Position numbers and translations under genes: made by a program. A stretch of 64,000 nucleotides of DNA from a virus. Under the pieces are notes generated by a model. That model did no database searches. It was given only the letters and a program-made list of their open reading frames with translations, and was not told the DNA's origin. The stretch spans positions 11,371 through 75,370 of the IMG/VR virus record IMGVR_UViG_3300042516_004698, one strand, 5' to 3'. Positions 1-64,000 of this stretch are shown here, one piece after another (position 1 is the first letter of the stretch; each line of letters opens with the position of its first letter).

Positions 1-492
1 GCGAAGACGGCTGGTGCCGACCCGACTGAAGAAGCCGCCGAAGGTGAAGACCACAGCGCGGAAGGCGATAGTCAGTCTGGCGAAGCCGCTCCTGATATGG
101 GCGGTGAAATGGCCGGGGCGCCCAGTGTTGAAGATATGATGGGCGGAGCTGGCGGTGGTGAGATGGGCGCTGCTCCCGGCGGCGAGCCGAGCGAAGAAGA
201 AGCCCTGCAAGAGCTGGCGATGGCGCTGCAAGAGCTGGGCATATCCCCTGAAGAGCTGATGGCTGGCTTAGCCGGCGGCGGTGGTGAAATGGGCGGGATG
301 CCGCCAGAAGGCATGCCGCCAGAAGCCGGTGCCCCGAAAATGGCCGCAGCGCGAGAGCTGCAAATGATTGGAAACGCCGTAGCTAATTTCAAGCGCGCCG
401 GTGGTTTTCAGATCAAAGAGGCGCGCACCAAGCGGTCGCGTCAACTGCGTGACATTATGAAGGCCCACGTCCGCGAGCTCACAAGTCGTTGA
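1..492 (+). CDS. 5'-truncated acidic Gly/Met/Pro-rich head protein (scaffold/internal head protein candidate)
   Basis: The frame is open from base 1 (AKTAGADPTEE...) into ORF 97..492. Low complexity and acidic, upstream of the capsid genes; 4 of 6 Lys are in K-x-A. Confidence 0.55.
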   Translation, partial: AKTAGADPTEEAAEGEDHSAEGDSQSGEAAPDMGGEMAGAPSVEDMMGGAGGGEMGAAPGGEPSEEEALQELAMALQELGISPEELMAGLAGGGGEMGGMPPEGMPPEAGAPKMAAARELQMIGNAVANFKRAGGFQIKEARTKRSRQLRDIMKAHVRELTSR

Positions 493-510
493 ATTTAAAC
501 GGAGGTTTCC

Positions 511-936
511 ATGTCCGATAAGAACGTTTTAGTCCAGAAGATCATCGACTACATCGGCTTTTCTGATGTTGCGATGAGCAAAGCGGCCGAAGTCCTCAAG
601 ACTCGCGAGTCGCAGCACGAGAAGATTGCTTCTCTGATTCCGGAGGCTGTGAAAGCTTGTGTTGAACACGAGCGCATCGAGCCGCATCAGAAGGAAGCAC
701 TGGCTGCTGCCCTGCAGGATCCGGTCCGCGCGATCGAGCTTGTTGTGAAGTTAGCGTCACACCGCAACGCGGCCGAGATGGCCCGTATCGGCGCGCCGAC
801 AACGACACAGAAGACGGCTGGATACGACCCGAACAATAGCGTCACAAGCTCGTACGTGGGCGCTCGTGACGGCAAGCTCCGGGCCTCGGACATTAAGTTG
901 TTCACGGGCCTTGGGCTGAATCCGCCCACAAACTGA
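511..936 (+). CDS. Hypothetical head/scaffold-associated protein
   Basis: Strong SD (ACGGAGG), helical composition, position in the head operon; 5 of 11 Lys are in K-x-A. Confidence 0.5.
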   Translation: MSDKNVLVQKIIDYIGFSDVAMSKAAEVLKTRESQHEKIASLIPEAVKACVEHERIEPHQKEALAAALQDPVRAIELVVKLASHRNAAEMARIGAPTTTQKTAGYDPNNSVTSSYVGARDGKLRASDIKLFTGLGLNPPTN

Positions 937-980
937 TTGAGAGATTCTTTACTACGAAGTGCGTGGCGCACTTTAAACCC

Positions 981-998
981 TAAGACACGGAGGTCTTA
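981..998 (+). promoter_or_regulatory. CsrA/Rsm-type binding hairpin over the RBS
   Basis: TAAGAC-ACGGAG-GTCTTA: perfect 6-bp stem with an ANGGAN hexaloop, ending 3 nt before ATG 1002. Confidence 0.7.
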
Positions 999-1001
999 AC
1001 T

Positions 1002-1562
1002 ATGGCAGCTCCCGATCTTCCCTTCGAACACGCCGTTGATATCAAAAAGGGCTGGTTCGACATGGCGTCGCTCGACTACTCGGCCAAGCTGGGTACAGTC
1101 GGCTACACCCTCCCGCGCGGCCGCGTGGTGCACCTTGAGCACGTAAACGGCGCAGAAGTTTTTCTGCCCGGCGTACGCGCTACTGACGTCGCTATCTTCC
1201 TGCTTAATGGCGCTAACGATGCCGACGTTTCAAACGACGGCACCACAGCTTCGGGCAAGTTTGTGCAGCAGGCGATCTCGCCGAGCGGCAAGCTGTCCGG
1301 CGTAGTGGCCACAGGCGGTTACGAGATCGACTCGACAGAGTTCGTCTCAAACCGGTCTTACGTTGCCGGCGATCTTCTCACGGCCCCCCTCGGTGCTGCC
1401 TCCGGCAACGCCGCGACCGGTGGCGTGCTGACCAACGCCAGCGTCACTCAGTTTGTCACACCGGTGGTCGGTGTGGTGTCCAGCGGTAAACACACCAACC
1501 ACAACGGCGTCAGCACGCTCTCCTTCTGGAGCGTGTGGCTTCCCGGCGCGGTACCCGGCTGA
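1002..1562 (+). CDS. Head decoration/capsid cement protein
   Basis: 186 aa, beta-rich Gly/Val/Thr composition, immediately upstream of the major capsid gene, biased codon use. Confidence 0.65.
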   Translation: MAAPDLPFEHAVDIKKGWFDMASLDYSAKLGTVGYTLPRGRVVHLEHVNGAEVFLPGVRATDVAIFLLNGANDADVSNDGTTASGKFVQQAISPSGKLSGVVATGGYEIDSTEFVSNRSYVAGDLLTAPLGAASGNAATGGVLTNASVTQFVTPVVGVVSSGKHTNHNGVSTLSFWSVWLPGAVPG

Positions 1563-1581
1563 AACTAACCCTTAACTATCA

Positions 1582-1597
1582 GGAACACGGAGGTTCC
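1582..1597 (+). promoter_or_regulatory. CsrA/Rsm-type binding hairpin over the major capsid RBS
   Basis: GGAAC-ACGGAG-GTTCC: 5-bp stem with an ANGGAN loop, ending 2 nt before ATG 1600. Confidence 0.7.
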
Positions 1598-1599
1598 AA

Positions 1600-2526
1600 A
1601 TGCCTACACAGTCAGAAATCCAACTGCTCAACGAAACACTGTTTGAGCAGCTCGACACTCCCGGCATGCAGAAGCAGGCCATCGACGCGGTTAACGACTT
1701 CACGCGCACCAAGATGCGTGAAGACGGGTTCTACCGGCGGATTATGCCGCCGCTGACAATCACCAACGACGAGCTCGACCGTCAGGTTGACACTGACAAG
1801 CCCGTCAAGATTGTCGATAAGGAACCCGATTCCCCGGCTGCCGTGTCGATCCCGTTTGCCACGCTGCCCGTTAACTTTTACATCCGTGGCCCGCGTTACC
1901 GCGTCATGTTTGACCGGATCGTGTCGCCCCGCGCTGTGAAGGACGTCGACGAACTGCGCACCTACGTCATGGACATCCGGCAGGTTCTGTCGGACAACAT
2001 GATCAAGGACATGCTCGCCGAAGAAGACGGAAAGTTCATGGCCGCGATCAACGCTGTGCTCCCGACTGCGGGCGCCCCGGCTGTTGGCTCGGGCGAAGTT
2101 CAATACGAGGAGATCTACGGTGGTATCACCCGCGAAACGCTGGTTGACGCCCTCAAGATCATGCCGCGTACGGCTTCGCACTTCGAGGTTGAGACTTGCC
2201 TCGTGAATAACCTCACGATCAAGGAGCTCCTCAAGTTCGGTCGCGACGAAATGGGTGGTGACTTCTCGCAAGACATCATCAAGAACGGCTGGGCGGAAAC
2301 CAACTTCCTGAATTGCCGCTGGATCGTGACGATCAAGACGGGCCTTGTCCCCACGGACAGCCTGTTCATGTTCGCCTCGCCCAAGTTCATCGGCAAGAAC
2401 TACGAGCTCGAGCCCACCACGATGTACATCCGTCGTGAAGCTTACATGCTCGAGTATTTTGCCTATGAGACGACAGGCGGCTCGTTCGGCCATACGAACG
2501 GTCTGGCCCGCGTCGATTTCAAGTGA
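1600..2526 (+). CDS. Major capsid protein (probable HK97 fold)
   Basis: 308 aa, strong C-ending codon bias typical of highly expressed genes, strong SD, position between the decoration and neck genes. Confidence 0.85.
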   Translation: MPTQSEIQLLNETLFEQLDTPGMQKQAIDAVNDFTRTKMREDGFYRRIMPPLTITNDELDRQVDTDKPVKIVDKEPDSPAAVSIPFATLPVNFYIRGPRYRVMFDRIVSPRAVKDVDELRTYVMDIRQVLSDNMIKDMLAEEDGKFMAAINAVLPTAGAPAVGSGEVQYEEIYGGITRETLVDALKIMPRTASHFEVETCLVNNLTIKELLKFGRDEMGGDFSQDIIKNGWAETNFLNCRWIVTIKTGLVPTDSLFMFASPKFIGKNYELEPTTMYIRREAYMLEYFAYETTGGSFGHTNGLARVDFK

Positions 2527-2557
2527 TAACAACGTTTAACTTTCAAGGAGCACAGAC

Positions 2558-2941
2558 ATGGATCAGGTAAAGCAGGCGGCCGAGCAGGGTTATGCCACAC
2601 TCGTGGCGGAACTTGCCGCGCCGTACTTTTTCGAGAAGCTTTCAGCGCACGGCATCTCGCCGCGCAATGAGGACGAGGCCGCAGAAATGTGGTCGGCCGC
2701 CCAGAAGCTTCATGTGCTCTATACAGCCGAGCAGCACAAGGCTGCCGCTGTACAGACCTCAAAGCTGGCTAGCGCCAACGAGCAGCTCGACGCTGTTCTT
2801 GTCGCCGCTGGCTTGGCCGGGTCTGAGAAGGTTGCGGCTTTTAATCAAGCGGCGGACGTCGCTGCGGCTCAGCCCAACATCGCCGACGCGGTGTTGAAGC
2901 TGCAAGCCGCTGCGGCGATCGCGCTGCAAAACGCTAGCTAA
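2558..2941 (+). CDS. Ala-rich helical head protein
   Basis: SD AAGGAG; 4 of 7 Lys are in K-x-A; in the head operon. Confidence 0.5.
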   Translation: MDQVKQAAEQGYATLVAELAAPYFFEKLSAHGISPRNEDEAAEMWSAAQKLHVLYTAEQHKAAAVQTSKLASANEQLDAVLVAAGLAGSEKVAAFNQAADVAAAQPNIADAVLKLQAAAAIALQNAS

Positions 2942-2959
2942 CTAATCTAGGAGCTTTTC

Positions 2960-3352
2960 ATGCCAAACACGACAACGGATCTCTATACGACTGTAAAGAA
3001 CGTTTCTGGGACAACCCAGACGTTCGGGTTTCTTGGTAAGCACGGCAAGCGACTCGCGAACAACGAAACCTATTCGGTTCGTGGGGATCTTGTCGGCGCT
3101 CTCGGCGCAGAACGCAGCACACGGCGTTTCGCTGCTCTTGAGCGGGCGCTTGTTAACGGCGCTCTGACTATTGTAAAGTCTCCGTCGGTGTACTTGCTGA
3201 GCGAAACTGGTGGCAACACCCGCGAGCTTGGTATGGCGTCGACCAATGAGCTGGGCACAACGGTTCCGTCGTTTGCCGGCGGCGGTGACTTCATCGAGGG
3301 CGACCTGAACACTAATGACGTAGCGAGCTCTAGCAGCTCTAGCGCCCCCTGA
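2960..3352 (+). CDS. Small virion protein with C-terminal Ser tract
   Basis: SD AGGAG; last gene before a terminator; ends SSSSSSAP. Confidence 0.5.
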   Translation: MPNTTTDLYTTVKNVSGTTQTFGFLGKHGKRLANNETYSVRGDLVGALGAERSTRRFAALERALVNGALTIVKSPSVYLLSETGGNTRELGMASTNELGTTVPSFAGGGDFIEGDLNTNDVASSSSSSAP

Positions 3353-3382
3353 GTTTAATTATCGCGATTCATCGTGATAAGA

Positions 3383-3417
3383 TAAGGGCTGGCCTCCGGG
3401 CCAGCCCTTAATCTTTT
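3383..3417 (+). terminator. Intrinsic terminator closing the capsid operon
   Basis: TAAGGGCTGGCC-TCCG-GGCCAGCCCTTA perfect 12-bp stem followed by ATCTTTT. Confidence 0.7.
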
Positions 3418-3434
3418 ACATAGCGAGCTAAAAC

Positions 3435-4442
3435 ATGGTTGTAATTGCTACGCCGAATGCTCCGCCGCCAGAACCTTGCTGCGATACGGATACCGGAACG
3501 CCGCCGACGCCAGCCGCTGTGCCGTTTGCCGGCCAGAGCGTGATCAGCGCGCCAATATCTGCCGTCAGCGGTCAGCCTATTTTGTCTCGTATGCGGGCTG
3601 TGTCGCTCACACAGGGCCAGACAACGACAATAGAGTGGCAGTTGCACGACAAAGACGGCGCCCCAATTAATTTAACGTCATTGGGTTTTACGAATAATTC
3701 GACGTCGTCCGGGCCGTTTCAAATCGTAATGCGGATAAAAGAACAGGTAGCGCTCGGTATTGGCAACTACGGTCCGCTGCAGGTACCCGCCACTGTAAAA
3801 ACAGCGGCTACCGGTATTGTGACAGTGGCGATGACCGCGAATCTGACGCAACTGCCGGGAGTGTATTACGGCGAAATGGCGCTGATAGACACATCAAATC
3901 CGAACGTGTCGTCGAAAATGATTTTTTCGAACACGTTTTCAGTGATTATTTCACGGAGTACGTTCGGTAACTCTACGCCGGGCGGTCCGCCGTCTATGGC
4001 AGAAATCCGATTGCATTTACGAGATAGCGCGCCCGGCGAGAGCTTTTTGCTCGACCACCTGATGTTTGACGACGCGGAAATCGCGCTGGCTATTACCCGG
4101 CCTATTCAATACTGGAACGAGATCCCCCCGCCGATCGCTACTTTTACAACGCAAGACTTCCCGTACAGGTATCACTGGCTTGAAGGTATTTGCGCCAATC
4201 TGTTCTTTATGGTTGCTGAGCAGTTCCGTAGAAACCAGTTGAGCTACTCGGCTGCAGGTATCGCGCTCGATGACCAGAACAAAGAGCCCAATTATGAGCG
4301 TGCCGGCCAAATGCGGTGGCAGGCGTACAGAGAGTGGGTGCGCGCGCAAAAAGCCTCGCTCAACCTTGAGGGCGGCTACGGCGAAGTCGGCTCGCTCTAC
4401 CAATATGGCGTTTACTCGTCCGGTATTCGGTCTCGGTACTAG
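3435..4442 (+). CDS. Head-tail adaptor/neck protein with N-terminal BppU-like Ig domain
   Basis: QGQTTTIEWQLHDKDGAPINLT...PGVYYGEM resembles BppU N-terminal domains; the C-terminal half (IRLHLRD...FDDAEI) is adaptor-like; synteny. Confidence 0.6.
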   Translation: MVVIATPNAPPPEPCCDTDTGTPPTPAAVPFAGQSVISAPISAVSGQPILSRMRAVSLTQGQTTTIEWQLHDKDGAPINLTSLGFTNNSTSSGPFQIVMRIKEQVALGIGNYGPLQVPATVKTAATGIVTVAMTANLTQLPGVYYGEMALIDTSNPNVSSKMIFSNTFSVIISRSTFGNSTPGGPPSMAEIRLHLRDSAPGESFLLDHLMFDDAEIALAITRPIQYWNEIPPPIATFTTQDFPYRYHWLEGICANLFFMVAEQFRRNQLSYSAAGIALDDQNKEPNYERAGQMRWQAYREWVRAQKASLNLEGGYGEVGSLYQYGVYSSGIRSRY

Positions 4443-4444
4443 GC

Positions 4445-4481
4445 GCTAAAAATCCGTTAAAAATGCGGCATATTAAATAGT
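4445..4481 (+). promoter_or_regulatory. Conserved phage promoter-like motif, copy 1
   Basis: GCTAAAAATCCGTTAAAAATGCGGCATATTAAATAGT; near-identical copy at 47498-47534. Confidence 0.6.
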
Positions 4482-4520
4482 GGTGTTTGCTACTATTTGC
4501 CCGATTTAACGGAGGTATCG

Positions 4521-4955
4521 GTGATCAAAACAAGCGCTGTCGACATGGCGCTCGCGCAGATTGTGAAAATGCGTGAGCACGATCGGCTGAATTCGGAAAG
4601 TTTTAATTTATACGAGGAGCTACTCGCGTTACATCACGCCCGCGGTGGCTCTGGAGACGAGCTGCCCGATAAGGCATACTCAGAATTGGCCCGGATGATT
4701 GCGGCTATATTGCTGGATATGGGCAACAGCGCTAATACAAAGTTTGCCGCGCTGCTCACGTTTATCCGTGATTTGCCCGACGATACCGCGGCGAGTGCGG
4801 AAACGGTAGACAAGCTGAAAGACACGGCGCTCGAGGCGGCTGATAGTTACTTGTTTACGTTAAGCATGTGCAAGGCGTCTCTCGCTGACGCGGATTACAA
4901 GTATCTTGCCGAGGTCGCTATTGACGCTAACAAGGACGCGTTGCAGGCCTCGTAA
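4521..4955 (+). CDS. Hypothetical helical protein in a moron-like cassette
   Basis: GTG start at 4521 after GGAGG; has its own upstream motif and downstream terminator. Confidence 0.6.
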   Translation: MIKTSAVDMALAQIVKMREHDRLNSESFNLYEELLALHHARGGSGDELPDKAYSELARMIAAILLDMGNSANTKFAALLTFIRDLPDDTAASAETVDKLKDTALEAADSYLFTLSMCKASLADADYKYLAEVAIDANKDALQAS

Positions 4956-4974
4956 CAATTTCACTGGTTAATTT

Positions 4975-5008
4975 GGGGCGCCCGTAAGCGCGTGCGCCCC
5001 TTTTTTTT
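4975..5008 (+). terminator. Intrinsic terminator
   Basis: GGGGCGC...GCGCCCC stem followed by T8. Confidence 0.85.
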
Positions 5009-5047
5009 AGCTATCAGCGCAGCCATAATGAATGGGCGAGAATAACT

Positions 5048-6274
5048 ATGTCACTACAGAAAACATACCCGTTTCGACGTGTTTCCGTAGATCACATGAT
5101 TTACGGGACGACGCGCGTGTGGTGGCAGCTCGAGCCAACGTTTAATGACCCGGGTCCGTATGTATTCCAGCTGCAGGTTGGCCGTACAGGGCTGCAAGAA
5201 GCCGACGACTGGCGCAATCTCGGGGCGCCGGTAATTAACGGCTATCATACGTTTGACAATAAACGCCACAACGTCGGCACTGTTTGGACAGCTCATTATC
5301 GATTAACGCTTACTACACCTAACGGTTATTACGTGTCGCCGGCTTCGCCAAGCACCGGCGAGCTGTCAGAGCAAGATTGGCTGCTGTCTCGAGAAATTAT
5401 CCGCAAAGAGCAGTTGCGAAGTAGAAAACTAGCTGTCGGCGGTTATTTAATTAAAGCGTTCCGTTACGGTGCGCCATGCCCCCGCTGCCGCGACAAATTA
5501 ACTGAAGAGTCTGGCGACACTGATTGCCCGGTATGCTACGGCACAGCGCTTGAAAACGGCTACCACCCTGCTTTACCGTTACAGTGCTGGGACTTGAGCT
5601 TGCAGACTATCGACGAAAACAGCGACGCCAACCTACGCGGCACAACAAGAGAAAACGCCGTAGTTACCGCGCGCGTAATAGGCTTCCCGGCGCTGAATTA
5701 CCGCGATATCTGGGTAAACGGCACGAGCGACGAGCGGTGGGTAGTGCAAGCTGTTAAGTCTGCCGCAGCTGTACGCGGGCTACCAATCGTATATGAAGTG
5801 CAGATGGAGCTTATCCCGCTTAGTAGTGTTGTGTACTACATACCGCTATCGTCAGCCGAATCGGGCCCGGCGATTCCGCTGCCGAGTGTGGGTGACGGGT
5901 GCGCGGTCGTGGGGCCAGCTTACGACGGGCTAGATTTACGTTATTTAACATCGCTGAATACGCCAGTTGCGGGCGCGCGGGTTTACGCATTTAAAAAAGC
6001 CGACGCTGACCGCGGTTTCCCCGATTACCCGCCGCGGCATTTAGCTGTTGCCGCTACAACGACAGATGCTGCAGGCTCTTGGGTCGCTAACTTAAGGCTA
6101 GACCCCGGCGACTACGTGCTGCTATACGAGAAGCTCAACGAATTTGGGCCAGACACCAAGGCAGTTAAAGTTTTAGAGCCTGTGTGCTACCCCACTAGTT
6201 CGTCGTCATCGTCATGTGCGCCAAAACCACCCATTGGGCCCGTCCGCCAAGTTAACACATTTTGGGATATATGA
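5048..6274 (+). CDS. Neck/head-closure protein with Zn-finger insert
   Basis: CPRC...CPVCYGT; stopper-like beta region (RDIWVNGTSDERWVVQAV); extra Ig-like domains; short Ser tract; synteny. Confidence 0.55.
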   Translation: MSLQKTYPFRRVSVDHMIYGTTRVWWQLEPTFNDPGPYVFQLQVGRTGLQEADDWRNLGAPVINGYHTFDNKRHNVGTVWTAHYRLTLTTPNGYYVSPASPSTGELSEQDWLLSREIIRKEQLRSRKLAVGGYLIKAFRYGAPCPRCRDKLTEESGDTDCPVCYGTALENGYHPALPLQCWDLSLQTIDENSDANLRGTTRENAVVTARVIGFPALNYRDIWVNGTSDERWVVQAVKSAAAVRGLPIVYEVQMELIPLSSVVYYIPLSSAESGPAIPLPSVGDGCAVVGPAYDGLDLRYLTSLNTPVAGARVYAFKKADADRGFPDYPPRHLAVAATTTDAAGSWVANLRLDPGDYVLLYEKLNEFGPDTKAVKVLEPVCYPTSSSSSSCAPKPPIGPVRQVNTFWDI

Positions 6275-6426
6275 TGCAGCCCGATAAATTGCGGCTTAAC
6301 GCCCAAATTGAGATGCGCGCTAAGCCACTAAAGACGCTACCGCAAATATCAATTACGCCCGAATTACCGAAAACAGATTCGCTACGTAGGTACCTTAAAG
6401 ATGTCGCACGAAAATCAGAGCAATGA
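6271..6426 (+). CDS. Small hypothetical protein (51 aa)
   Basis: ATGA overlap with the upstream stop; MMQPDKLRLNAQ...; fills the gap. Below the ORF-track cutoff. Confidence 0.4.
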   Translation: MMQPDKLRLNAQIEMRAKPLKTLPQISITPELPKTDSLRRYLKDVARKSEQ

Positions 6427-7093
6427 CTGCCCGGTAACCCCAGAACCGGAAAACCGTGTTCAGAAGGTGAGCTCGCTGTGTTCGTACGGCACCCGCCCGC
6501 ACGTCATGACCGGTTTACTGCGCCAACTGCTTATTCAGCACTTTACGGATCCCAATAACGTCGAAGATGAACTGTTACGGCAGAAATTTTTAGAGGTTGG
6601 AGGGTGGAAGCAGAACGAAAACGGACTGAATGACGGCGGTATTTTAATCGAAAGTATCACGCGCTGGCTGCCGAGCGACGAAGACAAGCGCCCGGCTGTT
6701 CTTATTAAACGTAACGACTGGTCATGGAACCGAATAGGTATCGGCGACGCGGCTGGTAGTGACTACACGTCCGGCTCCAGCAGTTACCTTGGTTTGTGGC
6801 AGGGAAGCCATACGTTATACTGTTTATCGTTAACAGGTCTCGAAACTGAGCTGTTGGCAATCGAAGTCGTCAGATTTTTGCAGCATTTTGGCCCGTGGAT
6901 TCGAGATCAAATGGACCTGAAAAGGTTCATGATCACACAAGTGGGCGGAATAAGTGAAATTAAAGAGGTGGTGCAGGGTTATGCCGTCCCTGTTACCGTG
7001 ACATACGTTGCCGAGGAGTCTTGGACGCTCCAGCCGTATGCGCCGCGTTTGAAGCGGATTGTCCTAAAGGCGTCAGAATTATTTACTTGCTGA
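6401..7093 (+). CDS. Tail terminator/completion protein
   Basis: Directly upstream of the sheath; KRPAVLIKR and YAVPVTVTY segments are typical of tail-completion folds. Confidence 0.6.
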   Translation: MSHENQSNDCPVTPEPENRVQKVSSLCSYGTRPHVMTGLLRQLLIQHFTDPNNVEDELLRQKFLEVGGWKQNENGLNDGGILIESITRWLPSDEDKRPAVLIKRNDWSWNRIGIGDAAGSDYTSGSSSYLGLWQGSHTLYCLSLTGLETELLAIEVVRFLQHFGPWIRDQMDLKRFMITQVGGISEIKEVVQGYAVPVTVTYVAEESWTLQPYAPRLKRIVLKASELFTC

Positions 7094-7200
7094 CTACGGA
7101 TTTAAAATCAAATACCGGGTGTTTTATTTGCAGTTACCGTTTTTTATACTGTGAATAGCCACCAACCGATCAACGCTTTACGGCATGGAGAGTTTTAACT

Positions 7201-10167
7201 ATGGCATACGTTAAACCGCAAGTTCTTGTTTTCCAAGAATTCACAATTGTACCGACAGAAATCACTGAGCCGCTGCGCGCCCACATCTCGGGCCCTCACG
7301 CTGTGCTCCATCGGTATAACAACTCGGACGAGAAGGCGCTGATGCGCGTCGGCGTGTATAACCCCGCGGTCGACACCGCCTACGCGTGGCCGCAGCGGCT
7401 TGCAGGCTCGCGTATCGATGCGGATTATGTCAAGCTCTACGCCGATGACGCGCTGCTCCGTTACTACGAAGACACAATTAGCGATTTGGCTACAACCACA
7501 CGGCCTGTCAAGCAAAAATCTAACTGGATCGAGTCTGTTGCTGGCAGCGGACCGAACGCTACAGCTATACATTACCGCGTAAACGGCGGCTTCAATCGCA
7601 GCGGCGTGTTCAAGGATCGTGACGTCAAGGTCGGCGACATCGTGTATCTGCGTTCTGTCGCCGACGATGTCAACTGCACCGAGACGACGCTGTGGACAAG
7701 TGTTGCTGGCTTTGCGAGCACCACGATCCCGTCAGAGATCGAAAACGCGACTGCCGACATCAATAACGCGGAATCAACTACTGCCGGTAGTTCTTCTGTC
7801 AAACTTGCCGGCGCGGTTAACCGAGTGCGAATTGCCTCCGTAAATGCCGCCGACTATAGCGGCGTGGAAGACGGCGCGATAACAGAGGTGTACACCGTCG
7901 AGGTTGTTACGAGCTCAATCAGCGGCTGTAACTCAGCTCGGCTGCGTGTGCGATCTGCCAGCAAACGTGACGATGTCGCGGAGGTGACGCCGGCAGCTTT
8001 CGGTAGCGAAACCGTCATCGGCACCCGCGGGCTGAAAGTTACGTTTGCGAACGCGGTTTTAGGCGCGCCGAATTCCAATACGTTCACCGCCGGCGTTGCG
8101 GTTGACACGTTTGTGATTGGTCAAAAATGGCAGATCACGGTGTCGCAAACTTTCGCTGAAGTAATCGCTATCTCAAACAACGAGAACAGCGTCGTCGCGG
8201 GCTCGTACACGGGCGACAAGAACGATACTTACATCATCGAATGCACCAAGGGCGGATACGTCGAAGAAGGTGGCACGAACTTCCCGCATATTGTTGTGCG
8301 CACAGCCAAGGGTTTGGACTTTTCCGGCCCGTTTGAGGTTGTGAATTCGGGTGTTTTGGCCGGTGACTTTTTCCCGATTGGTTCGCACGGTGTGGCGGTA
8401 GCGTTTGCTACGGTTAGCCCAAGCAGCTCAAGCTCCAGCAGCTCAAGCGCGGGCAGCTCTGGCACGAGCTTTGTGCCGGTTGCGTCAATGCGCAAGGGCG
8501 ACAAGTGGTACATCAAGGTCGTATCGAGCAAGGCTGGCCCGGTTAACCAACTGATTCTCCGCGACGACCTTCCAACAGCGATGCGAGCTGTTGTTACTAT
8601 GAACGGCTCCACCGAAGTTGTTACGTATCCGGCTCTGGATATCCGCTTGTTCATCAAGTCTGATATTGAGATCACAGAAAACCGGGTCGGGTTTGCTCCA
8701 CTCGTTAACTACACGAAGGAAGATACGCAGATCGTTGTGAAGGCTGGCGCCATAGCTTATCACCCGGAATGGACGCTGGCCGGTGTCGAGCAGCCTTTGC
8801 CTGTTACTGCCGGCACGCTTTATGTGCAATACCGCGAGTGGTTGAGCGAGCTGTGCGATGAGGTCAACTCTATCGCCTCTGTGGCCGATCTTGATCAAAT
8901 CCGCGGGCAGCTGGATCCTGATAACCCGTTAAAGTGGGGCGTGTACAAGGCGCTGTCAAACACGCTCGGCACTGTTGTTAAGTACACCGCTGTATGCGAA
9001 CCCGACGATCTCGACAGCTGGGTGCAGGTGCTCGAGCGCATCAAGGGTCGCGACGACCTTTATAACCTCGTTCCGCTCACGTTTGATACGCGCGTGCACA
9101 ATCTGTTCGCGGCGCACATCGGCGGCGAGTCGAACGAGATTCAGAACAACTGGAAGGCAGGTTTCTTCGGTATCCAAAGCCGCAACAGAAAAATGCTGGT
9201 GGGTGAAGGCGCGCCAATTGCTGGCGTGGCAGGCAACGAAATCGCGGAACCGGTACTTGCCACAATCAGCGACGACACCGCGGCGACTGGCGACCAGTAC
9301 ACGCTGCTGCAGGTGCCGAACGGTGTCGGTTACTTCATCACAAACGACGTGCAGCCCGGCGACCTTGTGCGGTATTCGTACACGGTAGACGGTTTCGGTG
9401 CGACCAAGTACTCCGAGTACGTCGTAGACGAGGTACTCTCAGAAAGCTCATTGCGGCTGTATTCCGGCACGGACACGGCTATTACAACGCCGCAACGTGT
9501 TGAGATTTGGCACAACATGAACCGGAACGAAATGGCTGATGATATCGCTGAGCGCGCAGGCGCTATGTCGAATCGTCGCGTGTGCGCCGTGTGGCCGGAT
9601 CAGGTTGGCTCGGCAGGTACGCTGCAGCCCGGTTACTTCCTCGCCGCCGCCCTTGCGGGGCTGGCGTCGAGCGTGGTGCCGCATCAGGGTCTGACCAACG
9701 TAGAAGTGGCCGGCTTTGACGACTACACAAGGTCATACAAGATGTTTAACGAAACGCAGCTCAATCGTATGGCCGCAGCGGGCGTCTGGATTGTCACCGA
9801 AGATCGCGATGGCACGCCGTATAATCGACACGCCCTCACGACCGACAACCTCGACCTTAATAGGCGTGAGGAGATGATTCGGCGCAACGTCGACTCAATC
9901 TCTTACCTGTTCCTGCGCCGCCTGCGTCCGTACATCGGCCGCACTAACGCGACGCCGTTAATGGTCACCTACCTGAGCAGCCGTGTATCCGAAGTAATTG
10001 ATTTCCTCAAAAATAACGGCTACACGCAAGAGCTCGGGTCGCAGTTAATCGACGGCTCAATCCGAGTATTGCGTATACACCCGCTGTTAAAAGATCGCAT
10101 TGAAATTGTGCTCGATTTAGTGGTGCCAGCGCCGCTGAACAACATTGAGCTGCACTTAGTGGTGTAA
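7201..10167 (+). CDS. Contractile tail sheath protein with large insertions
   Basis: N-terminus YVKPQVLVFQE; C-terminal sheath motifs PHQGLTN, RHALTT, LRPYIGRTN, DRIEIVLDLVVPAPLNNIELHLVV. Confidence 0.9.
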   Translation: MAYVKPQVLVFQEFTIVPTEITEPLRAHISGPHAVLHRYNNSDEKALMRVGVYNPAVDTAYAWPQRLAGSRIDADYVKLYADDALLRYYEDTISDLATTTRPVKQKSNWIESVAGSGPNATAIHYRVNGGFNRSGVFKDRDVKVGDIVYLRSVADDVNCTETTLWTSVAGFASTTIPSEIENATADINNAESTTAGSSSVKLAGAVNRVRIASVNAADYSGVEDGAITEVYTVEVVTSSISGCNSARLRVRSASKRDDVAEVTPAAFGSETVIGTRGLKVTFANAVLGAPNSNTFTAGVAVDTFVIGQKWQITVSQTFAEVIAISNNENSVVAGSYTGDKNDTYIIECTKGGYVEEGGTNFPHIVVRTAKGLDFSGPFEVVNSGVLAGDFFPIGSHGVAVAFATVSPSSSSSSSSSAGSSGTSFVPVASMRKGDKWYIKVVSSKAGPVNQLILRDDLPTAMRAVVTMNGSTEVVTYPALDIRLFIKSDIEITENRVGFAPLVNYTKEDTQIVVKAGAIAYHPEWTLAGVEQPLPVTAGTLYVQYREWLSELCDEVNSIASVADLDQIRGQLDPDNPLKWGVYKALSNTLGTVVKYTAVCEPDDLDSWVQVLERIKGRDDLYNLVPLTFDTRVHNLFAAHIGGESNEIQNNWKAGFFGIQSRNRKMLVGEGAPIAGVAGNEIAEPVLATISDDTAATGDQYTLLQVPNGVGYFITNDVQPGDLVRYSYTVDGFGATKYSEYVVDEVLSESSLRLYSGTDTAITTPQRVEIWHNMNRNEMADDIAERAGAMSNRRVCAVWPDQVGSAGTLQPGYFLAAALAGLASSVVPHQGLTNVEVAGFDDYTRSYKMFNETQLNRMAAAGVWIVTEDRDGTPYNRHALTTDNLDLNRREEMIRRNVDSISYLFLRRLRPYIGRTNATPLMVTYLSSRVSEVIDFLKNNGYTQELGSQLIDGSIRVLRIHPLLKDRIEIVLDLVVPAPLNNIELHLVV

Positions 10168-10187
10168 ATTTAAAACGGAGTTAACAC

Positions 10188-10715
10188 ATGGCAAAAGCAA
10201 GAGCAAACATTTTCGAGAACACAGACCAGACAATCGGCGGCGCTTTTACCGCCGAGAACTGCTCGCTGCAACTCGGTGACGCGCCATCAACAGGCGCGGT
10301 GGTGCAGCGTGTGAATTTCACCATCAACAGGCCTATTAACTTCATTTACGAGCTGGGCACAAAAGGCGCGCCGCAGAACGTTTATTACGTAGGCGGCCGT
10401 CGACAGGGGCAGGCGCAGTTTGAGCGTATTGTGGGCGGTTCGAACGCTTTCAAGACGTTTGTTGATGACTACGGCCCGTTGTGCGAAAAGCCCGGTAAGA
10501 ACATCATACTGACGGCTCACGGCGGTTGCGCGATTACGGCGCGGGGCGCGGCGGGGGCAGCGCTTAACGCAGATGGCGGCGTGACGTATACGTTAAAAAC
10601 ACCGAAGATCACCACGCTTGGTGTTAGCGTATCTGCGCAAGATATTGTGATTATGGAAAATGTCGGTATGGTGTTTTTGGATCTGCTCTACGAAGTAGCC
10701 AAAGCCGGCGCATAA
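10188..10715 (+). CDS. Tail tube protein
   Basis: 175 aa directly after the sheath; RPINFIYELG...YYVGGR and IVIMENV tube-like motifs. Confidence 0.8.
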   Translation: MAKARANIFENTDQTIGGAFTAENCSLQLGDAPSTGAVVQRVNFTINRPINFIYELGTKGAPQNVYYVGGRRQGQAQFERIVGGSNAFKTFVDDYGPLCEKPGKNIILTAHGGCAITARGAAGAALNADGGVTYTLKTPKITTLGVSVSAQDIVIMENVGMVFLDLLYEVAKAGA

Positions 10716-10738
10716 GTTGATAATTACGTACTACCAAT

Positions 10739-10773
10739 TAAGCAGCGGTTGCGCAAAACGCAGCCGCTGCTTA
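10739..10773 (+). terminator. Hairpin after the tube gene (terminator or processing/stability stem)
   Basis: TAAGCAGCGGTTGCG-CAAAA-CGCAGCCGCTGCTTA, 15 bp with one U-G pair; weak U tail. Confidence 0.55.
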
Positions 10774-10834
10774 TGGTATTGGGTGGCAACACCCGGGGCT
10801 TTATGCCCATAACCTCACCGATTGGTGGACATAA

Positions 10835-13729
10835 ATGGGCGCAGAAAATAGCGGCCACAGTGTAAATCTGCAGCCATCTAAAACGCTGTCAGCGCTTGTC
10901 GACCCGACAGCCGACGTGCGTAGGCTGGAAGCTCGCGTTGACGCGCCCACAGCCACAAATGCGCACACGGCCAATTTAACGCCGACAGCAGACCCGCGCA
11001 TCCGCGGTCCGGCATACGCTACCAGCCTAAATAACGGCGGTAATATCTGCGTCGGCGAGATTATAGACTGCGCAGTTGTAGCGAATTGTTACCGTGTAAA
11101 TGTCGAGCGGTTAAAAACGCCTATGATGGCGGCCGCTTTATCGGCGACAAGTCAGTCTCCGATTGGCGCCACGGACATCAGTACATTCACGCCCGGCACG
11201 AGCGTATTGCTGTATGTTCACAATGATTTGCCGCACGCGCTTATTCTAGGCGCAGTGCCGCCCGTCGCTATACGCGGCAAGGAGTCTATTCACGATTTTA
11301 TCCATCAGGCTTCTCGCAACCGGGTCGACGACGCGCATAAGCAGTATTTAAAGTTCGCTGATGGCGGCGGTGTGGTTAACTGGAGCACATGGCGACCGTT
11401 TGACAGCACGAATGCGGGCGAATGGGGCGCAATAACCACCACTGGCCTGAAAATCACGCTAGACGATTTCATGGTGCAGATGGCTGTAAACGAATTTACC
11501 GGCGTATTCGGCTTTTATCACGATCAGCTATTACGTATCGGCGGCTACAACCTGCAGACATGGACGGCAGGGCACGAGCGCGACGCCTACATGGATCAGG
11601 CGGAATATAACGACACGCAGGGCTACTCGCCGTATCCGTGGGAAGCTATAGGCTCGCTAGAGCCGGGTCAGGATACAATCCAGACCTACGACGCAAACGC
11701 GGTTATGATGGCCAAGGGCAGGCCGTATTACGGAAGCTGGGAAAACAAATACGAAAACCAGCAACCATTTCACAGAACGCAAAACTTTTACGGTTACTAC
11801 GGACAAGGCCGTCGAACCGTAGTATGCGCACCGCCGACAGGCCAAACGTGGTGGACTTATAAGTTCACAGGCAGCGGAGATGCGCCCGATCCGTACGAGT
11901 CCACCGCGCAGAGTAAACTGTCCGGCACACGTACCGCGTCGAAGGGTAGCGCTAAGCCGACGCAAGACGACGAACAACCGCCAATCGGTTTATCAGAAGA
12001 CAACACCGGACTGGACGGCCGACGGTTTATCGCGTCGGCAAAAGGTATTACGCTAACTAAGCGATTATTGCTACCTGTACCTGCGCGCATTCGCCGACCG
12101 GAAGACGGTAATGGAGATACGCAAGATAACTATAAGTTTGCCGGCAAATACGGCGGCGGGGGCGAGCACACAATCACGGGCGATCTGGAAGCCACCGATA
12201 AGCATCCGCATTTGCAACGAGCCGCTGGTGTGTTAGACCTGCATGGTTACTTATTTAACTACGCCGGCCTGCACCCGTTTCACTGGCACGCAAAAGACTA
12301 CAAGACATGGGAGCAGAGCGAGCTTGAGCACGCGCAGTATAACCACGTGGTGCCGAACTACAGCTCGCTCAAGGGTTCGATGTACTTACAAGAACCCGGG
12401 CACCAATCGATCAAAATTGACCACCGCTACAACACGCAAAACTTCTATCCCAGCGAATCGTTTATTTCGCTGCTCGAGGACGGTGGCATAGTTATTGGCG
12501 ACGGCTATGGCGCTGAAATACGTATGACAGCCGGTTGCGTCACTATCTCAGCCCCCGGCGACGTCTGGCTCAAACCCGGCCGTAACGCGCAAGTCTGGGC
12601 CGGCCGTGACTGCATTGTCCGCGCGGATAAGACAATCGATATGTCCGCGACTGAAGAGAACGTGCGCATAAAGGCCGAAAAGAACGTCATGATTTTCGCC
12701 GGCAACGAGGAGTCAAAAGAGCTCGGCGGGGTACTGATTGAAAGCCGCGCGCAAGCGCCTATCTATAACTTTGACACACCGGGCGATGGCGTCGTATTTG
12801 GCGGGATCGTACTGAAAGCCAAAAAGGCTGAGATCGTCGGGCTGTCGAAGAACATCTACCTGCGCACTGTTGGCGGCAAAGAGGGTTTGGACGACGTGCC
12901 GGTTGGTAATATCATGATCGACGCCAACCGCGGTGAGGGCGCGATTATGACGCGAGCAAAAAATATCTATCACTATATCGAAGACATCAAGGGCAAGATT
13001 TTTCACGCGTTCCGAGATGATCCGCCATCAAAAGTTAAAGTTGTGAGCGCATTCGGGAAAAATAACACTTACTTAAACGGTCCTCTTTATACCGACGGCC
13101 CGATTGTCGCAGACGGTCAGACCTCTGCCTTTTCGTTCATGGCGCGTAATAACATCTTCATTAACAAGGGCCACATCTTCACGAAAAACGGCGGGCCGGC
13201 TTTACCGTGTCCGGAAGGTAGCGAGTGCGGCGACGATGTGAACTCTATTGTTGAAGCCGTTAAAGACATGATAAATAAAGAACTACCAAAAACGCTGCAG
13301 CAGATATACGACGAAAAATATGTGCCGCTGTTGTACGAAGAGCGCAAGCCCGGCGAAAAGAAAACAATGCGGGATATCGAATTCAGTTTTCGCAGAGACG
13401 AGGATTACCGCGTAGACGAGTTTGAACTGTTTGAAGACCGCTGGCAGCAGATGGCGCGTCTTGCCGGGCAGGAAATGGATAAGTGGGAGGAAAAACCAGT
13501 CAAGGTTGCGTCAGGCACAGAAACTTGGCCGTTCCCGGGTAAAGCAAAACTTGTAGACGAGCAAGTATTTGTCACGCAAGACTTCACGATTGTCGAGGCG
13601 AGCGGCGGCAACTTTCGCGACAAGGACCGTGGCTCTGGCGGTAGCAGTCTTGCCGGTCCGTACAAAGAACCGAAGCTAGGCGAACCGAAGCGAGAAACGA
13701 TTAAGGATAAGTACCTCATCATCAAATAG
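10835..13729 (+). CDS. Central baseplate spike protein (gp5/gpV/VgrG-like)
   Basis: N-terminal OB-fold-like segment; beta-helix-like repeats (FISLLEDGGIVIGDGYGAEIRMTAGCVTISAPGDVWLKPGRN...VRIKAEKNVMI). Confidence 0.7.
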   Translation: MGAENSGHSVNLQPSKTLSALVDPTADVRRLEARVDAPTATNAHTANLTPTADPRIRGPAYATSLNNGGNICVGEIIDCAVVANCYRVNVERLKTPMMAAALSATSQSPIGATDISTFTPGTSVLLYVHNDLPHALILGAVPPVAIRGKESIHDFIHQASRNRVDDAHKQYLKFADGGGVVNWSTWRPFDSTNAGEWGAITTTGLKITLDDFMVQMAVNEFTGVFGFYHDQLLRIGGYNLQTWTAGHERDAYMDQAEYNDTQGYSPYPWEAIGSLEPGQDTIQTYDANAVMMAKGRPYYGSWENKYENQQPFHRTQNFYGYYGQGRRTVVCAPPTGQTWWTYKFTGSGDAPDPYESTAQSKLSGTRTASKGSAKPTQDDEQPPIGLSEDNTGLDGRRFIASAKGITLTKRLLLPVPARIRRPEDGNGDTQDNYKFAGKYGGGGEHTITGDLEATDKHPHLQRAAGVLDLHGYLFNYAGLHPFHWHAKDYKTWEQSELEHAQYNHVVPNYSSLKGSMYLQEPGHQSIKIDHRYNTQNFYPSESFISLLEDGGIVIGDGYGAEIRMTAGCVTISAPGDVWLKPGRNAQVWAGRDCIVRADKTIDMSATEENVRIKAEKNVMIFAGNEESKELGGVLIESRAQAPIYNFDTPGDGVVFGGIVLKAKKAEIVGLSKNIYLRTVGGKEGLDDVPVGNIMIDANRGEGAIMTRAKNIYHYIEDIKGKIFHAFRDDPPSKVKVVSAFGKNNTYLNGPLYTDGPIVADGQTSAFSFMARNNIFINKGHIFTKNGGPALPCPEGSECGDDVNSIVEAVKDMINKELPKTLQQIYDEKYVPLLYEERKPGEKKTMRDIEFSFRRDEDYRVDEFELFEDRWQQMARLAGQEMDKWEEKPVKVASGTETWPFPGKAKLVDEQVFVTQDFTIVEASGGNFRDKDRGSGGSSLAGPYKEPKLGEPKRETIKDKYLIIK

Positions 13730-13737
13730 GAACCTAT

Positions 13738-14784
13738 ATGAGCAAGGACGGCTCGGGGCAGTACGTTTCGGAATTTACAAAAAAGACTCTGCTGCAATTT
13801 GACTGGCAGCCCGGCGAACCGCTGCCTGTAAATCTTGGTGACGTATTGGCTGAGATTAAAGAACGCACGCCGCCCAGCCAAGTGCCGGGTTTATTCGTCG
13901 ACATCGCTAATATGACGGCTGAAGACATTGCACTAGTTAAAACTACGCTGGCCGACGCGAAGACAGAAATCGAAAACGAGAAGCGGCAGCAAGAGCTTGA
14001 CCGTAAAACTGCTGGGCTCGGCGAGAGCGCGCGGCAGTTATATGCGAAACTGACTGCACCGGACACGCCCGCCGCCACGCAGATTATCGATGACCGAAAA
14101 ACAGTTCCGCAGCTTCCTGCGACGCCCGAACCGCCCCCAGCTGCGTCAGAATCAACGCCAGAGCCGGTAAAAGAAGAAGAACCGGAAATAAACCTGAAGG
14201 ATCCGCTGACAGAACCACCGGAACCGCTAGTAGAAAAAAAAGATGTTCCACCGCCGTTCTGTCCCCGCTGCAGCTGGGACATGCGCCGCGAGTTCGACGT
14301 CGAAGTCACGGACGCGGATAAAGAAGCGTTTATAGCCGTCACTCTCGGGAACGAGCGGTTTAAGAAAACATTTGAGCTGATGGGCGGCAAATACAAAGTG
14401 CAGTTTCGCAGCTTGCTGGCCGAAGAAAACACGATCATTCACCACCAGCTGCTTATCGATCAGCGCGACAATCACTTTTTAAGCGACACTGAGTGGTTCC
14501 TGCGCATGTTTGAGTACCGGCTCGCCTGCGCTATGGCAGATGTCACCGTAGACGGACGGCTAGTAGCGGCTATTCCCGAGCTCGAGACTGTTTCTGATAA
14601 AACAGAACTGCCGAATAAAGGCGACGACCCGAAAAAGCCCGCTGTTGTCAGATTGCGTGAATATGCGCTTGTCGGCGTGCTCCGCAACGAGGTCACGCGG
14701 CGGCTGGTCGGAAACCAATTCCGCATGTTCCAGCGGTTTTGCGAAACACTGGAGGCGATGGCGGTAGAGCCAAATTTTTGGTGA
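13738..14784 (+). CDS. Tail assembly chaperone (gpG-like)
   Basis: Upstream of the tape measure; ends at a slippery heptamer. Confidence 0.7.
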   Translation: MSKDGSGQYVSEFTKKTLLQFDWQPGEPLPVNLGDVLAEIKERTPPSQVPGLFVDIANMTAEDIALVKTTLADAKTEIENEKRQQELDRKTAGLGESARQLYAKLTAPDTPAATQIIDDRKTVPQLPATPEPPPAASESTPEPVKEEEPEINLKDPLTEPPEPLVEKKDVPPPFCPRCSWDMRREFDVEVTDADKEAFIAVTLGNERFKKTFELMGGKYKVQFRSLLAEENTIIHHQLLIDQRDNHFLSDTEWFLRMFEYRLACAMADVTVDGRLVAAIPELETVSDKTELPNKGDDPKKPAVVRLREYALVGVLRNEVTRRLVGNQFRMFQRFCETLEAMAVEPNFW

Positions 14785-14822
14785 GGGATCGTGCGGCGGC
14801 GTTTATGGTGCGCGCCGCCGCA
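14772..14822 (+). promoter_or_regulatory. Programmed -1 ribosomal frameshift signal
   Basis: A-AAT-TTT (X XXY YYZ) in frame just before TGG TGA; 10-bp stem TGCGGCGGCG/CGCCGCCGCA at 14792-14822. Confidence 0.8.
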
Positions 14823-15197
14823 ACGGGAGCGTTTAATTACGCGAACGCCGATCCCTATGACAGCCAGTGGCGCCTGCGGCACTTATTGGTCATACGTGAG
14901 GTAACACGGCAGGCAAACGAAAGCCTGTTAACGGCCGCGCATAATTACTGGTGCGCGTACGTATCCCACAGCAATTTGGACGCTGACAGCTGGGCAAACG
15001 CCAAAGAACACGCGGCAGATACGCTAACTGATATCCAGAGCAACCTTTTCCCGTGGATTAAGACCGAGGAAAACAAATCCAAAAAAGATACAATAGACGC
15101 TAAATACGGCGATTTAATTGCCAGCTATCGCCGGCTGGTAGCAAGCAAGGCCGCCAAGGCAGCAGAGCAACCACCAAAACCACCCGGAAACGAATAA
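14772..15197 (+). CDS. Tail assembly chaperone extension (gpT-like, expressed as a GT fusion)
   Basis: Open in the -1 frame across the slippery site; ends 1 nt before the tape measure start. Confidence 0.75.
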   Translation, partial: KFLVRDRAAAFMVRAAATGAFNYANADPYDSQWRLRHLLVIREVTRQANESLLTAAHNYWCAYVSHSNLDADSWANAKEHAADTLTDIQSNLFPWIKTEENKSKKDTIDAKYGDLIASYRRLVASKAAKAAEQPPKPPGNE

Positions 15198-15198
15198 C

Positions 15199-18100
15199 AT
15201 GAGTCAATTCGGCATTCCGGGGTACGCGACGCAGCCTCAAATATCAGGCATGCCGGGCCCGAACTACGCGCCGTTCGGCCAGATGGGCAATCCGGGCCTC
15301 GACATGATGCTGTCGACCTTCGCCGCGCCGATGCTGCAGACGTTTATGGGCGGAAAATTCCTCCCGCAGCAGTTTCCGGCGCAGGGGCTTTTAGACCAAA
15401 TGGTATCGGCCAAATGGCAGCAGGCGTCCCGGGCGAATTTAGGGCAAGCGCAATCTGTAGACCAGCAGGCGATTTACCGCAAGATGGTCGGCATGCGCAG
15501 CCAGTTCACCGACAAGCCGATGACGGAGCTACAAGAATCGCATTTAAACACGTTTGCTAGCGTTGTGAGTAATCCAGCCGCGATGGGCATGTTTGAGATG
15601 GCCCTCGGCGCCCAGAACACCGAAGACCTGTTTTTCGGGCGGCGCGGCAGCGCTACACGGCTTGCCAGCGCCGTGAACCGCATCGGTTTTTCACGGTCGG
15701 ACTCTATAACCGGCAAAGACCGTATGAGCGAGGATTCTCTTAAGGCGTTCTCGTCAGATATTTACAGTAATTTGTACGGCCCTGACGCTGATCTGAATGA
15801 CGTCTCAGGGTTCTCTGCAGGCCGCGTAGGCGACATTATGACGGACTTGGCGCAGCGCAAGCTGCTGCCAGCCAGTATGAGCAAATTAACCGCCAGAGAG
15901 CGTCGTACGGCGTTTCAGGAGGCCGGCGGGGCTAGTATGACGTTTTCAGAAAACGCGGCGGACGATCAGGCTATTAAAAACGCCATGGGCCGCGGCGAGA
16001 GCATTGAAAACATAACAAAACTAACCGGCGGGGCAGAAGCAGTACGAAAAGTAGACGCTACACGCGTGTCTAATTCAATTAAGGGCTACACAGACGCGCT
16101 TGGCGCCGTACGCGAGATATTTGGCGACAACGGTATGACAAACGCTCCAATGCAGCAGCTTTTAGCCGCCATGGAAGGTCTGACGCAAAATTCAATGTCG
16201 TCGATGTCGCCGGGGAAGATTGAAAACGTAATGCGGCGCACGCAAATGGCTTCCCGTGACGCAGGCGTGAGTTTAGAGGCGCTGATGGGCCTGTCTGCGC
16301 GTGGCGGGGCCTTGGCGCAGCAATACGGCTTAGCTCCCGAGCTGGCCAGCGGCAGCGTTATAACTGCGATGGAGCAAAGCAAGGCCATGGAAGATACAGG
16401 GCGCTTCACGCCAGCGTTCGGCCGGATGGATCCCAATAAAGCAGCGTTGACTGTTTTAGATCAGTCAATGCGCGCTGACGCCTCGCCGGTCGGCAGGTAT
16501 CTCGCGGTGGCCAGCCGGCTAATGGCCGAAAGCGGCGGCAAAGGTAAGTTCGCGGGCAGTAACATGGCCAAAATGGTCGAGGCTATGCAACGCGGTGAAA
16601 CTTCGTATTACGACGAAACAGAAAAACGCAGCGTTAACATATACGAAGAGTTCGGCCGCGATCCAGATAAAATTATGCGCCGTATGCTGCAAGAAACCGG
16701 GACGTCGGTCGATAGGTTTGGCGCGCTTTACCGCGATAAGAATACGCAAGAGTTTCAGATTGCTGGCGCAGCACGTAGCGCGCAAGCAGAAGGGCTTAAG
16801 TCAAAGCTCGGCGGTTATCTTGCGAGTCAAACAGGCATTGCGGAGCGTATCGGCGGCGGCTTAGACGAGGCGCAACGTGGCGCGCTTAGTCAGCAGATTG
16901 GCAAAGGATTGTCTACAGCGCTTATCGACGACGTTAATCACACAATGGACCCGCAAGAGCGTTTAGCGGTATTAAAAAACGCGTTCAACCAGTCAGCCAT
17001 TAATTACGCCCGCCAGCACCTCGGCGAAGGGGCGAGCGCCGACGAAGTAATGGCGTACGCGCAGACAATATCGAAAACCGGTAAAGACAATATCATGGGC
17101 TTCAAGACCGACGAGGATCTTGAAGAGTTTTTATCGACGCGGCAAGCAAACGCGGGCACATTCACAGACCGCAAATACGGGCAAAATATAGAAGCAATGC
17201 GGCAAACGTATAACGCGCGGACACTTGCGGAAGGACAGAATCGCACCCGGCGAAATATTAATCGAGCGGGCATGAGCGACAGGATGCGGCTCGATGACGG
17301 CAGTAATTTATTTCAGCGCTTTTCCGACATGCTTGGCGGTAAAGGCAGCGGCACGGCATTAGAGCAGGTACTCGGCGCTATCGACTCTAAAGACATGCAA
17401 GCCAAATTAATGGAAGGCGTCACAGGCGGTAAAGCCGGGCTCGAGGCGGCGTTTGATGACATCAAGACTGCGTACTCTGCCGGCACAGTCGACACCGAAA
17501 AAGAGAAAAATGATCTTATCGCGTCTACGACGAACAGCAACTTCAGCAAAGTTGCTGAACAGTTCACGGGAACAGACGCCGAGAAGGAATTTAAAAACAA
17601 AACACGTTACATGAAAGACGCGGAGGTCGCAAAGGCGCTGGATAAAGCGACTAATACCAACAATATTAAAGACGTTGTAGCTATTTACAAACGCTACAAC
17701 CAAGATCTTTCGCAAGCAGAAGCCGAGGCTATATTCGCAGATCCGGCAAAACGACAACAAGCAATGGCGCAGCTGTCGCAGATTGACGGCATACAAGCTG
17801 AGTTTGAGAAGCGGGGAATCAAAACAGAGATCGGCGCGGACGTAATGACGCAAGCGCAGCTCACCAGAATAACTAAAAATACAGACGCATTCGGTAAGGA
17901 CGTGGATAGGAACCGTGTTACTGGGCTTATGAAGCTTGCGGAAGGGTGGGACAAGGGTGACGCGAAAGGCAAGAACGTACTCGCTGCCTATGGCGTGACA
18001 AAAGACGACGCCGCGCTTACCAAAGCCATGGACGCGTTCATGGATAAATCTGGCAATATCGACGCGGTGTCTGCGCGCTTAAAACAGCTCGGAATAGACG

Positions 18101-18738
18101 ACGCGCAAATCCAAAAGATTGTTGCTACTACAGAGTTCTCTCGCAACGTTAACGACCAAGGCGGGTTTAGAGATAACGGCGGCGGCGCAAAAGCTGAAGA
18201 GGTAGCGGGTAGAGCGGGTAGACAAACGGCTTTTGAAAAAGCTGTGAAAGAAGACCGCGTTAAAGGCAGTATGGCTGATTTAGTTAGGCGCCAACAAAAG
18301 GGCGAAAAGCTTAGTGACGAAGAAAAAAAAGCGCTAAAAGATTTTTACTCGTCTGAAGACAAATTTGATGCGGGACTGAAAAAAGAAGATTCAGGCAAAG
18401 CCGGCGACGCGTCATCAGAAATAACACGCACGCAAATTAAAAAAGAAGCTCAAGCGTTAACCGACAAAGCCACTTCCGCCGCTGACCCGACGGGGATAGG
18501 CGCGGCTGTGTCATCAGCTATCGGGCCGGCAATAGCTGACGCGTTTAAGACAGCTATTTCTGAGCTCGCTAAGCTGGCCGGGCCCGGCAAAGAACTAGTA
18601 GTAACAGGTTCGCTCTCGCTTGTCGGCCTCGACAAGGTAATAGCCGACCTGACAGGTAAACCACAAGTAGAAGCCACTCCCGCAGGTCCGCCTACGGTCG
18701 CGCCGGGCAATTCGCGCTTTGGCGCTACACAGATGTAA
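15199..18738 (+). CDS. Tape measure protein
   Basis: 1179 aa, Ala/Gly/Met/Gln-rich and helical; follows the G/GT pair. Confidence 0.85.
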   Translation: MSQFGIPGYATQPQISGMPGPNYAPFGQMGNPGLDMMLSTFAAPMLQTFMGGKFLPQQFPAQGLLDQMVSAKWQQASRANLGQAQSVDQQAIYRKMVGMRSQFTDKPMTELQESHLNTFASVVSNPAAMGMFEMALGAQNTEDLFFGRRGSATRLASAVNRIGFSRSDSITGKDRMSEDSLKAFSSDIYSNLYGPDADLNDVSGFSAGRVGDIMTDLAQRKLLPASMSKLTARERRTAFQEAGGASMTFSENAADDQAIKNAMGRGESIENITKLTGGAEAVRKVDATRVSNSIKGYTDALGAVREIFGDNGMTNAPMQQLLAAMEGLTQNSMSSMSPGKIENVMRRTQMASRDAGVSLEALMGLSARGGALAQQYGLAPELASGSVITAMEQSKAMEDTGRFTPAFGRMDPNKAALTVLDQSMRADASPVGRYLAVASRLMAESGGKGKFAGSNMAKMVEAMQRGETSYYDETEKRSVNIYEEFGRDPDKIMRRMLQETGTSVDRFGALYRDKNTQEFQIAGAARSAQAEGLKSKLGGYLASQTGIAERIGGGLDEAQRGALSQQIGKGLSTALIDDVNHTMDPQERLAVLKNAFNQSAINYARQHLGEGASADEVMAYAQTISKTGKDNIMGFKTDEDLEEFLSTRQANAGTFTDRKYGQNIEAMRQTYNARTLAEGQNRTRRNINRAGMSDRMRLDDGSNLFQRFSDMLGGKGSGTALEQVLGAIDSKDMQAKLMEGVTGGKAGLEAAFDDIKTAYSAGTVDTEKEKNDLIASTTNSNFSKVAEQFTGTDAEKEFKNKTRYMKDAEVAKALDKATNTNNIKDVVAIYKRYNQDLSQAEAEAIFADPAKRQQAMAQLSQIDGIQAEFEKRGIKTEIGADVMTQAQLTRITKNTDAFGKDVDRNRVTGLMKLAEGWDKGDAKGKNVLAAYGVTKDDAALTKAMDAFMDKSGNIDAVSARLKQLGIDDAQIQKIVATTEFSRNVNDQGGFRDNGGGAKAEEVAGRAGRQTAFEKAVKEDRVKGSMADLVRRQQKGEKLSDEEKKALKDFYSSEDKFDAGLKKEDSGKAGDASSEITRTQIKKEAQALTDKATSAADPTGIGAAVSSAIGPAIADAFKTAISELAKLAGPGKELVVTGSLSLVGLDKVIADLTGKPQVEATPAGPPTVAPGNSRFGATQM

Positions 18739-18752
18739 TACGGAACTCAACT

Positions 18753-19460
18753 ATGTCAATATTTGGAAGCGACAGCGCGGGAAGCGTAGTTCGCGTCACG
18801 GCAAACCCGGACGTCAACGACGTTATTGTTATACGTGTCGACAACTTCGAAGATAGCGCAATGTTCAATGTGCCGGTTACAGGCTACACGCTCGAGTTAA
18901 GCACAAATCATCAATTTTTACACACGCTTGATGAGTTTATTTACGCGTTTGCGTTTGGCGACCGAATCGGCGAGCTGACGCTCACGGGCATCGCGTTTAC
19001 TGCTCCCGCGTGCTCGGCGGCCGGCGCCGGCGGTTTTGCGCAAAGAAATATAACGGACGAGGTAAAACAGGAAAATGTTTACGAGTTTTACTTAGCCAAC
19101 AAATTCTCGCGGTCATTGCGCCCGACCAAAATTCAAATTGGCGGCAGTAAAGTGCAGCTTGTCGGGTTTTTAACTGGTATGCGTATGGAGGTACCCAACC
19201 CGCAGTTGCCTATCATGCAGTGGGCTTTGCGCTTCAATGTCGTCGTAGACCCGGGCGGCACTGCAACGACAGCTAGTTCGGGGGGCGGGGGAGGTGGAAC
19301 TGGCCGCAGCGGGGGCACCGGCGGCAACACGCGCCCCGGCCCGGGTCAAGGCCGGTTAAACCCGAACAACCCATCCGGCTGGGACGTGGTTGACGATTTT
19401 CTTGATACGTTTGTTAATACGGCAACTGGCGTACTTACTGACACGTTTTTAGGCGACTAA
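18753..19460 (+). CDS. Tube-initiator/baseplate tube-like protein
   Basis: IYAFAFGDRIGELTLTG motif; position after the tape measure. Confidence 0.55.
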   Translation: MSIFGSDSAGSVVRVTANPDVNDVIVIRVDNFEDSAMFNVPVTGYTLELSTNHQFLHTLDEFIYAFAFGDRIGELTLTGIAFTAPACSAAGAGGFAQRNITDEVKQENVYEFYLANKFSRSLRPTKIQIGGSKVQLVGFLTGMRMEVPNPQLPIMQWALRFNVVVDPGGTATTASSGGGGGGTGRSGGTGGNTRPGPGQGRLNPNNPSGWDVVDDFLDTFVNTATGVLTDTFLGD

Positions 19461-20452
19461 TGATAAACCACGCACGCACATTACTACTAAACGTCGACTC
19501 GCGCACATACATGCCCGATGTGCTCGGGGAAGAGTACATACCGGCCTATCAGGCGGCTGCGCTGCCAACGTATCTAACCACTGCGCGCAAACTGCTGCTT
19601 GGATCTGCGCCTGACCGCGTGTTCCTAAACTTTCGTACGCAAGAGCTGTTGAGCTTTATTCATCGCACAGAGCTAGCCGAATTTGTGTACGCGCTTGATC
19701 CACGTGTGACGTATTGGCCAAAACCGCAGTCTGAATTTTTTCGCGCGAAGACGACAATCACAACGCTAAAGACAGTTGGAACAGACGAGTCGCGGCTGTA
19801 CATAAACGGCGTGCTCAAACCAGACAACAGCAAAGGGCGCGCGTTTAAAGAATACACCGTAAAACTCATCAATAATACGACAGCGTCCGCAACTGTCGAA
19901 ATAGTTAGCGATAACGGCGCCGCTGTTGATACGCAAATAATAGAGTGGCTAGCTACGACTCCGGATACCGCCGGCGCCGACGTAACGTTTACGGGTATGT
20001 CTAATCAAATTGCGTTACCTAATACTGAGCTTACGCTGCAGCTGGTGGCCGGGAATCTCAACTTGAACATATTGGCGTTTGAAGATTTTGTAAACACAGT
20101 TGCAGAGACCGGGCTTGTATTCAGCAACATAGCTTTAGAAAAAGGTGTAGACCCAATGGCGCTACGCGCCGCCCCGCCCGTGTTAAAAGTAGTTGAAGAT
20201 CGTGTCGTGCTGGCTGAGTGGCTGCTGCAACTTTACGCAAAACCTGACAGCGCGATATCTGCTTGCCTGCCTCGTCTAGACTTTCTAGGCGAGCCGTTTT
20301 ATCTTGAGCTATTCGGCGTGGGTAATACAGTTGAGCCGTACGCTACGTTTAAAAATATTTGGTTCAACCACCCAAGCGCCGCGTATCGCCTTGCGGTGTT
20401 TACGTTAGCCGTAATCTACCGTACAAACGAGCTGAGGTTACAAAATGGCTAA
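19460..20452 (+). CDS. Hypothetical baseplate-region protein
   Basis: Translationally coupled to its neighbours (TAATG overlap). Confidence 0.45.
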   Translation: MINHARTLLLNVDSRTYMPDVLGEEYIPAYQAAALPTYLTTARKLLLGSAPDRVFLNFRTQELLSFIHRTELAEFVYALDPRVTYWPKPQSEFFRAKTTITTLKTVGTDESRLYINGVLKPDNSKGRAFKEYTVKLINNTTASATVEIVSDNGAAVDTQIIEWLATTPDTAGADVTFTGMSNQIALPNTELTLQLVAGNLNLNILAFEDFVNTVAETGLVFSNIALEKGVDPMALRAAPPVLKVVEDRVVLAEWLLQLYAKPDSAISACLPRLDFLGEPFYLELFGVGNTVEPYATFKNIWFNHPSAAYRLAVFTLAVIYRTNELRLQNG

Positions 20453-22175
20453 AGAACCGTACGTATCAGCAAAATTCAAAGTCTGGGCGATATTTACAAC
20501 CGACTCCGGCGAGATTGTGTTTAACGACGTTGTAGCCGTTTCGGCTTCTTTTGCCTTAAACACAATCCCTACGGCGTCGCTTGTGGTCGCGGTTGGAACG
20601 AATGCTATTACAAACGAGCCGGCCACTATTCACGCAGCGCAATCACGCATTAAACCGCGCGACAAGGTTATTGTTAAGTTGCAGGTTACGCACGGCGCTG
20701 GGGACAACACAAAATTTCCAAACGGCACGTACACAATATTTGACGGATTTTTTGTCGGTATCGGCTACCAACGATCACACAATCAAGCCAATTTTGTGCT
20801 GAACCTAACGCACTGGCTCGATGATTTGAATAATTCGTCAGCCGTTAACGGTAACTGGTTTCCGAGCGTTCCGTTTGATTACGCGCAATCGGCTGTGTAC
20901 GACAAAATCGCTAGCGCAGACGCATACGCCCCGAACCCGACAGTTGCAGCAGATTTTGCAACGCCGGAGTTTGTGCAAGAAGATTTGTGGGAGAGCGTGA
21001 TAAAAAAACTGTTCGTCCGTCTTGCTGGTATGTCTGGCGGGTTGGTCGCAGAATCGAACCGCAATGCTGTTACAAATTCTGCCGCATTAGCCGCGCTTGA
21101 CCGCATGCCCGGTGACGGTATCGCGTACTACAAAAAACTGGGGTTTAAAATAAAAGCGATCGGCGGAGAAAATCTAGCTGATTCTTTCGGCAAATATTTT
21201 ACCAAAACCATCGGGACGTCGTTTGCGCAAAATACATTTTGGGCAAAACTAGTGGCTGAGTACTCCTCACAGTTCTTTTTCTCTGTTTCGCCAGCCGTTA
21301 GTTGGGCGATGCCTATTCCGTTCTGCGCCGGTTTACGCTGGGCCGCCGGCGGGAAAGAAATTAAATCAGATGAATACAATTACGCCAACTTTAACGCAAA
21401 CACGCCACAGCTGATACGCTCGGTAGAGATCGCGTATGCTGCCACGGAAATGAACGGCTTGCCGATGCCCCCACCTAACGATGACGACGTCGATCCGCCG
21501 CGTTCTTTTTTCTACCCGTGCGGTATATACCCGCCAGCTACAGCCGATGCGCGAGGCAGAAAACAACCGGACAGGGGGCTGCGTCTATTTAAAATGCCGC
21601 CAAACTGGGCGGAGAATATCGACGGCAGCTCATTAGTGGCGCTGTCGGGGACGACTGACGCCGCCGCTACAACGGACTCCGGCGGTGATGACGCGGGTAA
21701 AAGCCGCCCAGCTGGCGTAAAGAGCGCGTCGGCCGCAGCAGACGCGACCTTGCCGTCTGTGCATCTATTCGCGCAACACTGGTATGTAACGGAGGTGTTG
21801 CAGCAGAGGTACGGTGAGTTGTCAGGAGCGCTGCGGTTTGACATCGCGCCCGGCAGCATCGTTAAAATTAGAACCCCTGCCCGCGATACAGCGCTAAACA
21901 ACCCAACCGCTGATCCGGATGAAGAGCATGTTGTGGCGTCAGTTATATCAGTGTCATACGTTATTAACGCAGAACGGGCTACCGCCGGTACATCGTTTGC
22001 AATAGCGCACACTAAAATAAAGAGCGAGTTGCAGCCAGACTCTATTTATGCCGTAGACACGCCGCCGTTGTATAAAGAAGCGTGGCACGGCGGCCCGCTT
22101 GCAGTCATGGACACGGCGCCCGCAGGTGTCGGTGACACTAATGTAAGCATTCCAGACAGCACAACGATAGTCTGA
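20445..22175 (+). CDS. Baseplate hub protein (gp27/gpD-like)
   Basis: TIFDGFFVG near the N-terminus; GALRFDIAPGSIVKI...VISVSYVI at the C-terminus. Confidence 0.65.
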   Translation: MAKEPYVSAKFKVWAIFTTDSGEIVFNDVVAVSASFALNTIPTASLVVAVGTNAITNEPATIHAAQSRIKPRDKVIVKLQVTHGAGDNTKFPNGTYTIFDGFFVGIGYQRSHNQANFVLNLTHWLDDLNNSSAVNGNWFPSVPFDYAQSAVYDKIASADAYAPNPTVAADFATPEFVQEDLWESVIKKLFVRLAGMSGGLVAESNRNAVTNSAALAALDRMPGDGIAYYKKLGFKIKAIGGENLADSFGKYFTKTIGTSFAQNTFWAKLVAEYSSQFFFSVSPAVSWAMPIPFCAGLRWAAGGKEIKSDEYNYANFNANTPQLIRSVEIAYAATEMNGLPMPPPNDDDVDPPRSFFYPCGIYPPATADARGRKQPDRGLRLFKMPPNWAENIDGSSLVALSGTTDAAATTDSGGDDAGKSRPAGVKSASAAADATLPSVHLFAQHWYVTEVLQQRYGELSGALRFDIAPGSIVKIRTPARDTALNNPTADPDEEHVVASVISVSYVINAERATAGTSFAIAHTKIKSELQPDSIYAVDTPPLYKEAWHGGPLAVMDTAPAGVGDTNVSIPDSTTIV

Positions 22176-22183
22176 GGTCAATA

Positions 22184-22978
22184 ATGGCAGCACAACAAAA
22201 GCAAATTACGTCAATCCTCGGCGATACGCCAGCGCCGTTTTCGCAGCAGCACCACACCGGGGTGGAGAATGATTTTGCTAGCACACACCAGATGTGGCAA
22301 AAAAATCAAACACCCGCTATGAACACAAAGATGCTCGCGGCTATACAACCTACTATCGATACGGCTGTATCTAGCTACGTCGGTCAAAATCCGTCGGCGG
22401 CGCTCAAAACACGAGCAAAACTGATGGCGCTGAAAGCCATGCAAAACTTTGATCCTGCGCGTGGCAATGTACGTACGCACTTACTTTCGCAGATGCAGAG
22501 TTTGCGCAGATTATCAGCACAAGAGCAAAACATTATCGGTGTACCTGAGCAGGTCGGCCTAGACTACCAACACTTGGCCGAAGCTGAACGCGAATTGCAG
22601 GACAGCCTAAGCCGCGATCCGTCAGACGATGAAATAGCAAACGCCACAGGTCTGTCAGTACGCCGTATCAATAAAATACGCGCGTTTCATAAGCCGATTG
22701 CCGAGGGATCCACGATTATTGAGAACGAGGATGACTATTCAGACGGCGGAGTAGCGAGTAAAGTGCCGGGCCAAACAAATGCGCAAGATGCGTGGATGGA
22801 TTTTGTGTACGGTGACTTAACGCCAACAAATAAGCTAATTATGGACATGTCGCTTGGCCGCAATGGGCGCCGCAAGGCAAGCGTACAAGAGATAGCGCAA
22901 CGGCTCAATGTCACGCCGGGCGCAGTCAGTCAGCGGGCGGCAAAAATTCAAGCAATGCTAAACAAAAACGCACTTTAG
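22184..22978 (+). CDS. Sigma-70-family RNA polymerase sigma factor
   Basis: Region 2 LKAMQNFDPARG; region 3 LSRDPSDDEIANATGLS; region 4 HTH SVQEIAQRLNVTPGAVSQR. Confidence 0.85.
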   Translation: MAAQQKQITSILGDTPAPFSQQHHTGVENDFASTHQMWQKNQTPAMNTKMLAAIQPTIDTAVSSYVGQNPSAALKTRAKLMALKAMQNFDPARGNVRTHLLSQMQSLRRLSAQEQNIIGVPEQVGLDYQHLAEAERELQDSLSRDPSDDEIANATGLSVRRINKIRAFHKPIAEGSTIIENEDDYSDGGVASKVPGQTNAQDAWMDFVYGDLTPTNKLIMDMSLGRNGRRKASVQEIAQRLNVTPGAVSQRAAKIQAMLNKNAL

Positions 22979-22986
22979 GAATAAAC

Positions 22987-23490
22987 ATGGGACACGGCGT
23001 AGTAAAAAGTAAGCTGATCGATTCGTTTAAGCAGCGCATTGCCGACTTAGAAAACAAAGCGCGCGAACAGAGCGATTATTTCCGCAGGCACGGGACTACG
23101 CGTCCATGGCACACGCCAGACGCGATGGCCGACCGCGATCTTCTAGACGTACCGGCGCTGCACGAACCTGCATGGAACCGCGACGACGCTAACAGAATTT
23201 ATGCTCAGGACGTGTTGGCAGCTACAGCAGAGAATAAAGCCGGAACGCAAGGCGACATTATTGCATTAAAGCGCCAAATTGACTTTATGGCTGCAGAAGA
23301 ACGTGCGTGGCGCGCGCGGCACGCGTCGTTTGCGCGGTGTGCGGCGCACGCCCACGGGCGGTTAGACGGCCACGGGGCGCCAAACGCGGGCGTATTTTCA
23401 CGCGTACAGACTGCCGCCGATAACGCGCGGCTGCGCGGTCAATCTTCAAGGCGCGTCGATCCGAGCTTGTCCGCCGAATACGTCGCGTAG
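22987..23490 (+). CDS. Hypothetical protein
   Basis: SD AGGA; lies within the operon. Confidence 0.5.
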   Translation: MGHGVVKSKLIDSFKQRIADLENKAREQSDYFRRHGTTRPWHTPDAMADRDLLDVPALHEPAWNRDDANRIYAQDVLAATAENKAGTQGDIIALKRQIDFMAAEERAWRARHASFARCAAHAHGRLDGHGAPNAGVFSRVQTAADNARLRGQSSRRVDPSLSAEYVA

Positions 23491-23500
23491 TGAGGGAAAC

Positions 23501-23980
23501 ATGGCACTAATCGATTACGCAAACCGCAAATACGACTTTTTAGCGTTGCAGAATATCCGGCCGTTCAACGAGACGTTGCTTGGATTAGAACTAGCAACAC
23601 CAAAAAATAGCGGGCAAATAGCAACCGGACCGCAGAAACTTGTCCAGCGCTGGTTACTTGAATTTTTAACTGAGCTCGGCTCCATGCCCGGCCTGCCAAA
23701 CCGCGGCACGAACTTTATGACGCTCGTACGGCAGGGCCGATTAAGGACAGAAACTGCAGTGTTGTCGGCATTTAATTTTGCTGCCTATGACGCGCGCGTG
23801 AATCTTATCAAAGAAGAAGACGACACGTGGGTCGACGACGAGCGTATCGGCTCGGCCGACTTGCTTTCAATAGCGTTTCTTCCCGGATACGCGCAAATAA
23901 AGTTTACGCTATCGAGCCGAGCCGGCTCCACACGAGCTATAATCTTACCAGTGGCTACATTACCCAAAAACTTGACGTGA
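23501..23980 (+). CDS. Baseplate wedge/sheath initiator (gp25/gp46-like)
   Basis: TGPQKLVQRWLLEFLTELGS..P.RGT and DDERI motifs; precedes the J-like gene. Confidence 0.7.
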   Translation: MALIDYANRKYDFLALQNIRPFNETLLGLELATPKNSGQIATGPQKLVQRWLLEFLTELGSMPGLPNRGTNFMTLVRQGRLRTETAVLSAFNFAAYDARVNLIKEEDDTWVDDERIGSADLLSIAFLPGYAQIKFTLSSRAGSTRAIILPVATLPKNLT

Positions 23981-23984
23981 TATT

Positions 23985-25664
23985 ATGAGCCTACAGATAA
24001 CGAGTTTTACCGAGTTAGATAACACGCGTGTGCAGGAATTATTAACGCTGTTTTCTACATGGATGAAAGAGCGGCACCCAGAGGTAGAGCTGTCACGCGG
24101 CGTATTTCACGACCTTGTGCTGTACTTTAACAGCGTGCTGAACGCGGCTGTACAAGAGAACATAAGCCGCGTTATGCAAAGCAACAGCTTATTGGCTATC
24201 ACGCAGAACCCGAGCCTGTCTGATAGCACGCTTGTCGACAAGGTTTTGTCTAATTTCAACCTGACCCGTGAAACAGGCACAAGCGCCACCGGCGAGGTAG
24301 TCGTTATTGTTAATCAAGCTGTCCCCACGCAGATTAGCCTAAACACAAAACTTGTTGCAAACGGTGTTACCTTTTATCCGGCGCGCACGTTCGTCGGCAT
24401 TCCTCCCGGGCAAGACGCCACGGCAACAAACGCCCGCGCGATGGTTGCCGGCGGCAACGGCACTTACGCGTTTAAGATAACCGTTTTCGCAGATAGTGCT
24501 GGAACAGCCGGCAATATTCCGCGCGGTACAAAGCTCATTCCTGACGTCGTACCGAGCAACGTAGCCGACACATACGCTGCTGCTGACTTCACTAAGGGCG
24601 TAGATCCGCCGACAAACGCGGAATATATCACAAAACTACCTGACGGACTTTCAGCTAAAACAATTGGCGGCAAAAAGGCGTTCACAGCCCTTATCCGCGC
24701 CCAGCCAGATTTCCAAAACATTCGCCATTTGTCTGTCGTCGGTTTTGGCGACGCGGAACAGATGCGAGACCAGCACGGTTTATTCCCGGTCTCTGGCGGC
24801 GGGCGAGTGGATATCTACACGCAGACGCACGAAATAGCGCAGCACACCGATAACTTTTTAACCGCTACGTATATTGGCCCTGCCGCTCCCGGCGATCAAA
24901 CAGCCGGAACAGTCTGGCAAATCGCTATAGACCGCGATCAGGCGCCGGGTTTTTACGCTATCACACGTATTGCCAAAATTAATGATACGCAAAACTCGGG
25001 TTATGCGATCAGAACAGCTGTACCCGGTTATAGGCTAGCTGCAGCTACGGGCGCAGCGGTCAGCGACTATCTTCCAGACATCCAAACGCTGGAGGAAAGC
25101 GCGTTTACCCGGTACAAAACACTGACTGTACAGTTTGTTGACGTAGACACCATGCCGGGCAGTCTTGTGCCGCGGCAAAGCACTGTTGACTACAGCGTCA
25201 CAACAGTTGGCATGCCGTTGATTGGGCAGCTACAGGATTTTCTTGCCAGCAAAGACATCCGATGCCGCACAGCTGACGTGCTCGTAAAGGCAGCTATCCC
25301 GTGCTTTACTAGTATTGCGTTCAAAATCAGGCGGGCAGCTAACGAAGTAAACCCCGATTTTGCGGCTATCAAAGAAGCCATTGTGACAGCTATTTCCAAG
25401 ATAGGCTTTGCTGGGCAGTTGTCTGCTTCTGTAATTAGCAGTGTCGCGCATCAGTTTCTGACGGGTACGCAGTCTGTCGGCAGTATAGACATGTTCGGGA
25501 AAATTCTGCGGCCGGATGGGCAAGTTGTGTACATTCGCGATGGCGCGCGCATTGTTGTGCCTGACGATCCGACGCACATGGTCAGCGCGAAGACAGTTGT
25601 ATTTCTGACCTCCGTAGACGACATCGAAATTGCGCCCGAAATCATATCGAGTTACGGCGACTGA
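23985..25664 (+). CDS. Baseplate J/gp47-like wedge protein
   Basis: RETGTSATGEV, AGTAGNIPRG, FTKGVD, GGRVDIY motifs. Confidence 0.8.
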   Translation: MSLQITSFTELDNTRVQELLTLFSTWMKERHPEVELSRGVFHDLVLYFNSVLNAAVQENISRVMQSNSLLAITQNPSLSDSTLVDKVLSNFNLTRETGTSATGEVVVIVNQAVPTQISLNTKLVANGVTFYPARTFVGIPPGQDATATNARAMVAGGNGTYAFKITVFADSAGTAGNIPRGTKLIPDVVPSNVADTYAAADFTKGVDPPTNAEYITKLPDGLSAKTIGGKKAFTALIRAQPDFQNIRHLSVVGFGDAEQMRDQHGLFPVSGGGRVDIYTQTHEIAQHTDNFLTATYIGPAAPGDQTAGTVWQIAIDRDQAPGFYAITRIAKINDTQNSGYAIRTAVPGYRLAAATGAAVSDYLPDIQTLEESAFTRYKTLTVQFVDVDTMPGSLVPRQSTVDYSVTTVGMPLIGQLQDFLASKDIRCRTADVLVKAAIPCFTSIAFKIRRAANEVNPDFAAIKEAIVTAISKIGFAGQLSASVISSVAHQFLTGTQSVGSIDMFGKILRPDGQVVYIRDGARIVVPDDPTHMVSAKTVVFLTSVDDIEIAPEIISSYGD

Positions 25665-25676
25665 CTGGCGGCATAA

Positions 25677-27263
25677 ATGCAAAAATTCACTTACCCACAA
25701 TCAGACCTAGACAACGGCACAGCTTTGCTTCGTGTGCTTGGTAGTTTCTGGGCTAGCACGTTCACAGGCCGCGATCAGCTGCGGTCGTACACTACGGGCA
25801 TAGCTACAGGTGCCGAGCAAATTCAGCGGAATTTGCTGGAAACTGTGGCGGCATTGAGCCGGTTTGAGATACCAATATTTCATACCGAAAATTGGTATCC
25901 GATTGTTCTACGAAAAAGCCAAGTCAATTTAACCTCCGCTAATAACTACAAATTTGACACTGACAACCTGCAATTTGGTACTGGCCCGGCTATAACATTT
26001 AACGCGCTAGCCAGCCGTGATTTTTACGCGTTCGCGGCCCCGGCACGATTAGTCGACGCTGCGCACATATTTGATAGGCTGCTGTTTCCGACATTCGCGC
26101 TCATTGGCGGCGTAGACTTTTTAGTTGACACGGAAAATCAGGTTATTGTTTTCACGCAAAATCCGTTCGATAATGAAAACGTTGTTCGGTATCCGGTGTA
26201 CGTAGACGACGTGCTTACGGACGAAGAGATTACGCTGTGGGCGTTCAAAGCTGATTTTGACTATCAGTACGTATTCAGACAATTTGCGTACGCGCTCGGC
26301 ATTCAGCTTAAAAGCGCAGAAACCAGCAAAGCATTCGTTAACGCGATATTTGACGGACTACTTGCCGGTGGCGCATCAGCCGGCGTATTTGAAGCTGCGC
26401 TGTCGGCCGTTCTCGATGTGCCGCTCGTTAAAGAAGACGGCGAGGTGGTCGAGGTAGTGGAGCTCGACGGTAGAGGTTTACTTATCGTCACTAGTAAGCA
26501 CGTATACCGGTTTTCGAGGTCCGCGTTAGCGTTAGTCACTGTCGGCCAAGAGGTAAACGCCGGTGATCGCCTTGTTGACGTGCTCGAGATTATCGACCTC
26601 AATCGCGGCGAGGTGCCAGATAATTTAACGGCGCTCGCGCTGGATCAGGGTCTCACGGCAGCCTGTTACTACAGCGACCTGATCTTCGAGAATCGCGACG
26701 TGCCGCTGCGTGTCGACTCATCACACCCTAGCGGCTATACGTACGTCGACTTTCCGCTCGCCGGGTTCCCAGCCGACGTCAGGCATTTTTTTGACGAAAT
26801 GCATATACGAGGGATCGCGCAAATTCAGCCCCCGCCGCCCGAGTGCGACACGACGAGTAAACGCAAAACAGGCACGCTAGCGCGTATTCTTGACCGGCGC
26901 ACAAAACCAATAGACGAGCCAGTAGCGGACGACCTGCCGGCTACGATAAATCCGCTCAAGTTTTTGGCGGCAAATGTGCTCAGGAATCACACATTTATTG
27001 CAATTATCCGCGTATCCGGATTGGGGGAAAATCACTTAGGACTGTACAATATTCGTCATATCCGGCAATTGCTGCCACCGTATGCCGGTGTGTTCATCCT
27101 GTATAATTTAGACGGCAAAAGCGACGTTATTTCCGGCGAATTTGACGTACAGGCCACCGTAACTCAATTTAAAGGCGCCGAACCGCTTTCAGACAGCGTA
27201 GCTTCCGAACTCGTAAGCGATCGCGGCGTTATCGTCCGCACAATATCCGGTACCTGCCAATAG
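25677..27263 (+). CDS. Baseplate wedge protein (gpI/gp48-like)
   Basis: Follows the J-like gene; C-terminal IRQLLPPYA motif. Confidence 0.55.
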   Translation: MQKFTYPQSDLDNGTALLRVLGSFWASTFTGRDQLRSYTTGIATGAEQIQRNLLETVAALSRFEIPIFHTENWYPIVLRKSQVNLTSANNYKFDTDNLQFGTGPAITFNALASRDFYAFAAPARLVDAAHIFDRLLFPTFALIGGVDFLVDTENQVIVFTQNPFDNENVVRYPVYVDDVLTDEEITLWAFKADFDYQYVFRQFAYALGIQLKSAETSKAFVNAIFDGLLAGGASAGVFEAALSAVLDVPLVKEDGEVVEVVELDGRGLLIVTSKHVYRFSRSALALVTVGQEVNAGDRLVDVLEIIDLNRGEVPDNLTALALDQGLTAACYYSDLIFENRDVPLRVDSSHPSGYTYVDFPLAGFPADVRHFFDEMHIRGIAQIQPPPPECDTTSKRKTGTLARILDRRTKPIDEPVADDLPATINPLKFLAANVLRNHTFIAIIRVSGLGENHLGLYNIRHIRQLLPPYAGVFILYNLDGKSDVISGEFDVQATVTQFKGAEPLSDSVASELVSDRGVIVRTISGTCQ

Positions 27264-27272
27264 GAATTTGTT

Positions 27273-27908
27273 ATGCCAGCCGACTCAGTTAACGCAAACG
27301 GTTCCGGTATTCGGGGGCACGTCACGGTATGGCGTATCGACGAAAAGACGGGCATCCGTACGCCGATCGCCGAAAAAGCCAACCAAATTCAAGTCAGCTG
27401 GGGGCATATCGCCGCAAAGCAGCTCGGCTTCCGGCACCAGCCGGATCGCCCCGATTACTTTATCTCCGGCATGTACTTCGAGTACGAAAACCAGTTTAAC
27501 CCTGAGCAGAACGTTACGGTAACCAGTTTTGACCGCACGCTTGGACTGCCTTACTACAACTCACTGGCGTCGAACCAGCTTCGTGATTTCCTGCGCGTAC
27601 CGTTGCGGCTTGAGCCGTCGCTGTCTGTCGCTGGCTCAAGCCTCGGCGCGGCGGTGTTAACGGCGGCTGCGCAAAGCAATCAGCTGACGTTTTTTGCGCA
27701 AACGGCCGGGAGCGCCGGCGTGCACGGAAAACAGTTTAGTCATCTTGCCAACAGTAAAGTGTATTCGGCCGCTCTTGTCGCCATGCCTGTGTTTGACGAC
27801 CGCACCCGCGACGTAATTTTTGCGCGGATTAATTTCGGCACCAGCGATCAAACGGCTAAAGAGGCGTCATCGCAAATTGGCATTACGTGGGACATCGTAT
27901 TTGAATAA
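27273..27908 (+). CDS. Tail-fibre attachment/collar-like protein
   Basis: IFARINF...KEASSQIGITWDIVF C-terminus typical of fibre-anchor domains. Confidence 0.6.
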   Translation: MPADSVNANGSGIRGHVTVWRIDEKTGIRTPIAEKANQIQVSWGHIAAKQLGFRHQPDRPDYFISGMYFEYENQFNPEQNVTVTSFDRTLGLPYYNSLASNQLRDFLRVPLRLEPSLSVAGSSLGAAVLTAAAQSNQLTFFAQTAGSAGVHGKQFSHLANSKVYSAALVAMPVFDDRTRDVIFARINFGTSDQTAKEASSQIGITWDIVFE

Positions 27909-27921
27909 TTAACGCCGCGGA

Positions 27922-27935
27922 GGACAAGGATGTCC
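27922..27935 (+). promoter_or_regulatory. CsrA/Rsm-type binding hairpin overlapping the start codon
   Basis: GGAC-AAGGAT-GTCC contains ACAAGGATGT; ATG 27930 lies in the loop and 3' stem. Confidence 0.7.
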
Positions 27936-29834
27936 AACAACTGGCTTTTTAATATCAGGCACATCGCGGCAGGCGAGCCCGTACAGGCAGAAGTTGTCGG
28001 TCGGCCGGATAAATCGCTTGAACAGCGTACAGATTATCTGAAAGACCGGCTCGACGCGGCGGCGCTTGGGCGTGCGTTATTTGACGTAGACGCCACAATA
28101 GCGCCAGACGTGCTGGAGGGGCAGCCCGTGTTCTGGAACTACCAGACGCAGCGCTATGAGCGCGCTCTGGCGGCTGTAGAAAACGACGACGTTACGCAGA
28201 CGCTCGTAGTACAGGCCTCGTCTGATTGTCTGGGGCTGCTGTACAGCAAGAAGTCGCCTACGCTCGGGGATATTGTGCTGCGCGGCATTGTTAAGCTCCC
28301 GGGGCTTACTAACGCTATAACCGGGCCAATCACGGCCGGCCGCTATTACCTGTCGTCAGAGGCCCCGGGCAAACTGGTGAAGCAGCGCCCGCCTGCTACG
28401 GTCTCTGTGTGCTACGTGCAAGGCGCCAAGGACAGCTGCGCCGCTGATCCGTGGGTTGTGGTAATGCCACAAGTGCGCGACTTCCTTGAGGATCACATTC
28501 ATTATCGTTTTGAACTGGTCACACGGGCTGCCGGCGTGCTCTCAACTGCGAACGGCAAAGTGAGCATCACCCAGCCAGACGCCACACTTCAGGGCTGGCT
28601 GCCGGCATCGCATGCGGTGTTTAACGGCAAAGCTCCGGCTGGCGCGGTATTCGGATACAACCTGTCAGCGCACCTGCAGCTGTCCCGTGTGTGGCCGCCG
28701 CAGCCTGTCAGCGCCGTAGCTATGCTTTGGGATAAAGGCCAGAACCTTGTAGGCGCGACTGAAATACCGCTTGGCCGAGAAGGCTTGGCCATATGCGACG
28801 CCAACGGTATCTGGTGGACGAGCGACTGCGTAGGCGACGTTCCGTGGGTTGCAGGCGTATCCAGCTCATCTTCATCTTCATCTTCATCTTCAAGCTCGAG
28901 CGCTAGTTTGAGCGCCGCGGCAGAGTGCCCGCGTGACGAGCGTATGCGCGTCATTGTCGTGTTTCTGCGCATGGTATTCGGTAATGATCGCAGCGTAGTC
29001 ACGAGCTTGCAGGCCGGTCCCGGTAGCCCGATCCGCGTAACTAATTGCGACGGGCTGGTTGCTAAAACTGGCGACCTCGAATTAAACCTCGATCTCAACT
29101 TAGCAATTAAACCGCCCGACCTTGATGGCGCGCGCGTACTCAAGCGAATTGAAGACGGGTATAAATTTCGGCAGGGGTGGGTAACCGAAGGCGTTGTGAG
29201 CGGCTCTGCGCCAATTGTTGTAACAAGCTACCCAAGCAATCCAGTGGCGGCGCGTGCGCTTACCGCCGCCGAAAAAACAGGGTTGGGTTTTCCCGCAGAA
29301 GCGGACATAACGGCGCAGCGCGGCTTAGTCAAAATCTCGTTTAATGACGCGCTCGTCGAACGCGAACTGTCGCCGCAAATCATACGGCTATCGGACGCCG
29401 TGGAGCGGCTCTACAAAGACGTGCCGTATATCGGGTTTCCATCCGGACAAGACTCGTTGGTGCGCGTCCGGTTTATTGTGCCAGCTGCCGGGCTTGGGTT
29501 GGGTCTGCAGGTTGTATTGCGCGCGCAGTTACTCGGTCTCAGCACTGGCGCCTTACCAGAACTCGAAGTTACATATCGCAGATTGCCAAGACCCGCTGGC
29601 GCGCCGATCTCGCTTGTAGCCGTAGACGTATCGCCGGCGTTGGCGTTTGCTTCAAATGTAGCCGTAACGGCAAACAACGTTGTGGAGATTGAAAGCGCGC
29701 CGTTTCCTGTTGCTGAGGGCGATACCGTACTTGTTACCATGCGGCGTCGTTTAGTCGGCGGCGGCTCAGACGGATATCTCGGCGAGGTCGGTTTGTTGCG
29801 TTTATCTGGAATAGTCACCAATGTTGGGCCGTAA
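27930..29834 (+). CDS. Tail fibre/appendage base protein with internal poly-Ser
   Basis: N-terminal LEQRTDYLKDRL fibre-anchor motif; GRYYLSSEAPGKL; Ser tract around 28859-28900. Confidence 0.65.
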   Translation: MSNNWLFNIRHIAAGEPVQAEVVGRPDKSLEQRTDYLKDRLDAAALGRALFDVDATIAPDVLEGQPVFWNYQTQRYERALAAVENDDVTQTLVVQASSDCLGLLYSKKSPTLGDIVLRGIVKLPGLTNAITGPITAGRYYLSSEAPGKLVKQRPPATVSVCYVQGAKDSCAADPWVVVMPQVRDFLEDHIHYRFELVTRAAGVLSTANGKVSITQPDATLQGWLPASHAVFNGKAPAGAVFGYNLSAHLQLSRVWPPQPVSAVAMLWDKGQNLVGATEIPLGREGLAICDANGIWWTSDCVGDVPWVAGVSSSSSSSSSSSSSSASLSAAAECPRDERMRVIVVFLRMVFGNDRSVVTSLQAGPGSPIRVTNCDGLVAKTGDLELNLDLNLAIKPPDLDGARVLKRIEDGYKFRQGWVTEGVVSGSAPIVVTSYPSNPVAARALTAAEKTGLGFPAEADITAQRGLVKISFNDALVERELSPQIIRLSDAVERLYKDVPYIGFPSGQDSLVRVRFIVPAAGLGLGLQVVLRAQLLGLSTGALPELEVTYRRLPRPAGAPISLVAVDVSPALAFASNVAVTANNVVEIESAPFPVAEGDTVLVTMRRRLVGGGSDGYLGEVGLLRLSGIVTNVGP

Positions 29835-29836
29835 CA

Positions 29837-30787
29837 ATGCCACTCGGAAACTGGAACCTACAGTGGTTAAACCACAACTCGCAACGGTCGTATCCGCTAA
29901 CGGAACGCGCGAGCAAGGTAGACGCTACGGGCACAATCCGTATTCCAGATAGCTTTATTGTTGCGCTGTATCTACCTGTTCACGTAACGTTAAACATTCA
30001 GCTCGATCAGTTTTACGTGAAAACGTTACTGATCTCGCCGATAGGCTACGCGATAGGCGTCGGATATTCCTCCGATAGCGGTGAAACGTTAGTGGCTAAC
30101 GTAAGTATCACCAAGGCTACGCACCGACCGAATATGACTTACGCACTCGCCGGCGTAGACGATTTTGCTGATACCATCGGTCAAGTTGTGATCGGCAGCC
30201 TCGACGAAATCGATCAGCTGCCGGCCGGGCTGTACTCATTTACTTTCAGCGCCGGCGAGATCGAGTCCGACGCTATTCGCCCGATGTTGCGCGGAATATC
30301 GGCGCTGCGGGTTGTTAACGGTTCTGAAAACAGTCCGCTGCTGTACGGCGACATCGAACTGCTTGCCGGCGCGAATATGCGAATTGATTACGCTATAAAT
30401 ACAAATACCGGCAATCCTAGGATAACGTTCAACGCTATTGCAAACACAGATCTGAATACCGTCTGCACGTGCGACGTTACCGAAAAGGGCGAGTGCATTC
30501 GCTGCATTAATGGGCTGTGTTCCGGCGACGGCGATTACAACATCGGCGGCGGTGATTGTATTAGTGTAGCGACGTCTTCTACCGGTATTCAGCTTGAAGA
30601 CATTTGCGCGACGCCGTGCTGTGGTTGCGCAGAGCTTGACGCGCTTAAAACGCAAATAGACCGCTTCAGTGACGGCGTGACCACCATGCAGAATTTCGTG
30701 ACGCGCTTGGGCTCCGAGGTTACGCAAATGAACCTCGTTGTTTTAGGTAGCCGCCTCGGCGACGCCGGTTGCAACACGTGCGGGTAA
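29837..30787 (+). CDS. Fibre/appendage subunit, paralogue 1
   Basis: N-terminal NSQRSYPL; ING motif; Cys-rich and coiled-coil C-terminus. Confidence 0.55.
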   Translation: MPLGNWNLQWLNHNSQRSYPLTERASKVDATGTIRIPDSFIVALYLPVHVTLNIQLDQFYVKTLLISPIGYAIGVGYSSDSGETLVANVSITKATHRPNMTYALAGVDDFADTIGQVVIGSLDEIDQLPAGLYSFTFSAGEIESDAIRPMLRGISALRVVNGSENSPLLYGDIELLAGANMRIDYAINTNTGNPRITFNAIANTDLNTVCTCDVTEKGECIRCINGLCSGDGDYNIGGGDCISVATSSTGIQLEDICATPCCGCAELDALKTQIDRFSDGVTTMQNFVTRLGSEVTQMNLVVLGSRLGDAGCNTCG

Positions 30788-30790
30788 ACC

Positions 30791-32308
30791 ATGAGTTGCG
30801 ACATAATATACACGCCAGACGGGCGCCGCGGGATAGGCGTGAACCAGCCGCAAAGCGGGCTGGATTATCCGCTTATTGCGCCGTCAGCTGATATTCAGTA
30901 TCTGCTGGCTGACGTTTATCTGGCGTACGAAGACACGGCGCAAGAATTCAAGCACCCGTTGCGCATTAAATGGCTGTACGGCGTGGGTTGCGCTCCAAAT
31001 ACCGCGCCGTCATGGGCGCCAACGCCTACGCACGCCGCCGACGTTTTAATTGTCGATGCGGACGAGCGTACCGTGTTTAATTCGACAGCGCTCGGCGCGG
31101 ATACAGGAATTGCGCGTTTTGCCACGTGGTGCTGGGGGTTGAAAAAAACTTCCAACAATTGCTTAAACGACTACGCATACCGGGCCTATGAGTGGATCAG
31201 CAACAAAGCTGTTTGCCGGCTAATTGTTTATCAAACGTGGCCGCCATCCGCGGCTGACGCGGATTCTGACGCCGTGCGCGAATATCCGGTCAATCTAGCG
31301 CCGACGAACGCCACGTTAGACGAGCGCGCTGTATATAAGATGCCAAAACGCGTTACGTCGTTTATTCTGCCGGCCCTCAACAACATTAAACTTACCCGAA
31401 CGGCTGCGGATTTTGCGGCGGGATTCAACACAGCGCTAACGGCAGGCGACGAAGAAATACGAAATCTAAGAAAAACACGGCAAATAACGTTTAACGTCGA
31501 ACCGGGCGCCGGGCTCGGGAAGTACGCTGACTGTACGGATCCAGAGACGCCAATTTACCGGATTAACGGATTAACTGGACCGGACATACTGATAACCGCA
31601 GATAAGTGTTTGTGGATGCGTATCCCCACAGAGTTTAATGCCAACTCGACCGCGCTGATTCCAGTAAAACAAAATTCACACGCTACGCAAATAATAGGCA
31701 GTAACTGCCCGGCATGTTGCACGTGCGACGATTATGTCGATCTCGCTAATTACATGAATGTTACGCGAGACCGCTACAAACAAATAGGCGGCGATGTGAG
31801 CGGCGTGCTGCTGGCGCACTCTAACAATATTGAGCGCTGGGGTACGCAACGCGAGTGTCGTGTGCGCACGCCTATTAAAACATGTATGACGGCGCAACGC
31901 TGCCCGTTTATGGATGTAATTGTGCAGTATTGCAATTTATGTGAAAAATGTGCTGAAAATGTGACATTAAATTTGGCGTTTACCGCGCCCGGAAATTCCG
32001 CCACAATAGCGTGCGGCTATACGACTGTAACAAATAAAGAAATAAAAGGCGGGTTGTACCAGCTTGGCGGCGGTTGGCCTAACTACACAGCGAATCTCGG
32101 TAAGGTTGATGCCGGAAACTCTGCTAGCGTAACGTTTAGGCTGGAATTTGCGAACTCTTCGCCAACAGCTGTCGGCTTAACTGCTACAGGAACAACAAAG
32201 ACAGGGCCGATTCTAGCTGGGTGCGCCGCAGGTCTAGATCCAGCTGCCGCAAATATAACAAAATCACTCTATTGCGATAGCGCTGGTAATACCGTCCCTG
32301 TGTGCTAA
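30791..32308 (+). CDS. Fibre/appendage subunit, paralogue 2
   Basis: GLDYPL; RINGLTGPD; CPACCTC followed by a helix and an Ig-like C-terminus. Confidence 0.55.
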   Translation: MSCDIIYTPDGRRGIGVNQPQSGLDYPLIAPSADIQYLLADVYLAYEDTAQEFKHPLRIKWLYGVGCAPNTAPSWAPTPTHAADVLIVDADERTVFNSTALGADTGIARFATWCWGLKKTSNNCLNDYAYRAYEWISNKAVCRLIVYQTWPPSAADADSDAVREYPVNLAPTNATLDERAVYKMPKRVTSFILPALNNIKLTRTAADFAAGFNTALTAGDEEIRNLRKTRQITFNVEPGAGLGKYADCTDPETPIYRINGLTGPDILITADKCLWMRIPTEFNANSTALIPVKQNSHATQIIGSNCPACCTCDDYVDLANYMNVTRDRYKQIGGDVSGVLLAHSNNIERWGTQRECRVRTPIKTCMTAQRCPFMDVIVQYCNLCEKCAENVTLNLAFTAPGNSATIACGYTTVTNKEIKGGLYQLGGGWPNYTANLGKVDAGNSASVTFRLEFANSSPTAVGLTATGTTKTGPILAGCAAGLDPAAANITKSLYCDSAGNTVPVC

Positions 32309-32314
32309 TAAATC

Positions 32315-35300
32315 ATGCCTGTACGTAATCAAAATTGGTACGATCTGCAAGCTGGTAGGCGCTACCCGCTTGACGATCTCAGCACCGGTTTAGACGATGC
32401 TGGCGCATTTATTGACGACAGCATCCTAGTCGATTGCCACATACGCTTTCCAAATAATCTCGGCGCGGTGGCTTTTGTGCAGGCCATCACGGTATCCAAT
32501 ACGCTTGTTACCGTGCTTATTGGTACGGCTGACGCAGCGCACACGCAGAGCAGCATACGCACAATAGCGGCCGTAAATATTGCGAAGCCGGCGCAGCTGA
32601 ATAAAAACTACCCGATAACCGCGCTTATTCCGGGCGTCGCCGGTTGGGTAGTTTTCGGCGCAGGCATTAAAAATGATTTCATAGCGCGATACGCGACGCC
32701 TGCTCAATCACTTATATTGCCGCGATGCGCCCGGCCTTACCGCCCGTTACCCATTCCGACAATCGGCAAAGTTAACTTAGCTACAGCACTCAGCGGCATT
32801 GTGGATCTGGACGTTGTAGCGCCAATTGTGGCCGAGCGAAAAACAATAACGATCGCTGGTAAAGTTGTTGCCGCTATTGAGTTTCGATTAGACGGCAATT
32901 TAACGAACGTAGAGTACAATCCGTACGAATACTTTTTGGGTGAGTGCGGACAGCGGCCAGAGAGCGGCACGTGCCCGAAGCAACCCATCGAAACAATCAA
33001 CGGCGTAACACCCGATTGCGATGGCAACATCACAATTATCGGCGACGGTATAAGTGTTTACCCGTTCGTCCCCGGCGGCGGAATAGGGATCGACATACCG
33101 CTCGGGCTGGCCGATATCTGCGATAAAAAAAGATACGAGCCGCCGCGGCAAGGTTCTGATGTGTGTATAAGCTCGTCAAGCAGCCTCGGCAGCAATCCGC
33201 CTGTCATCGGGTCATCTTCGTCGAGCGCTGGTATTGTTGTCCCGCCGTCGTCCAGCTCTAGCTCCTCTACAGCTTCAGCGGCGAGTCAGTCGCTCGGCAG
33301 TTTACCGTTTTGCCAGCCATTTACAGGAAATATGGCTGAGTTGCTGGCTACAGTATCCGGGCGGTTCACAGCCAGAACGCAACAATCCCCGGAAAAATGT
33401 ACTGGGCTCAGCTCCGCGTCAATAGCCGGGCAAGTAGCGCAAATGCGCATGACGCCAGCCGAACTACCTCGCGAGCAATTCGCAGCGGGCGTTAATTCCG
33501 CAAATTTCAATAATTGCGCTATTTGGGACGGTCTGATTGGTAATCTTACTACTGTTGGAAGTAATGGCGGACCCAGCGCATACGGAACTTTTGATCAAAC
33601 GGGAAACCTACGTCAGTGGTACGACTTCGCGGGTAATCTCTCGATTCGCGGAATTAAAGGCGGCACGTGGTCTAACAACGATGCGTTCTTCTTGACATCC
33701 GCCCCGAGCAGCTTCAGCGAACCGGGAGCTGCGGACGCATCCATCGGTTTTCGTGTCGCAAGTTCTTTTTCTACGCCTAACCCTTTAAATTTTTCTAACT
33801 TCGTGTCTGTTGGCGACATTAATAACACCGCTGATACTGGTGGCGCAGTAGGCCTCGGTAGTGTAGATTACGCTTACGCTATAGGAAAATATAACGTTAC
33901 CAATAGTGAATATGTAGAATTTTTAAATGCTGTCGCCGCAACTGACACGTACGCGCTTTACAATGTTAGTATGGCAGCCGCTCGTGGCGGTATCACTAGG
34001 TCGGGCGTTAGTGGCGGGTTTTTCTACACCGTAAAAACTAATTACGGCAACAAGCCGGTCAACTGGGTGAGTTGGTATGACTGCGCACGGTATTGTAATT
34101 GGCTGCACAATGGAAAACCCACTGGACTGCAAAACAACAGCACGACCGAGGACGGCGCTTATACTTTAAATGGCGTAACTACTGGAAACGCTGTCGTCAA
34201 GAACGCCGGAGCAAAATACCACGTCCCAACAGAAAATGAATGGTACAAGGCAGCCTATTACAAAGGCGGCGGAACCAATGCTGGTTATTGGCAATATGCA
34301 ACACAAAGCAACATTGCTCCAACCTGCGTTAGCGCAAATAGCGTAGGCGATGGGCTTGCCGTACCTAGCTCCAGCTCTAGTAGCTCCAGCTCCAGCAGTC
34401 GGTCAAGCTCCAGCTCCAGAAGCTCTAGTAGCTCTAGCTCCAGTAGCTCGTCGCCGCGGCCTAATGCGGTGTCAAATATTACAGCTACTACAACAAGCGC
34501 GACAACAGTATTGCTGACGTGGTTTTCAAATAACCCTGACTGGCAATATTTTTCTGTGTCTTTTTCACAGGTAGCGCCAGCAGGCGGTGGCGGTATATAT
34601 TATCTAGGTCCGCCTAATTTTCCCGGATCAAGCAATATAAGATCGTGGACGCTGCCGGGTGTTGTAAGCAGTTATCGCTATCAAGTTACAATTACACCGC
34701 GGGCAAACGCCACCACTAGCGCCGCGGCCGTGGGGCCATCTGATTCGATTACGTTCACAGCGGCGTACAATTCCAGCTCGAGTAGTAGCTCTAGTTCGCT
34801 GTCTAGCTCAAGCTCTAGCAGCAGCTCAAATTCAGTTAGCTCGTCAAGTTCCAGCTCTAGCAGCAGCTCAAATTCAGTTAGCTCGTCAAGTTCCAGCTCT
34901 AGCAGCAGCTCAAATTCAGTTAGCTCGTCAAGTTCCAGCTCTAGTAGCTTGTCTAGTTCAAGTTCTGTGTCTAGCTCAAGCTCCAGCTCCCGCTCCAGTT
35001 CAAGCTCTAACTCCAGCTCGAGCTCCCGCTCTAGTTCAAGCTCCAGCTCAAGATCAAGCTCTAGCTCAAGATCAAGCTCCAGCTCCCGCTCCAGCTCAAG
35101 CTCCAGTTCAAGCTCCAGCTCCCGCTCCAGCTCAAGCTCAAGCTCCAGTTCAAGCTCAAGCTCCCGCTCCAGTTCAAGCTCAAGCTCCAGTTCAAGCTCA
35201 AGCTCCAGCTCTAATTCAAGCTCTAGCTCAAGTTCAAGCTCAAGCTCTAATTCAAGCTCTAGCTCAAGTTCAAGCTCAAGTTCCAGCTCCAACAGTTTGT

Positions 35301-36001
35301 CTAGTTCCAGCTCAGAAATCCCATCTAGCGCGATCAGCCAATCGAGCTCCGACAGCTTGTCTAGCTCAAGCTCTAGTTCCAGCTCTAATTCACGCTCTAG
35401 CTCAAGCTCCAGCTCTAATTCACGCTCTAGCTCAAGCTCCAGCAGCCGATCAAGCTCCAGCTCAAGCAGTCGGCGCGCTATTACACAATTAAATCAGGTT
35501 ATATACGCATCAGACGACGTATTTGCGACAAATATCGCCGTTCTGAAAAATTACCCGACAGATTGGGCCGCAAATAAACGCATATCGACCGAGTTTAAAA
35601 TTGCGCCGGGCATCACAAATAATGCCGGCCTCGTATTCAATTATTTACCGCCAACAACGCTTACTGGCGCGCCCACCTATCTTGTCGCCGCTGTCGATGC
35701 TGATCGCGGCACGTTTATGTTGCTGCGCTATAACGGCTCCACTTTCGTTGCGGAGTACACATTAGCGTTGTCCGCAGCGAATTTTGTGTTCGACGCTACG
35801 CAATGGCATAAAATAACAGTTACGCCTGTTATTGCCGACGGCGTATCCGGCGTAACTGTGCACTGTACGCTTGCTGATAGCGCCGGCAATCAGCAAGTTG
35901 CGTTCAGTGTATCAGTGGCTAATTACGGCGCACCGATTGGCACCAGCGGAATATTTGCTGATCGGGCGTACACTTATTTCAATAATTTAACGGTTGAGTG
36001 A
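32315..36001 (+). CDS. Fibre subunit, paralogue 3: permuted FGE/SUMF1 (CLec) domain, Fn3, long poly-Ser, ConA-like C-terminus
   Basis: GRRYPL; INGVTPDCDGN; FGE motifs YGTFDQTGN, GFRVAS, IGKYNVTN, PVNWVSW, PTENEWYKAA. Confidence 0.75.
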   Translation: MPVRNQNWYDLQAGRRYPLDDLSTGLDDAGAFIDDSILVDCHIRFPNNLGAVAFVQAITVSNTLVTVLIGTADAAHTQSSIRTIAAVNIAKPAQLNKNYPITALIPGVAGWVVFGAGIKNDFIARYATPAQSLILPRCARPYRPLPIPTIGKVNLATALSGIVDLDVVAPIVAERKTITIAGKVVAAIEFRLDGNLTNVEYNPYEYFLGECGQRPESGTCPKQPIETINGVTPDCDGNITIIGDGISVYPFVPGGGIGIDIPLGLADICDKKRYEPPRQGSDVCISSSSSLGSNPPVIGSSSSSAGIVVPPSSSSSSSTASAASQSLGSLPFCQPFTGNMAELLATVSGRFTARTQQSPEKCTGLSSASIAGQVAQMRMTPAELPREQFAAGVNSANFNNCAIWDGLIGNLTTVGSNGGPSAYGTFDQTGNLRQWYDFAGNLSIRGIKGGTWSNNDAFFLTSAPSSFSEPGAADASIGFRVASSFSTPNPLNFSNFVSVGDINNTADTGGAVGLGSVDYAYAIGKYNVTNSEYVEFLNAVAATDTYALYNVSMAAARGGITRSGVSGGFFYTVKTNYGNKPVNWVSWYDCARYCNWLHNGKPTGLQNNSTTEDGAYTLNGVTTGNAVVKNAGAKYHVPTENEWYKAAYYKGGGTNAGYWQYATQSNIAPTCVSANSVGDGLAVPSSSSSSSSSSSRSSSSSRSSSSSSSSSSSPRPNAVSNITATTTSATTVLLTWFSNNPDWQYFSVSFSQVAPAGGGGIYYLGPPNFPGSSNIRSWTLPGVVSSYRYQVTITPRANATTSAAAVGPSDSITFTAAYNSSSSSSSSSLSSSSSSSSSNSVSSSSSSSSSSSNSVSSSSSSSSSSSNSVSSSSSSSSSLSSSSSVSSSSSSSRSSSSSNSSSSSRSSSSSSSRSSSSSRSSSSSRSSSSSSSSSSSRSSSSSSSSSSSSSRSSSSSSSSSSSSSSSNSSSSSSSSSSSNSSSSSSSSSSSSSNSLSSSSSEIPSSAISQSSSDSLSSSSSSSSSNSRSSSSSSSNSRSSSSSSSRSSSSSSSRRAITQLNQVIYASDDVFATNIAVLKNYPTDWAANKRISTEFKIAPGITNNAGLVFNYLPPTTLTGAPTYLVAAVDADRGTFMLLRYNGSTFVAEYTLALSAANFVFDATQWHKITVTPVIADGVSGVTVHCTLADSAGNQQVAFSVSVANYGAPIGTSGIFADRAYTYFNNLTVE
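34772..35470 (+). repeat. Poly-serine coding repeat (about 230 codons)
   Basis: Alternating AGY/TCN codons; three exact 42-nt tandem copies at 34811-34936. Confidence 0.95.
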
Positions 36002-36004
36002 CGT

Positions 36005-36799
36005 ATGAGCGGCGCACGCATAATATTCCCAGAATTCCGCGACGAGCAGAGTGACTCCCGGTATCCGTTTACAGACACGGCTACACTGACGGCTAACTCC
36101 GGTGTAGAGCTACCACGTGACACTTTTATTGACGCCGCTGTCTACGCAATAGACGCGGTTGCGCCACTGTATATTTCTAGTATCTCCGTTACAGCTAGCG
36201 CCGCAACTATTGCTATAAGCGACGAAACAGGCGACGTTGTTTGCTCTACCGCCTATACGCCGCTGGACCCGCCCGACTCCGGCGAACTGTCTCTCGTCGA
36301 CAATTACGGCCGTCCGGCTGGCATGCTTCTGTCGTCGCGCGAGCGTTTAGCGCTAATAGGTGGATGGGAACCAATCACACACGTATTTACGCAAGACGCG
36401 ACAGAGTTTGTGGCCGGTGTTGCGTATCCGGCGCAGGAACCCGGCGTGCGCGGCTTAACACTAGCCGCCGACACAGCAGATCTGATCACGGCTGATATCT
36501 GGCTCGTAGGCCGCGACGGCATTGTGTTACGCGCAGATCCGCCAAACTCCAACGTTATTCGCGTAGATATCGTTGGCGTGCCGTTATTTAAACGTATGGA
36601 GTGCCTTGACGGCACGCTGCAGCCGATAGGCACGTTTGTGCCTAAAACATTTTTGCGGACTGTAAACGGCTACGGACCTGACCAGTTCGGTAACTTTAAT
36701 ATCACAGTAGCGGCCAAAGCCAGTGACGCGACTATTTTGCGTATTTATCCAGAAAATGACGTAATCAAAATTACCGCGGCTGGATCAAAGGTGCTGTAA
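36005..36799 (+). CDS. Fibre/appendage subunit, paralogue 4
   Basis: DSRYPF; TVNGYGPDQFGNFNI. Confidence 0.55.
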   Translation: MSGARIIFPEFRDEQSDSRYPFTDTATLTANSGVELPRDTFIDAAVYAIDAVAPLYISSISVTASAATIAISDETGDVVCSTAYTPLDPPDSGELSLVDNYGRPAGMLLSSRERLALIGGWEPITHVFTQDATEFVAGVAYPAQEPGVRGLTLAADTADLITADIWLVGRDGIVLRADPPNSNVIRVDIVGVPLFKRMECLDGTLQPIGTFVPKTFLRTVNGYGPDQFGNFNITVAAKASDATILRIYPENDVIKITAAGSKVL

Positions 36800-37758
36800 T
36801 GCCTCGCGCTGGTTTTTACAACGACAACGAGTACCGGCAATATCCATTTGTATTTGCCAAGCCCGACAGTTTACCTACAGATTTAATTGTAGATTGCGGG
36901 TTCATTATGGGTCTCGACAGCGGCTTCGACGCGGCGGAGCACTTTGTTTATTTACACCAAATCAGGAAAACCAGCACGCAAATTGAATGCGAATTTCGCA
37001 CAACCGCGCCGAATGCCGCAAATTCGGCCATAGTATTTAAACGCGATTTTGACGCAGAAGAGTGGAGCACAGAATTTGTAGCGGCCGCGCCATCCGGCGC
37101 CGATTGCGCCGCCGAACCGTTATGGGAAGGATTCATGGTGTCTGGCGTTATGGCCACTACTGTGGCGCTGCTTCCTGCTAACGGTAATGTAAATTTCGTC
37201 ACTGTCACGCCGTTCACCGCCAACCGTGTCGTGGAGCCTGCGCGTGTGCAGTCATTGGTTAAAACGTATTTACGATCCGTTAGCTTAGGTAATTATCCTC
37301 GTATTATCGCGCCACCCTGTGTCGATGGGCAACCGGGGATCGTTGCTCCGTCGGACGAGATAATTGTTAACGCAACTTGCCTGAAAGGCCATATACGCTT
37401 TAAACCCGGGTTTAATTGCGCAATTAGGCAATACGATTCCGCCAATAGAATCACAATAGCCGCGCAAAAAGGCGCAAATACAAACGACGACCCGACAGGC
37501 GAACGCTGCCAGTTCGGGAGTGAAATTAAACTGTACGCAGACGAGCAGCCCCCGATAATTAACGTATCAACAGGCGCCCGTAGTAAGTTTTTAAGTGGCG
37601 GGCCTGCGTGCGATGAGGTTATTACCGGAATCAATGGATTAGGCGCGCCAGATGTTAAAATTGTGGGCGGCGCCGGTATTCAGGTTGTCGTAGATCCGGA
37701 TAACGATCACACTATTAAATTGAAGATCGCCACAAATCTTTTGACAGAAAACTGTTAG
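36799..37758 (+). CDS. Fibre/appendage subunit, paralogue 5
   Basis: YRQYPF; GINGLGAPD. Confidence 0.55.
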   Translation: MPRAGFYNDNEYRQYPFVFAKPDSLPTDLIVDCGFIMGLDSGFDAAEHFVYLHQIRKTSTQIECEFRTTAPNAANSAIVFKRDFDAEEWSTEFVAAAPSGADCAAEPLWEGFMVSGVMATTVALLPANGNVNFVTVTPFTANRVVEPARVQSLVKTYLRSVSLGNYPRIIAPPCVDGQPGIVAPSDEIIVNATCLKGHIRFKPGFNCAIRQYDSANRITIAAQKGANTNDDPTGERCQFGSEIKLYADEQPPIINVSTGARSKFLSGGPACDEVITGINGLGAPDVKIVGGAGIQVVVDPDNDHTIKLKIATNLLTENC

Positions 37759-37771
37759 CGGCATTGCAGTT

Positions 37772-40700
37772 ATGTCTGAACCACTCTTCACAAATGAATG
37801 CATACCGAATCCGCCGCCGAAGGTAGATTTCAGGTTTATCGACGTATGCGATATTCCGCCTCCACCGCCGCCTATCTACGACTGCCCGGCGCCGACTTGT
37901 CCGCCGTACGATAAACCACCGCCATGCCCCGAGATAACTCCGGGCAAAACGACTATAACGGTCACGCCAGCACGCGCTGGTTGCCCGCCGCCAACAACAC
38001 CAACAGGCGGCAAACTTACCGTAACAAAAAGCGAAGACTGCGCGTTTGAAATAGGCCTAGATCTCACGCTCGTCGTGCCGGAACCGCCGTGTCCGAATAT
38101 ACGGGGCGGTAGCGTTAATGTGACGTCTGGATACGCCGGTTGCGTGCCGGGCGAAGGCGGAAAAGTCACAGTTACGCCGCGCCCACCGCCCTGCCCCGAT
38201 TCAGGCGCAGCGTGTGAGTTCGACATTGATGTCGACATCGTAGTGCCGGTACCAATCCCGCCGTGCCCAACAATTAGCGGTAAGCGCGTTACCGTAACTA
38301 CTGGCTATGGTGACTGCGGCCAAGGCTCCGGTGGAAAAGTCACAGTGACGCCGCGGCAGAGCACGAACTGCGAAGGCGGTAACTGCGAATTTGATATTGA
38401 TGTCGATATCGAAGTGCCGTTACCTACGCCACCGTGTCCGAATATTACCGGCGGCCGTGTTAATGTAAAGTCTAGCTATGCCGGCTGCCTAACCGACGGC
38501 AGCAAAATGTCGGTTCGGCAACCAGTTAGACAAGAATGTGATGGCACAGGCTGCGATTTTGAAATCGATCTCGATATCGAAGTGCCGATCCCAACGCCGC
38601 CGTGTCCAAACGTTATTTCGTCATACAGAACGGTCAGAACCGGCGAAGGCCCGAGTTTAACTACGCGTGTCGAGTCGCGTCCTGATTGCGAAGACGGCAA
38701 TAATTGCGATATCTACATGGATATCGTGTTTCCAGAACCGCCGAAACAACCATGCGTTCCGGTTTTTGCGCCCGGAAGCATCACCGTCAGAGAAGCAGAT
38801 AACCCATCATCAAATAACCAGTTTTTAATTGAACGCGTACAAAATCCAAACAAACCAGAAGAGTGCACGTATCGTCCGTTTGGCTACATTCAAATACCAA
38901 AAATACCGAATATACCGGAGTGGGTAAAAAATACGCCCAAAGCGCCGTGTATCCCGACAATCACAGGCGGCGAAATAACCGGAAATAAGGTTAAGGGCAA
39001 AATAACGGTGGCTGCACCCACGCCGCCAGAAGAGCCAGAAGAGCCAAGCAACAATTGCGTCGGCAGCTGTTGGATATTAAATCAAGAGCCGTTTAACATA
39101 AATACAGCAGACCCGTTTGGGCCAGTAAATACTGATGTCTGGGGTACTTGCTACCCAATGGGCGCATTTGCGGCAGTTACTGACGAACGATCATGCAAAC
39201 AATTTGGCGGTACGTACTTTTCAGGTAATGATTGCAAGGCTTGTCCGCCGCCACCACCGCAGCCGACGACGCCAACAGTACCTAAACCGTGCAGCGAACT
39301 GCAAATCAGCGCGGAGCTTGAGTTAGAAATACCAGAGCCGTGCGTACCTAGATTTACCAAAGGTAAAGTTAACGTATCTTATCAAAAACAAGGCGGCGGT
39401 GAGATTACAGTTAATGACTCAACCAGCTGCAATAGTTGTTACTACCCAGAAAACTCTACTGGAGCAATTCTGGCCGCGGCTGGGCAGGTTGGTGTAAGCG
39501 TAGCGCCAGCGGTGTGCGTTGTAGCCGACGATAACTTCAGCGCTGACAACTCCACAATGTGCGAGCAGCGTGGCGGCACATGTTTCCCGGGTCCAGACTG
39601 CTCGAATAGCTGCAAAGATCTTGAAATATCTGCCTACGTATACGTGCCGCCTAATTGTCCGGAATTTGAAGACGGCACGATCACAAAAAAAAGCAGCGGC
39701 GGCGAAACGTCAACATCTGGCGACAGCGCGTCAGAAATAGGAACAATAAAAATAACGCCGGCCGGTATCTCGACCCGTACAAATGAAAGCGGCGATGAAG
39801 AAACACGCTGTAGATTCGCTATCGCTGCCGAACTTGATCTTGATGCGATCGGCGCTGGCGGCGGCGGAAAAGATTGCGTTCCCGAAGGCGGCGACATTTC
39901 TGTTACTGAAGCCAAAAAAGGCGAAAAGTCTGGCGGCAAGATTCGCATCGAGACAGAAGCAGACGACAAAGAAGGCTGGTGCAAACAGGCAGGTGATTGC
40001 TCACCCGGTTACACGAAAAGCATGTGCCGTGACGCCGGCGGAGAGTGGTTTCCGACTGAGGGGTGTAGCAAACCGTCGTGCGGTTACACAATCGCAGCCG
40101 ATATCACTTTACCTACATTAGAAATTGAATTTGAGCCGGCTGCGAATGTCGAGCTCGAGCCGATCGAGTGCGATCAGCCAGCCACCATTTCCGCAAATGT
40201 TGTTAAAGGGGAAGACGGTAAATACAAAATTGAACTTAGCGGTTCGTACCCTGATTGCAGCGCATGCTGTCCGGTTGAAACAGAAGCCGGGATCGGGCCA
40301 CGGCGGGCAGGGATGCGCCGACTCGGTCTGATGACTGCGCCCGCAGATTTGCCACGGCTCTCCGTTTCGTCTAACGGCTACTACACAGGCGATGTACTTG
40401 TTATTAATTTAACGTTTACAGACTTTGTGCAGGTTGTTGATTCGTCTGTAAAATTGGTTATAGATTTAAACTCGCCGGTGGTGGGAAGTAGTACATCAAG
40501 CGGGACAAGTTCTTCCGCGACTTCCGGCGAATTACCAAATTTGCGCTACGCCGACCTAGAAACAACTAGTGGCGGTAGAACCAGAAAACTTACGTTTACG
40601 TACACAATTCAAACAGACGATTTTAGCACCGGAATTAGAGTGCTACGGCTCACCGACGAATCAACGCCATATTACGCGGCACTTGCGAATAAAGCCGGCA

Positions 40701-43700
40701 AAAAGCTCGTCAGGCCGTTTACACCGATTAGCGCTGACATTTGCATCAATGCCGGTTGCGGATCGTCTAGCTCTAGTTCGAGCTCTAGCTCTAATTCAAG
40801 CTCAAGCTCTAGTTCAAGCGCGCGGTCTAGTTCAAGTAGTTCGAGCAGCCAATCGAGCTCAAGCAGTCGGTCAAGCTCGAGTAGCGTGTCTAGTTCTAGC
40901 AGTCGGTCAAGCTCAAGTAGCTTGTCTAGCTCAAGTAGCCGGTCAAGCTCAAGTAGCTTGTCTAGCTCAAGTAGCCGGTCAAGCTCTAGCAGCTTGTCTA
41001 GTTCGAGCAGCTTGTCTAGTTCTAGCAGCCGGTCAAGCTCAAGTAGCTTGTCTAGTTCTAGCAGTCGGTCAAGCTCAAGTAGCGTGTCTAGTTCTAGCAG
41101 CCGGTCAAGCTCAAGTAGCCGGTCAAGCTCTAGCAGCCGGTCAAGCTCTAGCAGTTCTTCCAGCTCAAGCAGTCAATCAAGCTCAAGCAGTCAATCAAGC
41201 TCAAGTAGCCGGTCAAGCTCAAGTAGCCGGTCAAGCTCTAGCAGCCGGTCAAGCTCTAGCAGTTCTTCTAGCTCAAGTAGTCAATCAAGCTCAAGTAGCT
41301 TGTCTAGTTCTAGCAGTCAATCAAGCTCAAGTAGCTTGTCTAGTTCTAGCAGCTTGTCTAGCTCTAGTAGCCGGTCAAGCTCGAGTAGCGTGTCTAGTTC
41401 GAGTAGCTTAAGCAGTTCTTCCAGCTCAAGCAGTTCAGACAGTTCGAGTAGTTCGCGCAGCTCCTCCAGCTCAAGCAGTCAATCAAGCTCAAGTAGCTTG
41501 TCTAGCTCTAGTAGCCGGTCAAGCTCGAGTAGTTCTTCCAGCTCAAGCAGCTCAAGTAGTTCAAGTAGTTCGTCTAGCTCGCGTAGTTCAAGTAGTTCGC
41601 GCAGCTCTTCCAGCTCAAGTAGTTCGAGTAGTTCGAGTAGTTCGAGTAGTTCAAGTAGTTCAAGTAGTTCCAGCTCGCGCTCGAGTAGTTCCAGTTCTTT
41701 TGCGCCAAGCGATATACAACTTTCTAACAACAATGTTTTAGAGAACCGACCAGTTGGAACAGTTGTCGGTACAATTTTTTCTGTTTATGCCGGTACTCGC
41801 GGTTCGGCCAACTTTACGCTAGTCACGGGAACCGGCAGTACAAACAATGCATCGTTTAAAATAGTAAATAATGAACTGCAAACAAATGCAGTGTTTGACT
41901 ACGAAACAAAAAATAGCTACTCAGTCCGTATACGCGCGACAGAGCCGAACAATGCCGCGCTGTACGCTGAAAAAGCGTTCAATATTGCCGTGCTCAACGC
42001 CGTCGAGGTGCCCGGCCCTCCGCAGGGTCTCGTTGCCGATCAACATGCTCGATGCGTTGATTTGAAATGGTCTATATCGCTAGATACTGGCGGCGGTACG
42101 ATTACAGAATACATTATTGAGCGGTCAGAAAACGGCAGCACGTGGACCGAAGTTACCAGAGTTTCCGCTTCAACGCCGCTCGGCGGGCCGCGATACGACT
42201 TCGCCGAAAGTCTAACGCTAGATATCCGTAAACCGTACACTTTTCGCGTTGCTGCCGTAAACGAAGCGGGACGCGGGGCCAACAGTAATATTGCTGGACC
42301 TGTTACGCTTTGCCCGTGCGACGCCGATGTTGACGGCGGTGCAGGCGGCGCGGCGCCGCAACCGAACGATACATGCGGCTCGTGCGCAACAGACGGCGGT
42401 ACGGCGAACGCTGGTTTTACCGGCGCCGCCGGCGAGTGCCAAGAACAGCGCAAATCGTCGAGCTCTAGCTCGCTTATCGCGACAGCGTTTAAAGTCTGCA
42501 CCGACCTCGGCGACTGCTTGGCGTTTGTGGGTATCGGGACGCCTATTCCAGACTGCACAACTTGCCCAACGCCCTGCGCGGCTACAGTGTTGGCAAGCGG
42601 TAATTGCGAATATGATGTTCCGCGCTTGAACGTTAGAAACGGTCTTGGCGGGCGTGTCTCCACGTACACCGGCCCCACTAAGACCGCAGGCTATAGCGGC
42701 AGCATTACGGTCAGCTGCAATAACGGAGCGCTTACAACCACAAACGTTACGTGCGTAGAAAACAACTGCACAGCGCAACGCTATGCGCCAATAAATCAAG
42801 CGTGCGCGTACGACATTCCGGCTATGACTGCTGGGCAGACGCTGACAATAAATACAAACACAGCCGGTTACAGCGGTCAAATAACAGCCGTATGCAGCGC
42901 TGGTAAGCTTACGTTTACGCAAACGACTACCTGCACAGAATTACCGTGCGCCTACACAACTTTCACAAGCCCAGCCGGTTGCGTATTTGCTAACCCGCAA
43001 GGAGCCGGTGTTCAAGTGCAGAGTCCGTGGACGGGCGCGGCGGTTCTCATTCAAAATACGCGCGTCGGCTACACAGGCCAGCCGTACTCAGGCTCCGCAA
43101 CCGCGACGTGCTTGCGTGGCGTAATGAGTTTTACAGATGTCGTATGCAACTCAAACTGCTTAGGCGCAAATACAACACACGGCACGTGCACATTTACAAC
43201 TGGCGACGCTACTACATACGTATTGAACCATAATGCAGTGCGTGATTACGTTTCAACAAATCCCCCCAGCGTTGTAAGCGGCACAGCCACCGCTATTTGC
43301 AATAACGGAACAACGCAATGGCAAGCGCAGTCATGCACTGGCGCACCTGCAGCGCCTGTACTCTCAGCTACCGGGGGCGATACCTTGGTGAACGCTACTT
43401 GGACGCAAGGCGGAGACGGCGGCGCGCCGTTAAATCGTTTTGAATTACGCTATGCGACGTTGCCTACCTTCGTGGGCGGCGGCACGCTGGTTCGCGCCCC
43501 CGGCGACAGAGCCGCCGCGTTAAACAATTTAACTAACTACGCAACTTATTACCTGTCGATTCGCGCGGTCAATAACGCTGGTTTTACGAGTCCGTGGAGC
43601 AACACGGTAGCCGTTACGCCGTGTGGCGAACCGCAGCCTGCAGCGCTAATCAGCGCGGCAATGCTCAACACCGGTGTAACCATAAGGTACACATGCCCGC

Positions 43701-45835
43701 CAGCGCTGCCAGCCGGTATTCCAGTACCGACGCTTACAGCAGAACGCAGCACCGATAATGGCGCAACTTGGACAACGTATGCGGCACTACCTTACGCTGC
43801 TGGTGCCACATTAGATCAGACCACAACCACAGGATTTAATGGTAGTGTGCGTAACGCAATACGTATACGCACGACTATTGCGGGTTGCGGCACGTCTGTT
43901 AGCGCTGATGTAAAAATTGCAGTAAATATTCCGTGCACGCCGGGCGCTGCCACGGCGACCCTCGCGGCCTCGTGCTCTGGCGCGCTTAACGTCAGCTGGA
44001 CAGCGCCGGCCGTTGGCGCTACGTGCGGGCCTGTGACAGGTTATCGGGTGCAGTGCTCTGGCGATAGCGGCGTAAATTGGGCAACAGATCCTGCGACATA
44101 CACAGGCACGACAGGGCGTTTTTCTCCTGTATATAACAGCTTGGCGTACCGTTGCCGCGCAATAGCGTTTAACGAAGCCGGTAACGGCCCCGCGGGCACG
44201 CATAGAAACTCCGTAGGCGTTGGCGTATCGACCCCGCCCGGTTACGCGCCAGTTACGATTGGCGCAGCAACGAGCTCGACAATTTCGATTACGTGGCTAG
44301 CTGCCTTTGTCGGCACTGGAGTATACGCCAGACCCGTAACTAGCTACACAATTTACAGAAGAGCCGTCAGCAATAGAGCGCTAGAAACAACTGTAGCGAC
44401 TGTCGGCAGTACCGTGCGGGCGTACACGTTTACAGGCCTTAGCCCAAATACGGCGTATGAGTTTAAAGTTGTAGCAACTAATCTGTGCGGCAACGGGCCG
44501 ACCGACGGCTGGTCTGCCCCGGGCACTACAACCAATCTGGTACCCAACGCGCCAGCCGGATTAACTGCAACACCAAGCGCGGCATGCGACGGGGCCGGCG
44601 CGGGTGGCGGAGTTATTTCACTGTCGTGGACTGCTGCAACCTCTGGCGGCGGTCCGGCGGTTACAGGCTATACGCTTCAGCGCTCGTTAAATAACACGAC
44701 TTGGACAACAATAACAACAACAGACCAAAATACTACAGCGTATGTAGACTCGTCTGGGGTGCCCGGCACAACCTACTATTATCGCGTACTCGCCAACAGT
44801 ACGAACGGCGCAAGTCCGGCAAGTAGTCCCGTCACAGCTGTAGCGCCCGCGACGACGCCAAGCGAACCGCAAAATTTTACAGCCACGCCTAGTAGCGGCA
44901 AAGCAACGCTAAGCTGGAGCGCACCGGCTGTGCGCGGAACGCCAACTGGTAGTTTACTGTATATCGTGTGGTACAAATTAACAACAAGTACAACGTGGAT
45001 TAGTGGCGGCTCAGGTTTAACAGCGACGTCGTTAGAGCTCACTTTACAAAATAGCCAGAAATATGACGTCGCCGTGGCGGCAAAGAATGCAACGTGCGCA
45101 GACTACGGCGACTATGCCTATAATGAAGTCACGCCGTTTAATCCAAATTGCACATGCGCCCCGCAGTCTTACAGCGTAAATGGTTGCCTGTTCGCCTTTC
45201 CGTCACAGGCGCGCAACACCCAGACCAGCGCGTTAAATAGCGCAAATAACTACTCCGGCGAAGCATACCGAACATGCGACGCGGTTTGCAATATGACAAC
45301 AGCGCAAACATCTGTCACAGATAGCGCAACATGTGTCTTTAACGGCGTCACAACTACATACAACTGCGTAAACGGCTCGTGTAACGCAGTGTCCGGTTCT
45401 GGCGGTACGTACACAACGCTATCCGCATGCCAAAGCGCTTGCAGCGGCGGTGGCGGGACTAGCCCTTGTGCGCTTAGTCCAGTAACAAATATTAACGGGT
45501 GTACGTATCCGTTCGGCGGCACGTTATCCGCTAATACTTATTCCGGGTACGTCGCTACGACTACGTTCGGCAAAACAGGCTCCGCGCGCATGTACTGCAA
45601 CGGAACGACAGGTGTCGCGACCTTTGACGCGGGCACTGCGACGTGCAACACCGATTCCGGCGAAGTGCGGAACGCGTGTACGTACATGTGGAGCAGTATC
45701 CCCGGCGGTGGCGGCCGGTACGAGTTGTTCAGCTCAGATTGCAGCAGCGGCTCGTGCCCGAGCACGATCAACACCACGGTGACCCCCGGGCAGCCATTTG
45801 GCACATTAGTAGGCCCGTTTCCGCGCTGCCAATAA
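37772..45835 (+). CDS. Giant (2687 aa) Cys-rich fibre/adhesin with PPCP repeats, poly-Ser, cadherin and multiple fibronectin-III domains
   Basis: Repeats of C-x-F-x-I-D-x-D-I-x-V-P-x-P-x-P-P-C-P; cadherin ENRPVGTVVG...FDYETKNSYSVRIRAT (about 41700-42000); Fn3 motifs YTFRVAAVN, FTGLSPNTAYEFKVVATN, GTTYYYRVLA. Confidence 0.8.
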   Translation: MSEPLFTNECIPNPPPKVDFRFIDVCDIPPPPPPIYDCPAPTCPPYDKPPPCPEITPGKTTITVTPARAGCPPPTTPTGGKLTVTKSEDCAFEIGLDLTLVVPEPPCPNIRGGSVNVTSGYAGCVPGEGGKVTVTPRPPPCPDSGAACEFDIDVDIVVPVPIPPCPTISGKRVTVTTGYGDCGQGSGGKVTVTPRQSTNCEGGNCEFDIDVDIEVPLPTPPCPNITGGRVNVKSSYAGCLTDGSKMSVRQPVRQECDGTGCDFEIDLDIEVPIPTPPCPNVISSYRTVRTGEGPSLTTRVESRPDCEDGNNCDIYMDIVFPEPPKQPCVPVFAPGSITVREADNPSSNNQFLIERVQNPNKPEECTYRPFGYIQIPKIPNIPEWVKNTPKAPCIPTITGGEITGNKVKGKITVAAPTPPEEPEEPSNNCVGSCWILNQEPFNINTADPFGPVNTDVWGTCYPMGAFAAVTDERSCKQFGGTYFSGNDCKACPPPPPQPTTPTVPKPCSELQISAELELEIPEPCVPRFTKGKVNVSYQKQGGGEITVNDSTSCNSCYYPENSTGAILAAAGQVGVSVAPAVCVVADDNFSADNSTMCEQRGGTCFPGPDCSNSCKDLEISAYVYVPPNCPEFEDGTITKKSSGGETSTSGDSASEIGTIKITPAGISTRTNESGDEETRCRFAIAAELDLDAIGAGGGGKDCVPEGGDISVTEAKKGEKSGGKIRIETEADDKEGWCKQAGDCSPGYTKSMCRDAGGEWFPTEGCSKPSCGYTIAADITLPTLEIEFEPAANVELEPIECDQPATISANVVKGEDGKYKIELSGSYPDCSACCPVETEAGIGPRRAGMRRLGLMTAPADLPRLSVSSNGYYTGDVLVINLTFTDFVQVVDSSVKLVIDLNSPVVGSSTSSGTSSSATSGELPNLRYADLETTSGGRTRKLTFTYTIQTDDFSTGIRVLRLTDESTPYYAALANKAGKKLVRPFTPISADICINAGCGSSSSSSSSSSNSSSSSSSSARSSSSSSSSQSSSSSRSSSSSVSSSSSRSSSSSLSSSSSRSSSSSLSSSSSRSSSSSLSSSSSLSSSSSRSSSSSLSSSSSRSSSSSVSSSSSRSSSSSRSSSSSRSSSSSSSSSSSQSSSSSQSSSSSRSSSSSRSSSSSRSSSSSSSSSSSQSSSSSLSSSSSQSSSSSLSSSSSLSSSSSRSSSSSVSSSSSLSSSSSSSSSDSSSSSRSSSSSSSQSSSSSLSSSSSRSSSSSSSSSSSSSSSSSSSSSRSSSSSRSSSSSSSSSSSSSSSSSSSSSSSSSRSSSSSSFAPSDIQLSNNNVLENRPVGTVVGTIFSVYAGTRGSANFTLVTGTGSTNNASFKIVNNELQTNAVFDYETKNSYSVRIRATEPNNAALYAEKAFNIAVLNAVEVPGPPQGLVADQHARCVDLKWSISLDTGGGTITEYIIERSENGSTWTEVTRVSASTPLGGPRYDFAESLTLDIRKPYTFRVAAVNEAGRGANSNIAGPVTLCPCDADVDGGAGGAAPQPNDTCGSCATDGGTANAGFTGAAGECQEQRKSSSSSSLIATAFKVCTDLGDCLAFVGIGTPIPDCTTCPTPCAATVLASGNCEYDVPRLNVRNGLGGRVSTYTGPTKTAGYSGSITVSCNNGALTTTNVTCVENNCTAQRYAPINQACAYDIPAMTAGQTLTINTNTAGYSGQITAVCSAGKLTFTQTTTCTELPCAYTTFTSPAGCVFANPQGAGVQVQSPWTGAAVLIQNTRVGYTGQPYSGSATATCLRGVMSFTDVVCNSNCLGANTTHGTCTFTTGDATTYVLNHNAVRDYVSTNPPSVVSGTATAICNNGTTQWQAQSCTGAPAAPVLSATGGDTLVNATWTQGGDGGAPLNRFELRYATLPTFVGGGTLVRAPGDRAAALNNLTNYATYYLSIRAVNNAGFTSPWSNTVAVTPCGEPQPAALISAAMLNTGVTIRYTCPPALPAGIPVPTLTAERSTDNGATWTTYAALPYAAGATLDQTTTTGFNGSVRNAIRIRTTIAGCGTSVSADVKIAVNIPCTPGAATATLAASCSGALNVSWTAPAVGATCGPVTGYRVQCSGDSGVNWATDPATYTGTTGRFSPVYNSLAYRCRAIAFNEAGNGPAGTHRNSVGVGVSTPPGYAPVTIGAATSSTISITWLAAFVGTGVYARPVTSYTIYRRAVSNRALETTVATVGSTVRAYTFTGLSPNTAYEFKVVATNLCGNGPTDGWSAPGTTTNLVPNAPAGLTATPSAACDGAGAGGGVISLSWTAATSGGGPAVTGYTLQRSLNNTTWTTITTTDQNTTAYVDSSGVPGTTYYYRVLANSTNGASPASSPVTAVAPATTPSEPQNFTATPSSGKATLSWSAPAVRGTPTGSLLYIVWYKLTTSTTWISGGSGLTATSLELTLQNSQKYDVAVAAKNATCADYGDYAYNEVTPFNPNCTCAPQSYSVNGCLFAFPSQARNTQTSALNSANNYSGEAYRTCDAVCNMTTAQTSVTDSATCVFNGVTTTYNCVNGSCNAVSGSGGTYTTLSACQSACSGGGGTSPCALSPVTNINGCTYPFGGTLSANTYSGYVATTTFGKTGSARMYCNGTTGVATFDAGTATCNTDSGEVRNACTYMWSSIPGGGGRYELFSSDCSSGSCPSTINTTVTPGQPFGTLVGPFPRCQ
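40763..41698 (+). repeat. Poly-serine coding repeat (about 310 codons)
   Basis: 18-21 nt units (CGGTCAAGCTCAAGTAGC, TTGTCTAGCTCAAGTAGC) encoding S5-6 punctuated by R/L/V/Q. Confidence 0.95.
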
Positions 45836-45911
45836 AACCAAAGCAGTATTGCAATTTTGACTATATGCGCGCAAAATAATGCTGAGCAATTAACACGAAA
45901 GGCGCTGCAAA

Positions 45912-46580
45912 ATGAGTTGCGATTTTGAAACCACTCCCTGCGCAATGCCCGGAAACTTTACGTGCAAAAAGTGCAAACTATGCGGTCACATGGTTGGGAT
46001 GGCGGCCGCGGTAGCCGAGGCACAGTGGCCGCAAGTGCTAGCAAACATTAAAGCCGGCTGCGCGCACAACAAGACGCCGCAAGCGAGCCACACCGCAGAA
46101 GAACAGGCGCTAATAGATAGCGTACCGCAGCCCTCGCCGCCTATTACCGGAAAAACCTTCGGCGCCGTAGCCGCAAATGTGGGCGCCAATTTAGCCGGTA
46201 TTCCGCCGGCGCCGGGGTATACGACCGCACCGGCATATGTTGATCCTACGCTGGCGAACGTGCAAAATCCGTTTGAGATACCGCAGGACAATACGGGTCC
46301 GGGGTCGCAGCTAAAGAAGTTTTTAAGTAGAATTGGTATTACAGCTACGCCTACGTGTTCTTGTAACGCAAAGGCGCGTCATATGGATGCGATGGGCGTA
46401 GACTGGTGCGAGCAAAATGTTGATTTAATCGTAAGCTGGCTAAAGGAAGAAGCGCAAAAACGCGGTCTCCCGTTTATTGATTTAGCCGGGCGCGTGCTCG
46501 TAAATCGCGCAATAGCGGCCTCGCGAAAGGCGCACTCACACAAACTCAAGAAATTGAACATACCAAATGGACTGCAATAA
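45912..46580 (+). CDS. Cys-containing hypothetical protein (fibre chaperone candidate)
   Basis: CKKCKLC N-terminus; GPGSQLKK...CSCNAKA...MD...WC domain; directly follows the giant fibre gene. Confidence 0.5.
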   Translation: MSCDFETTPCAMPGNFTCKKCKLCGHMVGMAAAVAEAQWPQVLANIKAGCAHNKTPQASHTAEEQALIDSVPQPSPPITGKTFGAVAANVGANLAGIPPAPGYTTAPAYVDPTLANVQNPFEIPQDNTGPGSQLKKFLSRIGITATPTCSCNAKARHMDAMGVDWCEQNVDLIVSWLKEEAQKRGLPFIDLAGRVLVNRAIAASRKAHSHKLKKLNIPNGLQ

Positions 46581-47190
46581 ATTACCGGCAGATAACGATA
46601 TCGCCGCGTTAGATGACGCGCTCGGTGATAATTTTGCCAACCAGCCTATGCCTATCATGGTGGGCGAGCTGTCGGCCTCGCGGCGTATTAAACTGACGTG
46701 GTCCGTTAGCCGTTATTACTACAACGGCACCGACGGGCTTCGCGTGCGTATTGAGACGTCAGACGCGGTAGATATGCCCAACAAGATATTTGCGTACTTG
46801 CTGATGCCGCTGCAGCCGGGCGCCACAGAACGCACAGGTGAGTTTAACCATGTATGCTCACCAAGCGATCTGGAAGAGTTCCCAGAAGACGAGCCGTTAC
46901 CAGCTAAAAGGCCGGAGTGGTTTCGGCTGGCTTACGTAGACGTCGTACTGCGCTCACGCACAGAGGTGTACGCGTTTATTCGCGACACGGCGTCGGACGT
47001 CCACCAGCTCAAGCAATCACTCGACATAACCGACCGTGTTTACCCAGCTGGCGAGCTTTGGATCGGGCCAAGACCGGCAGAAAGCAGCTCGTCTAGCTCG
47101 AGCAGCTCCAGCTCTTCGGGGCCTAGCAGTTCAAGCAGCTCAAGCTCTTCACGGTCTAGCAGTTCAAGCAGCTCTAGCGCACAGGTGTAA
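46567..47190 (+). CDS. Probable virion protein with C-terminal poly-Ser
   Basis: In the structural operon; Ser tract of about 30 residues at 47083-47177. Confidence 0.55.
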   Translation: MDCNKLPADNDIAALDDALGDNFANQPMPIMVGELSASRRIKLTWSVSRYYYNGTDGLRVRIETSDAVDMPNKIFAYLLMPLQPGATERTGEFNHVCSPSDLEEFPEDEPLPAKRPEWFRLAYVDVVLRSRTEVYAFIRDTASDVHQLKQSLDITDRVYPAGELWIGPRPAESSSSSSSSSSSSGPSSSSSSSSSRSSSSSSSSAQV

Positions 47191-47191
47191 T

Positions 47192-47497
47192 ATGCACGAA
47201 ATAGTCGTTATTGAAGACAGCACGATTGCTAGCATGGTACGCGACCCTAGATTTACCGCAGCAATTCCTTGCCTGCAAAATCAGCAAGCAATTGTACAGC
47301 CGCAGTCTGGAGGCGGTTGTGGCACATGCGCGCGTAAACGCGAAGCCGCTCAACGGGCAGCGCTCGCGAATATCAAGATGTGCCTGTCAGGGCTCAGCCA
47401 AGACAAGAAGAACGAGTTAAAGCAGTTGCTCGACGCCAAACAGGTGAAAGTCGTTTTCGCCACTGTTTCTGGCCAGATCGCGACCACTACGTTCTGA
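47192..47497 (+). CDS. Small CxxC protein
   Basis: ATG 1 nt after the upstream stop; GGCGTCARKR. Confidence 0.55.
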   Translation: MHEIVVIEDSTIASMVRDPRFTAAIPCLQNQQAIVQPQSGGGCGTCARKREAAQRAALANIKMCLSGLSQDKKNELKQLLDAKQVKVVFATVSGQIATTTF

Positions 47498-47534
47498 GCT
47501 AAATTTTCCGCAAAATCGCGGCATATTAAGTAGT
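47498..47534 (+). promoter_or_regulatory. Conserved phage promoter-like motif, copy 2
   Basis: GCTAAATTTTCCGCAAAATCGCGGCATATTAAGTAGT, matching 4445-4481; marks the start of the accessory region. Confidence 0.6.
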
Positions 47535-47574
47535 CCGTCTATTGTTATTGACGCTGCTTAGCCACGGAGGAGAT

Positions 47575-47799
47575 ATGCTCGCGCTCGAAGCTCAGACGAT
47601 TCAACGGATTGACTTGATTGTCGAGAAGCAGTTGCCGGCCGCTAAACAGGCCTACCCGGAAAGCCAATTAAGGCAGTACCGGTGGATTCGCGATCGTATC
47701 CTCGAGGACGTTCCCGAGGATGAGGCCGGTCTAGTCGCCATGCAGTGCGACCACTATTTCTTTTGTCTGTGCCTGAATTCTGGTGCGGACATTGCTTGA
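47575..47799 (+). CDS. Hypothetical protein
   Basis: SD CACGGAGGAG before ATG 47575. Confidence 0.6.
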   Translation: MLALEAQTIQRIDLIVEKQLPAAKQAYPESQLRQYRWIRDRILEDVPEDEAGLVAMQCDHYFFCLCLNSGADIA

Positions 47800-47819
47800 T
47801 TCACGCTAAGTGTCTAGGT

Positions 47820-47872
47820 TTGTACCGCGACATTTGCACTTCTTTTATGATTTGCAAATTGTCGCGGTACAA
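47820..47872. other. Long intergenic inverted repeat
   Basis: TTGTACCGCGACATTTGCA...TGCAAATTGTCGCGGTACAA, 19 bp with one bulge. Confidence 0.7.
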
Positions 47873-47920
47873 CAGACCCAGTCGTACCTATCAGGATTTT
47901 TCTTAGCTATTGGGAAGATT

Positions 47921-48394
47921 ATGGCCAAAAAGCACACGATTGAAAAACAGTCCCGACCAAGGCCGGCGTACGTCATGCCGGCGCCAAATGACGACATCGC
48001 TGCGTACGGCTGGGATCTCCGACAGATCCGGGAGCCAGACGCAAAAAGCGCTGACAAGAAAGACCCCGATAAGGGCAAGCCGATATTTAGCGCGCCACAG
48101 GAAACCCTGCGGACAATGGAACGCTACGGCTGCGACGCCCACTTTCTATGTCCTAAATACCTGCAGATTCTGCTCGATCACTCTGATGAGTTGCGCAAAG
48201 TAACCATGCAGGCGGCAGAGAATAAATACCGCGTCAGCGACATCGACGAGATCGAGGCGACGCTCAAGAAGATCTTTGAAGAGATTGTGCTACCAGATAT
48301 CGTCAGTAACTTTAACCGGATAGCGCGCCCAATCGCGCAGTTTTATGCTGCACGATTGGCGCACATCCGGAAGTTCGGCAGCGAGCACGGCTAG
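47921..48394 (+). CDS. Hypothetical protein
   Basis: Likely ATG at 47921; its stop overlaps the convergent gene's stop. Confidence 0.6.
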   Translation: MAKKHTIEKQSRPRPAYVMPAPNDDIAAYGWDLRQIREPDAKSADKKDPDKGKPIFSAPQETLRTMERYGCDAHFLCPKYLQILLDHSDELRKVTMQAAENKYRVSDIDEIEATLKKIFEEIVLPDIVSNFNRIARPIAQFYAARLAHIRKFGSEHG

Positions 48395-48666
48395 ATTGAG
48401 GCCAGCACTGTGAAGTCACGGCGGTAACCATCTACGGGACCGCGCTTACCAAGCATGAGATCGTCATCGGTCTTACCCTCGGCGTCTACCGGGTACGGCC
48501 CGCTAGCGTTCGATACGCCCGGACGATGCAGCCCGTGTTCAGCTGCTTTCTGAATTACAGAATTTGAAGTTGCAGCCGACAGCAATTCCTCGATACTCTT
48601 ACTGGCAACAACGAACTCAGCGCGACCGTTGGCAACCCGCGTTAAATCGTCAAGGATAGAAATCAT
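48391..48666 (-). CDS. Hypothetical protein on the minus strand
   Basis: RBS GGAGGTTTCC-ATG identical to that of gene 511; TTGCTG-17-TACCAT promoter-like element at 48732-48704. Confidence 0.65.
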   Translation of the reverse strand: MISILDDLTRVANGRAEFVVASKSIEELLSAATSNSVIQKAAEHGLHRPGVSNASGPYPVDAEGKTDDDLMLGKRGPVDGYRRDFTVLASI

Positions 48667-49186
48667 GGAAACCTCCAAGGAAGAAAAACCGGTTACTTGG
48701 CGTATGGTAACCGAGACCGTAAAACTCAGCAAGTTGCAGTTACGCAATATCGTTAAATTAGCTAATCAACAATTACCCAATCCGGACGACGAAATACAGC
48801 CAGAATTGCTGATGTGCGTATTAACCGCAGACATGCTTATGCGGTTGTCGTTTCTGTCTGCCGAGCAGCGCGAGCTTATTCTGAGCGAGTCAGCCTATGC
48901 TCGAAACGCGGGTATTTCTGAGTTCGCCCAGATAGTGTTTGCCGACGGGCAATACTGCACGTGGACCGAGAATACCGGATTTTTAAACCTCGAGACCGGG
49001 GAGACCTTAACCCAGATACCCGTCCCGCCTATGGAGACTATTTCGTATAATCTGACTGAGCTGTATAGGCGCGGAAGACATCAAATAACAAAGCGGTATC
49101 ATCATGGCAAACGACCCGATGCTCAAAGCGATGTGGAAGAGCCCGCAGACGTTCGCGAGCGTTCTGCTGACGGTGTTTCTGGATAG
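48665..49186 (+). CDS. Hypothetical protein
   Basis: ATG 48665 after AAGGA. Confidence 0.55.
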   Translation: METSKEEKPVTWRMVTETVKLSKLQLRNIVKLANQQLPNPDDEIQPELLMCVLTADMLMRLSFLSAEQRELILSESAYARNAGISEFAQIVFADGQYCTWTENTGFLNLETGETLTQIPVPPMETISYNLTELYRRGRHQITKRYHHGKRPDAQSDVEEPADVRERSADGVSG

Positions 49187-49781
49187 GTTCGGGGTCGAGG
49201 GGCTCCAGTGGGATCCCGCCACAATTACGCTGGAGGTCGAAGAGGAGTTTGACGTCGACCTGCCGCAGGCGTCGTTAGACAAGCTTCTCGTGGCTATTAA
49301 CATCGTCACATCGGACTCGTTCTACCGCAGCCTGCCCGATTTCGTAATGTTCTGCAACGTGCTCAGTGGTGACACCTACCGGCCAGACATGTTCGACCCG
49401 GCAGATAGCTCTGAAGTGGCGTGGGGGCTTACAGAGGGGCTGCTGCTCTCGCCGCCTGAAGACGATCAGGACGGCCCTTTCAGCGACGAGATCAGAGCCT
49501 ATATCGGAGCCGTGCTGGATCAGGAAGGCATTATCAACGCGCCGGACGTGCTTAAGATCGCCCTGCGTAAAGCCAACGTGTCCGATGCGGCAAATGAGTT
49601 CTCAGACGACCCGGACATGTTCAACGCCGTCTACGACGTTGAGGCCGGGAAAGCTGCCGAGGTGGACGATATCATTCGAGCGAAGGTACAAATGCTGCTG
49701 GGGCAATTGCAGGCGCTCCAGCTGCGAAACGGCGCTACTGGTGCCGTAGTTAAAACGCTTGCAGCGTCTCTTTCTAGATAG
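49104..49781 (+). CDS. Acidic helical hypothetical protein
   Basis: 225-aa ORF with biased codon use. Confidence 0.65.
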   Translation: MANDPMLKAMWKSPQTFASVLLTVFLDRFGVEGLQWDPATITLEVEEEFDVDLPQASLDKLLVAINIVTSDSFYRSLPDFVMFCNVLSGDTYRPDMFDPADSSEVAWGLTEGLLLSPPEDDQDGPFSDEIRAYIGAVLDQEGIINAPDVLKIALRKANVSDAANEFSDDPDMFNAVYDVEAGKAAEVDDIIRAKVQMLLGQLQALQLRNGATGAVVKTLAASLSR

Positions 49782-49789
49782 GAAACAAC

Positions 49790-50005
49790 GTGCTTGTTTT
49801 AGCGCGAAAACGTGATGAGGTCATAATGATCGGCGACAACATCAAGATCACAGTCGTCGAAATACTACCCCACGCCGTTAAAATCGGCATCGACGCTCCG
49901 GCCGAAACGACGATCGTACGTAAAGAGCTTATCGCCAAGATGAAATTCGATCATCGGGCGCAACGGCCTAAAATCGGCAAAGATAACAAAGCAAATAAAG
50001 CTTAG
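49790..50005 (+). CDS. csrA: Carbon storage regulator / translational repressor CsrA
   Basis: MLVLARKRDEVIMIGDNIKITVVEI...VKIGIDAP..TTIVRKEL matches the CsrA family, including the RNA-binding Arg equivalent to R44. Confidence 0.95.
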   Translation: MLVLARKRDEVIMIGDNIKITVVEILPHAVKIGIDAPAETTIVRKELIAKMKFDHRAQRPKIGKDNKANKA

Positions 50006-51204
50006 TCGTCTTCCTCAGCGGCATAGTCGAACAGGGCTTCCAGCGATAACAAGCCCTGTTCGGCTTCGGGGCCGGTAATTGGCGACCCGGCGGACTTCTC
50101 GACCATCAGGCGATCGAGCATAGCCGCCATCCCGCGGTCCAGCGTCGGCACAATAGCCGCCAGCTTATCTCGGTCGGTATAGACACCGCCGGCAGACACG
50201 GCGTCAGCAAAGTCGTCGCCCAGCACGTCGCGGAGGTCGTCAACGGCCAGCTTTTCCAGATCGGCAAGGTCGTACACGTTGCCAGTGGTCGTCTCCACGT
50301 GGCCCGACATAAAGTCGCGAGCTGCCTTTTCGGTAATCGCAAATAATACGTCTTCGGGGCGGTCCAGCCCGCCGTTCTCATAAAGGCGCTGGAGCTTGGT
50401 ATCCCGGTCGAACTGGTCAACGATGCCGGCCAGTTTCAGCCGGAACTCCTCCCGGGCGGACTCGAGCGGGCTATTTTCGACCAGATCGGCCAGTTTAGCC
50501 ATTTCGGCGCTCAGGGCCGCGTGGGAGCGCTTTACGAGCTGCGCACGGCCACGAATAAGCTCAGCGGCTACTTTGACGGCGCAAAGTCCACGACCGGCAG
50601 CGGCGTCCAGACAGCCCTCAGCGGCGCTTATATCGGCTCCGTAGGCCGTAGCCTTGTCGAGGATCTTGTTGGCGATCTTATACCGGTCGGCAAACACGAA
50701 CTCGTCGCGGTACTTGTGGAAATGCGCCGAGGCAAATTTAACTTCGGTCGCGTTCCGGAGCGGCCAATGGCGTTCTACCTCGCCGGAGTCAGCCCGCCAT
50801 ACAATTGCAAAATCCTCGTCGGGGAGGCTATTTAAAGACGTGGTATTTGCGGCAGCCACCTTCTCGGTCACTTCCGTTACGGCTGTCGCAATGCCAAAAT
50901 ACCGGGCGGCAGAGACAATCCGCTCCTCGATGGCCTCGGCGGTTTTGGTGTCGAACTCGGCCCGCTTCTCGGCAAACCAGAGGGCGGACATCCACGTGGC
51001 CGGGGCTGTGTGGCAAGGATAAAGCTTCTTGTGCGGCTCGGCGTATAAATGCCGCGCCATTTTCTCAGGATTCCCGTGCAGGCGCTCATGGTCGGCGCTT
51101 TTAACAAAATCAGGGGCAGGGTATAAAGAGAGCAGACGGTGAGTTTCGCGGCCACTGATATCGCGGGTGTGATCCAGAGTATTCATGACGTTATTTAGCT
51201 CCAT
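50002..51204 (-). CDS. Probable internal head protein (K-x-A rich)
   Basis: 14 of 21 Lys are in K-x-A; the true start may be ATG 51186, which follows GGAG. Confidence 0.6.
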   Translation of the reverse strand: MELNNVMNTLDHTRDISGRETHRLLSLYPAPDFVKSADHERLHGNPEKMARHLYAEPHKKLYPCHTAPATWMSALWFAEKRAEFDTKTAEAIEERIVSAARYFGIATAVTEVTEKVAAANTTSLNSLPDEDFAIVWRADSGEVERHWPLRNATEVKFASAHFHKYRDEFVFADRYKIANKILDKATAYGADISAAEGCLDAAAGRGLCAVKVAAELIRGRAQLVKRSHAALSAEMAKLADLVENSPLESAREEFRLKLAGIVDQFDRDTKLQRLYENGGLDRPEDVLFAITEKAARDFMSGHVETTTGNVYDLADLEKLAVDDLRDVLGDDFADAVSAGGVYTDRDKLAAIVPTLDRGMAAMLDRLMVEKSAGSPITGPEAEQGLLSLEALFDYAAEEDD

Positions 51205-53818
51205 TATCGGAAGACACAGTCACGTGAGTGCCCTAATGATTATGGGCATTGCGGACGAAAATACGTCTTTTCCCGCCGTGCTGTCTTGTCCGTTTTGTGG
51301 CAAATCGACGTTGTATTGTTACGACGACACAGCCCGAGAAGATATCTGGTTAGCCTGCGACACCTGCTCGGTTCATGGAAATATCATAACATTCGCAGCG
51401 CAGATCTGGAAGCTAAACCCGGTCCAAACGCTCGCCCGATTCGACGAAAAGGGGCTGTGCTCCCGCAAAAACGACGCTGACGAAGTTAGCCGGCTAGCCA
51501 AGACCATAGAACGTACGACGGCGGCCGAGAAGTTCTGGACGGCGGCCCGAAAACAGCTATGGGACCATGACGACGTAACCATAGCCTACAAATTGCGTGA
51601 ATTAGGCGTATCCAACGAGATTCCGTGTGAAGGACTTGTCGGAGTGGCGCACCCAAAACAGGTCGACGAATTATGCGGGTCGGTGGCGAGAGCGTTTCCA
51701 ACCAACTTCGCCAAGACGGCTGTTATCGTATTTCCGTATTACGATCTGCCGCAACGACACAGCGGCTTTTTATTACTACAGCCCGGCGAAGATTTAACAA
51801 CCCAGCGGGCATTTATTACGACAAGCCGGAGCGGGCGAGTTAAGACAGACGCAGGATACTATTTATTACAGACGGCTCTCCTGCCAGAAAATCCTGCGCT
51901 TAAGCATTCGTACTTTATTGTCGATGACCCGCTCTGGGCGCTCAAGGCGCAGACTACGCAACTGCGCCACGGCCATAGCCTGCTGCCCATCTGCGCCAGC
52001 TATGACGGCAAAGAAGCGTCTAGCTACAGCATAAACCTGCTGCTGTTCCCGCACACCCGCCGGTTCTTCTCAAGCCGCGCTGTCACGCCAGCTTTGATTT
52101 CTCAAGCTGCCGCGGCGAGAGGATACGTCTGCACGCCACCAGACCGGCGCTCGCCATTGCCTGACATGCCGGCAAAAACCGTAGGCCGCCTTGCGAATAT
52201 ATGCCGATACGCAAAAACATGGCAGGACTCGCTTGAGCAGGTGTTTAAGACAAACAACGGACTGGCCGCCCAAGCGTTTGCCGCCGAGCTCAATATCGAC
52301 CGAGATAAGCTGCAGCGCTTTCTACAAGACCGTACGCCGCTGTCTCATGACGCAATCCAGCGCGTGCTTGAAAAAGTCGTACCGCATCACGGCGTCGACA
52401 ACATCAAGTACCGCCCCAAGACCGTCATCGAGCGCGACAACAAGTGGTACACAACTACAGGCGAGCAACTCACAAACTGCACGCCAATCGTCACGAAGAT
52501 CATTCATACCGACACAGAAGACAAATACTACGAAGGCTATATACAGAAAGAAGACATCGCCTATCCGTTTTTTGAGCGCTCTACTGTAGTCGAACGTCTC
52601 GGCCTGTTGAATTACGCCACTCAGCACATGGCGACTCACGGCGAGCTGGCGCTGTTTATGCGGCAATGGAATTTGCGGTCGCTAGCCACTGCACTCACGC
52701 TCCACCCGCCGCAAATACTCTCGATCTCTAGCGCGCCCGGTTGGAATGAGCGGACAAAAGAGTTCCAGTTCCGTCGCTACTCGATTAAGACGGATGGGAC
52801 TGTCGTTCCAGCGCCGTGCCCGGATCTATGCGCAGCAAATCCGCTCGATATGCCACCGCCAGAACTGGCAGCGCCGCACGCAATTCACAGCTTACTGGCG
52901 CCGACGCACGAAAACGCTGGCCTGTGGGCGTTTACAGCCGCGACTTTGGCCAGTATGGTAGCGCCAGCAGTTGCCGCAAGTCCGCAGAGCTTTGTGCTCG
53001 AGAAAACCGTATTCGATACGTTCTCTGTATTTGCGACACAGTTTGGCTGCGATAGCGTTTTGATTGGCGCGCCGTACAGAAACAACTCGGTCGGCGTAAT
53101 GCGGGCAGTCCAGCTAGTACGATGGCCGACGCTGGTATCAGAAATTAATGACAACGATAGAGGGCTTAGCGCCAGTATTATCAAGTACGCACACAGCCCG
53201 ACGATGTTCAGCGTGCTGCCGCAAAGCATCGTCAGCGCGCTCAGCTTCGACTGGTACGGGATAACGCCGGCAGCGCTCCCAGACAAAACAACAGACGTCT
53301 CTTCAATGCAGTTTGTCATCCCAGCGTATATTCAGCACGTCTTGCGGGACAGGCTGCCGGTAAAGGTGGGCGTGCCTTTAGTGCTCGTTATTTTGCGCGA
53401 TTTGCACAAATGGCTGGAGCACACGTACGGCGCCAGTTTTAACCTAGCCGCCGCAGAACGAGTAATAATCACACCTGAACACGCGCATGTTGTATTAATG
53501 ACAGAGTTAAACAACGCCATTACAGCCGGCGATATCAGCGTTTTGCCGCGGCCCAGAACGTCCAAGCAGAATCCCAGCTACGTCATCCGCAATAGGCAGC
53601 ATTGGTGGCTCAATAGAAAAGCCATAAATAACTACCTAGAGCAAAAAAGCGGGATTGTTCCGAATTGGAATGCTCTGTTAAACTGTTTCGTTAAACAGGG
53701 TGTATTTGCCGGCGAAAGCACAATAAACAAATCAAACGGTTTACTGTTACGCCGCGACTGGTGCGATACGTTTAGAGAGCCCGGATCAGAAACGCAGGAC
53801 GTAAAAAATGTCGGCTAA
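51185..53818 (+). CDS. Degenerate primase-like protein (Zn finger plus DnaG-like core)
   Basis: CPFC...CDTC, GNIITFAAQIWKL, VIVFPYYD...GF; TOPRIM-like YFIVDDPLWAL; no Walker A visible. Confidence 0.5.
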   Translation: MTLFSSIIGRHSHVSALMIMGIADENTSFPAVLSCPFCGKSTLYCYDDTAREDIWLACDTCSVHGNIITFAAQIWKLNPVQTLARFDEKGLCSRKNDADEVSRLAKTIERTTAAEKFWTAARKQLWDHDDVTIAYKLRELGVSNEIPCEGLVGVAHPKQVDELCGSVARAFPTNFAKTAVIVFPYYDLPQRHSGFLLLQPGEDLTTQRAFITTSRSGRVKTDAGYYLLQTALLPENPALKHSYFIVDDPLWALKAQTTQLRHGHSLLPICASYDGKEASSYSINLLLFPHTRRFFSSRAVTPALISQAAAARGYVCTPPDRRSPLPDMPAKTVGRLANICRYAKTWQDSLEQVFKTNNGLAAQAFAAELNIDRDKLQRFLQDRTPLSHDAIQRVLEKVVPHHGVDNIKYRPKTVIERDNKWYTTTGEQLTNCTPIVTKIIHTDTEDKYYEGYIQKEDIAYPFFERSTVVERLGLLNYATQHMATHGELALFMRQWNLRSLATALTLHPPQILSISSAPGWNERTKEFQFRRYSIKTDGTVVPAPCPDLCAANPLDMPPPELAAPHAIHSLLAPTHENAGLWAFTAATLASMVAPAVAASPQSFVLEKTVFDTFSVFATQFGCDSVLIGAPYRNNSVGVMRAVQLVRWPTLVSEINDNDRGLSASIIKYAHSPTMFSVLPQSIVSALSFDWYGITPAALPDKTTDVSSMQFVIPAYIQHVLRDRLPVKVGVPLVLVILRDLHKWLEHTYGASFNLAAAERVIITPEHAHVVLMTELNNAITAGDISVLPRPRTSKQNPSYVIRNRQHWWLNRKAINNYLEQKSGIVPNWNALLNCFVKQGVFAGESTINKSNGLLLRRDWCDTFREPGSETQDVKNVG

Positions 53819-54167
53819 GGAGTCGGATATGTCGCGGGTATACGGTCACTACTGGGCTGGTTGGTGTGATCCTATTGTTGCCGCCAAGCGCGACGACAAC
53901 TTTGACGAGGATTTCATCGACGAAGAGTGGCGGTTTGTTGACGACGACGAAGAAGAGGATGACGAAGACAGCATCGATGACGACGAGGACTACATCAAAA
54001 CAAATGTAGACTGGTACATCGACGAAAACGATGATTCCGCGGACGACGCCGACGATGACCTAAACTGGGAATACGGCGAAGACGACGACGAAGAAGAAGA
54101 CGACGAAGACCCAGCTTATCTTGACGACGACGAGGCAGATTACGACGCTGACGGCGCAGACGATTGA
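53808..54167 (+). CDS. Extremely acidic small protein
   Basis: About half Asp/Glu with spaced aromatic residues. Confidence 0.65.
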   Translation: MSAKESDMSRVYGHYWAGWCDPIVAAKRDDNFDEDFIDEEWRFVDDDEEEDDEDSIDDDEDYIKTNVDWYIDENDDSADDADDDLNWEYGEDDDEEEDDEDPAYLDDDEADYDADGADD

Positions 54168-54173
54168 TCTTTT

Positions 54174-54246
54174 GCCGGTGTAGCTCAGTTGGTAGAGCGT
54201 CAGTTTTGTAAACTGAATGTCGCCGGATCGTTCCCGGCCACCGGCT
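54174..54246 (+). tRNA. trnT: tRNA-Thr(UGU), no encoded CCA
   Basis: Acceptor GCCGGTG/CACCGGC, D arm GCTC/GAGC, anticodon stem TCAGT/ACTGA with loop TTTGTAA, T stem GCCGG/CCGGC. Confidence 0.92.
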
Positions 54247-54264
54247 TTGTTAAAATCTAAGGTA

Positions 54265-54278
54265 CGTCACGGAGGACG
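54265..54278 (+). promoter_or_regulatory. CsrA/Rsm-type binding hairpin over the RBS
   Basis: CGTC-ACGGAG-GACG before ATG 54283. Confidence 0.6.
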
Positions 54279-54282
54279 CGCC

Positions 54283-54726
54283 ATGGATTTCCGGATTGCC
54301 GTCAAAGACATAAACAAGCTCGGCCTGATCGACGTCACGGCTATCTATACGCGCTTGTCGTGGCCGGACTCAGAAAGCGCCAGCTCGATACGCAAAGAGA
54401 TCGAAAAGCGTTACGTCACGCCAGAACCGGGCCCGCATCCAGAGATGACGATGGCGCTCGTCTGGTGCGATGACGTTCTCGTTGGCTGGGTCGGCACGCG
54501 CCCTTGGCCCGAGAAGTTCAAGGGCGAGACAATTACCGTCCAGACAGTCGAGTGTTTCGTAGATCAAGAATACCGCCGGCGAGGTTTTGCTAGCCTTGGT
54601 ATGCAGGCGTTGATTACCTCTGGCGCAATTTCCCGCGTACGGCCAGTTGCCGTATACGCGCCTGAAGCTGTGAACGTAGCCAAGCAATGCGGATGTCAAA
54701 CCGTGTTGCTGTGTGAAGCTACGTGA
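54283..54726 (+). CDS. GNAT-family acetyltransferase
   Basis: LVGWV and motif A FVDQEYRRRGFA. Confidence 0.8.
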   Translation: MDFRIAVKDINKLGLIDVTAIYTRLSWPDSESASSIRKEIEKRYVTPEPGPHPEMTMALVWCDDVLVGWVGTRPWPEKFKGETITVQTVECFVDQEYRRRGFASLGMQALITSGAISRVRPVAVYAPEAVNVAKQCGCQTVLLCEAT

Positions 54727-54750
54727 ACTGCGCAAACAGCTATCCGCACA

Positions 54751-54778
54751 TTGACGCCTAGCCAATCAGTGCTAGGCT
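54751..54778 (+). promoter_or_regulatory. Sigma70-like promoter overlapped by a palindrome
   Basis: TTGACG-16-TAGGCT with an extended TG; GCCTAGC-N8-GCTAGGC spans it. Confidence 0.5.
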
Positions 54779-54816
54779 GCTCGATCGGTGTGTGCCTCTA
54801 ACTGAAAAGAGAAACA

Positions 54817-55095
54817 ATGATCCCAGCTACAAATTGGGAACCTAGCCGCAAAGACATTGAATGGCAGGAGCACATGATGCGCCTGCTAATAAATAAAGCC
54901 GCGTGGGCCGTACCCGGCACACAAAGCATCTTCGAAATCGACAAAGACAGTAAAACATTTAAGCTTGTTGTCGGTAACCCGGAAGAAGAAACTAATCGGC
55001 GCATCGCCAAAGTATTTAGACGGCTCGGCTTCTCCGAGTTCGGGGCGAGTGACCCTGAAAATCCGTTAGATCGTTTCAATGGTTCCATCAACTAG
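54817..55095 (+). CDS. Hypothetical protein
   Basis: ORF downstream of the promoter. Confidence 0.6.
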   Translation: MIPATNWEPSRKDIEWQEHMMRLLINKAAWAVPGTQSIFEIDKDSKTFKLVVGNPEEETNRRIAKVFRRLGFSEFGASDPENPLDRFNGSIN

Positions 55096-55105
55096 GGAGA
55101 TATCC

Positions 55106-55435
55106 ATGACCAGCGACGCAACAGTGACCAGCCTTCTCAGCAACATCGCCAAGGCAACCGAGGCTTTGGCCGAAGCCGTGTCCAACGAGATGAGCCTCGA
55201 GGATGGGCGGGCGAAGATCAAGATGGAAGCCGTGCAGCGCATCATGGCAGCCGGCGACAACCCCATGACCAGTAAGCCGCATTCGTTCAGCAGCGCGGAA
55301 GCCGTAGCCAATACCGACAAGGTGTACAACGACTATCTCGCTACCGTACGCCAAGCAGCTGTGCAGCGAATCCTTGCCCGCGGCCGTTACGACTCTGCGC
55401 TGATCGAGGCGCAGCTTATCGCCGGTAAGCGGTAA
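55106..55435 (+). CDS. Helical hypothetical protein
   Basis: SD AGGGAG; strong codon bias. Confidence 0.65.
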   Translation: MTSDATVTSLLSNIAKATEALAEAVSNEMSLEDGRAKIKMEAVQRIMAAGDNPMTSKPHSFSSAEAVANTDKVYNDYLATVRQAAVQRILARGRYDSALIEAQLIAGKR

Positions 55436-55444
55436 GCAGCACAC

Positions 55445-55464
55445 GAGCAATCAAGGAGGAGCTC
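55445..55464 (+). promoter_or_regulatory. CsrA/Rsm-type binding hairpin over the RBS
   Basis: GAGC-AA-TC-AAGGAG-GA-GCTC immediately before ATG 55465. Confidence 0.5.
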
Positions 55465-56208
55465 ATGACAGACAGCAAACAACTAGAAAAGATCGCAAAG
55501 CTCAAGCAGATAATCGACAATCGCATCAAACGCGTAAATCGCGCCGGCGACAAAGAAATCTCGCGTATAAACAAAATACGCGACCGTAAATACGAGGCTG
55601 GTAAAAAACTGGGGCACTGCGCTTGCGGTAAACCCCGCGAGCAAAGCGGCTATACCGCCAACATGTGCAAGGTGTGCTACGCTAAATGGCACGCTGAATG
55701 GAACGAGGCGCAAAGCCGTAAATATAGACTGGTCGAGCGGCTTAAAGGCAAGCTAGAAGACGCCATTATCCGAAGCGAGTTGCCGCGGATGGTGATTGCG
55801 CAAGCTGCGCGCGAGTTGCGCGGGACTTGCGAAATCGAGCCCCGCGTACAGAAATTCGAGCGTTGGCTTGAGCGGCGTAAACAAGCACAGATAGCAAAAC
55901 CGCCGAAAAGCATTAGTCGCTTAGCGGTATGCGCCTGCGGCCAACCAAAGCCGCTCAGCGCAAACTACTGTTTCGACTGTCAGGATGCTCGGCGTATGAT
56001 CAAAATGACTACGCCGCTGATAAGCAGCGCCGGAATAATTGAAAAAGCGCGTAATTACGTGCCGAAGATCGTGACCAGCGCGATACCCGTCGTAATTACA
56101 AAACGCGGCAGACGCGTGAACATCGATTACGACAAAACCTCTAACCCGGATTTTGACAATAACGGCTTCGACAATATCGTCAAGCTGTACGAAGACTGCC
56201 AAGACTAG
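55465..56208 (+). CDS. Basic protein with two CxCG...CxxC zinc fingers
   Basis: CACGKP...CKVC and CACGQP...CFDC. Confidence 0.65.
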   Translation: MTDSKQLEKIAKLKQIIDNRIKRVNRAGDKEISRINKIRDRKYEAGKKLGHCACGKPREQSGYTANMCKVCYAKWHAEWNEAQSRKYRLVERLKGKLEDAIIRSELPRMVIAQAARELRGTCEIEPRVQKFERWLERRKQAQIAKPPKSISRLAVCACGQPKPLSANYCFDCQDARRMIKMTTPLISSAGIIEKARNYVPKIVTSAIPVVITKRGRRVNIDYDKTSNPDFDNNGFDNIVKLYEDCQD

Positions 56209-58145
56209 GGCACGCCGAAGAACCGGTTGTCCATGTCGTGATCGTCCCAGTTGTCTGGATTCTCAGTAACGGCGGCTCTAGAGCTGATCGCGCCGATACC
56301 GGCAATTTCAGCAAAGTTGGGCCACGCGTTGTTGATGTGCCACACGGCAGAGCAACCAAGATTTACAGCCTGCGCGAAGTCGTCGCTCAGTAGCGTGTTC
56401 CGCGTGATCGTATAGATATCCCCGGCTAGTCGCGATTCGGCCTTGTTCTCCACAAGAGCGAGGAAGTCCGCGATTAGTCCGGGGTTATCTTGCGATGCCC
56501 AGTCATACTGAAAAAAGCGAATTTGCTTAAGCTTGATCGCTTGGCAGGTATACAGCAGCGACCGCGTTTTATCCAGCGAGTAATGCTGCCGATGGTTAAT
56601 GGCTGTAGACGGCTTAAATACCATCATGTCCTGACTAGCGGCGCGTACAAGCCGGACAGCCATGACTTTGTCTAGATTAAAGCCTGCCTGCACCATAACT
56701 GTTTCGCGTACAGTGCCGGCGCCTGTATAGTCATGCGCCACGTAATCCACACGGAAGCGCTCCGCCCACTTCATGCACTCTACCGCCTCCGCAAGATGGT
56801 CGGCGCCGAGTACAATCCGTTTGCCCCACAATACGTCAATCGTGCCGGAGCTAGAGAACCCGAGCAACGCAAGGACTGTGAATGAGATACCCTCTTCTCC
56901 ACCGCCGCCCCAGTCGATCGCTAGCACACGATGTTTGTACATGTTTAGTGTGTCTAAGCATTTTTGATCTGGTTCTTTTTTGTTTTCCCACTCTAACTGG
57001 CATGCGGCTCTTAACTCTGTTTCTGTTACTAGTTTCTGACCCGAGTCAATCGATTCGCCCAAAACTTCGTTGTAGAACTGAGCCTGCGTCATGTTGCCGA
57101 AGCCCTCGCGCTTGAGCAGCAGCGTTGACCACTTTTCGGGGTCGGAGAAGTGCAGCGGGAGAATCAGCTGAGGCACGTGATACCCGGAGAACTGCCAGCG
57201 CCGATCTGGATGCCTGTGAACCCAACGCCCGTGCCGCGGATTAATTGGCTTACGGCATTTTGCGCAAACTGTCCCGGGGTATTTCTCCGAGATGTGTACG
57301 TTGTAGTCACCGATCATCGCGTCGAGGTCGTGATCGATTGAAGGGATATTCCAGTGCCGACATGACTCGCACGGAATAAACCACTCTGCGCCGCTCGAGC
57401 GCTTGTATAACCCCTCTAATGGGTTATCCATGGACTTCGGCGTGCCTGTAAAATGTGTCATGGCGAAACGACTGTATGACATCGTTTCTTGAATAATCGG
57501 AATGTGATCGGGGTCCATATCCTGAACCTCGTCGAAACACACTCGATCTGCGCTCACGCCTCGGACACGGTCGGCGTCGAGCAGCGCAAAACTGAACAAC
57601 ATGATGCTCTTGTTCTTGAATGAACGTTGCAGCACGTTGTTCTCAGTATCCGTACCTGACCACTGGCTCTTCACGGGCGACTGGTCAATGAACGGACGCA
57701 CGTAGTTATTACTGAAACGCCGGATCTGCTCAAACAGCGGCGTGACGTAGAGAGTCTTAAAAAACGGAATGCAATTAGAAAGGACAACACCGTGAGCTGA
57801 TAACGATGTGGATTTACTGACCTGACGTCCGGTTTTCAGCACCATGTTTTTAGGCATGAGCAATCTGAACATCGGAGCGAACGGGTAATGGTCAATTAAC
57901 GAGTACGGTTTACCGTTCAAATTTAATACGAGCGGAAGAATTGGCTCCAAGGATGGAAAGAACTTTTGACTTGCCAATTCAGTAAGCAAAGCTGACCGAG
58001 CGCTAAAGGAATGCGCGTCGGTGCAGTCGATCGACATTAACTCATGGACAAGCGAGTGAACTCCCTTGTTGGGTATTTCAAACGCGTGTTCGGGCGGCAG
58101 GGCCAGATCCTGCAACATATTTGGTGACATATGGGTAGGTACCAA
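56205..58145 (-). CDS. terL: Terminase large subunit (GpA-like)
   Basis: Walker A KTGRQVSKST, Walker B CFDEVQD, GTP coupling motif, CxxC pairs, FYNEVLG, nuclease IDWG and DDFAQA. Start uncertain (58145, 58130 or 58118). Confidence 0.92.
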   Translation of the reverse strand: MVPTHMSPNMLQDLALPPEHAFEIPNKGVHSLVHELMSIDCTDAHSFSARSALLTELASQKFFPSLEPILPLVLNLNGKPYSLIDHYPFAPMFRLLMPKNMVLKTGRQVSKSTSLSAHGVVLSNCIPFFKTLYVTPLFEQIRRFSNNYVRPFIDQSPVKSQWSGTDTENNVLQRSFKNKSIMLFSFALLDADRVRGVSADRVCFDEVQDMDPDHIPIIQETMSYSRFAMTHFTGTPKSMDNPLEGLYKRSSGAEWFIPCESCRHWNIPSIDHDLDAMIGDYNVHISEKYPGTVCAKCRKPINPRHGRWVHRHPDRRWQFSGYHVPQLILPLHFSDPEKWSTLLLKREGFGNMTQAQFYNEVLGESIDSGQKLVTETELRAACQLEWENKKEPDQKCLDTLNMYKHRVLAIDWGGGGEEGISFTVLALLGFSSSGTIDVLWGKRIVLGADHLAEAVECMKWAERFRVDYVAHDYTGAGTVRETVMVQAGFNLDKVMAVRLVRAASQDMMVFKPSTAINHRQHYSLDKTRSLLYTCQAIKLKQIRFFQYDWASQDNPGLIADFLALVENKAESRLAGDIYTITRNTLLSDDFAQAVNLGCSAVWHINNAWPNFAEIAGIGAISSRAAVTENPDNWDDHDMDNRFFGVP

Positions 58146-58310
58146 GACGGCAACTACTATCGCAACGAGGATGACGCAGAACTGCAGTGGCTGGAGGACG
58201 GAATAGGTCTTACAGGCAAAACACTGGTTTTCGGCGTTTGTGCTTTAGCGTTAGGGTTATGCCAGCTGGGTTTCGGGCTTTTTAAGCTACTCACTTCAGA
58301 CGACGCGTAA
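58131..58310 (+). CDS. Small membrane protein (59 aa)
   Basis: MGRYQDG...LVFGVCALALGLCQLGFGLF; below the ORF-track cutoff. Confidence 0.4.
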   Translation: MGRYQDGNYYRNEDDAELQWLEDGIGLTGKTLVFGVCALALGLCQLGFGLFKLLTSDDA

Positions 58311-58485
58311 TTAAAGCGCAAGCTGGGGTAAGTGTAATAAAAGCTTGCCCCGGCTTGCTGCTGGTGCGTACACGCCTAGGATTGCACAAACTAATGAATA
58401 TATCAAGCCCAATTGCCAATTTGCGACGGCAAACGCTATACGCCGGGCAAGCCGTTGTATGATTTCTTTCGGCGGGTGCTGTATC

Positions 58486-58668
58486 ATGTCAGACACTGAT
58501 GGCGGGACGCTTGTTGGTTTTGCAGGACTTTTGTTAGTTGCATCCATCATTTGCTTCCCTATGCTTGGCTTTACGGGCGTAATATCAGCCTTGTGTGCTA
58601 TTTATTTCGGACTCGTTCTTACAAACGGCGCGGATACAGCCGCTAAACGGCGCAACCGCAGAAGGTGA
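58486..58668 (+). CDS. Two-TM membrane protein with basic tail (holin-like)
   Basis: Two hydrophobic segments followed by KRRNRRR. Confidence 0.5.
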   Translation: MSDTDGGTLVGFAGLLLVASIICFPMLGFTGVISALCAIYFGLVLTNGADTAAKRRNRRR

Positions 58669-58672
58669 GCTT

Positions 58673-59050
58673 ATGGACAAGCTTGTCGATTTAATTACAG
58701 TTACGCTCGCAACGGGCGCTATTATTGAAGTGTGGCACAAAGGCTCTATATTTGCCACGCCCAGAGCGTACGCGCAGGCGATACAGGATGTCGCAAAACA
58801 CGGCTCATTTCGAGCGCTGTGGACGGAGTTGTTGAATTGTCCGTTTTGCAAAAGTTACCACATCCCGGTTTATTTGTTTCTGGTCTTGTATCTAGCGGAT
58901 TATTTTGGCGGTATTGCATCTGTTGGTGTACGTGCTATCGTATTCGGACTCGCAGCAACGCGGGCTTCTAATCTGATAGACGGCCTTCTACCAACAAGGA
59001 TGCAGTATGAGCCAGCAGACACCATCGGAACCGACGGGCTCGACCATTGA
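58673..59050 (+). CDS. DUF1360-like membrane protein
   Basis: SIF..PR and ELLNCPFCKSYH motifs flanked by TM segments. Confidence 0.6.
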   Translation: MDKLVDLITVTLATGAIIEVWHKGSIFATPRAYAQAIQDVAKHGSFRALWTELLNCPFCKSYHIPVYLFLVLYLADYFGGIASVGVRAIVFGLAATRASNLIDGLLPTRMQYEPADTIGTDGLDH

Positions 59051-59420
59051 GTCCGAAAAACTCGCTTGTGATTTGGCATTTTTTTCGAGCGCTAACGTAT
59101 TTGCAGAAGGCGCTATCGCAAAGATTCCAGAGCTGCAAGCAGTTGCCGTGATTCCGTTATGGGCACCGCAACTTGAGAATGTCCCGACGGGAATTTTAAG
59201 GTTACGGGATGAGCAAGCGCCGTACCTAAGCGGACTTTTGCAAATGCTGGGCCGTATTGCCGCGTTCAGCGTCGACGTGCATAAAGACATGGTCACGCAA
59301 ATAAAGGCATTTGACCGTATGGCGGCGAATCTCGTTGCAGAGATCAAAGCCAAATCTGTCGAGCTGCACGAAATAAACCAGCAGCTAGCGCGCCCGGCCG
59401 ACAACAACCCCTCGGAGTAG
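59007..59420 (+). CDS. Hypothetical protein with C-terminal coiled coil
   Basis: ORF within the operon. Confidence 0.55.
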   Translation: MSQQTPSEPTGSTIESEKLACDLAFFSSANVFAEGAIAKIPELQAVAVIPLWAPQLENVPTGILRLRDEQAPYLSGLLQMLGRIAAFSVDVHKDMVTQIKAFDRMAANLVAEIKAKSVELHEINQQLARPADNNPSE

Positions 59421-59422
59421 CA

Positions 59423-59722
59423 ATGCCTACAGATCTATCAGAAGATCAGATGTTGGTAGCGACACTTCGGGACTATTACGCCGCACGCGAGCCAGAAGAC
59501 GTCTTGCGCGATCTTCATGAAAAGTATGGCGAAACGTGGACAGACGCAGAATTATTGCGTGATTTTGGCGTTCAGTTTTTCGACGGACCACGTGTCCACG
59601 TAATCCGTAAAAAAGACGGCACGAGAGGAACTGTAGCCTTTATCGATAGCCCGAGGTTCTATTTTTCGTTTATCCCAGAACCTACAGTTACGCCTGATAC
59701 GGTGCTGGGAACGGCGAGTTGA
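59423..59722 (+). CDS. Hypothetical protein
   Basis: Compact domain KYGETWT..EL.RDF...RKKDGTRG...SPRFYF. Confidence 0.6.
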   Translation: MPTDLSEDQMLVATLRDYYAAREPEDVLRDLHEKYGETWTDAELLRDFGVQFFDGPRVHVIRKKDGTRGTVAFIDSPRFYFSFIPEPTVTPDTVLGTAS

Positions 59723-59804
59723 AACGCGTAAAGATAGCGCGTATGGTTTATTGACCATCAGTGTTCTTCACCGCGCGGTGGAGCTGCAATAAACGGAGGC
59801 CGAA

Positions 59805-60563
59805 ATGGTTAGGCAGACAAACATGACAGAAGCAGAAAGTTGCTGGGAAGATAGTCTCGAAAACGACGAAACCTGTGAGCGCTACTTGCGTCGGCAAAAA
59901 GAAGAACGTGCCGCCGCCGCAGAAGAGCTCGAGGATGACGTCGAAGTAGATGAGTCCGAAGAAGAAACGTCGGATGAGTCAGAAGACGAGCTGGTTACCG
60001 CTGAGCATGAGGCGGACGCGGGCGACGATGACGATGAAGAAGAAGAGGACTCTGACGAGGAGTCGGAGGACGACGATCCGGAAAATGTTGCCCCGGACGA
60101 AGATAGCGCAACAGCAACACGAGGTAGAAAAATGGCTAGAACTAAAGCCGACGGCAGTAAGACCAAGGCTGAGTCGATTCGTGAAGTAATCGAGGCAAAG
60201 AAGAAGGCAGGCGCTGAACTCCGCCCTCGGGATATTATCGAGGTGCTGAAGAAGCGCGGTGTCGAGGTAAATGCGTCGCAGGTGTCGATCACGCTGCGTA
60301 ACATGGGCATCCCGCCGCTCCGATCTGGTGCCGGCGCTAAGAAGAAGACAGCCGCAACCGCCCCAGCCGTCAACAACGGTGAAGCGGAAAAGAGTCGGGC
60401 GCTGCTGAAGCGACGTGCTCCGGAAGCGGCTGCGGCGCCGGCTGGGTTGGCTGAAACCGAAAAGCTGCTCGACGCGGCTGCGGATTTCATGCACGCCTCT
60501 GGCGGCTACGAGCACGCTGTGAAGCTGCTCAACATGTGCAATAGGCTGAGCCACCGCGACTGA
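59805..60563 (+). CDS. Acidic N-terminus fused to a basic winged-helix-like DNA-binding domain
   Basis: KAESIREVI...LRPRDIIEVLKKRGVEVNASQVS; internal SD and ATG at 60132. Confidence 0.65.
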   Translation: MVRQTNMTEAESCWEDSLENDETCERYLRRQKEERAAAAEELEDDVEVDESEEETSDESEDELVTAEHEADAGDDDDEEEEDSDEESEDDDPENVAPDEDSATATRGRKMARTKADGSKTKAESIREVIEAKKKAGAELRPRDIIEVLKKRGVEVNASQVSITLRNMGIPPLRSGAGAKKKTAATAPAVNNGEAEKSRALLKRRAPEAAAAPAGLAETEKLLDAAADFMHASGGYEHAVKLLNMCNRLSHRD

Positions 60564-60590
60564 GCGCGGCCAGCAAACGTCTCCTGTGGT

Positions 60591-60649
60591 GGCCCCGGCG
60601 CAAGCTCTCACTGCCAAAAGCGGTGATCTTGCGCCGGGGTTTTTTGTTT
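60591..60649 (+). terminator. Intrinsic terminator
   Basis: CCCCGGCGCAAG/CTTGCGCCGGGG stem with an inner stem, followed by TTTTTTGTTT. Confidence 0.85.
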
Positions 60650-60654
60650 GATGC

Positions 60655-60684
60655 TTGACAGTCATGCGCGAATACCGCATGACT
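60655..60684 (+). promoter_or_regulatory. TTGACA followed by a 9-bp inverted repeat
   Basis: TTGAC-AGTCATGCG-N7-CGCATGACT upstream of the AAA+ gene. Confidence 0.45.
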
Positions 60685-60718
60685 CAATGACCCAGTCCCT
60701 CCAACAAGAAGTAGACCC

Positions 60719-62308
60719 ATGTATCTCTATCTTGCGCTCAACACGGAACCCGGTATCGCCCCAGCCAGCCGTTTAACCGCTGTCGGCCTCGGACCCAGTA
60801 CGCGCGGCAAGCCCGCCAAGAACCACGAAAGCCACGTGTACAACGGCTGCGATTTCTACGCCGGCGTTATGTCCAGTGAAGATGCCGCAAAGATAAATTC
60901 TGCCGAAGCTGCCCGCACCGCCATTGCCCGCGGCGCAGTGGAGCTCGTGCTCAGCAGCGACTACGCCGTCGCCCCGAGCGATATTACCGAAAAGTTTGCC
61001 GAAGCTGTATTACGAATGTGCGCCAGTATTGGAGCAAGCACTCCGGCAGTCGACGCGATGAGGAACGCGTTGCTTAAACAGTTAGCGAATTTAGCGATTA
61101 ATCCCGGCTCGCGGGAAGCGCTTTTTACGATCGCGGAGATCATCGAACGCAACCGTAAGACGTTAAATAATATCTTGAACGACTACCCCGATGGTGGATG
61201 GTGGCATACGAAGACTAGCGCACCTACTGCGGCACCCAGCGCTGAACCGACGCCAGAACCGGCGCCGACGTCTGAAAAGAAAGAAGCCGACGAAGAGGAT
61301 GATTCACCCCGGGAGACCCTGAAGATGGCAACGACGACTGATTTCGGTTTTGGCAAGATGAGCGGTAACAAGGGCGGTACGGCTACGCTGCGCGTGGCTT
61401 CTGTGGCTGCTGAAGCCGAGACTGATACCGACATGAACGGCGTGTTCCTGCCGAAGCCTGATGAGACGTACATCATTAACGATAACGTCGGGAATCTGTT
61501 CAAGATCCTCCAGATCTCGCGACAGAACTGCCCGCAGAACGTAAAGCTGGTCGGCCCTCACGGCTGCGGCAAGACCGAGCTCGCGATTCAGTTCGCTGCT
61601 CGGCTCAAGCTTCCGTTGCTGATCATGGACTGCGCAAATCTGCGCGAGGCTCGTGACTGGTTCGGCTACAAGTCCGCCCGTGAAGGCACAGTGTTCTGGC
61701 ACGAGAGCCAGTTCGTCAAGGCTGTGTCGGCCGGTAACCACGTGATCCTGCTCGACGAGCTCAATCGTGCAAATCCGCATCTGCTCAACACGCTGATGCC
61801 GCTGCTCGACGCTCGTCGGTTTACCTATCTCGAGGAGAAGGGCGATAAGATCTGTGTCGGCCCCGGCACAGTGTTCTTCGCCTCTATGAACGAGGGCGCT
61901 GGCTATACCGGCACGTCTGCGCTTGACCGCGCCATTCGTGACCGCTTCCCCCGCGCCGTCGAGCTGACCTACCTCGGTGAGCAGGACGAGATTAAGTTGC
62001 TCATGAAGCGCGTAGGCGTGAGCGAAGAGATCGCCACCCGGCTCGTGCAGATGGCAAATAAGATTCGCGAAGATGCGACTGGTTTGACTGCCTCGCTGAC
62101 CGATAGCATGTCGACGCGCCAGCTGATTGCTGCCGCTCACGACTTCGCAATCGGCGGCGTGGATACCCTGACGTTCACCATCATCAACCACTTCTCGGCT
62201 GATGGCGACGACGACAGCGAGCGGATCCGTGTCCAGAATATTATTCAGGGCAAGTTCGGCGACCTGCTCGCGGCTGAAGCGGAGAAGAAAGCAAAGAAGG
62301 GAGCCTAA
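60719..62308 (+). CDS. MoxR/CbbQ/NirQ-type AAA+ ATPase with N-terminal extension
   Basis: GPHGCGKT, ILLDELNRA, MNEGAGYTGT, LDRAIRDRF, STRQLI. Confidence 0.9.
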   Translation: MYLYLALNTEPGIAPASRLTAVGLGPSTRGKPAKNHESHVYNGCDFYAGVMSSEDAAKINSAEAARTAIARGAVELVLSSDYAVAPSDITEKFAEAVLRMCASIGASTPAVDAMRNALLKQLANLAINPGSREALFTIAEIIERNRKTLNNILNDYPDGGWWHTKTSAPTAAPSAEPTPEPAPTSEKKEADEEDDSPRETLKMATTTDFGFGKMSGNKGGTATLRVASVAAEAETDTDMNGVFLPKPDETYIINDNVGNLFKILQISRQNCPQNVKLVGPHGCGKTELAIQFAARLKLPLLIMDCANLREARDWFGYKSAREGTVFWHESQFVKAVSAGNHVILLDELNRANPHLLNTLMPLLDARRFTYLEEKGDKICVGPGTVFFASMNEGAGYTGTSALDRAIRDRFPRAVELTYLGEQDEIKLLMKRVGVSEEIATRLVQMANKIREDATGLTASLTDSMSTRQLIAAAHDFAIGGVDTLTFTIINHFSADGDDDSERIRVQNIIQGKFGDLLAAEAEKKAKKGA

Positions 62309-62309
62309 T

Positions 62310-64000
62310 ATGGGTTGGGACAACTTCCACTCCATCTGGGATGAGCCCGTCGACGGCGACGATAACACAGCCGAATCGGCAAAGAAAAAGAAGAAGCTGA
62401 GCTGGTGGGATCAATTCGATCGCGAACCCACCGGCGAAGTCAGCGGAACTGAGAAGGCGGACGCAGACCGGTATTCGTACCGCGAAGCTTTCGATGACTC
62501 GGACTCGCGCTGGTACCGTAGAAACAGCTTCGATTACAGCAGGTACAGCGATTACTCGCCAAGCCGGCTGTTTCGCAGCACGTTCCGCAGCACAGGCATC
62601 GGTTTCGGGGCCGGGCTCGGGAGCTACGCGTCTTCTGCTGATAACGAGCTGAAGAATAAGGCGGTACGCGCTTTACGCGTTTTGACACGTAACGCCAATA
62701 CGGTAGCCGATAAGTCGGCCAAGATTTCTTACGTTGTACGTTTTAGCGACGGCATTGATACCAATCAGCCGGTCGCGGAGAACGTCGTAGGGAAGTCGGG
62801 TAAACGGCAAGAGCAGGTTATCTTTATTTCGCCCAACGACGTTGCGAAAGCAACTACGCCGGACGAAGACGACGCGGCGATCGACGCGCTGACCGGATTT
62901 GTGCTCTTGCGGGTACAGATTGCGCAAAGCGTGCCGAAGTCAGTACTGGAAGATCTCAACGGTACAGCAATGACTACGCTGCCCGCAAAGATAGCTACAA
63001 TGGCGGCTAACAAGGCGCTGCGTACGCCGGAAGAGGCTAAACTTGCCGCGGCTGCGCACACAGATACCTACGCCGCCGGGCTTATTGCTAAAAACCTACT
63101 GACGCGTATTGCGCGCCGCGGTGTCGTACAGGACTGGGGTGGTTTTGCGCCCTACTTCGTACGGCACGCTAAGAAGTTTGCCGCTATTCGTGAGAAGCTC
63201 ACGGAAGCGGGTGCGGTTGAGTCGGTCGAGCTGCTGTCGGCGCAAATTGCCTACAACATGCTCGCCGACGACAGCCAAATCCCGCTGGCGAAAGAGGTCG
63301 AGGCAATTGTCGAAAAGCATCTGAGTACGGAAATTCCGTACGAAGACGTGCTTGCGACGTGTCAGCTGCTTGTTTTCGACTTACGTGCATATCTGACAGC
63401 AAAATCGGAAGAACAACCCCCAGCCGGCGATATCGAGTCGGCAATGGAGGAACTGTTCAACGAGCTTGCTGCGGAGAATACCGCGTCAGAAGACGAAGAT
63501 GCTGTTGAAGCCAGCATGCGGGATAACCTAGAGGGCTTGGCCAGTCTGTTCGACAGTCTGTACGAGGCAGCCGAGCAGAATAAGCAAGAAAACCGCTTTG
63601 GAGAGACGGCTCTTCCGCAAGCAAATGCTAGTAACGACGCCACGCAACTGCAGTCTATGGACAAGGCACGAGACGCTGTTGCGACAGCTCTCGAACACCT
63701 CGAGAACGGTAGGAAGGACAGCACGGGCGAGCCATTTAGCCCGCCACGACTGCTGAACGATTTGCTGTACCAGCAATCCATGCTGGACTCGAGTTTTCTC
63801 TACGCTGCAAGACGCTGTGGCGACTTGCTTGACAAGCACGGCATCAAGGCCGACGAGATACGTGCTACCAATAACCCGCCCGACAAGTCGAGCGATGCGA
63901 GTATCCAAGAAAGCTACGACAAGTACGTCGAAAAGCTGGAAGAGATGCTCAAAAAGTTGGACGCCGCGATTAAAACGGAAACCAACTCGTTGCGCGATAA
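62310..64000 (+). CDS. 3'-truncated large protein, probable CobT/vWA-type partner of the AAA+ ATPase
   Basis: ATG 1 nt after the AAA+ stop, SD AAGGGAG; frame reads open to the window end. No vWA/MIDAS motif visible within the window. Confidence 0.55.
   Translation, partial: MGWDNFHSIWDEPVDGDDNTAESAKKKKKLSWWDQFDREPTGEVSGTEKADADRYSYREAFDDSDSRWYRRNSFDYSRYSDYSPSRLFRSTFRSTGIGFGAGLGSYASSADNELKNKAVRALRVLTRNANTVADKSAKISYVVRFSDGIDTNQPVAENVVGKSGKRQEQVIFISPNDVAKATTPDEDDAAIDALTGFVLLRVQIAQSVPKSVLEDLNGTAMTTLPAKIATMAANKALRTPEEAKLAAAAHTDTYAAGLIAKNLLTRIARRGVVQDWGGFAPYFVRHAKKFAAIREKLTEAGAVESVELLSAQIAYNMLADDSQIPLAKEVEAIVEKHLSTEIPYEDVLATCQLLVFDLRAYLTAKSEEQPPAGDIESAMEELFNELAAENTASEDEDAVEASMRDNLEGLASLFDSLYEAAEQNKQENRFGETALPQANASNDATQLQSMDKARDAVATALEHLENGRKDSTGEPFSPPRLLNDLLYQQSMLDSSFLYAARRCGDLLDKHGIKADEIRATNNPPDKSSDASIQESYDKYVEKLEEMLKKLDAAIKTETNSLRD

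Follow-up and report, generated by a model that had tools for sequence, protein, structure and literature searches.

The 64,000-nucleotide stretch of DNA analysed here (the window) is a fragment of the ~200 kb genome (G000) of an uncultured lake-water phage that encodes a predicted CsrA-family RNA-binding protein and carries hairpins at the translation starts of several genes. The question raised by this locus is whether the hairpins are real elements and, if so, whether the phage CsrA is what reads them. The five hairpins named in the original prediction are all present on the + strand, as are the genes that follow them (loops in square brackets). The SD hairpin of the probable decoration gene, TAAGAC[ACGGAG]GTCTTA, spans 981–998 (stem 981–986/993–998, loop 987–992; ATG at 1002) and that of the major capsid gene, GGAAC[ACGGAG]GTTCC, spans 1582–1597 (stem 1582–1586/1593–1597, loop 1587–1592; ATG at 1600). 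A third, GGAC[AAGGAT]GTCC (27922–27935), lies over the start codon of a fibre-like gene, with the ATG (27930–27932) in the loop and stem and the GGAGG SD overlapped by the 5′ arm. The other two are the SD hairpin of a GNAT gene, CGTC[ACGGAG]GACG (54265–54278; ATG at 54283), and a bulged SD hairpin before a gene for 247 aa, GAGC-aa-TC[AAGGAG]GA-GCTC (55445–55464; ATG at 55465). Folded as single sequences, the hairpins reach modest energies of −5 to −12 kcal/mol, and most z-scores fall short of significance when taken alone. Values are −5 to −6 kcal/mol for the capsid and decoration hairpins and −12 kcal/mol (z = −2.96) for the GNAT hairpin folded in context, and the MFE structure of the bulged hairpin has a low ensemble frequency of 0.19.

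The capsid label (1600–2526; 308 aa) is based on tblastn: over 96% of its length the product is 30% identical to the protein annotated as major capsid in Salmonella phage Arash, and 63 IMG/VR loci carry relatives of this protein. The product of 1002–1562 (186 aa) had no match in Pfam and PHROG searches. Its AlphaFold model (pLDDT 78) gave as best Foldseek matches small accessory chains from reconstructed phage capsids (FCWL1, phiCD508, T1, BB1 and Pam3), and these capsid-chain matches have probabilities of 0.9–1.0 but E-values never below 7e-3; the likeness of fold is weak, and the product is probably a capsid decoration or cement protein. The putative label of the fibre-like protein (27930–29834; 634 aa) is that of the original prediction; it matches no Pfam or PHROG family, and its orthologues in relatives, of 632–656 aa, keep the hairpin. 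The GNAT acetyltransferase (54283–54726; 147 aa) matches Pfam PF00583 (E = 7e-7) and PHROG 1249, and since a tRNA-Thr fills 54174–54246, 54283 is its true start. The 247-aa gene has no orthologue among the relatives fetched.

When a strict hairpin is defined as an ANGGAN hexaloop closed by at least four Watson–Crick pairs, 5 of the 29 ANGGAN motifs at RBS positions in G000 qualify, against 1 of 249 (0.4%) elsewhere (Fisher p = 5e-5). SD-preserving shuffles of the 5′ flank gave a mean of 0.25, and five were reached in none of 1000–2000. By strand, 6 of 180 ANGGAN hexaloops on the + strand have four or more such pairs, five of these six being at starts, and none of 102 on the − strand. A further strict hairpin beyond the five predicted, AGCTT[ATGGAC]AAGCT (58668–58683, + strand), holds in its loop the ATG of an ORF at 58673–59050; it is absent from the orthologous starts in the relatives compared (G004, G010, G014, G011 and G016), and its membership of the set seems doubtful. 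Four sites near 497, 4509, 47563 and 53792, earlier listed as weaker examples, have stems of at most 3 bp or large loops and are in no excess over chance.

Stems proved to be conserved in relatives as well. The capsid hairpin is kept in 28 of them, with 95.7% of cells paired across the 28 sequences; both sides have changed in four of its five pairs with the loop constant as A-N-GGAG, and its covariation score was reached by none of 500 shuffles. The decoration hairpin retains an AGAC/GTCT core (AAAC/GTTT in L033) with C or T as the loop N. The fibre-gene hairpin recurs at the orthologous site in G004 and G010, with the loop ACGGAT in G007 and with a different stem in G016, and the hairpin of the GNAT orthologue in G004 has lengthened its stem and replaced a C-G pair by U-G. 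Orthologous hairpins with differing stems occur on the decoration, fibre and portal genes and on genes for ~944 and ~479 aa. Thus the hairpins are real cis-elements, selected as RNA structure. That they arose by chance or simply follow from SD composition, for which the mostly non-significant z-scores might speak, has a negligible probability and is rejected by the shuffles, the comparison of RBS with non-RBS sites, the strand asymmetry and the covariation. The original prediction had argued that the pattern is no mere consequence of SD sequences, and this is upheld: stems covary around a fixed loop, on the sense strand only and in a single register.

That register was found by taking loop lengths of 3–10 with GGA at every offset, pooled over the csrA-bearing genomes G000, G004, G010 and G014. 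Enrichment at the RBS was confined to hexaloops whose GGA stands at offset 2 (37 against ~5 expected), and GGA in any hairpin loop, taken generically, is not above background. The first base of the 37 loops is A in 35, the last is G in 24 and T, C or A in 13, and the closing pair is C-G in 24, A-T in 9, T-A in 4 and G-C in none. In the published high-affinity site of CsrA/RsmE, an ANGGAX hexaloop with variable N and X sits directly on the stem, and other loop forms bind 10–1000 times more weakly (Duss et al. 2014, PMC4005645). Judged by sequence, the enriched phage register matches this consensus.

The csrA gene (49790–50005, + strand; GTG start, 71 aa) is intact, as the original prediction had it. 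Its product matches Pfam CsrA PF02599 (E = 1.5e-20; 73.4 bits, cut-off 27) and PHROG 9500 (CsrA-like regulator), with PDB 2jpp among its sequence matches, and residues 1–55 of E. coli CsrA align to it without gaps. Among the 23 CsrA orthologues of the clade, L2, R6, G33 and R44 never vary and L4, K7 and E46 hardly do, so the predicted RNA-binding residues show the mark of purifying selection. Position 5 is Ala in the window protein and Ser or Thr in its relatives; as Thr5 of RsmE touches the closing G of the bound hairpin (PMC4005645), this Ala counts against CsrA as the reader. The gene was found in 13 of 14 near-complete relatives and by this measure is a core gene of the clade.

The elements co-occur with this conserved csrA. 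In the csrA-bearing group six of seven genomes are enriched; apart from G000, RBS hexaloops number 11/134 in G004, 11/106 in G007, 14/103 in G010, 15/134 in G012 and 5/135 in G014, each count being reached in none of 1000 shuffles. The exception is G016, with two csrA copies and no enrichment (2/161). A comparison of phages with and without csrA, suggested by the original prediction, supports it only in part: the csrA-less relatives G019 (an IMG/VR record; 0/131) and Arash (2/114) show no enrichment, but neither do G016 and the unrelated csrA-bearing phages F116, Vibrio 431E45.1 and Bcep22. G011 keeps a few hairpins, and no csrA was found in its record, which is 89% complete. Because every enriched genome belongs to a single clade, whose most distant relatives are the two without csrA (capsid identity 29–30%), the association is, on these sequences, confounded by phylogeny. 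In G004, G010 and G007 tandem GGA hexaloop hairpins stand 18–27 nt apart before single genes (3 against ~0.2 expected in G004 and G010). The RBS of csrA itself lies inside TCGA[AAGGAG]TCGA in G012, and the csrA leader of G014 holds six GGA within 60 nt, recalling CsrA autoregulation.

We propose that the hairpins would be cis-acting translational operators of the CsrA/Rsm type. The GGA of the SD (in the fibre gene, the start codon) lies within an A-N-G-G-A-N hexaloop, and the loop is joined directly to a short stem whose closing pair is usually C-G. A CsrA-family dimer would clamp the loop in competition with the 30S subunit; it would most likely be the phage's own CsrA, possibly joined by that of the host. 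Translation of core virion genes (major capsid, decoration, portal and fibre) and of a few accessory genes would thereby be throttled or timed. This is the best explanation of the hairpins, and we give it about an even chance of being right; that the phage controls the translation of its own virion genes is probable, whilst binding, repression as the direction of the effect and the biological purpose are what we infer. Several observations speak against CsrA operators. A CsrA dimer usually bridges two sites, and each window leader has one, unpaired with a second. G016, F116, Vibrio 431E45.1 and Bcep22 lack enrichment and G011 has hairpins with no csrA found; the hairpin sequences are also strong SDs (GGAGG); no sponge RNA or FliW was found; and repression of the most abundant virion proteins is counter-intuitive.

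A possible, though rather unlikely, alternative is a cis-element independent of CsrA, in which folding locally would display the SD, shield it from distant pairing partners on long polycistronic late transcripts or make the mRNA more stable. It is likewise possible but doubtful that initiation is so tuned with no protein partner and that the phage CsrA acts on host mRNAs, its presumed role and the one usually proposed in a literature where phage-borne CsrA is viewed as manipulating the host (Adler et al. 2025, PMC11879866, with a knock-down of PTXU04 csrA; Sobrero & Valverde 2020, PMC7366521). The loops do coincide with strong SDs, the first base of the 3′ arm being the final G of GGAGG and the last loop base G in most; the capsid and decoration hairpins are weak enough for a ribosome to melt; and having csrA does not suffice for the hairpins (G016, F116, Vibrio, Bcep22) and is not clearly required (G011). 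However, if accessibility were all that mattered, a variety of loop sizes and registers would be expected, and the single register enriched hides some bases of the SD (the last G, and T) in the stem. With T, C or A as the final base in 13 of the 37 loops, the core that is conserved extends to GGA but not to GGAG. This model would leave no role for tandem hairpins that carry the same loop upstream, at a distance from the SD, and the pattern is missing in G019 and Arash despite similar SDs.

If host CsrA alone were the reader, either the host would repress the phage, with the phage CsrA unrelated, or abundant late mRNAs would act as a sponge titrating host CsrA late in infection. ANGGA specificity is common to the CsrA family, with recognition largely via the protein backbone (PMC4005645), and it is the capsid and decoration mRNAs, the most plentiful late ones, that bear the sites. 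We nevertheless consider this improbable: in the lake-water habitat a host CsrA is a presumption, Arash infects CsrA-bearing Salmonella and has neither csrA nor enrichment, and the hairpin (G012) and GGA-rich leader (G014) on csrA itself suggest a control loop internal to the phage. We see only a slight chance that another phage or host factor reads the loops, either an RNA-binding protein or a sequence-specific endoribonuclease. T4 RegB is such a nuclease, cutting GGAG in SDs. Loop-specific, stem-independent conservation does imply a trans-acting reader, and most genes of these ~200-kb genomes have no known family in Pfam or PHROG; yet the A-N-GGA core fits CsrA better than a GGAG nuclease, and no candidate was identified whilst CsrA, a conserved reader of exactly this specificity, is encoded.

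Several known systems resemble the arrangement that we propose for the phage CsrA. In E. coli, CsrA operators such as that of glgC (SELEX consensus RUACARGGAUGU; see PMC4005645) likewise set GGA in a hairpin loop over the SD with an AC...GU closing context, and ACACGGAGGT is the sequence at the capsid and decoration sites. Leaders of E. coli targets usually carry at least two sites, unlike those of the window; dual sites occur only in relatives. In B. subtilis CsrA, with FliW, controls translation of flagellin (hag), and this gating of an abundant self-assembling structural protein via an SD hairpin may be a functional parallel to capsid and decoration, although a search of G000, G004, G010, G014 and G016 for FliW (PF02623) found no homologue and no assembly-coupled antagonist was identified. 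Another likeness is to the RsmE-bound hcnA RBS stem-loop and the RsmZ stem-loops of Pseudomonas, which share with the phage elements the hexaloop on a short C-G-closed stem, variable N and X, and GGA as SD (Duss et al. 2014, PMC4005645). G004, G010 and G007 contain exact copies of the hcnA loop ACGGAU, and TTTC[ACGGAG]GAAA of L037 is nearly the hcnA hairpin. The putative phage operator set differs in lying on virion-gene mRNAs rather than host secondary-metabolism genes, in having mostly G as X, which completes a GGAGG SD, and in that a search for a multi-GGA sponge RNA of the RsmY/RsmZ type, also suggested by the original prediction, found none. No phage-internal CsrA target set is described in the literature that could be searched. 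A csrA gene is annotated in F116-like Pseudomonas phages, Vibrio phages and Bcep22 (Sobrero & Valverde 2020, PMC7366521); these share the homologue, but in F116, Vibrio 431E45.1 and Bcep22 ANGGAN hexaloops are not enriched at the RBS. In both Bcep22 and F116, csrA lies within the head-gene module.

All five hairpins named in the original prediction, in which a phage CsrA and a regulon of RBS hairpins were proposed, are present at 981–998 (decoration), 1582–1597 (capsid), 27922–27935 (fibre-like), 54265–54278 (GNAT) and 55445–55464 (bulged), and each coincides with the minimum-free-energy (MFE) fold of the sequence around it. Those beginning at 981, 1582, 27922, 54265 and 55445 all have a C–G closing pair. 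The GGA of the loop is the SD core, 8–13 nt 5' of the ATG, at 1002, 1600, 54283 and 55465, and in the fibre-like gene the loop holds the ATG itself, at 27930. When both strands were scanned without bias for ANGGAN hexaloops with 4 or more Watson–Crick pairs below the loop (strict hairpins), 6 of the 180 hexaloops on the + strand qualified, five of them overlapping a translation start (987, 1587, 27926, 54269 and 58673), whereas none of the 102 on the − strand did. Eight copies of the motif (A/T)CANGGANG(A/T) are present on the + strand and one on the −, against an expectation of about 0.3 per strand, and six of the eight + strand copies directly precede a start codon. Strict hairpins are found at 5/29 RBS-positioned ANGGAN compared with 1/249 elsewhere (p = 5e-5). 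The expected enrichment over SD-preserving shuffles was also obtained: with the 5' flank alone permuted and the SD, spacer and start codon kept, the shuffles gave a mean of 0.25 hairpins against the observed 5, a number reached by 0 of 1000–2000 shuffles. The fold z-scores of single sequences, a method that cannot judge short hairpins, are mostly not significant. Further sites that had been proposed as ‘weaker’ members are indistinguishable from chance.

The hairpin at 58668–58683, added in this analysis, is a doubtful member of the set and is not conserved in orthologues. Two looser sites (4502–4520 and 10170–10184) were left uncounted since their alternative MFE folds pair the GGA or use large loops. 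There is also an internal hairpin, TGGC[AGGGAA]GCCA, at 6797–6810 in ORF 6401–7093; the related genomes G004 (80517) and G010 (31448) have TGGC[ACGGAA]GCCA, the difference being in the variable N alone. About 10 GGAGG SDs are present in the fragment, of which 8 read ACGGAGG and not the canonical AAGGAGG. At the RBS of ORF 511–936 (497–510), CACGGAGG is kept in the relatives G004, G010 and G014 (AACGGAGG in the window); with just 1–3 stem pairs there, the CANGGANG motif is conserved at this RBS without a hairpin.

The loop register was determined by pooling the window's own genome with G004, G010 and G014, all of them csrA-bearing, and classifying the start-proximal hairpins of at least 4 bp that hold GGA in a loop of 3–10 nt. 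Hexaloops that have GGA at offset 2 were found 37 times, and every other class of loop length and offset ~5 times, which is background; two smaller peaks represent these hairpins again, scored with a pair added or removed. Of the 37 loops, 35 open with A, and the final base is G (24), T (8), C (4) or A (1). Their closing pair is C–G in 24, A–T in 9, T–A in 4 and G–C in none. Among orthologues the loop N is found as all four bases and the loop X as G, T, C or A. In MFE-based tests the hexaloop class is enriched over flank shuffles. A generic ‘GGA in any hairpin loop’, showing no excess over flank shuffles in MFE folds, was rejected.

According to structures and ITC, RsmE has its highest affinity for an ANGGAX hexaloop placed directly on a stem (Duss et al., PMC4005645). 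In that site the looped-out N and X may vary freely, the protein contacts the C–G closing pair, and affinity falls 10–1000-fold if N is missing, if extra bases separate the loop from the stem or if there is no stem (PMC4005645). Judged by their sequences, the phage hairpins match this high-affinity CsrA/RsmE consensus. The window sites have every sequence and structure feature of the class except the dual-site arrangement; dual sites bridged by one dimer are frequent in it, though not obligatory (PMC4005645), and the window's genome has one site per leader, with no tandem pairs 10–63 nt apart.

Comparison with relatives upheld the proposal that different stems surround a constant loop. The capsid loop stays A-N-GGAG in 28 non-identical relatives while the stem varies (GGAAC/GTTCC, AGAAC/GTTCT, AAGAC/GTCTT, GGAC/GTCC and TTTC/GAAA). 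On counting pairs in the capsid alignment, 95.7% of cells are paired and both sides have changed in four of the five pairs; the covariation score is reached by 0 of 500 shuffles, and pairing collapses once the 3' partner is slid by one column or more. In the decoration hairpin AGAC/GTCT is kept, one lineage having AAAC/GTTT instead. Clustering of the hairpin-bearing genes of eight genomes identified orthologous hairpins with different stems for the capsid and fibre-like genes (5 genomes each), decoration (4), a ~944-aa protein and a ~479-aa protein (3 each), and also for portal and GNAT, so that the conserved core of the set is mostly virion genes. The portal gene lies just upstream of the window in the same genome and has GCCGC[ATGGAG]GTGGC, with one G–U pair. 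The hairpins are thus limited to translation starts on the sense strand and are under structural selection.

A different hairpin, GTGCG-TGG-CGCAC at 961–975, lies between the stop of ORF 511–936 and the decoration SD hairpin. Most relatives have such a second upstream hairpin (loci L001–L057), ~20–30 nt 5' of the decoration SD hairpin and quite different in sequence, and in some the loop holds GGA (CACA[CGGATC]TGTG, GAAC[AGGAT]GTTC). Its role might be that of a terminator or stabiliser or, in the lineages with a GGA loop, of a second CsrA site.

The csrA gene is intact, as predicted, at 49790–50005, and scores 73.4 bits against Pfam CsrA (PF02599, cut-off 27) over profile positions 1–51 of 53. 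Its 71-aa product aligns without gaps to residues 1–55 of E. coli CsrA and is matched by PDB chains of both CsrA and RsmE (E = 1e-8 to 1e-7); on these matches it is a clear member of the CsrA family. The RNA-binding residues of E. coli CsrA, located by alanine scanning on two edge strands, are L2, L4, R6, R7, V42, R44 and I47, and the same positions in the window protein are occupied by L2, L4, R6, K7, I42, R44 and L47. Among 23 distinct CsrA sequences of the clade, L2, R6 and R44 do not vary, and L4, K7, E46 and I/V42 hardly do; overall identity is ~45–55% and the RNA-binding residues are nevertheless kept. By sequence, then, the clade encodes a conserved csrA with intact binding residues. 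The gene was detected in 19 related records out of 25; among the 14 that are at least 90% complete, 13 have it. Its leader in the window has one AGGAA and no hairpin. In the relative G012 the RBS of csrA lies within TCGA[AAGGAG]TCGA (L064), and the csrA leader of G014 (L068) has six GGA within 60 nt, including CACGGAGGA; these two leaders suggest autoregulation of csrA.

Gene order around csrA (49104–51204) is conserved across the close clade, with a 225-aa protein of no known family, csrA and a 400-aa protein on the opposite strand. In G016–G018 the second csrA copy is also ~1.2 kb from a homologue of the 225-aa gene. From this neighbourhood the 225-aa protein is possibly a functional partner of CsrA.

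The original prediction called for phages with and without csrA to be compared, and we counted strict hairpins per RBS-positioned ANGGAN in whole genomes against 1000 shuffles. The expected association was seen in five tested csrA-bearing relatives, G004 (11/134), G007 (11/106), G010 (14/103), G012 (15/134) and G014 (5/135), in each of which 0 of 1000 shuffles reach the count, and in the complete, csrA-less genomes of G019 (0/131) and Salmonella phage Arash (2/114), neither of which is significant. It was not seen in G016, which has two csrA copies and a GC content of 43% (2/161, not significant), or in the unrelated csrA-bearing phages F116 (1/17), Vibrio 431E45.1 (1/48) and Bcep22 (0/22), none significantly enriched. 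G011, in which no csrA was found in a record 89% complete, is borderline (3/120, reached by 18 of 1000 shuffles). The capsid and decoration leaders of G016 still form looser SD-in-loop hairpins. Given the three unrelated phages, the presence of csrA alone does not predict hairpins, and RBS hexaloop hairpins are not a general property of phage csrA. Furthermore, the enriched genomes all fall within a single clade, and the relatives furthest from it are the two csrA-less controls, so the association could reflect shared ancestry and not function.

Tandem sites are found in these relatives. A gene of G004 is preceded by two hairpins, 27 nt apart, with unrelated stems and an identical ACGGAT loop. 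Two similar pairs occur in G010, of which one is spaced by 18 nt, and a single pair in G007. Together G004 and G010 have 3 tandem pairs where about 0.2 are expected. By analogy with known leaders, the tandem hairpins and the GGA sites in csrA leaders of relatives are features typical of CsrA leaders.

We judge the chances to be about even that the hairpins are CsrA operators, and hold it to be moderately probable that they are either such operators or sites bound by host CsrA alone. A CsrA dimer would bind the hairpin loops and compete with 30S binding, the likeliest binder being the phage CsrA, with the host copy also a candidate. Alternatively, the hairpins might be a protein-independent cis-element, which we think unlikely: the hairpins are weak (those of capsid and decoration fold at −5 to −6 kcal/mol) and coincide with strong SDs, as this explanation would have it, but a model of accessibility alone would not favour one register, nor would it hide the final G of GGAGG within a stem. 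One residue counts against CsrA operators, since Thr5 of RsmE contacts the closing G (PMC4005645) and the window CsrA has Ala at this position, where its relatives have Ser or Thr. That the loops are read by another factor and not by CsrA seems to us improbable.

If the hairpins are CsrA operators, one may speculate that virion protein synthesis would be held back until abundant late mRNAs out-titrate CsrA or, alternatively, that the sites would set the ratios among capsid, decoration, portal and fibre. The fullest form of this reading, to which we give slightly less than an even chance, is that this freshwater jumbo phage clade has a self-contained regulon, in which the phage CsrA would read ANGGAN operators on the RBSs of capsid, decoration, portal and fibre, including csrA's own operator in some members, and would control when, or in what proportions, virion proteins are made, independently of the host Csr system. 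The proposed search for a sponge RNA was unproductive: an Rfam E-value scan of the window finds tRNA only, and a sliding count shows no stretch with at least 5 ANGGA per 120 nt in the window's genome (record 37% complete by CheckV), G004 or G010. FliW (PF02623) is absent from these three genomes, G014 and G016. With neither antagonist found, no way of relieving the proposed repression is evident, though 63% of the window's genome is missing.

Phage-borne csrA is widespread, being found in about 1% of phages (PMC7366521), and the usual proposal is that it manipulates host mRNAs (PMC7366521; PMC11879866). According to a 2025 paper, what it does in the life cycle of phages had not been tested before (PMC11879866), and no phage-internal targets are named in the phage csrA literature that we searched (PMC7366521; PMC11879866). 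The closest known system is the CsrA/RsmE SD hairpins of hcnA and glgC, and the phage hairpins are likewise candidate sites for translational repression. The new feature, which sets the phage apart from these, is where the candidate operators are found: on its own virion-gene mRNAs, alongside a regulator that is phage-encoded. Conserved, covarying sites of the textbook CsrA type on capsid, decoration, portal and fibre mRNAs provide concrete candidate targets for csrA and make the question simple to address, with one small protein and a few RNAs of 20–30 nt. If the reading is correct, a virus would have made a global regulator of bacteria into its own translational switch governing virion assembly, and such phages would be a source of compact, portable operator–repressor pairs.

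The window is bases 11371–75370 of a single virus record of 75,370 bp. Its capsid gene (1600–2526) has 63 related loci in IMG/VR, many on contigs of 180–226 kb and some of these with terminal repeats, indicating that the window is a fragment of an uncultured jumbo phage of ~200 kb. The public runs in which the sequence occurs come from lake and freshwater metagenomes. No close cultured relative emerged when 20 kb were compared with INPHARED by megablast, and the nearest annotated capsid, that of Salmonella phage Arash, is 30% identical. Almost all genes are on the + strand. They include a sigma-70-like factor (22184–22978), the large terminase (56205–58145, −) and a MoxR-type AAA protein (60719–62308); PHROG and Pfam searches of most target and neighbour genes gave no matches. 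A tRNA-Thr(UGU) at 54174–54246 lies directly upstream of the GNAT hairpin, and we place the GNAT start at 54283 because the start of the longer ORF (54217, to 54726) falls inside this tRNA. The 186-aa product of 1002–1562, which precedes the capsid gene, is predicted to have an all-beta fold (pLDDT 78); the best structural matches to the model, which are weak, are small accessory chains in phage capsid reconstructions, consistent with a decoration or cement protein.

Antisense to the entire major capsid gene is a 306-aa open frame (1612–2532, − strand), which the codon-model gene caller passed over and which is therefore probably a shadow ORF. The contig ends at window position 63990–64000. 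The first bases of the record (genome positions 1–20, starting 11,370 nt before the window) read AAC[ACGGAG]GTT followed by GTGATG; as the record starts within a copy of the motif, the contig was cut at or near an RBS. In the unrelated phages Bcep22 and F116 a CsrA-like gene lies inside the head-gene module: that of F116 is at 33363–33569 (L129), and that of Bcep22 (in locus L172, 31170–32554) is immediately 5' of the major head gene, the intergenic leader having a candidate pentaloop, GCGC[AGGAT]GTGC.
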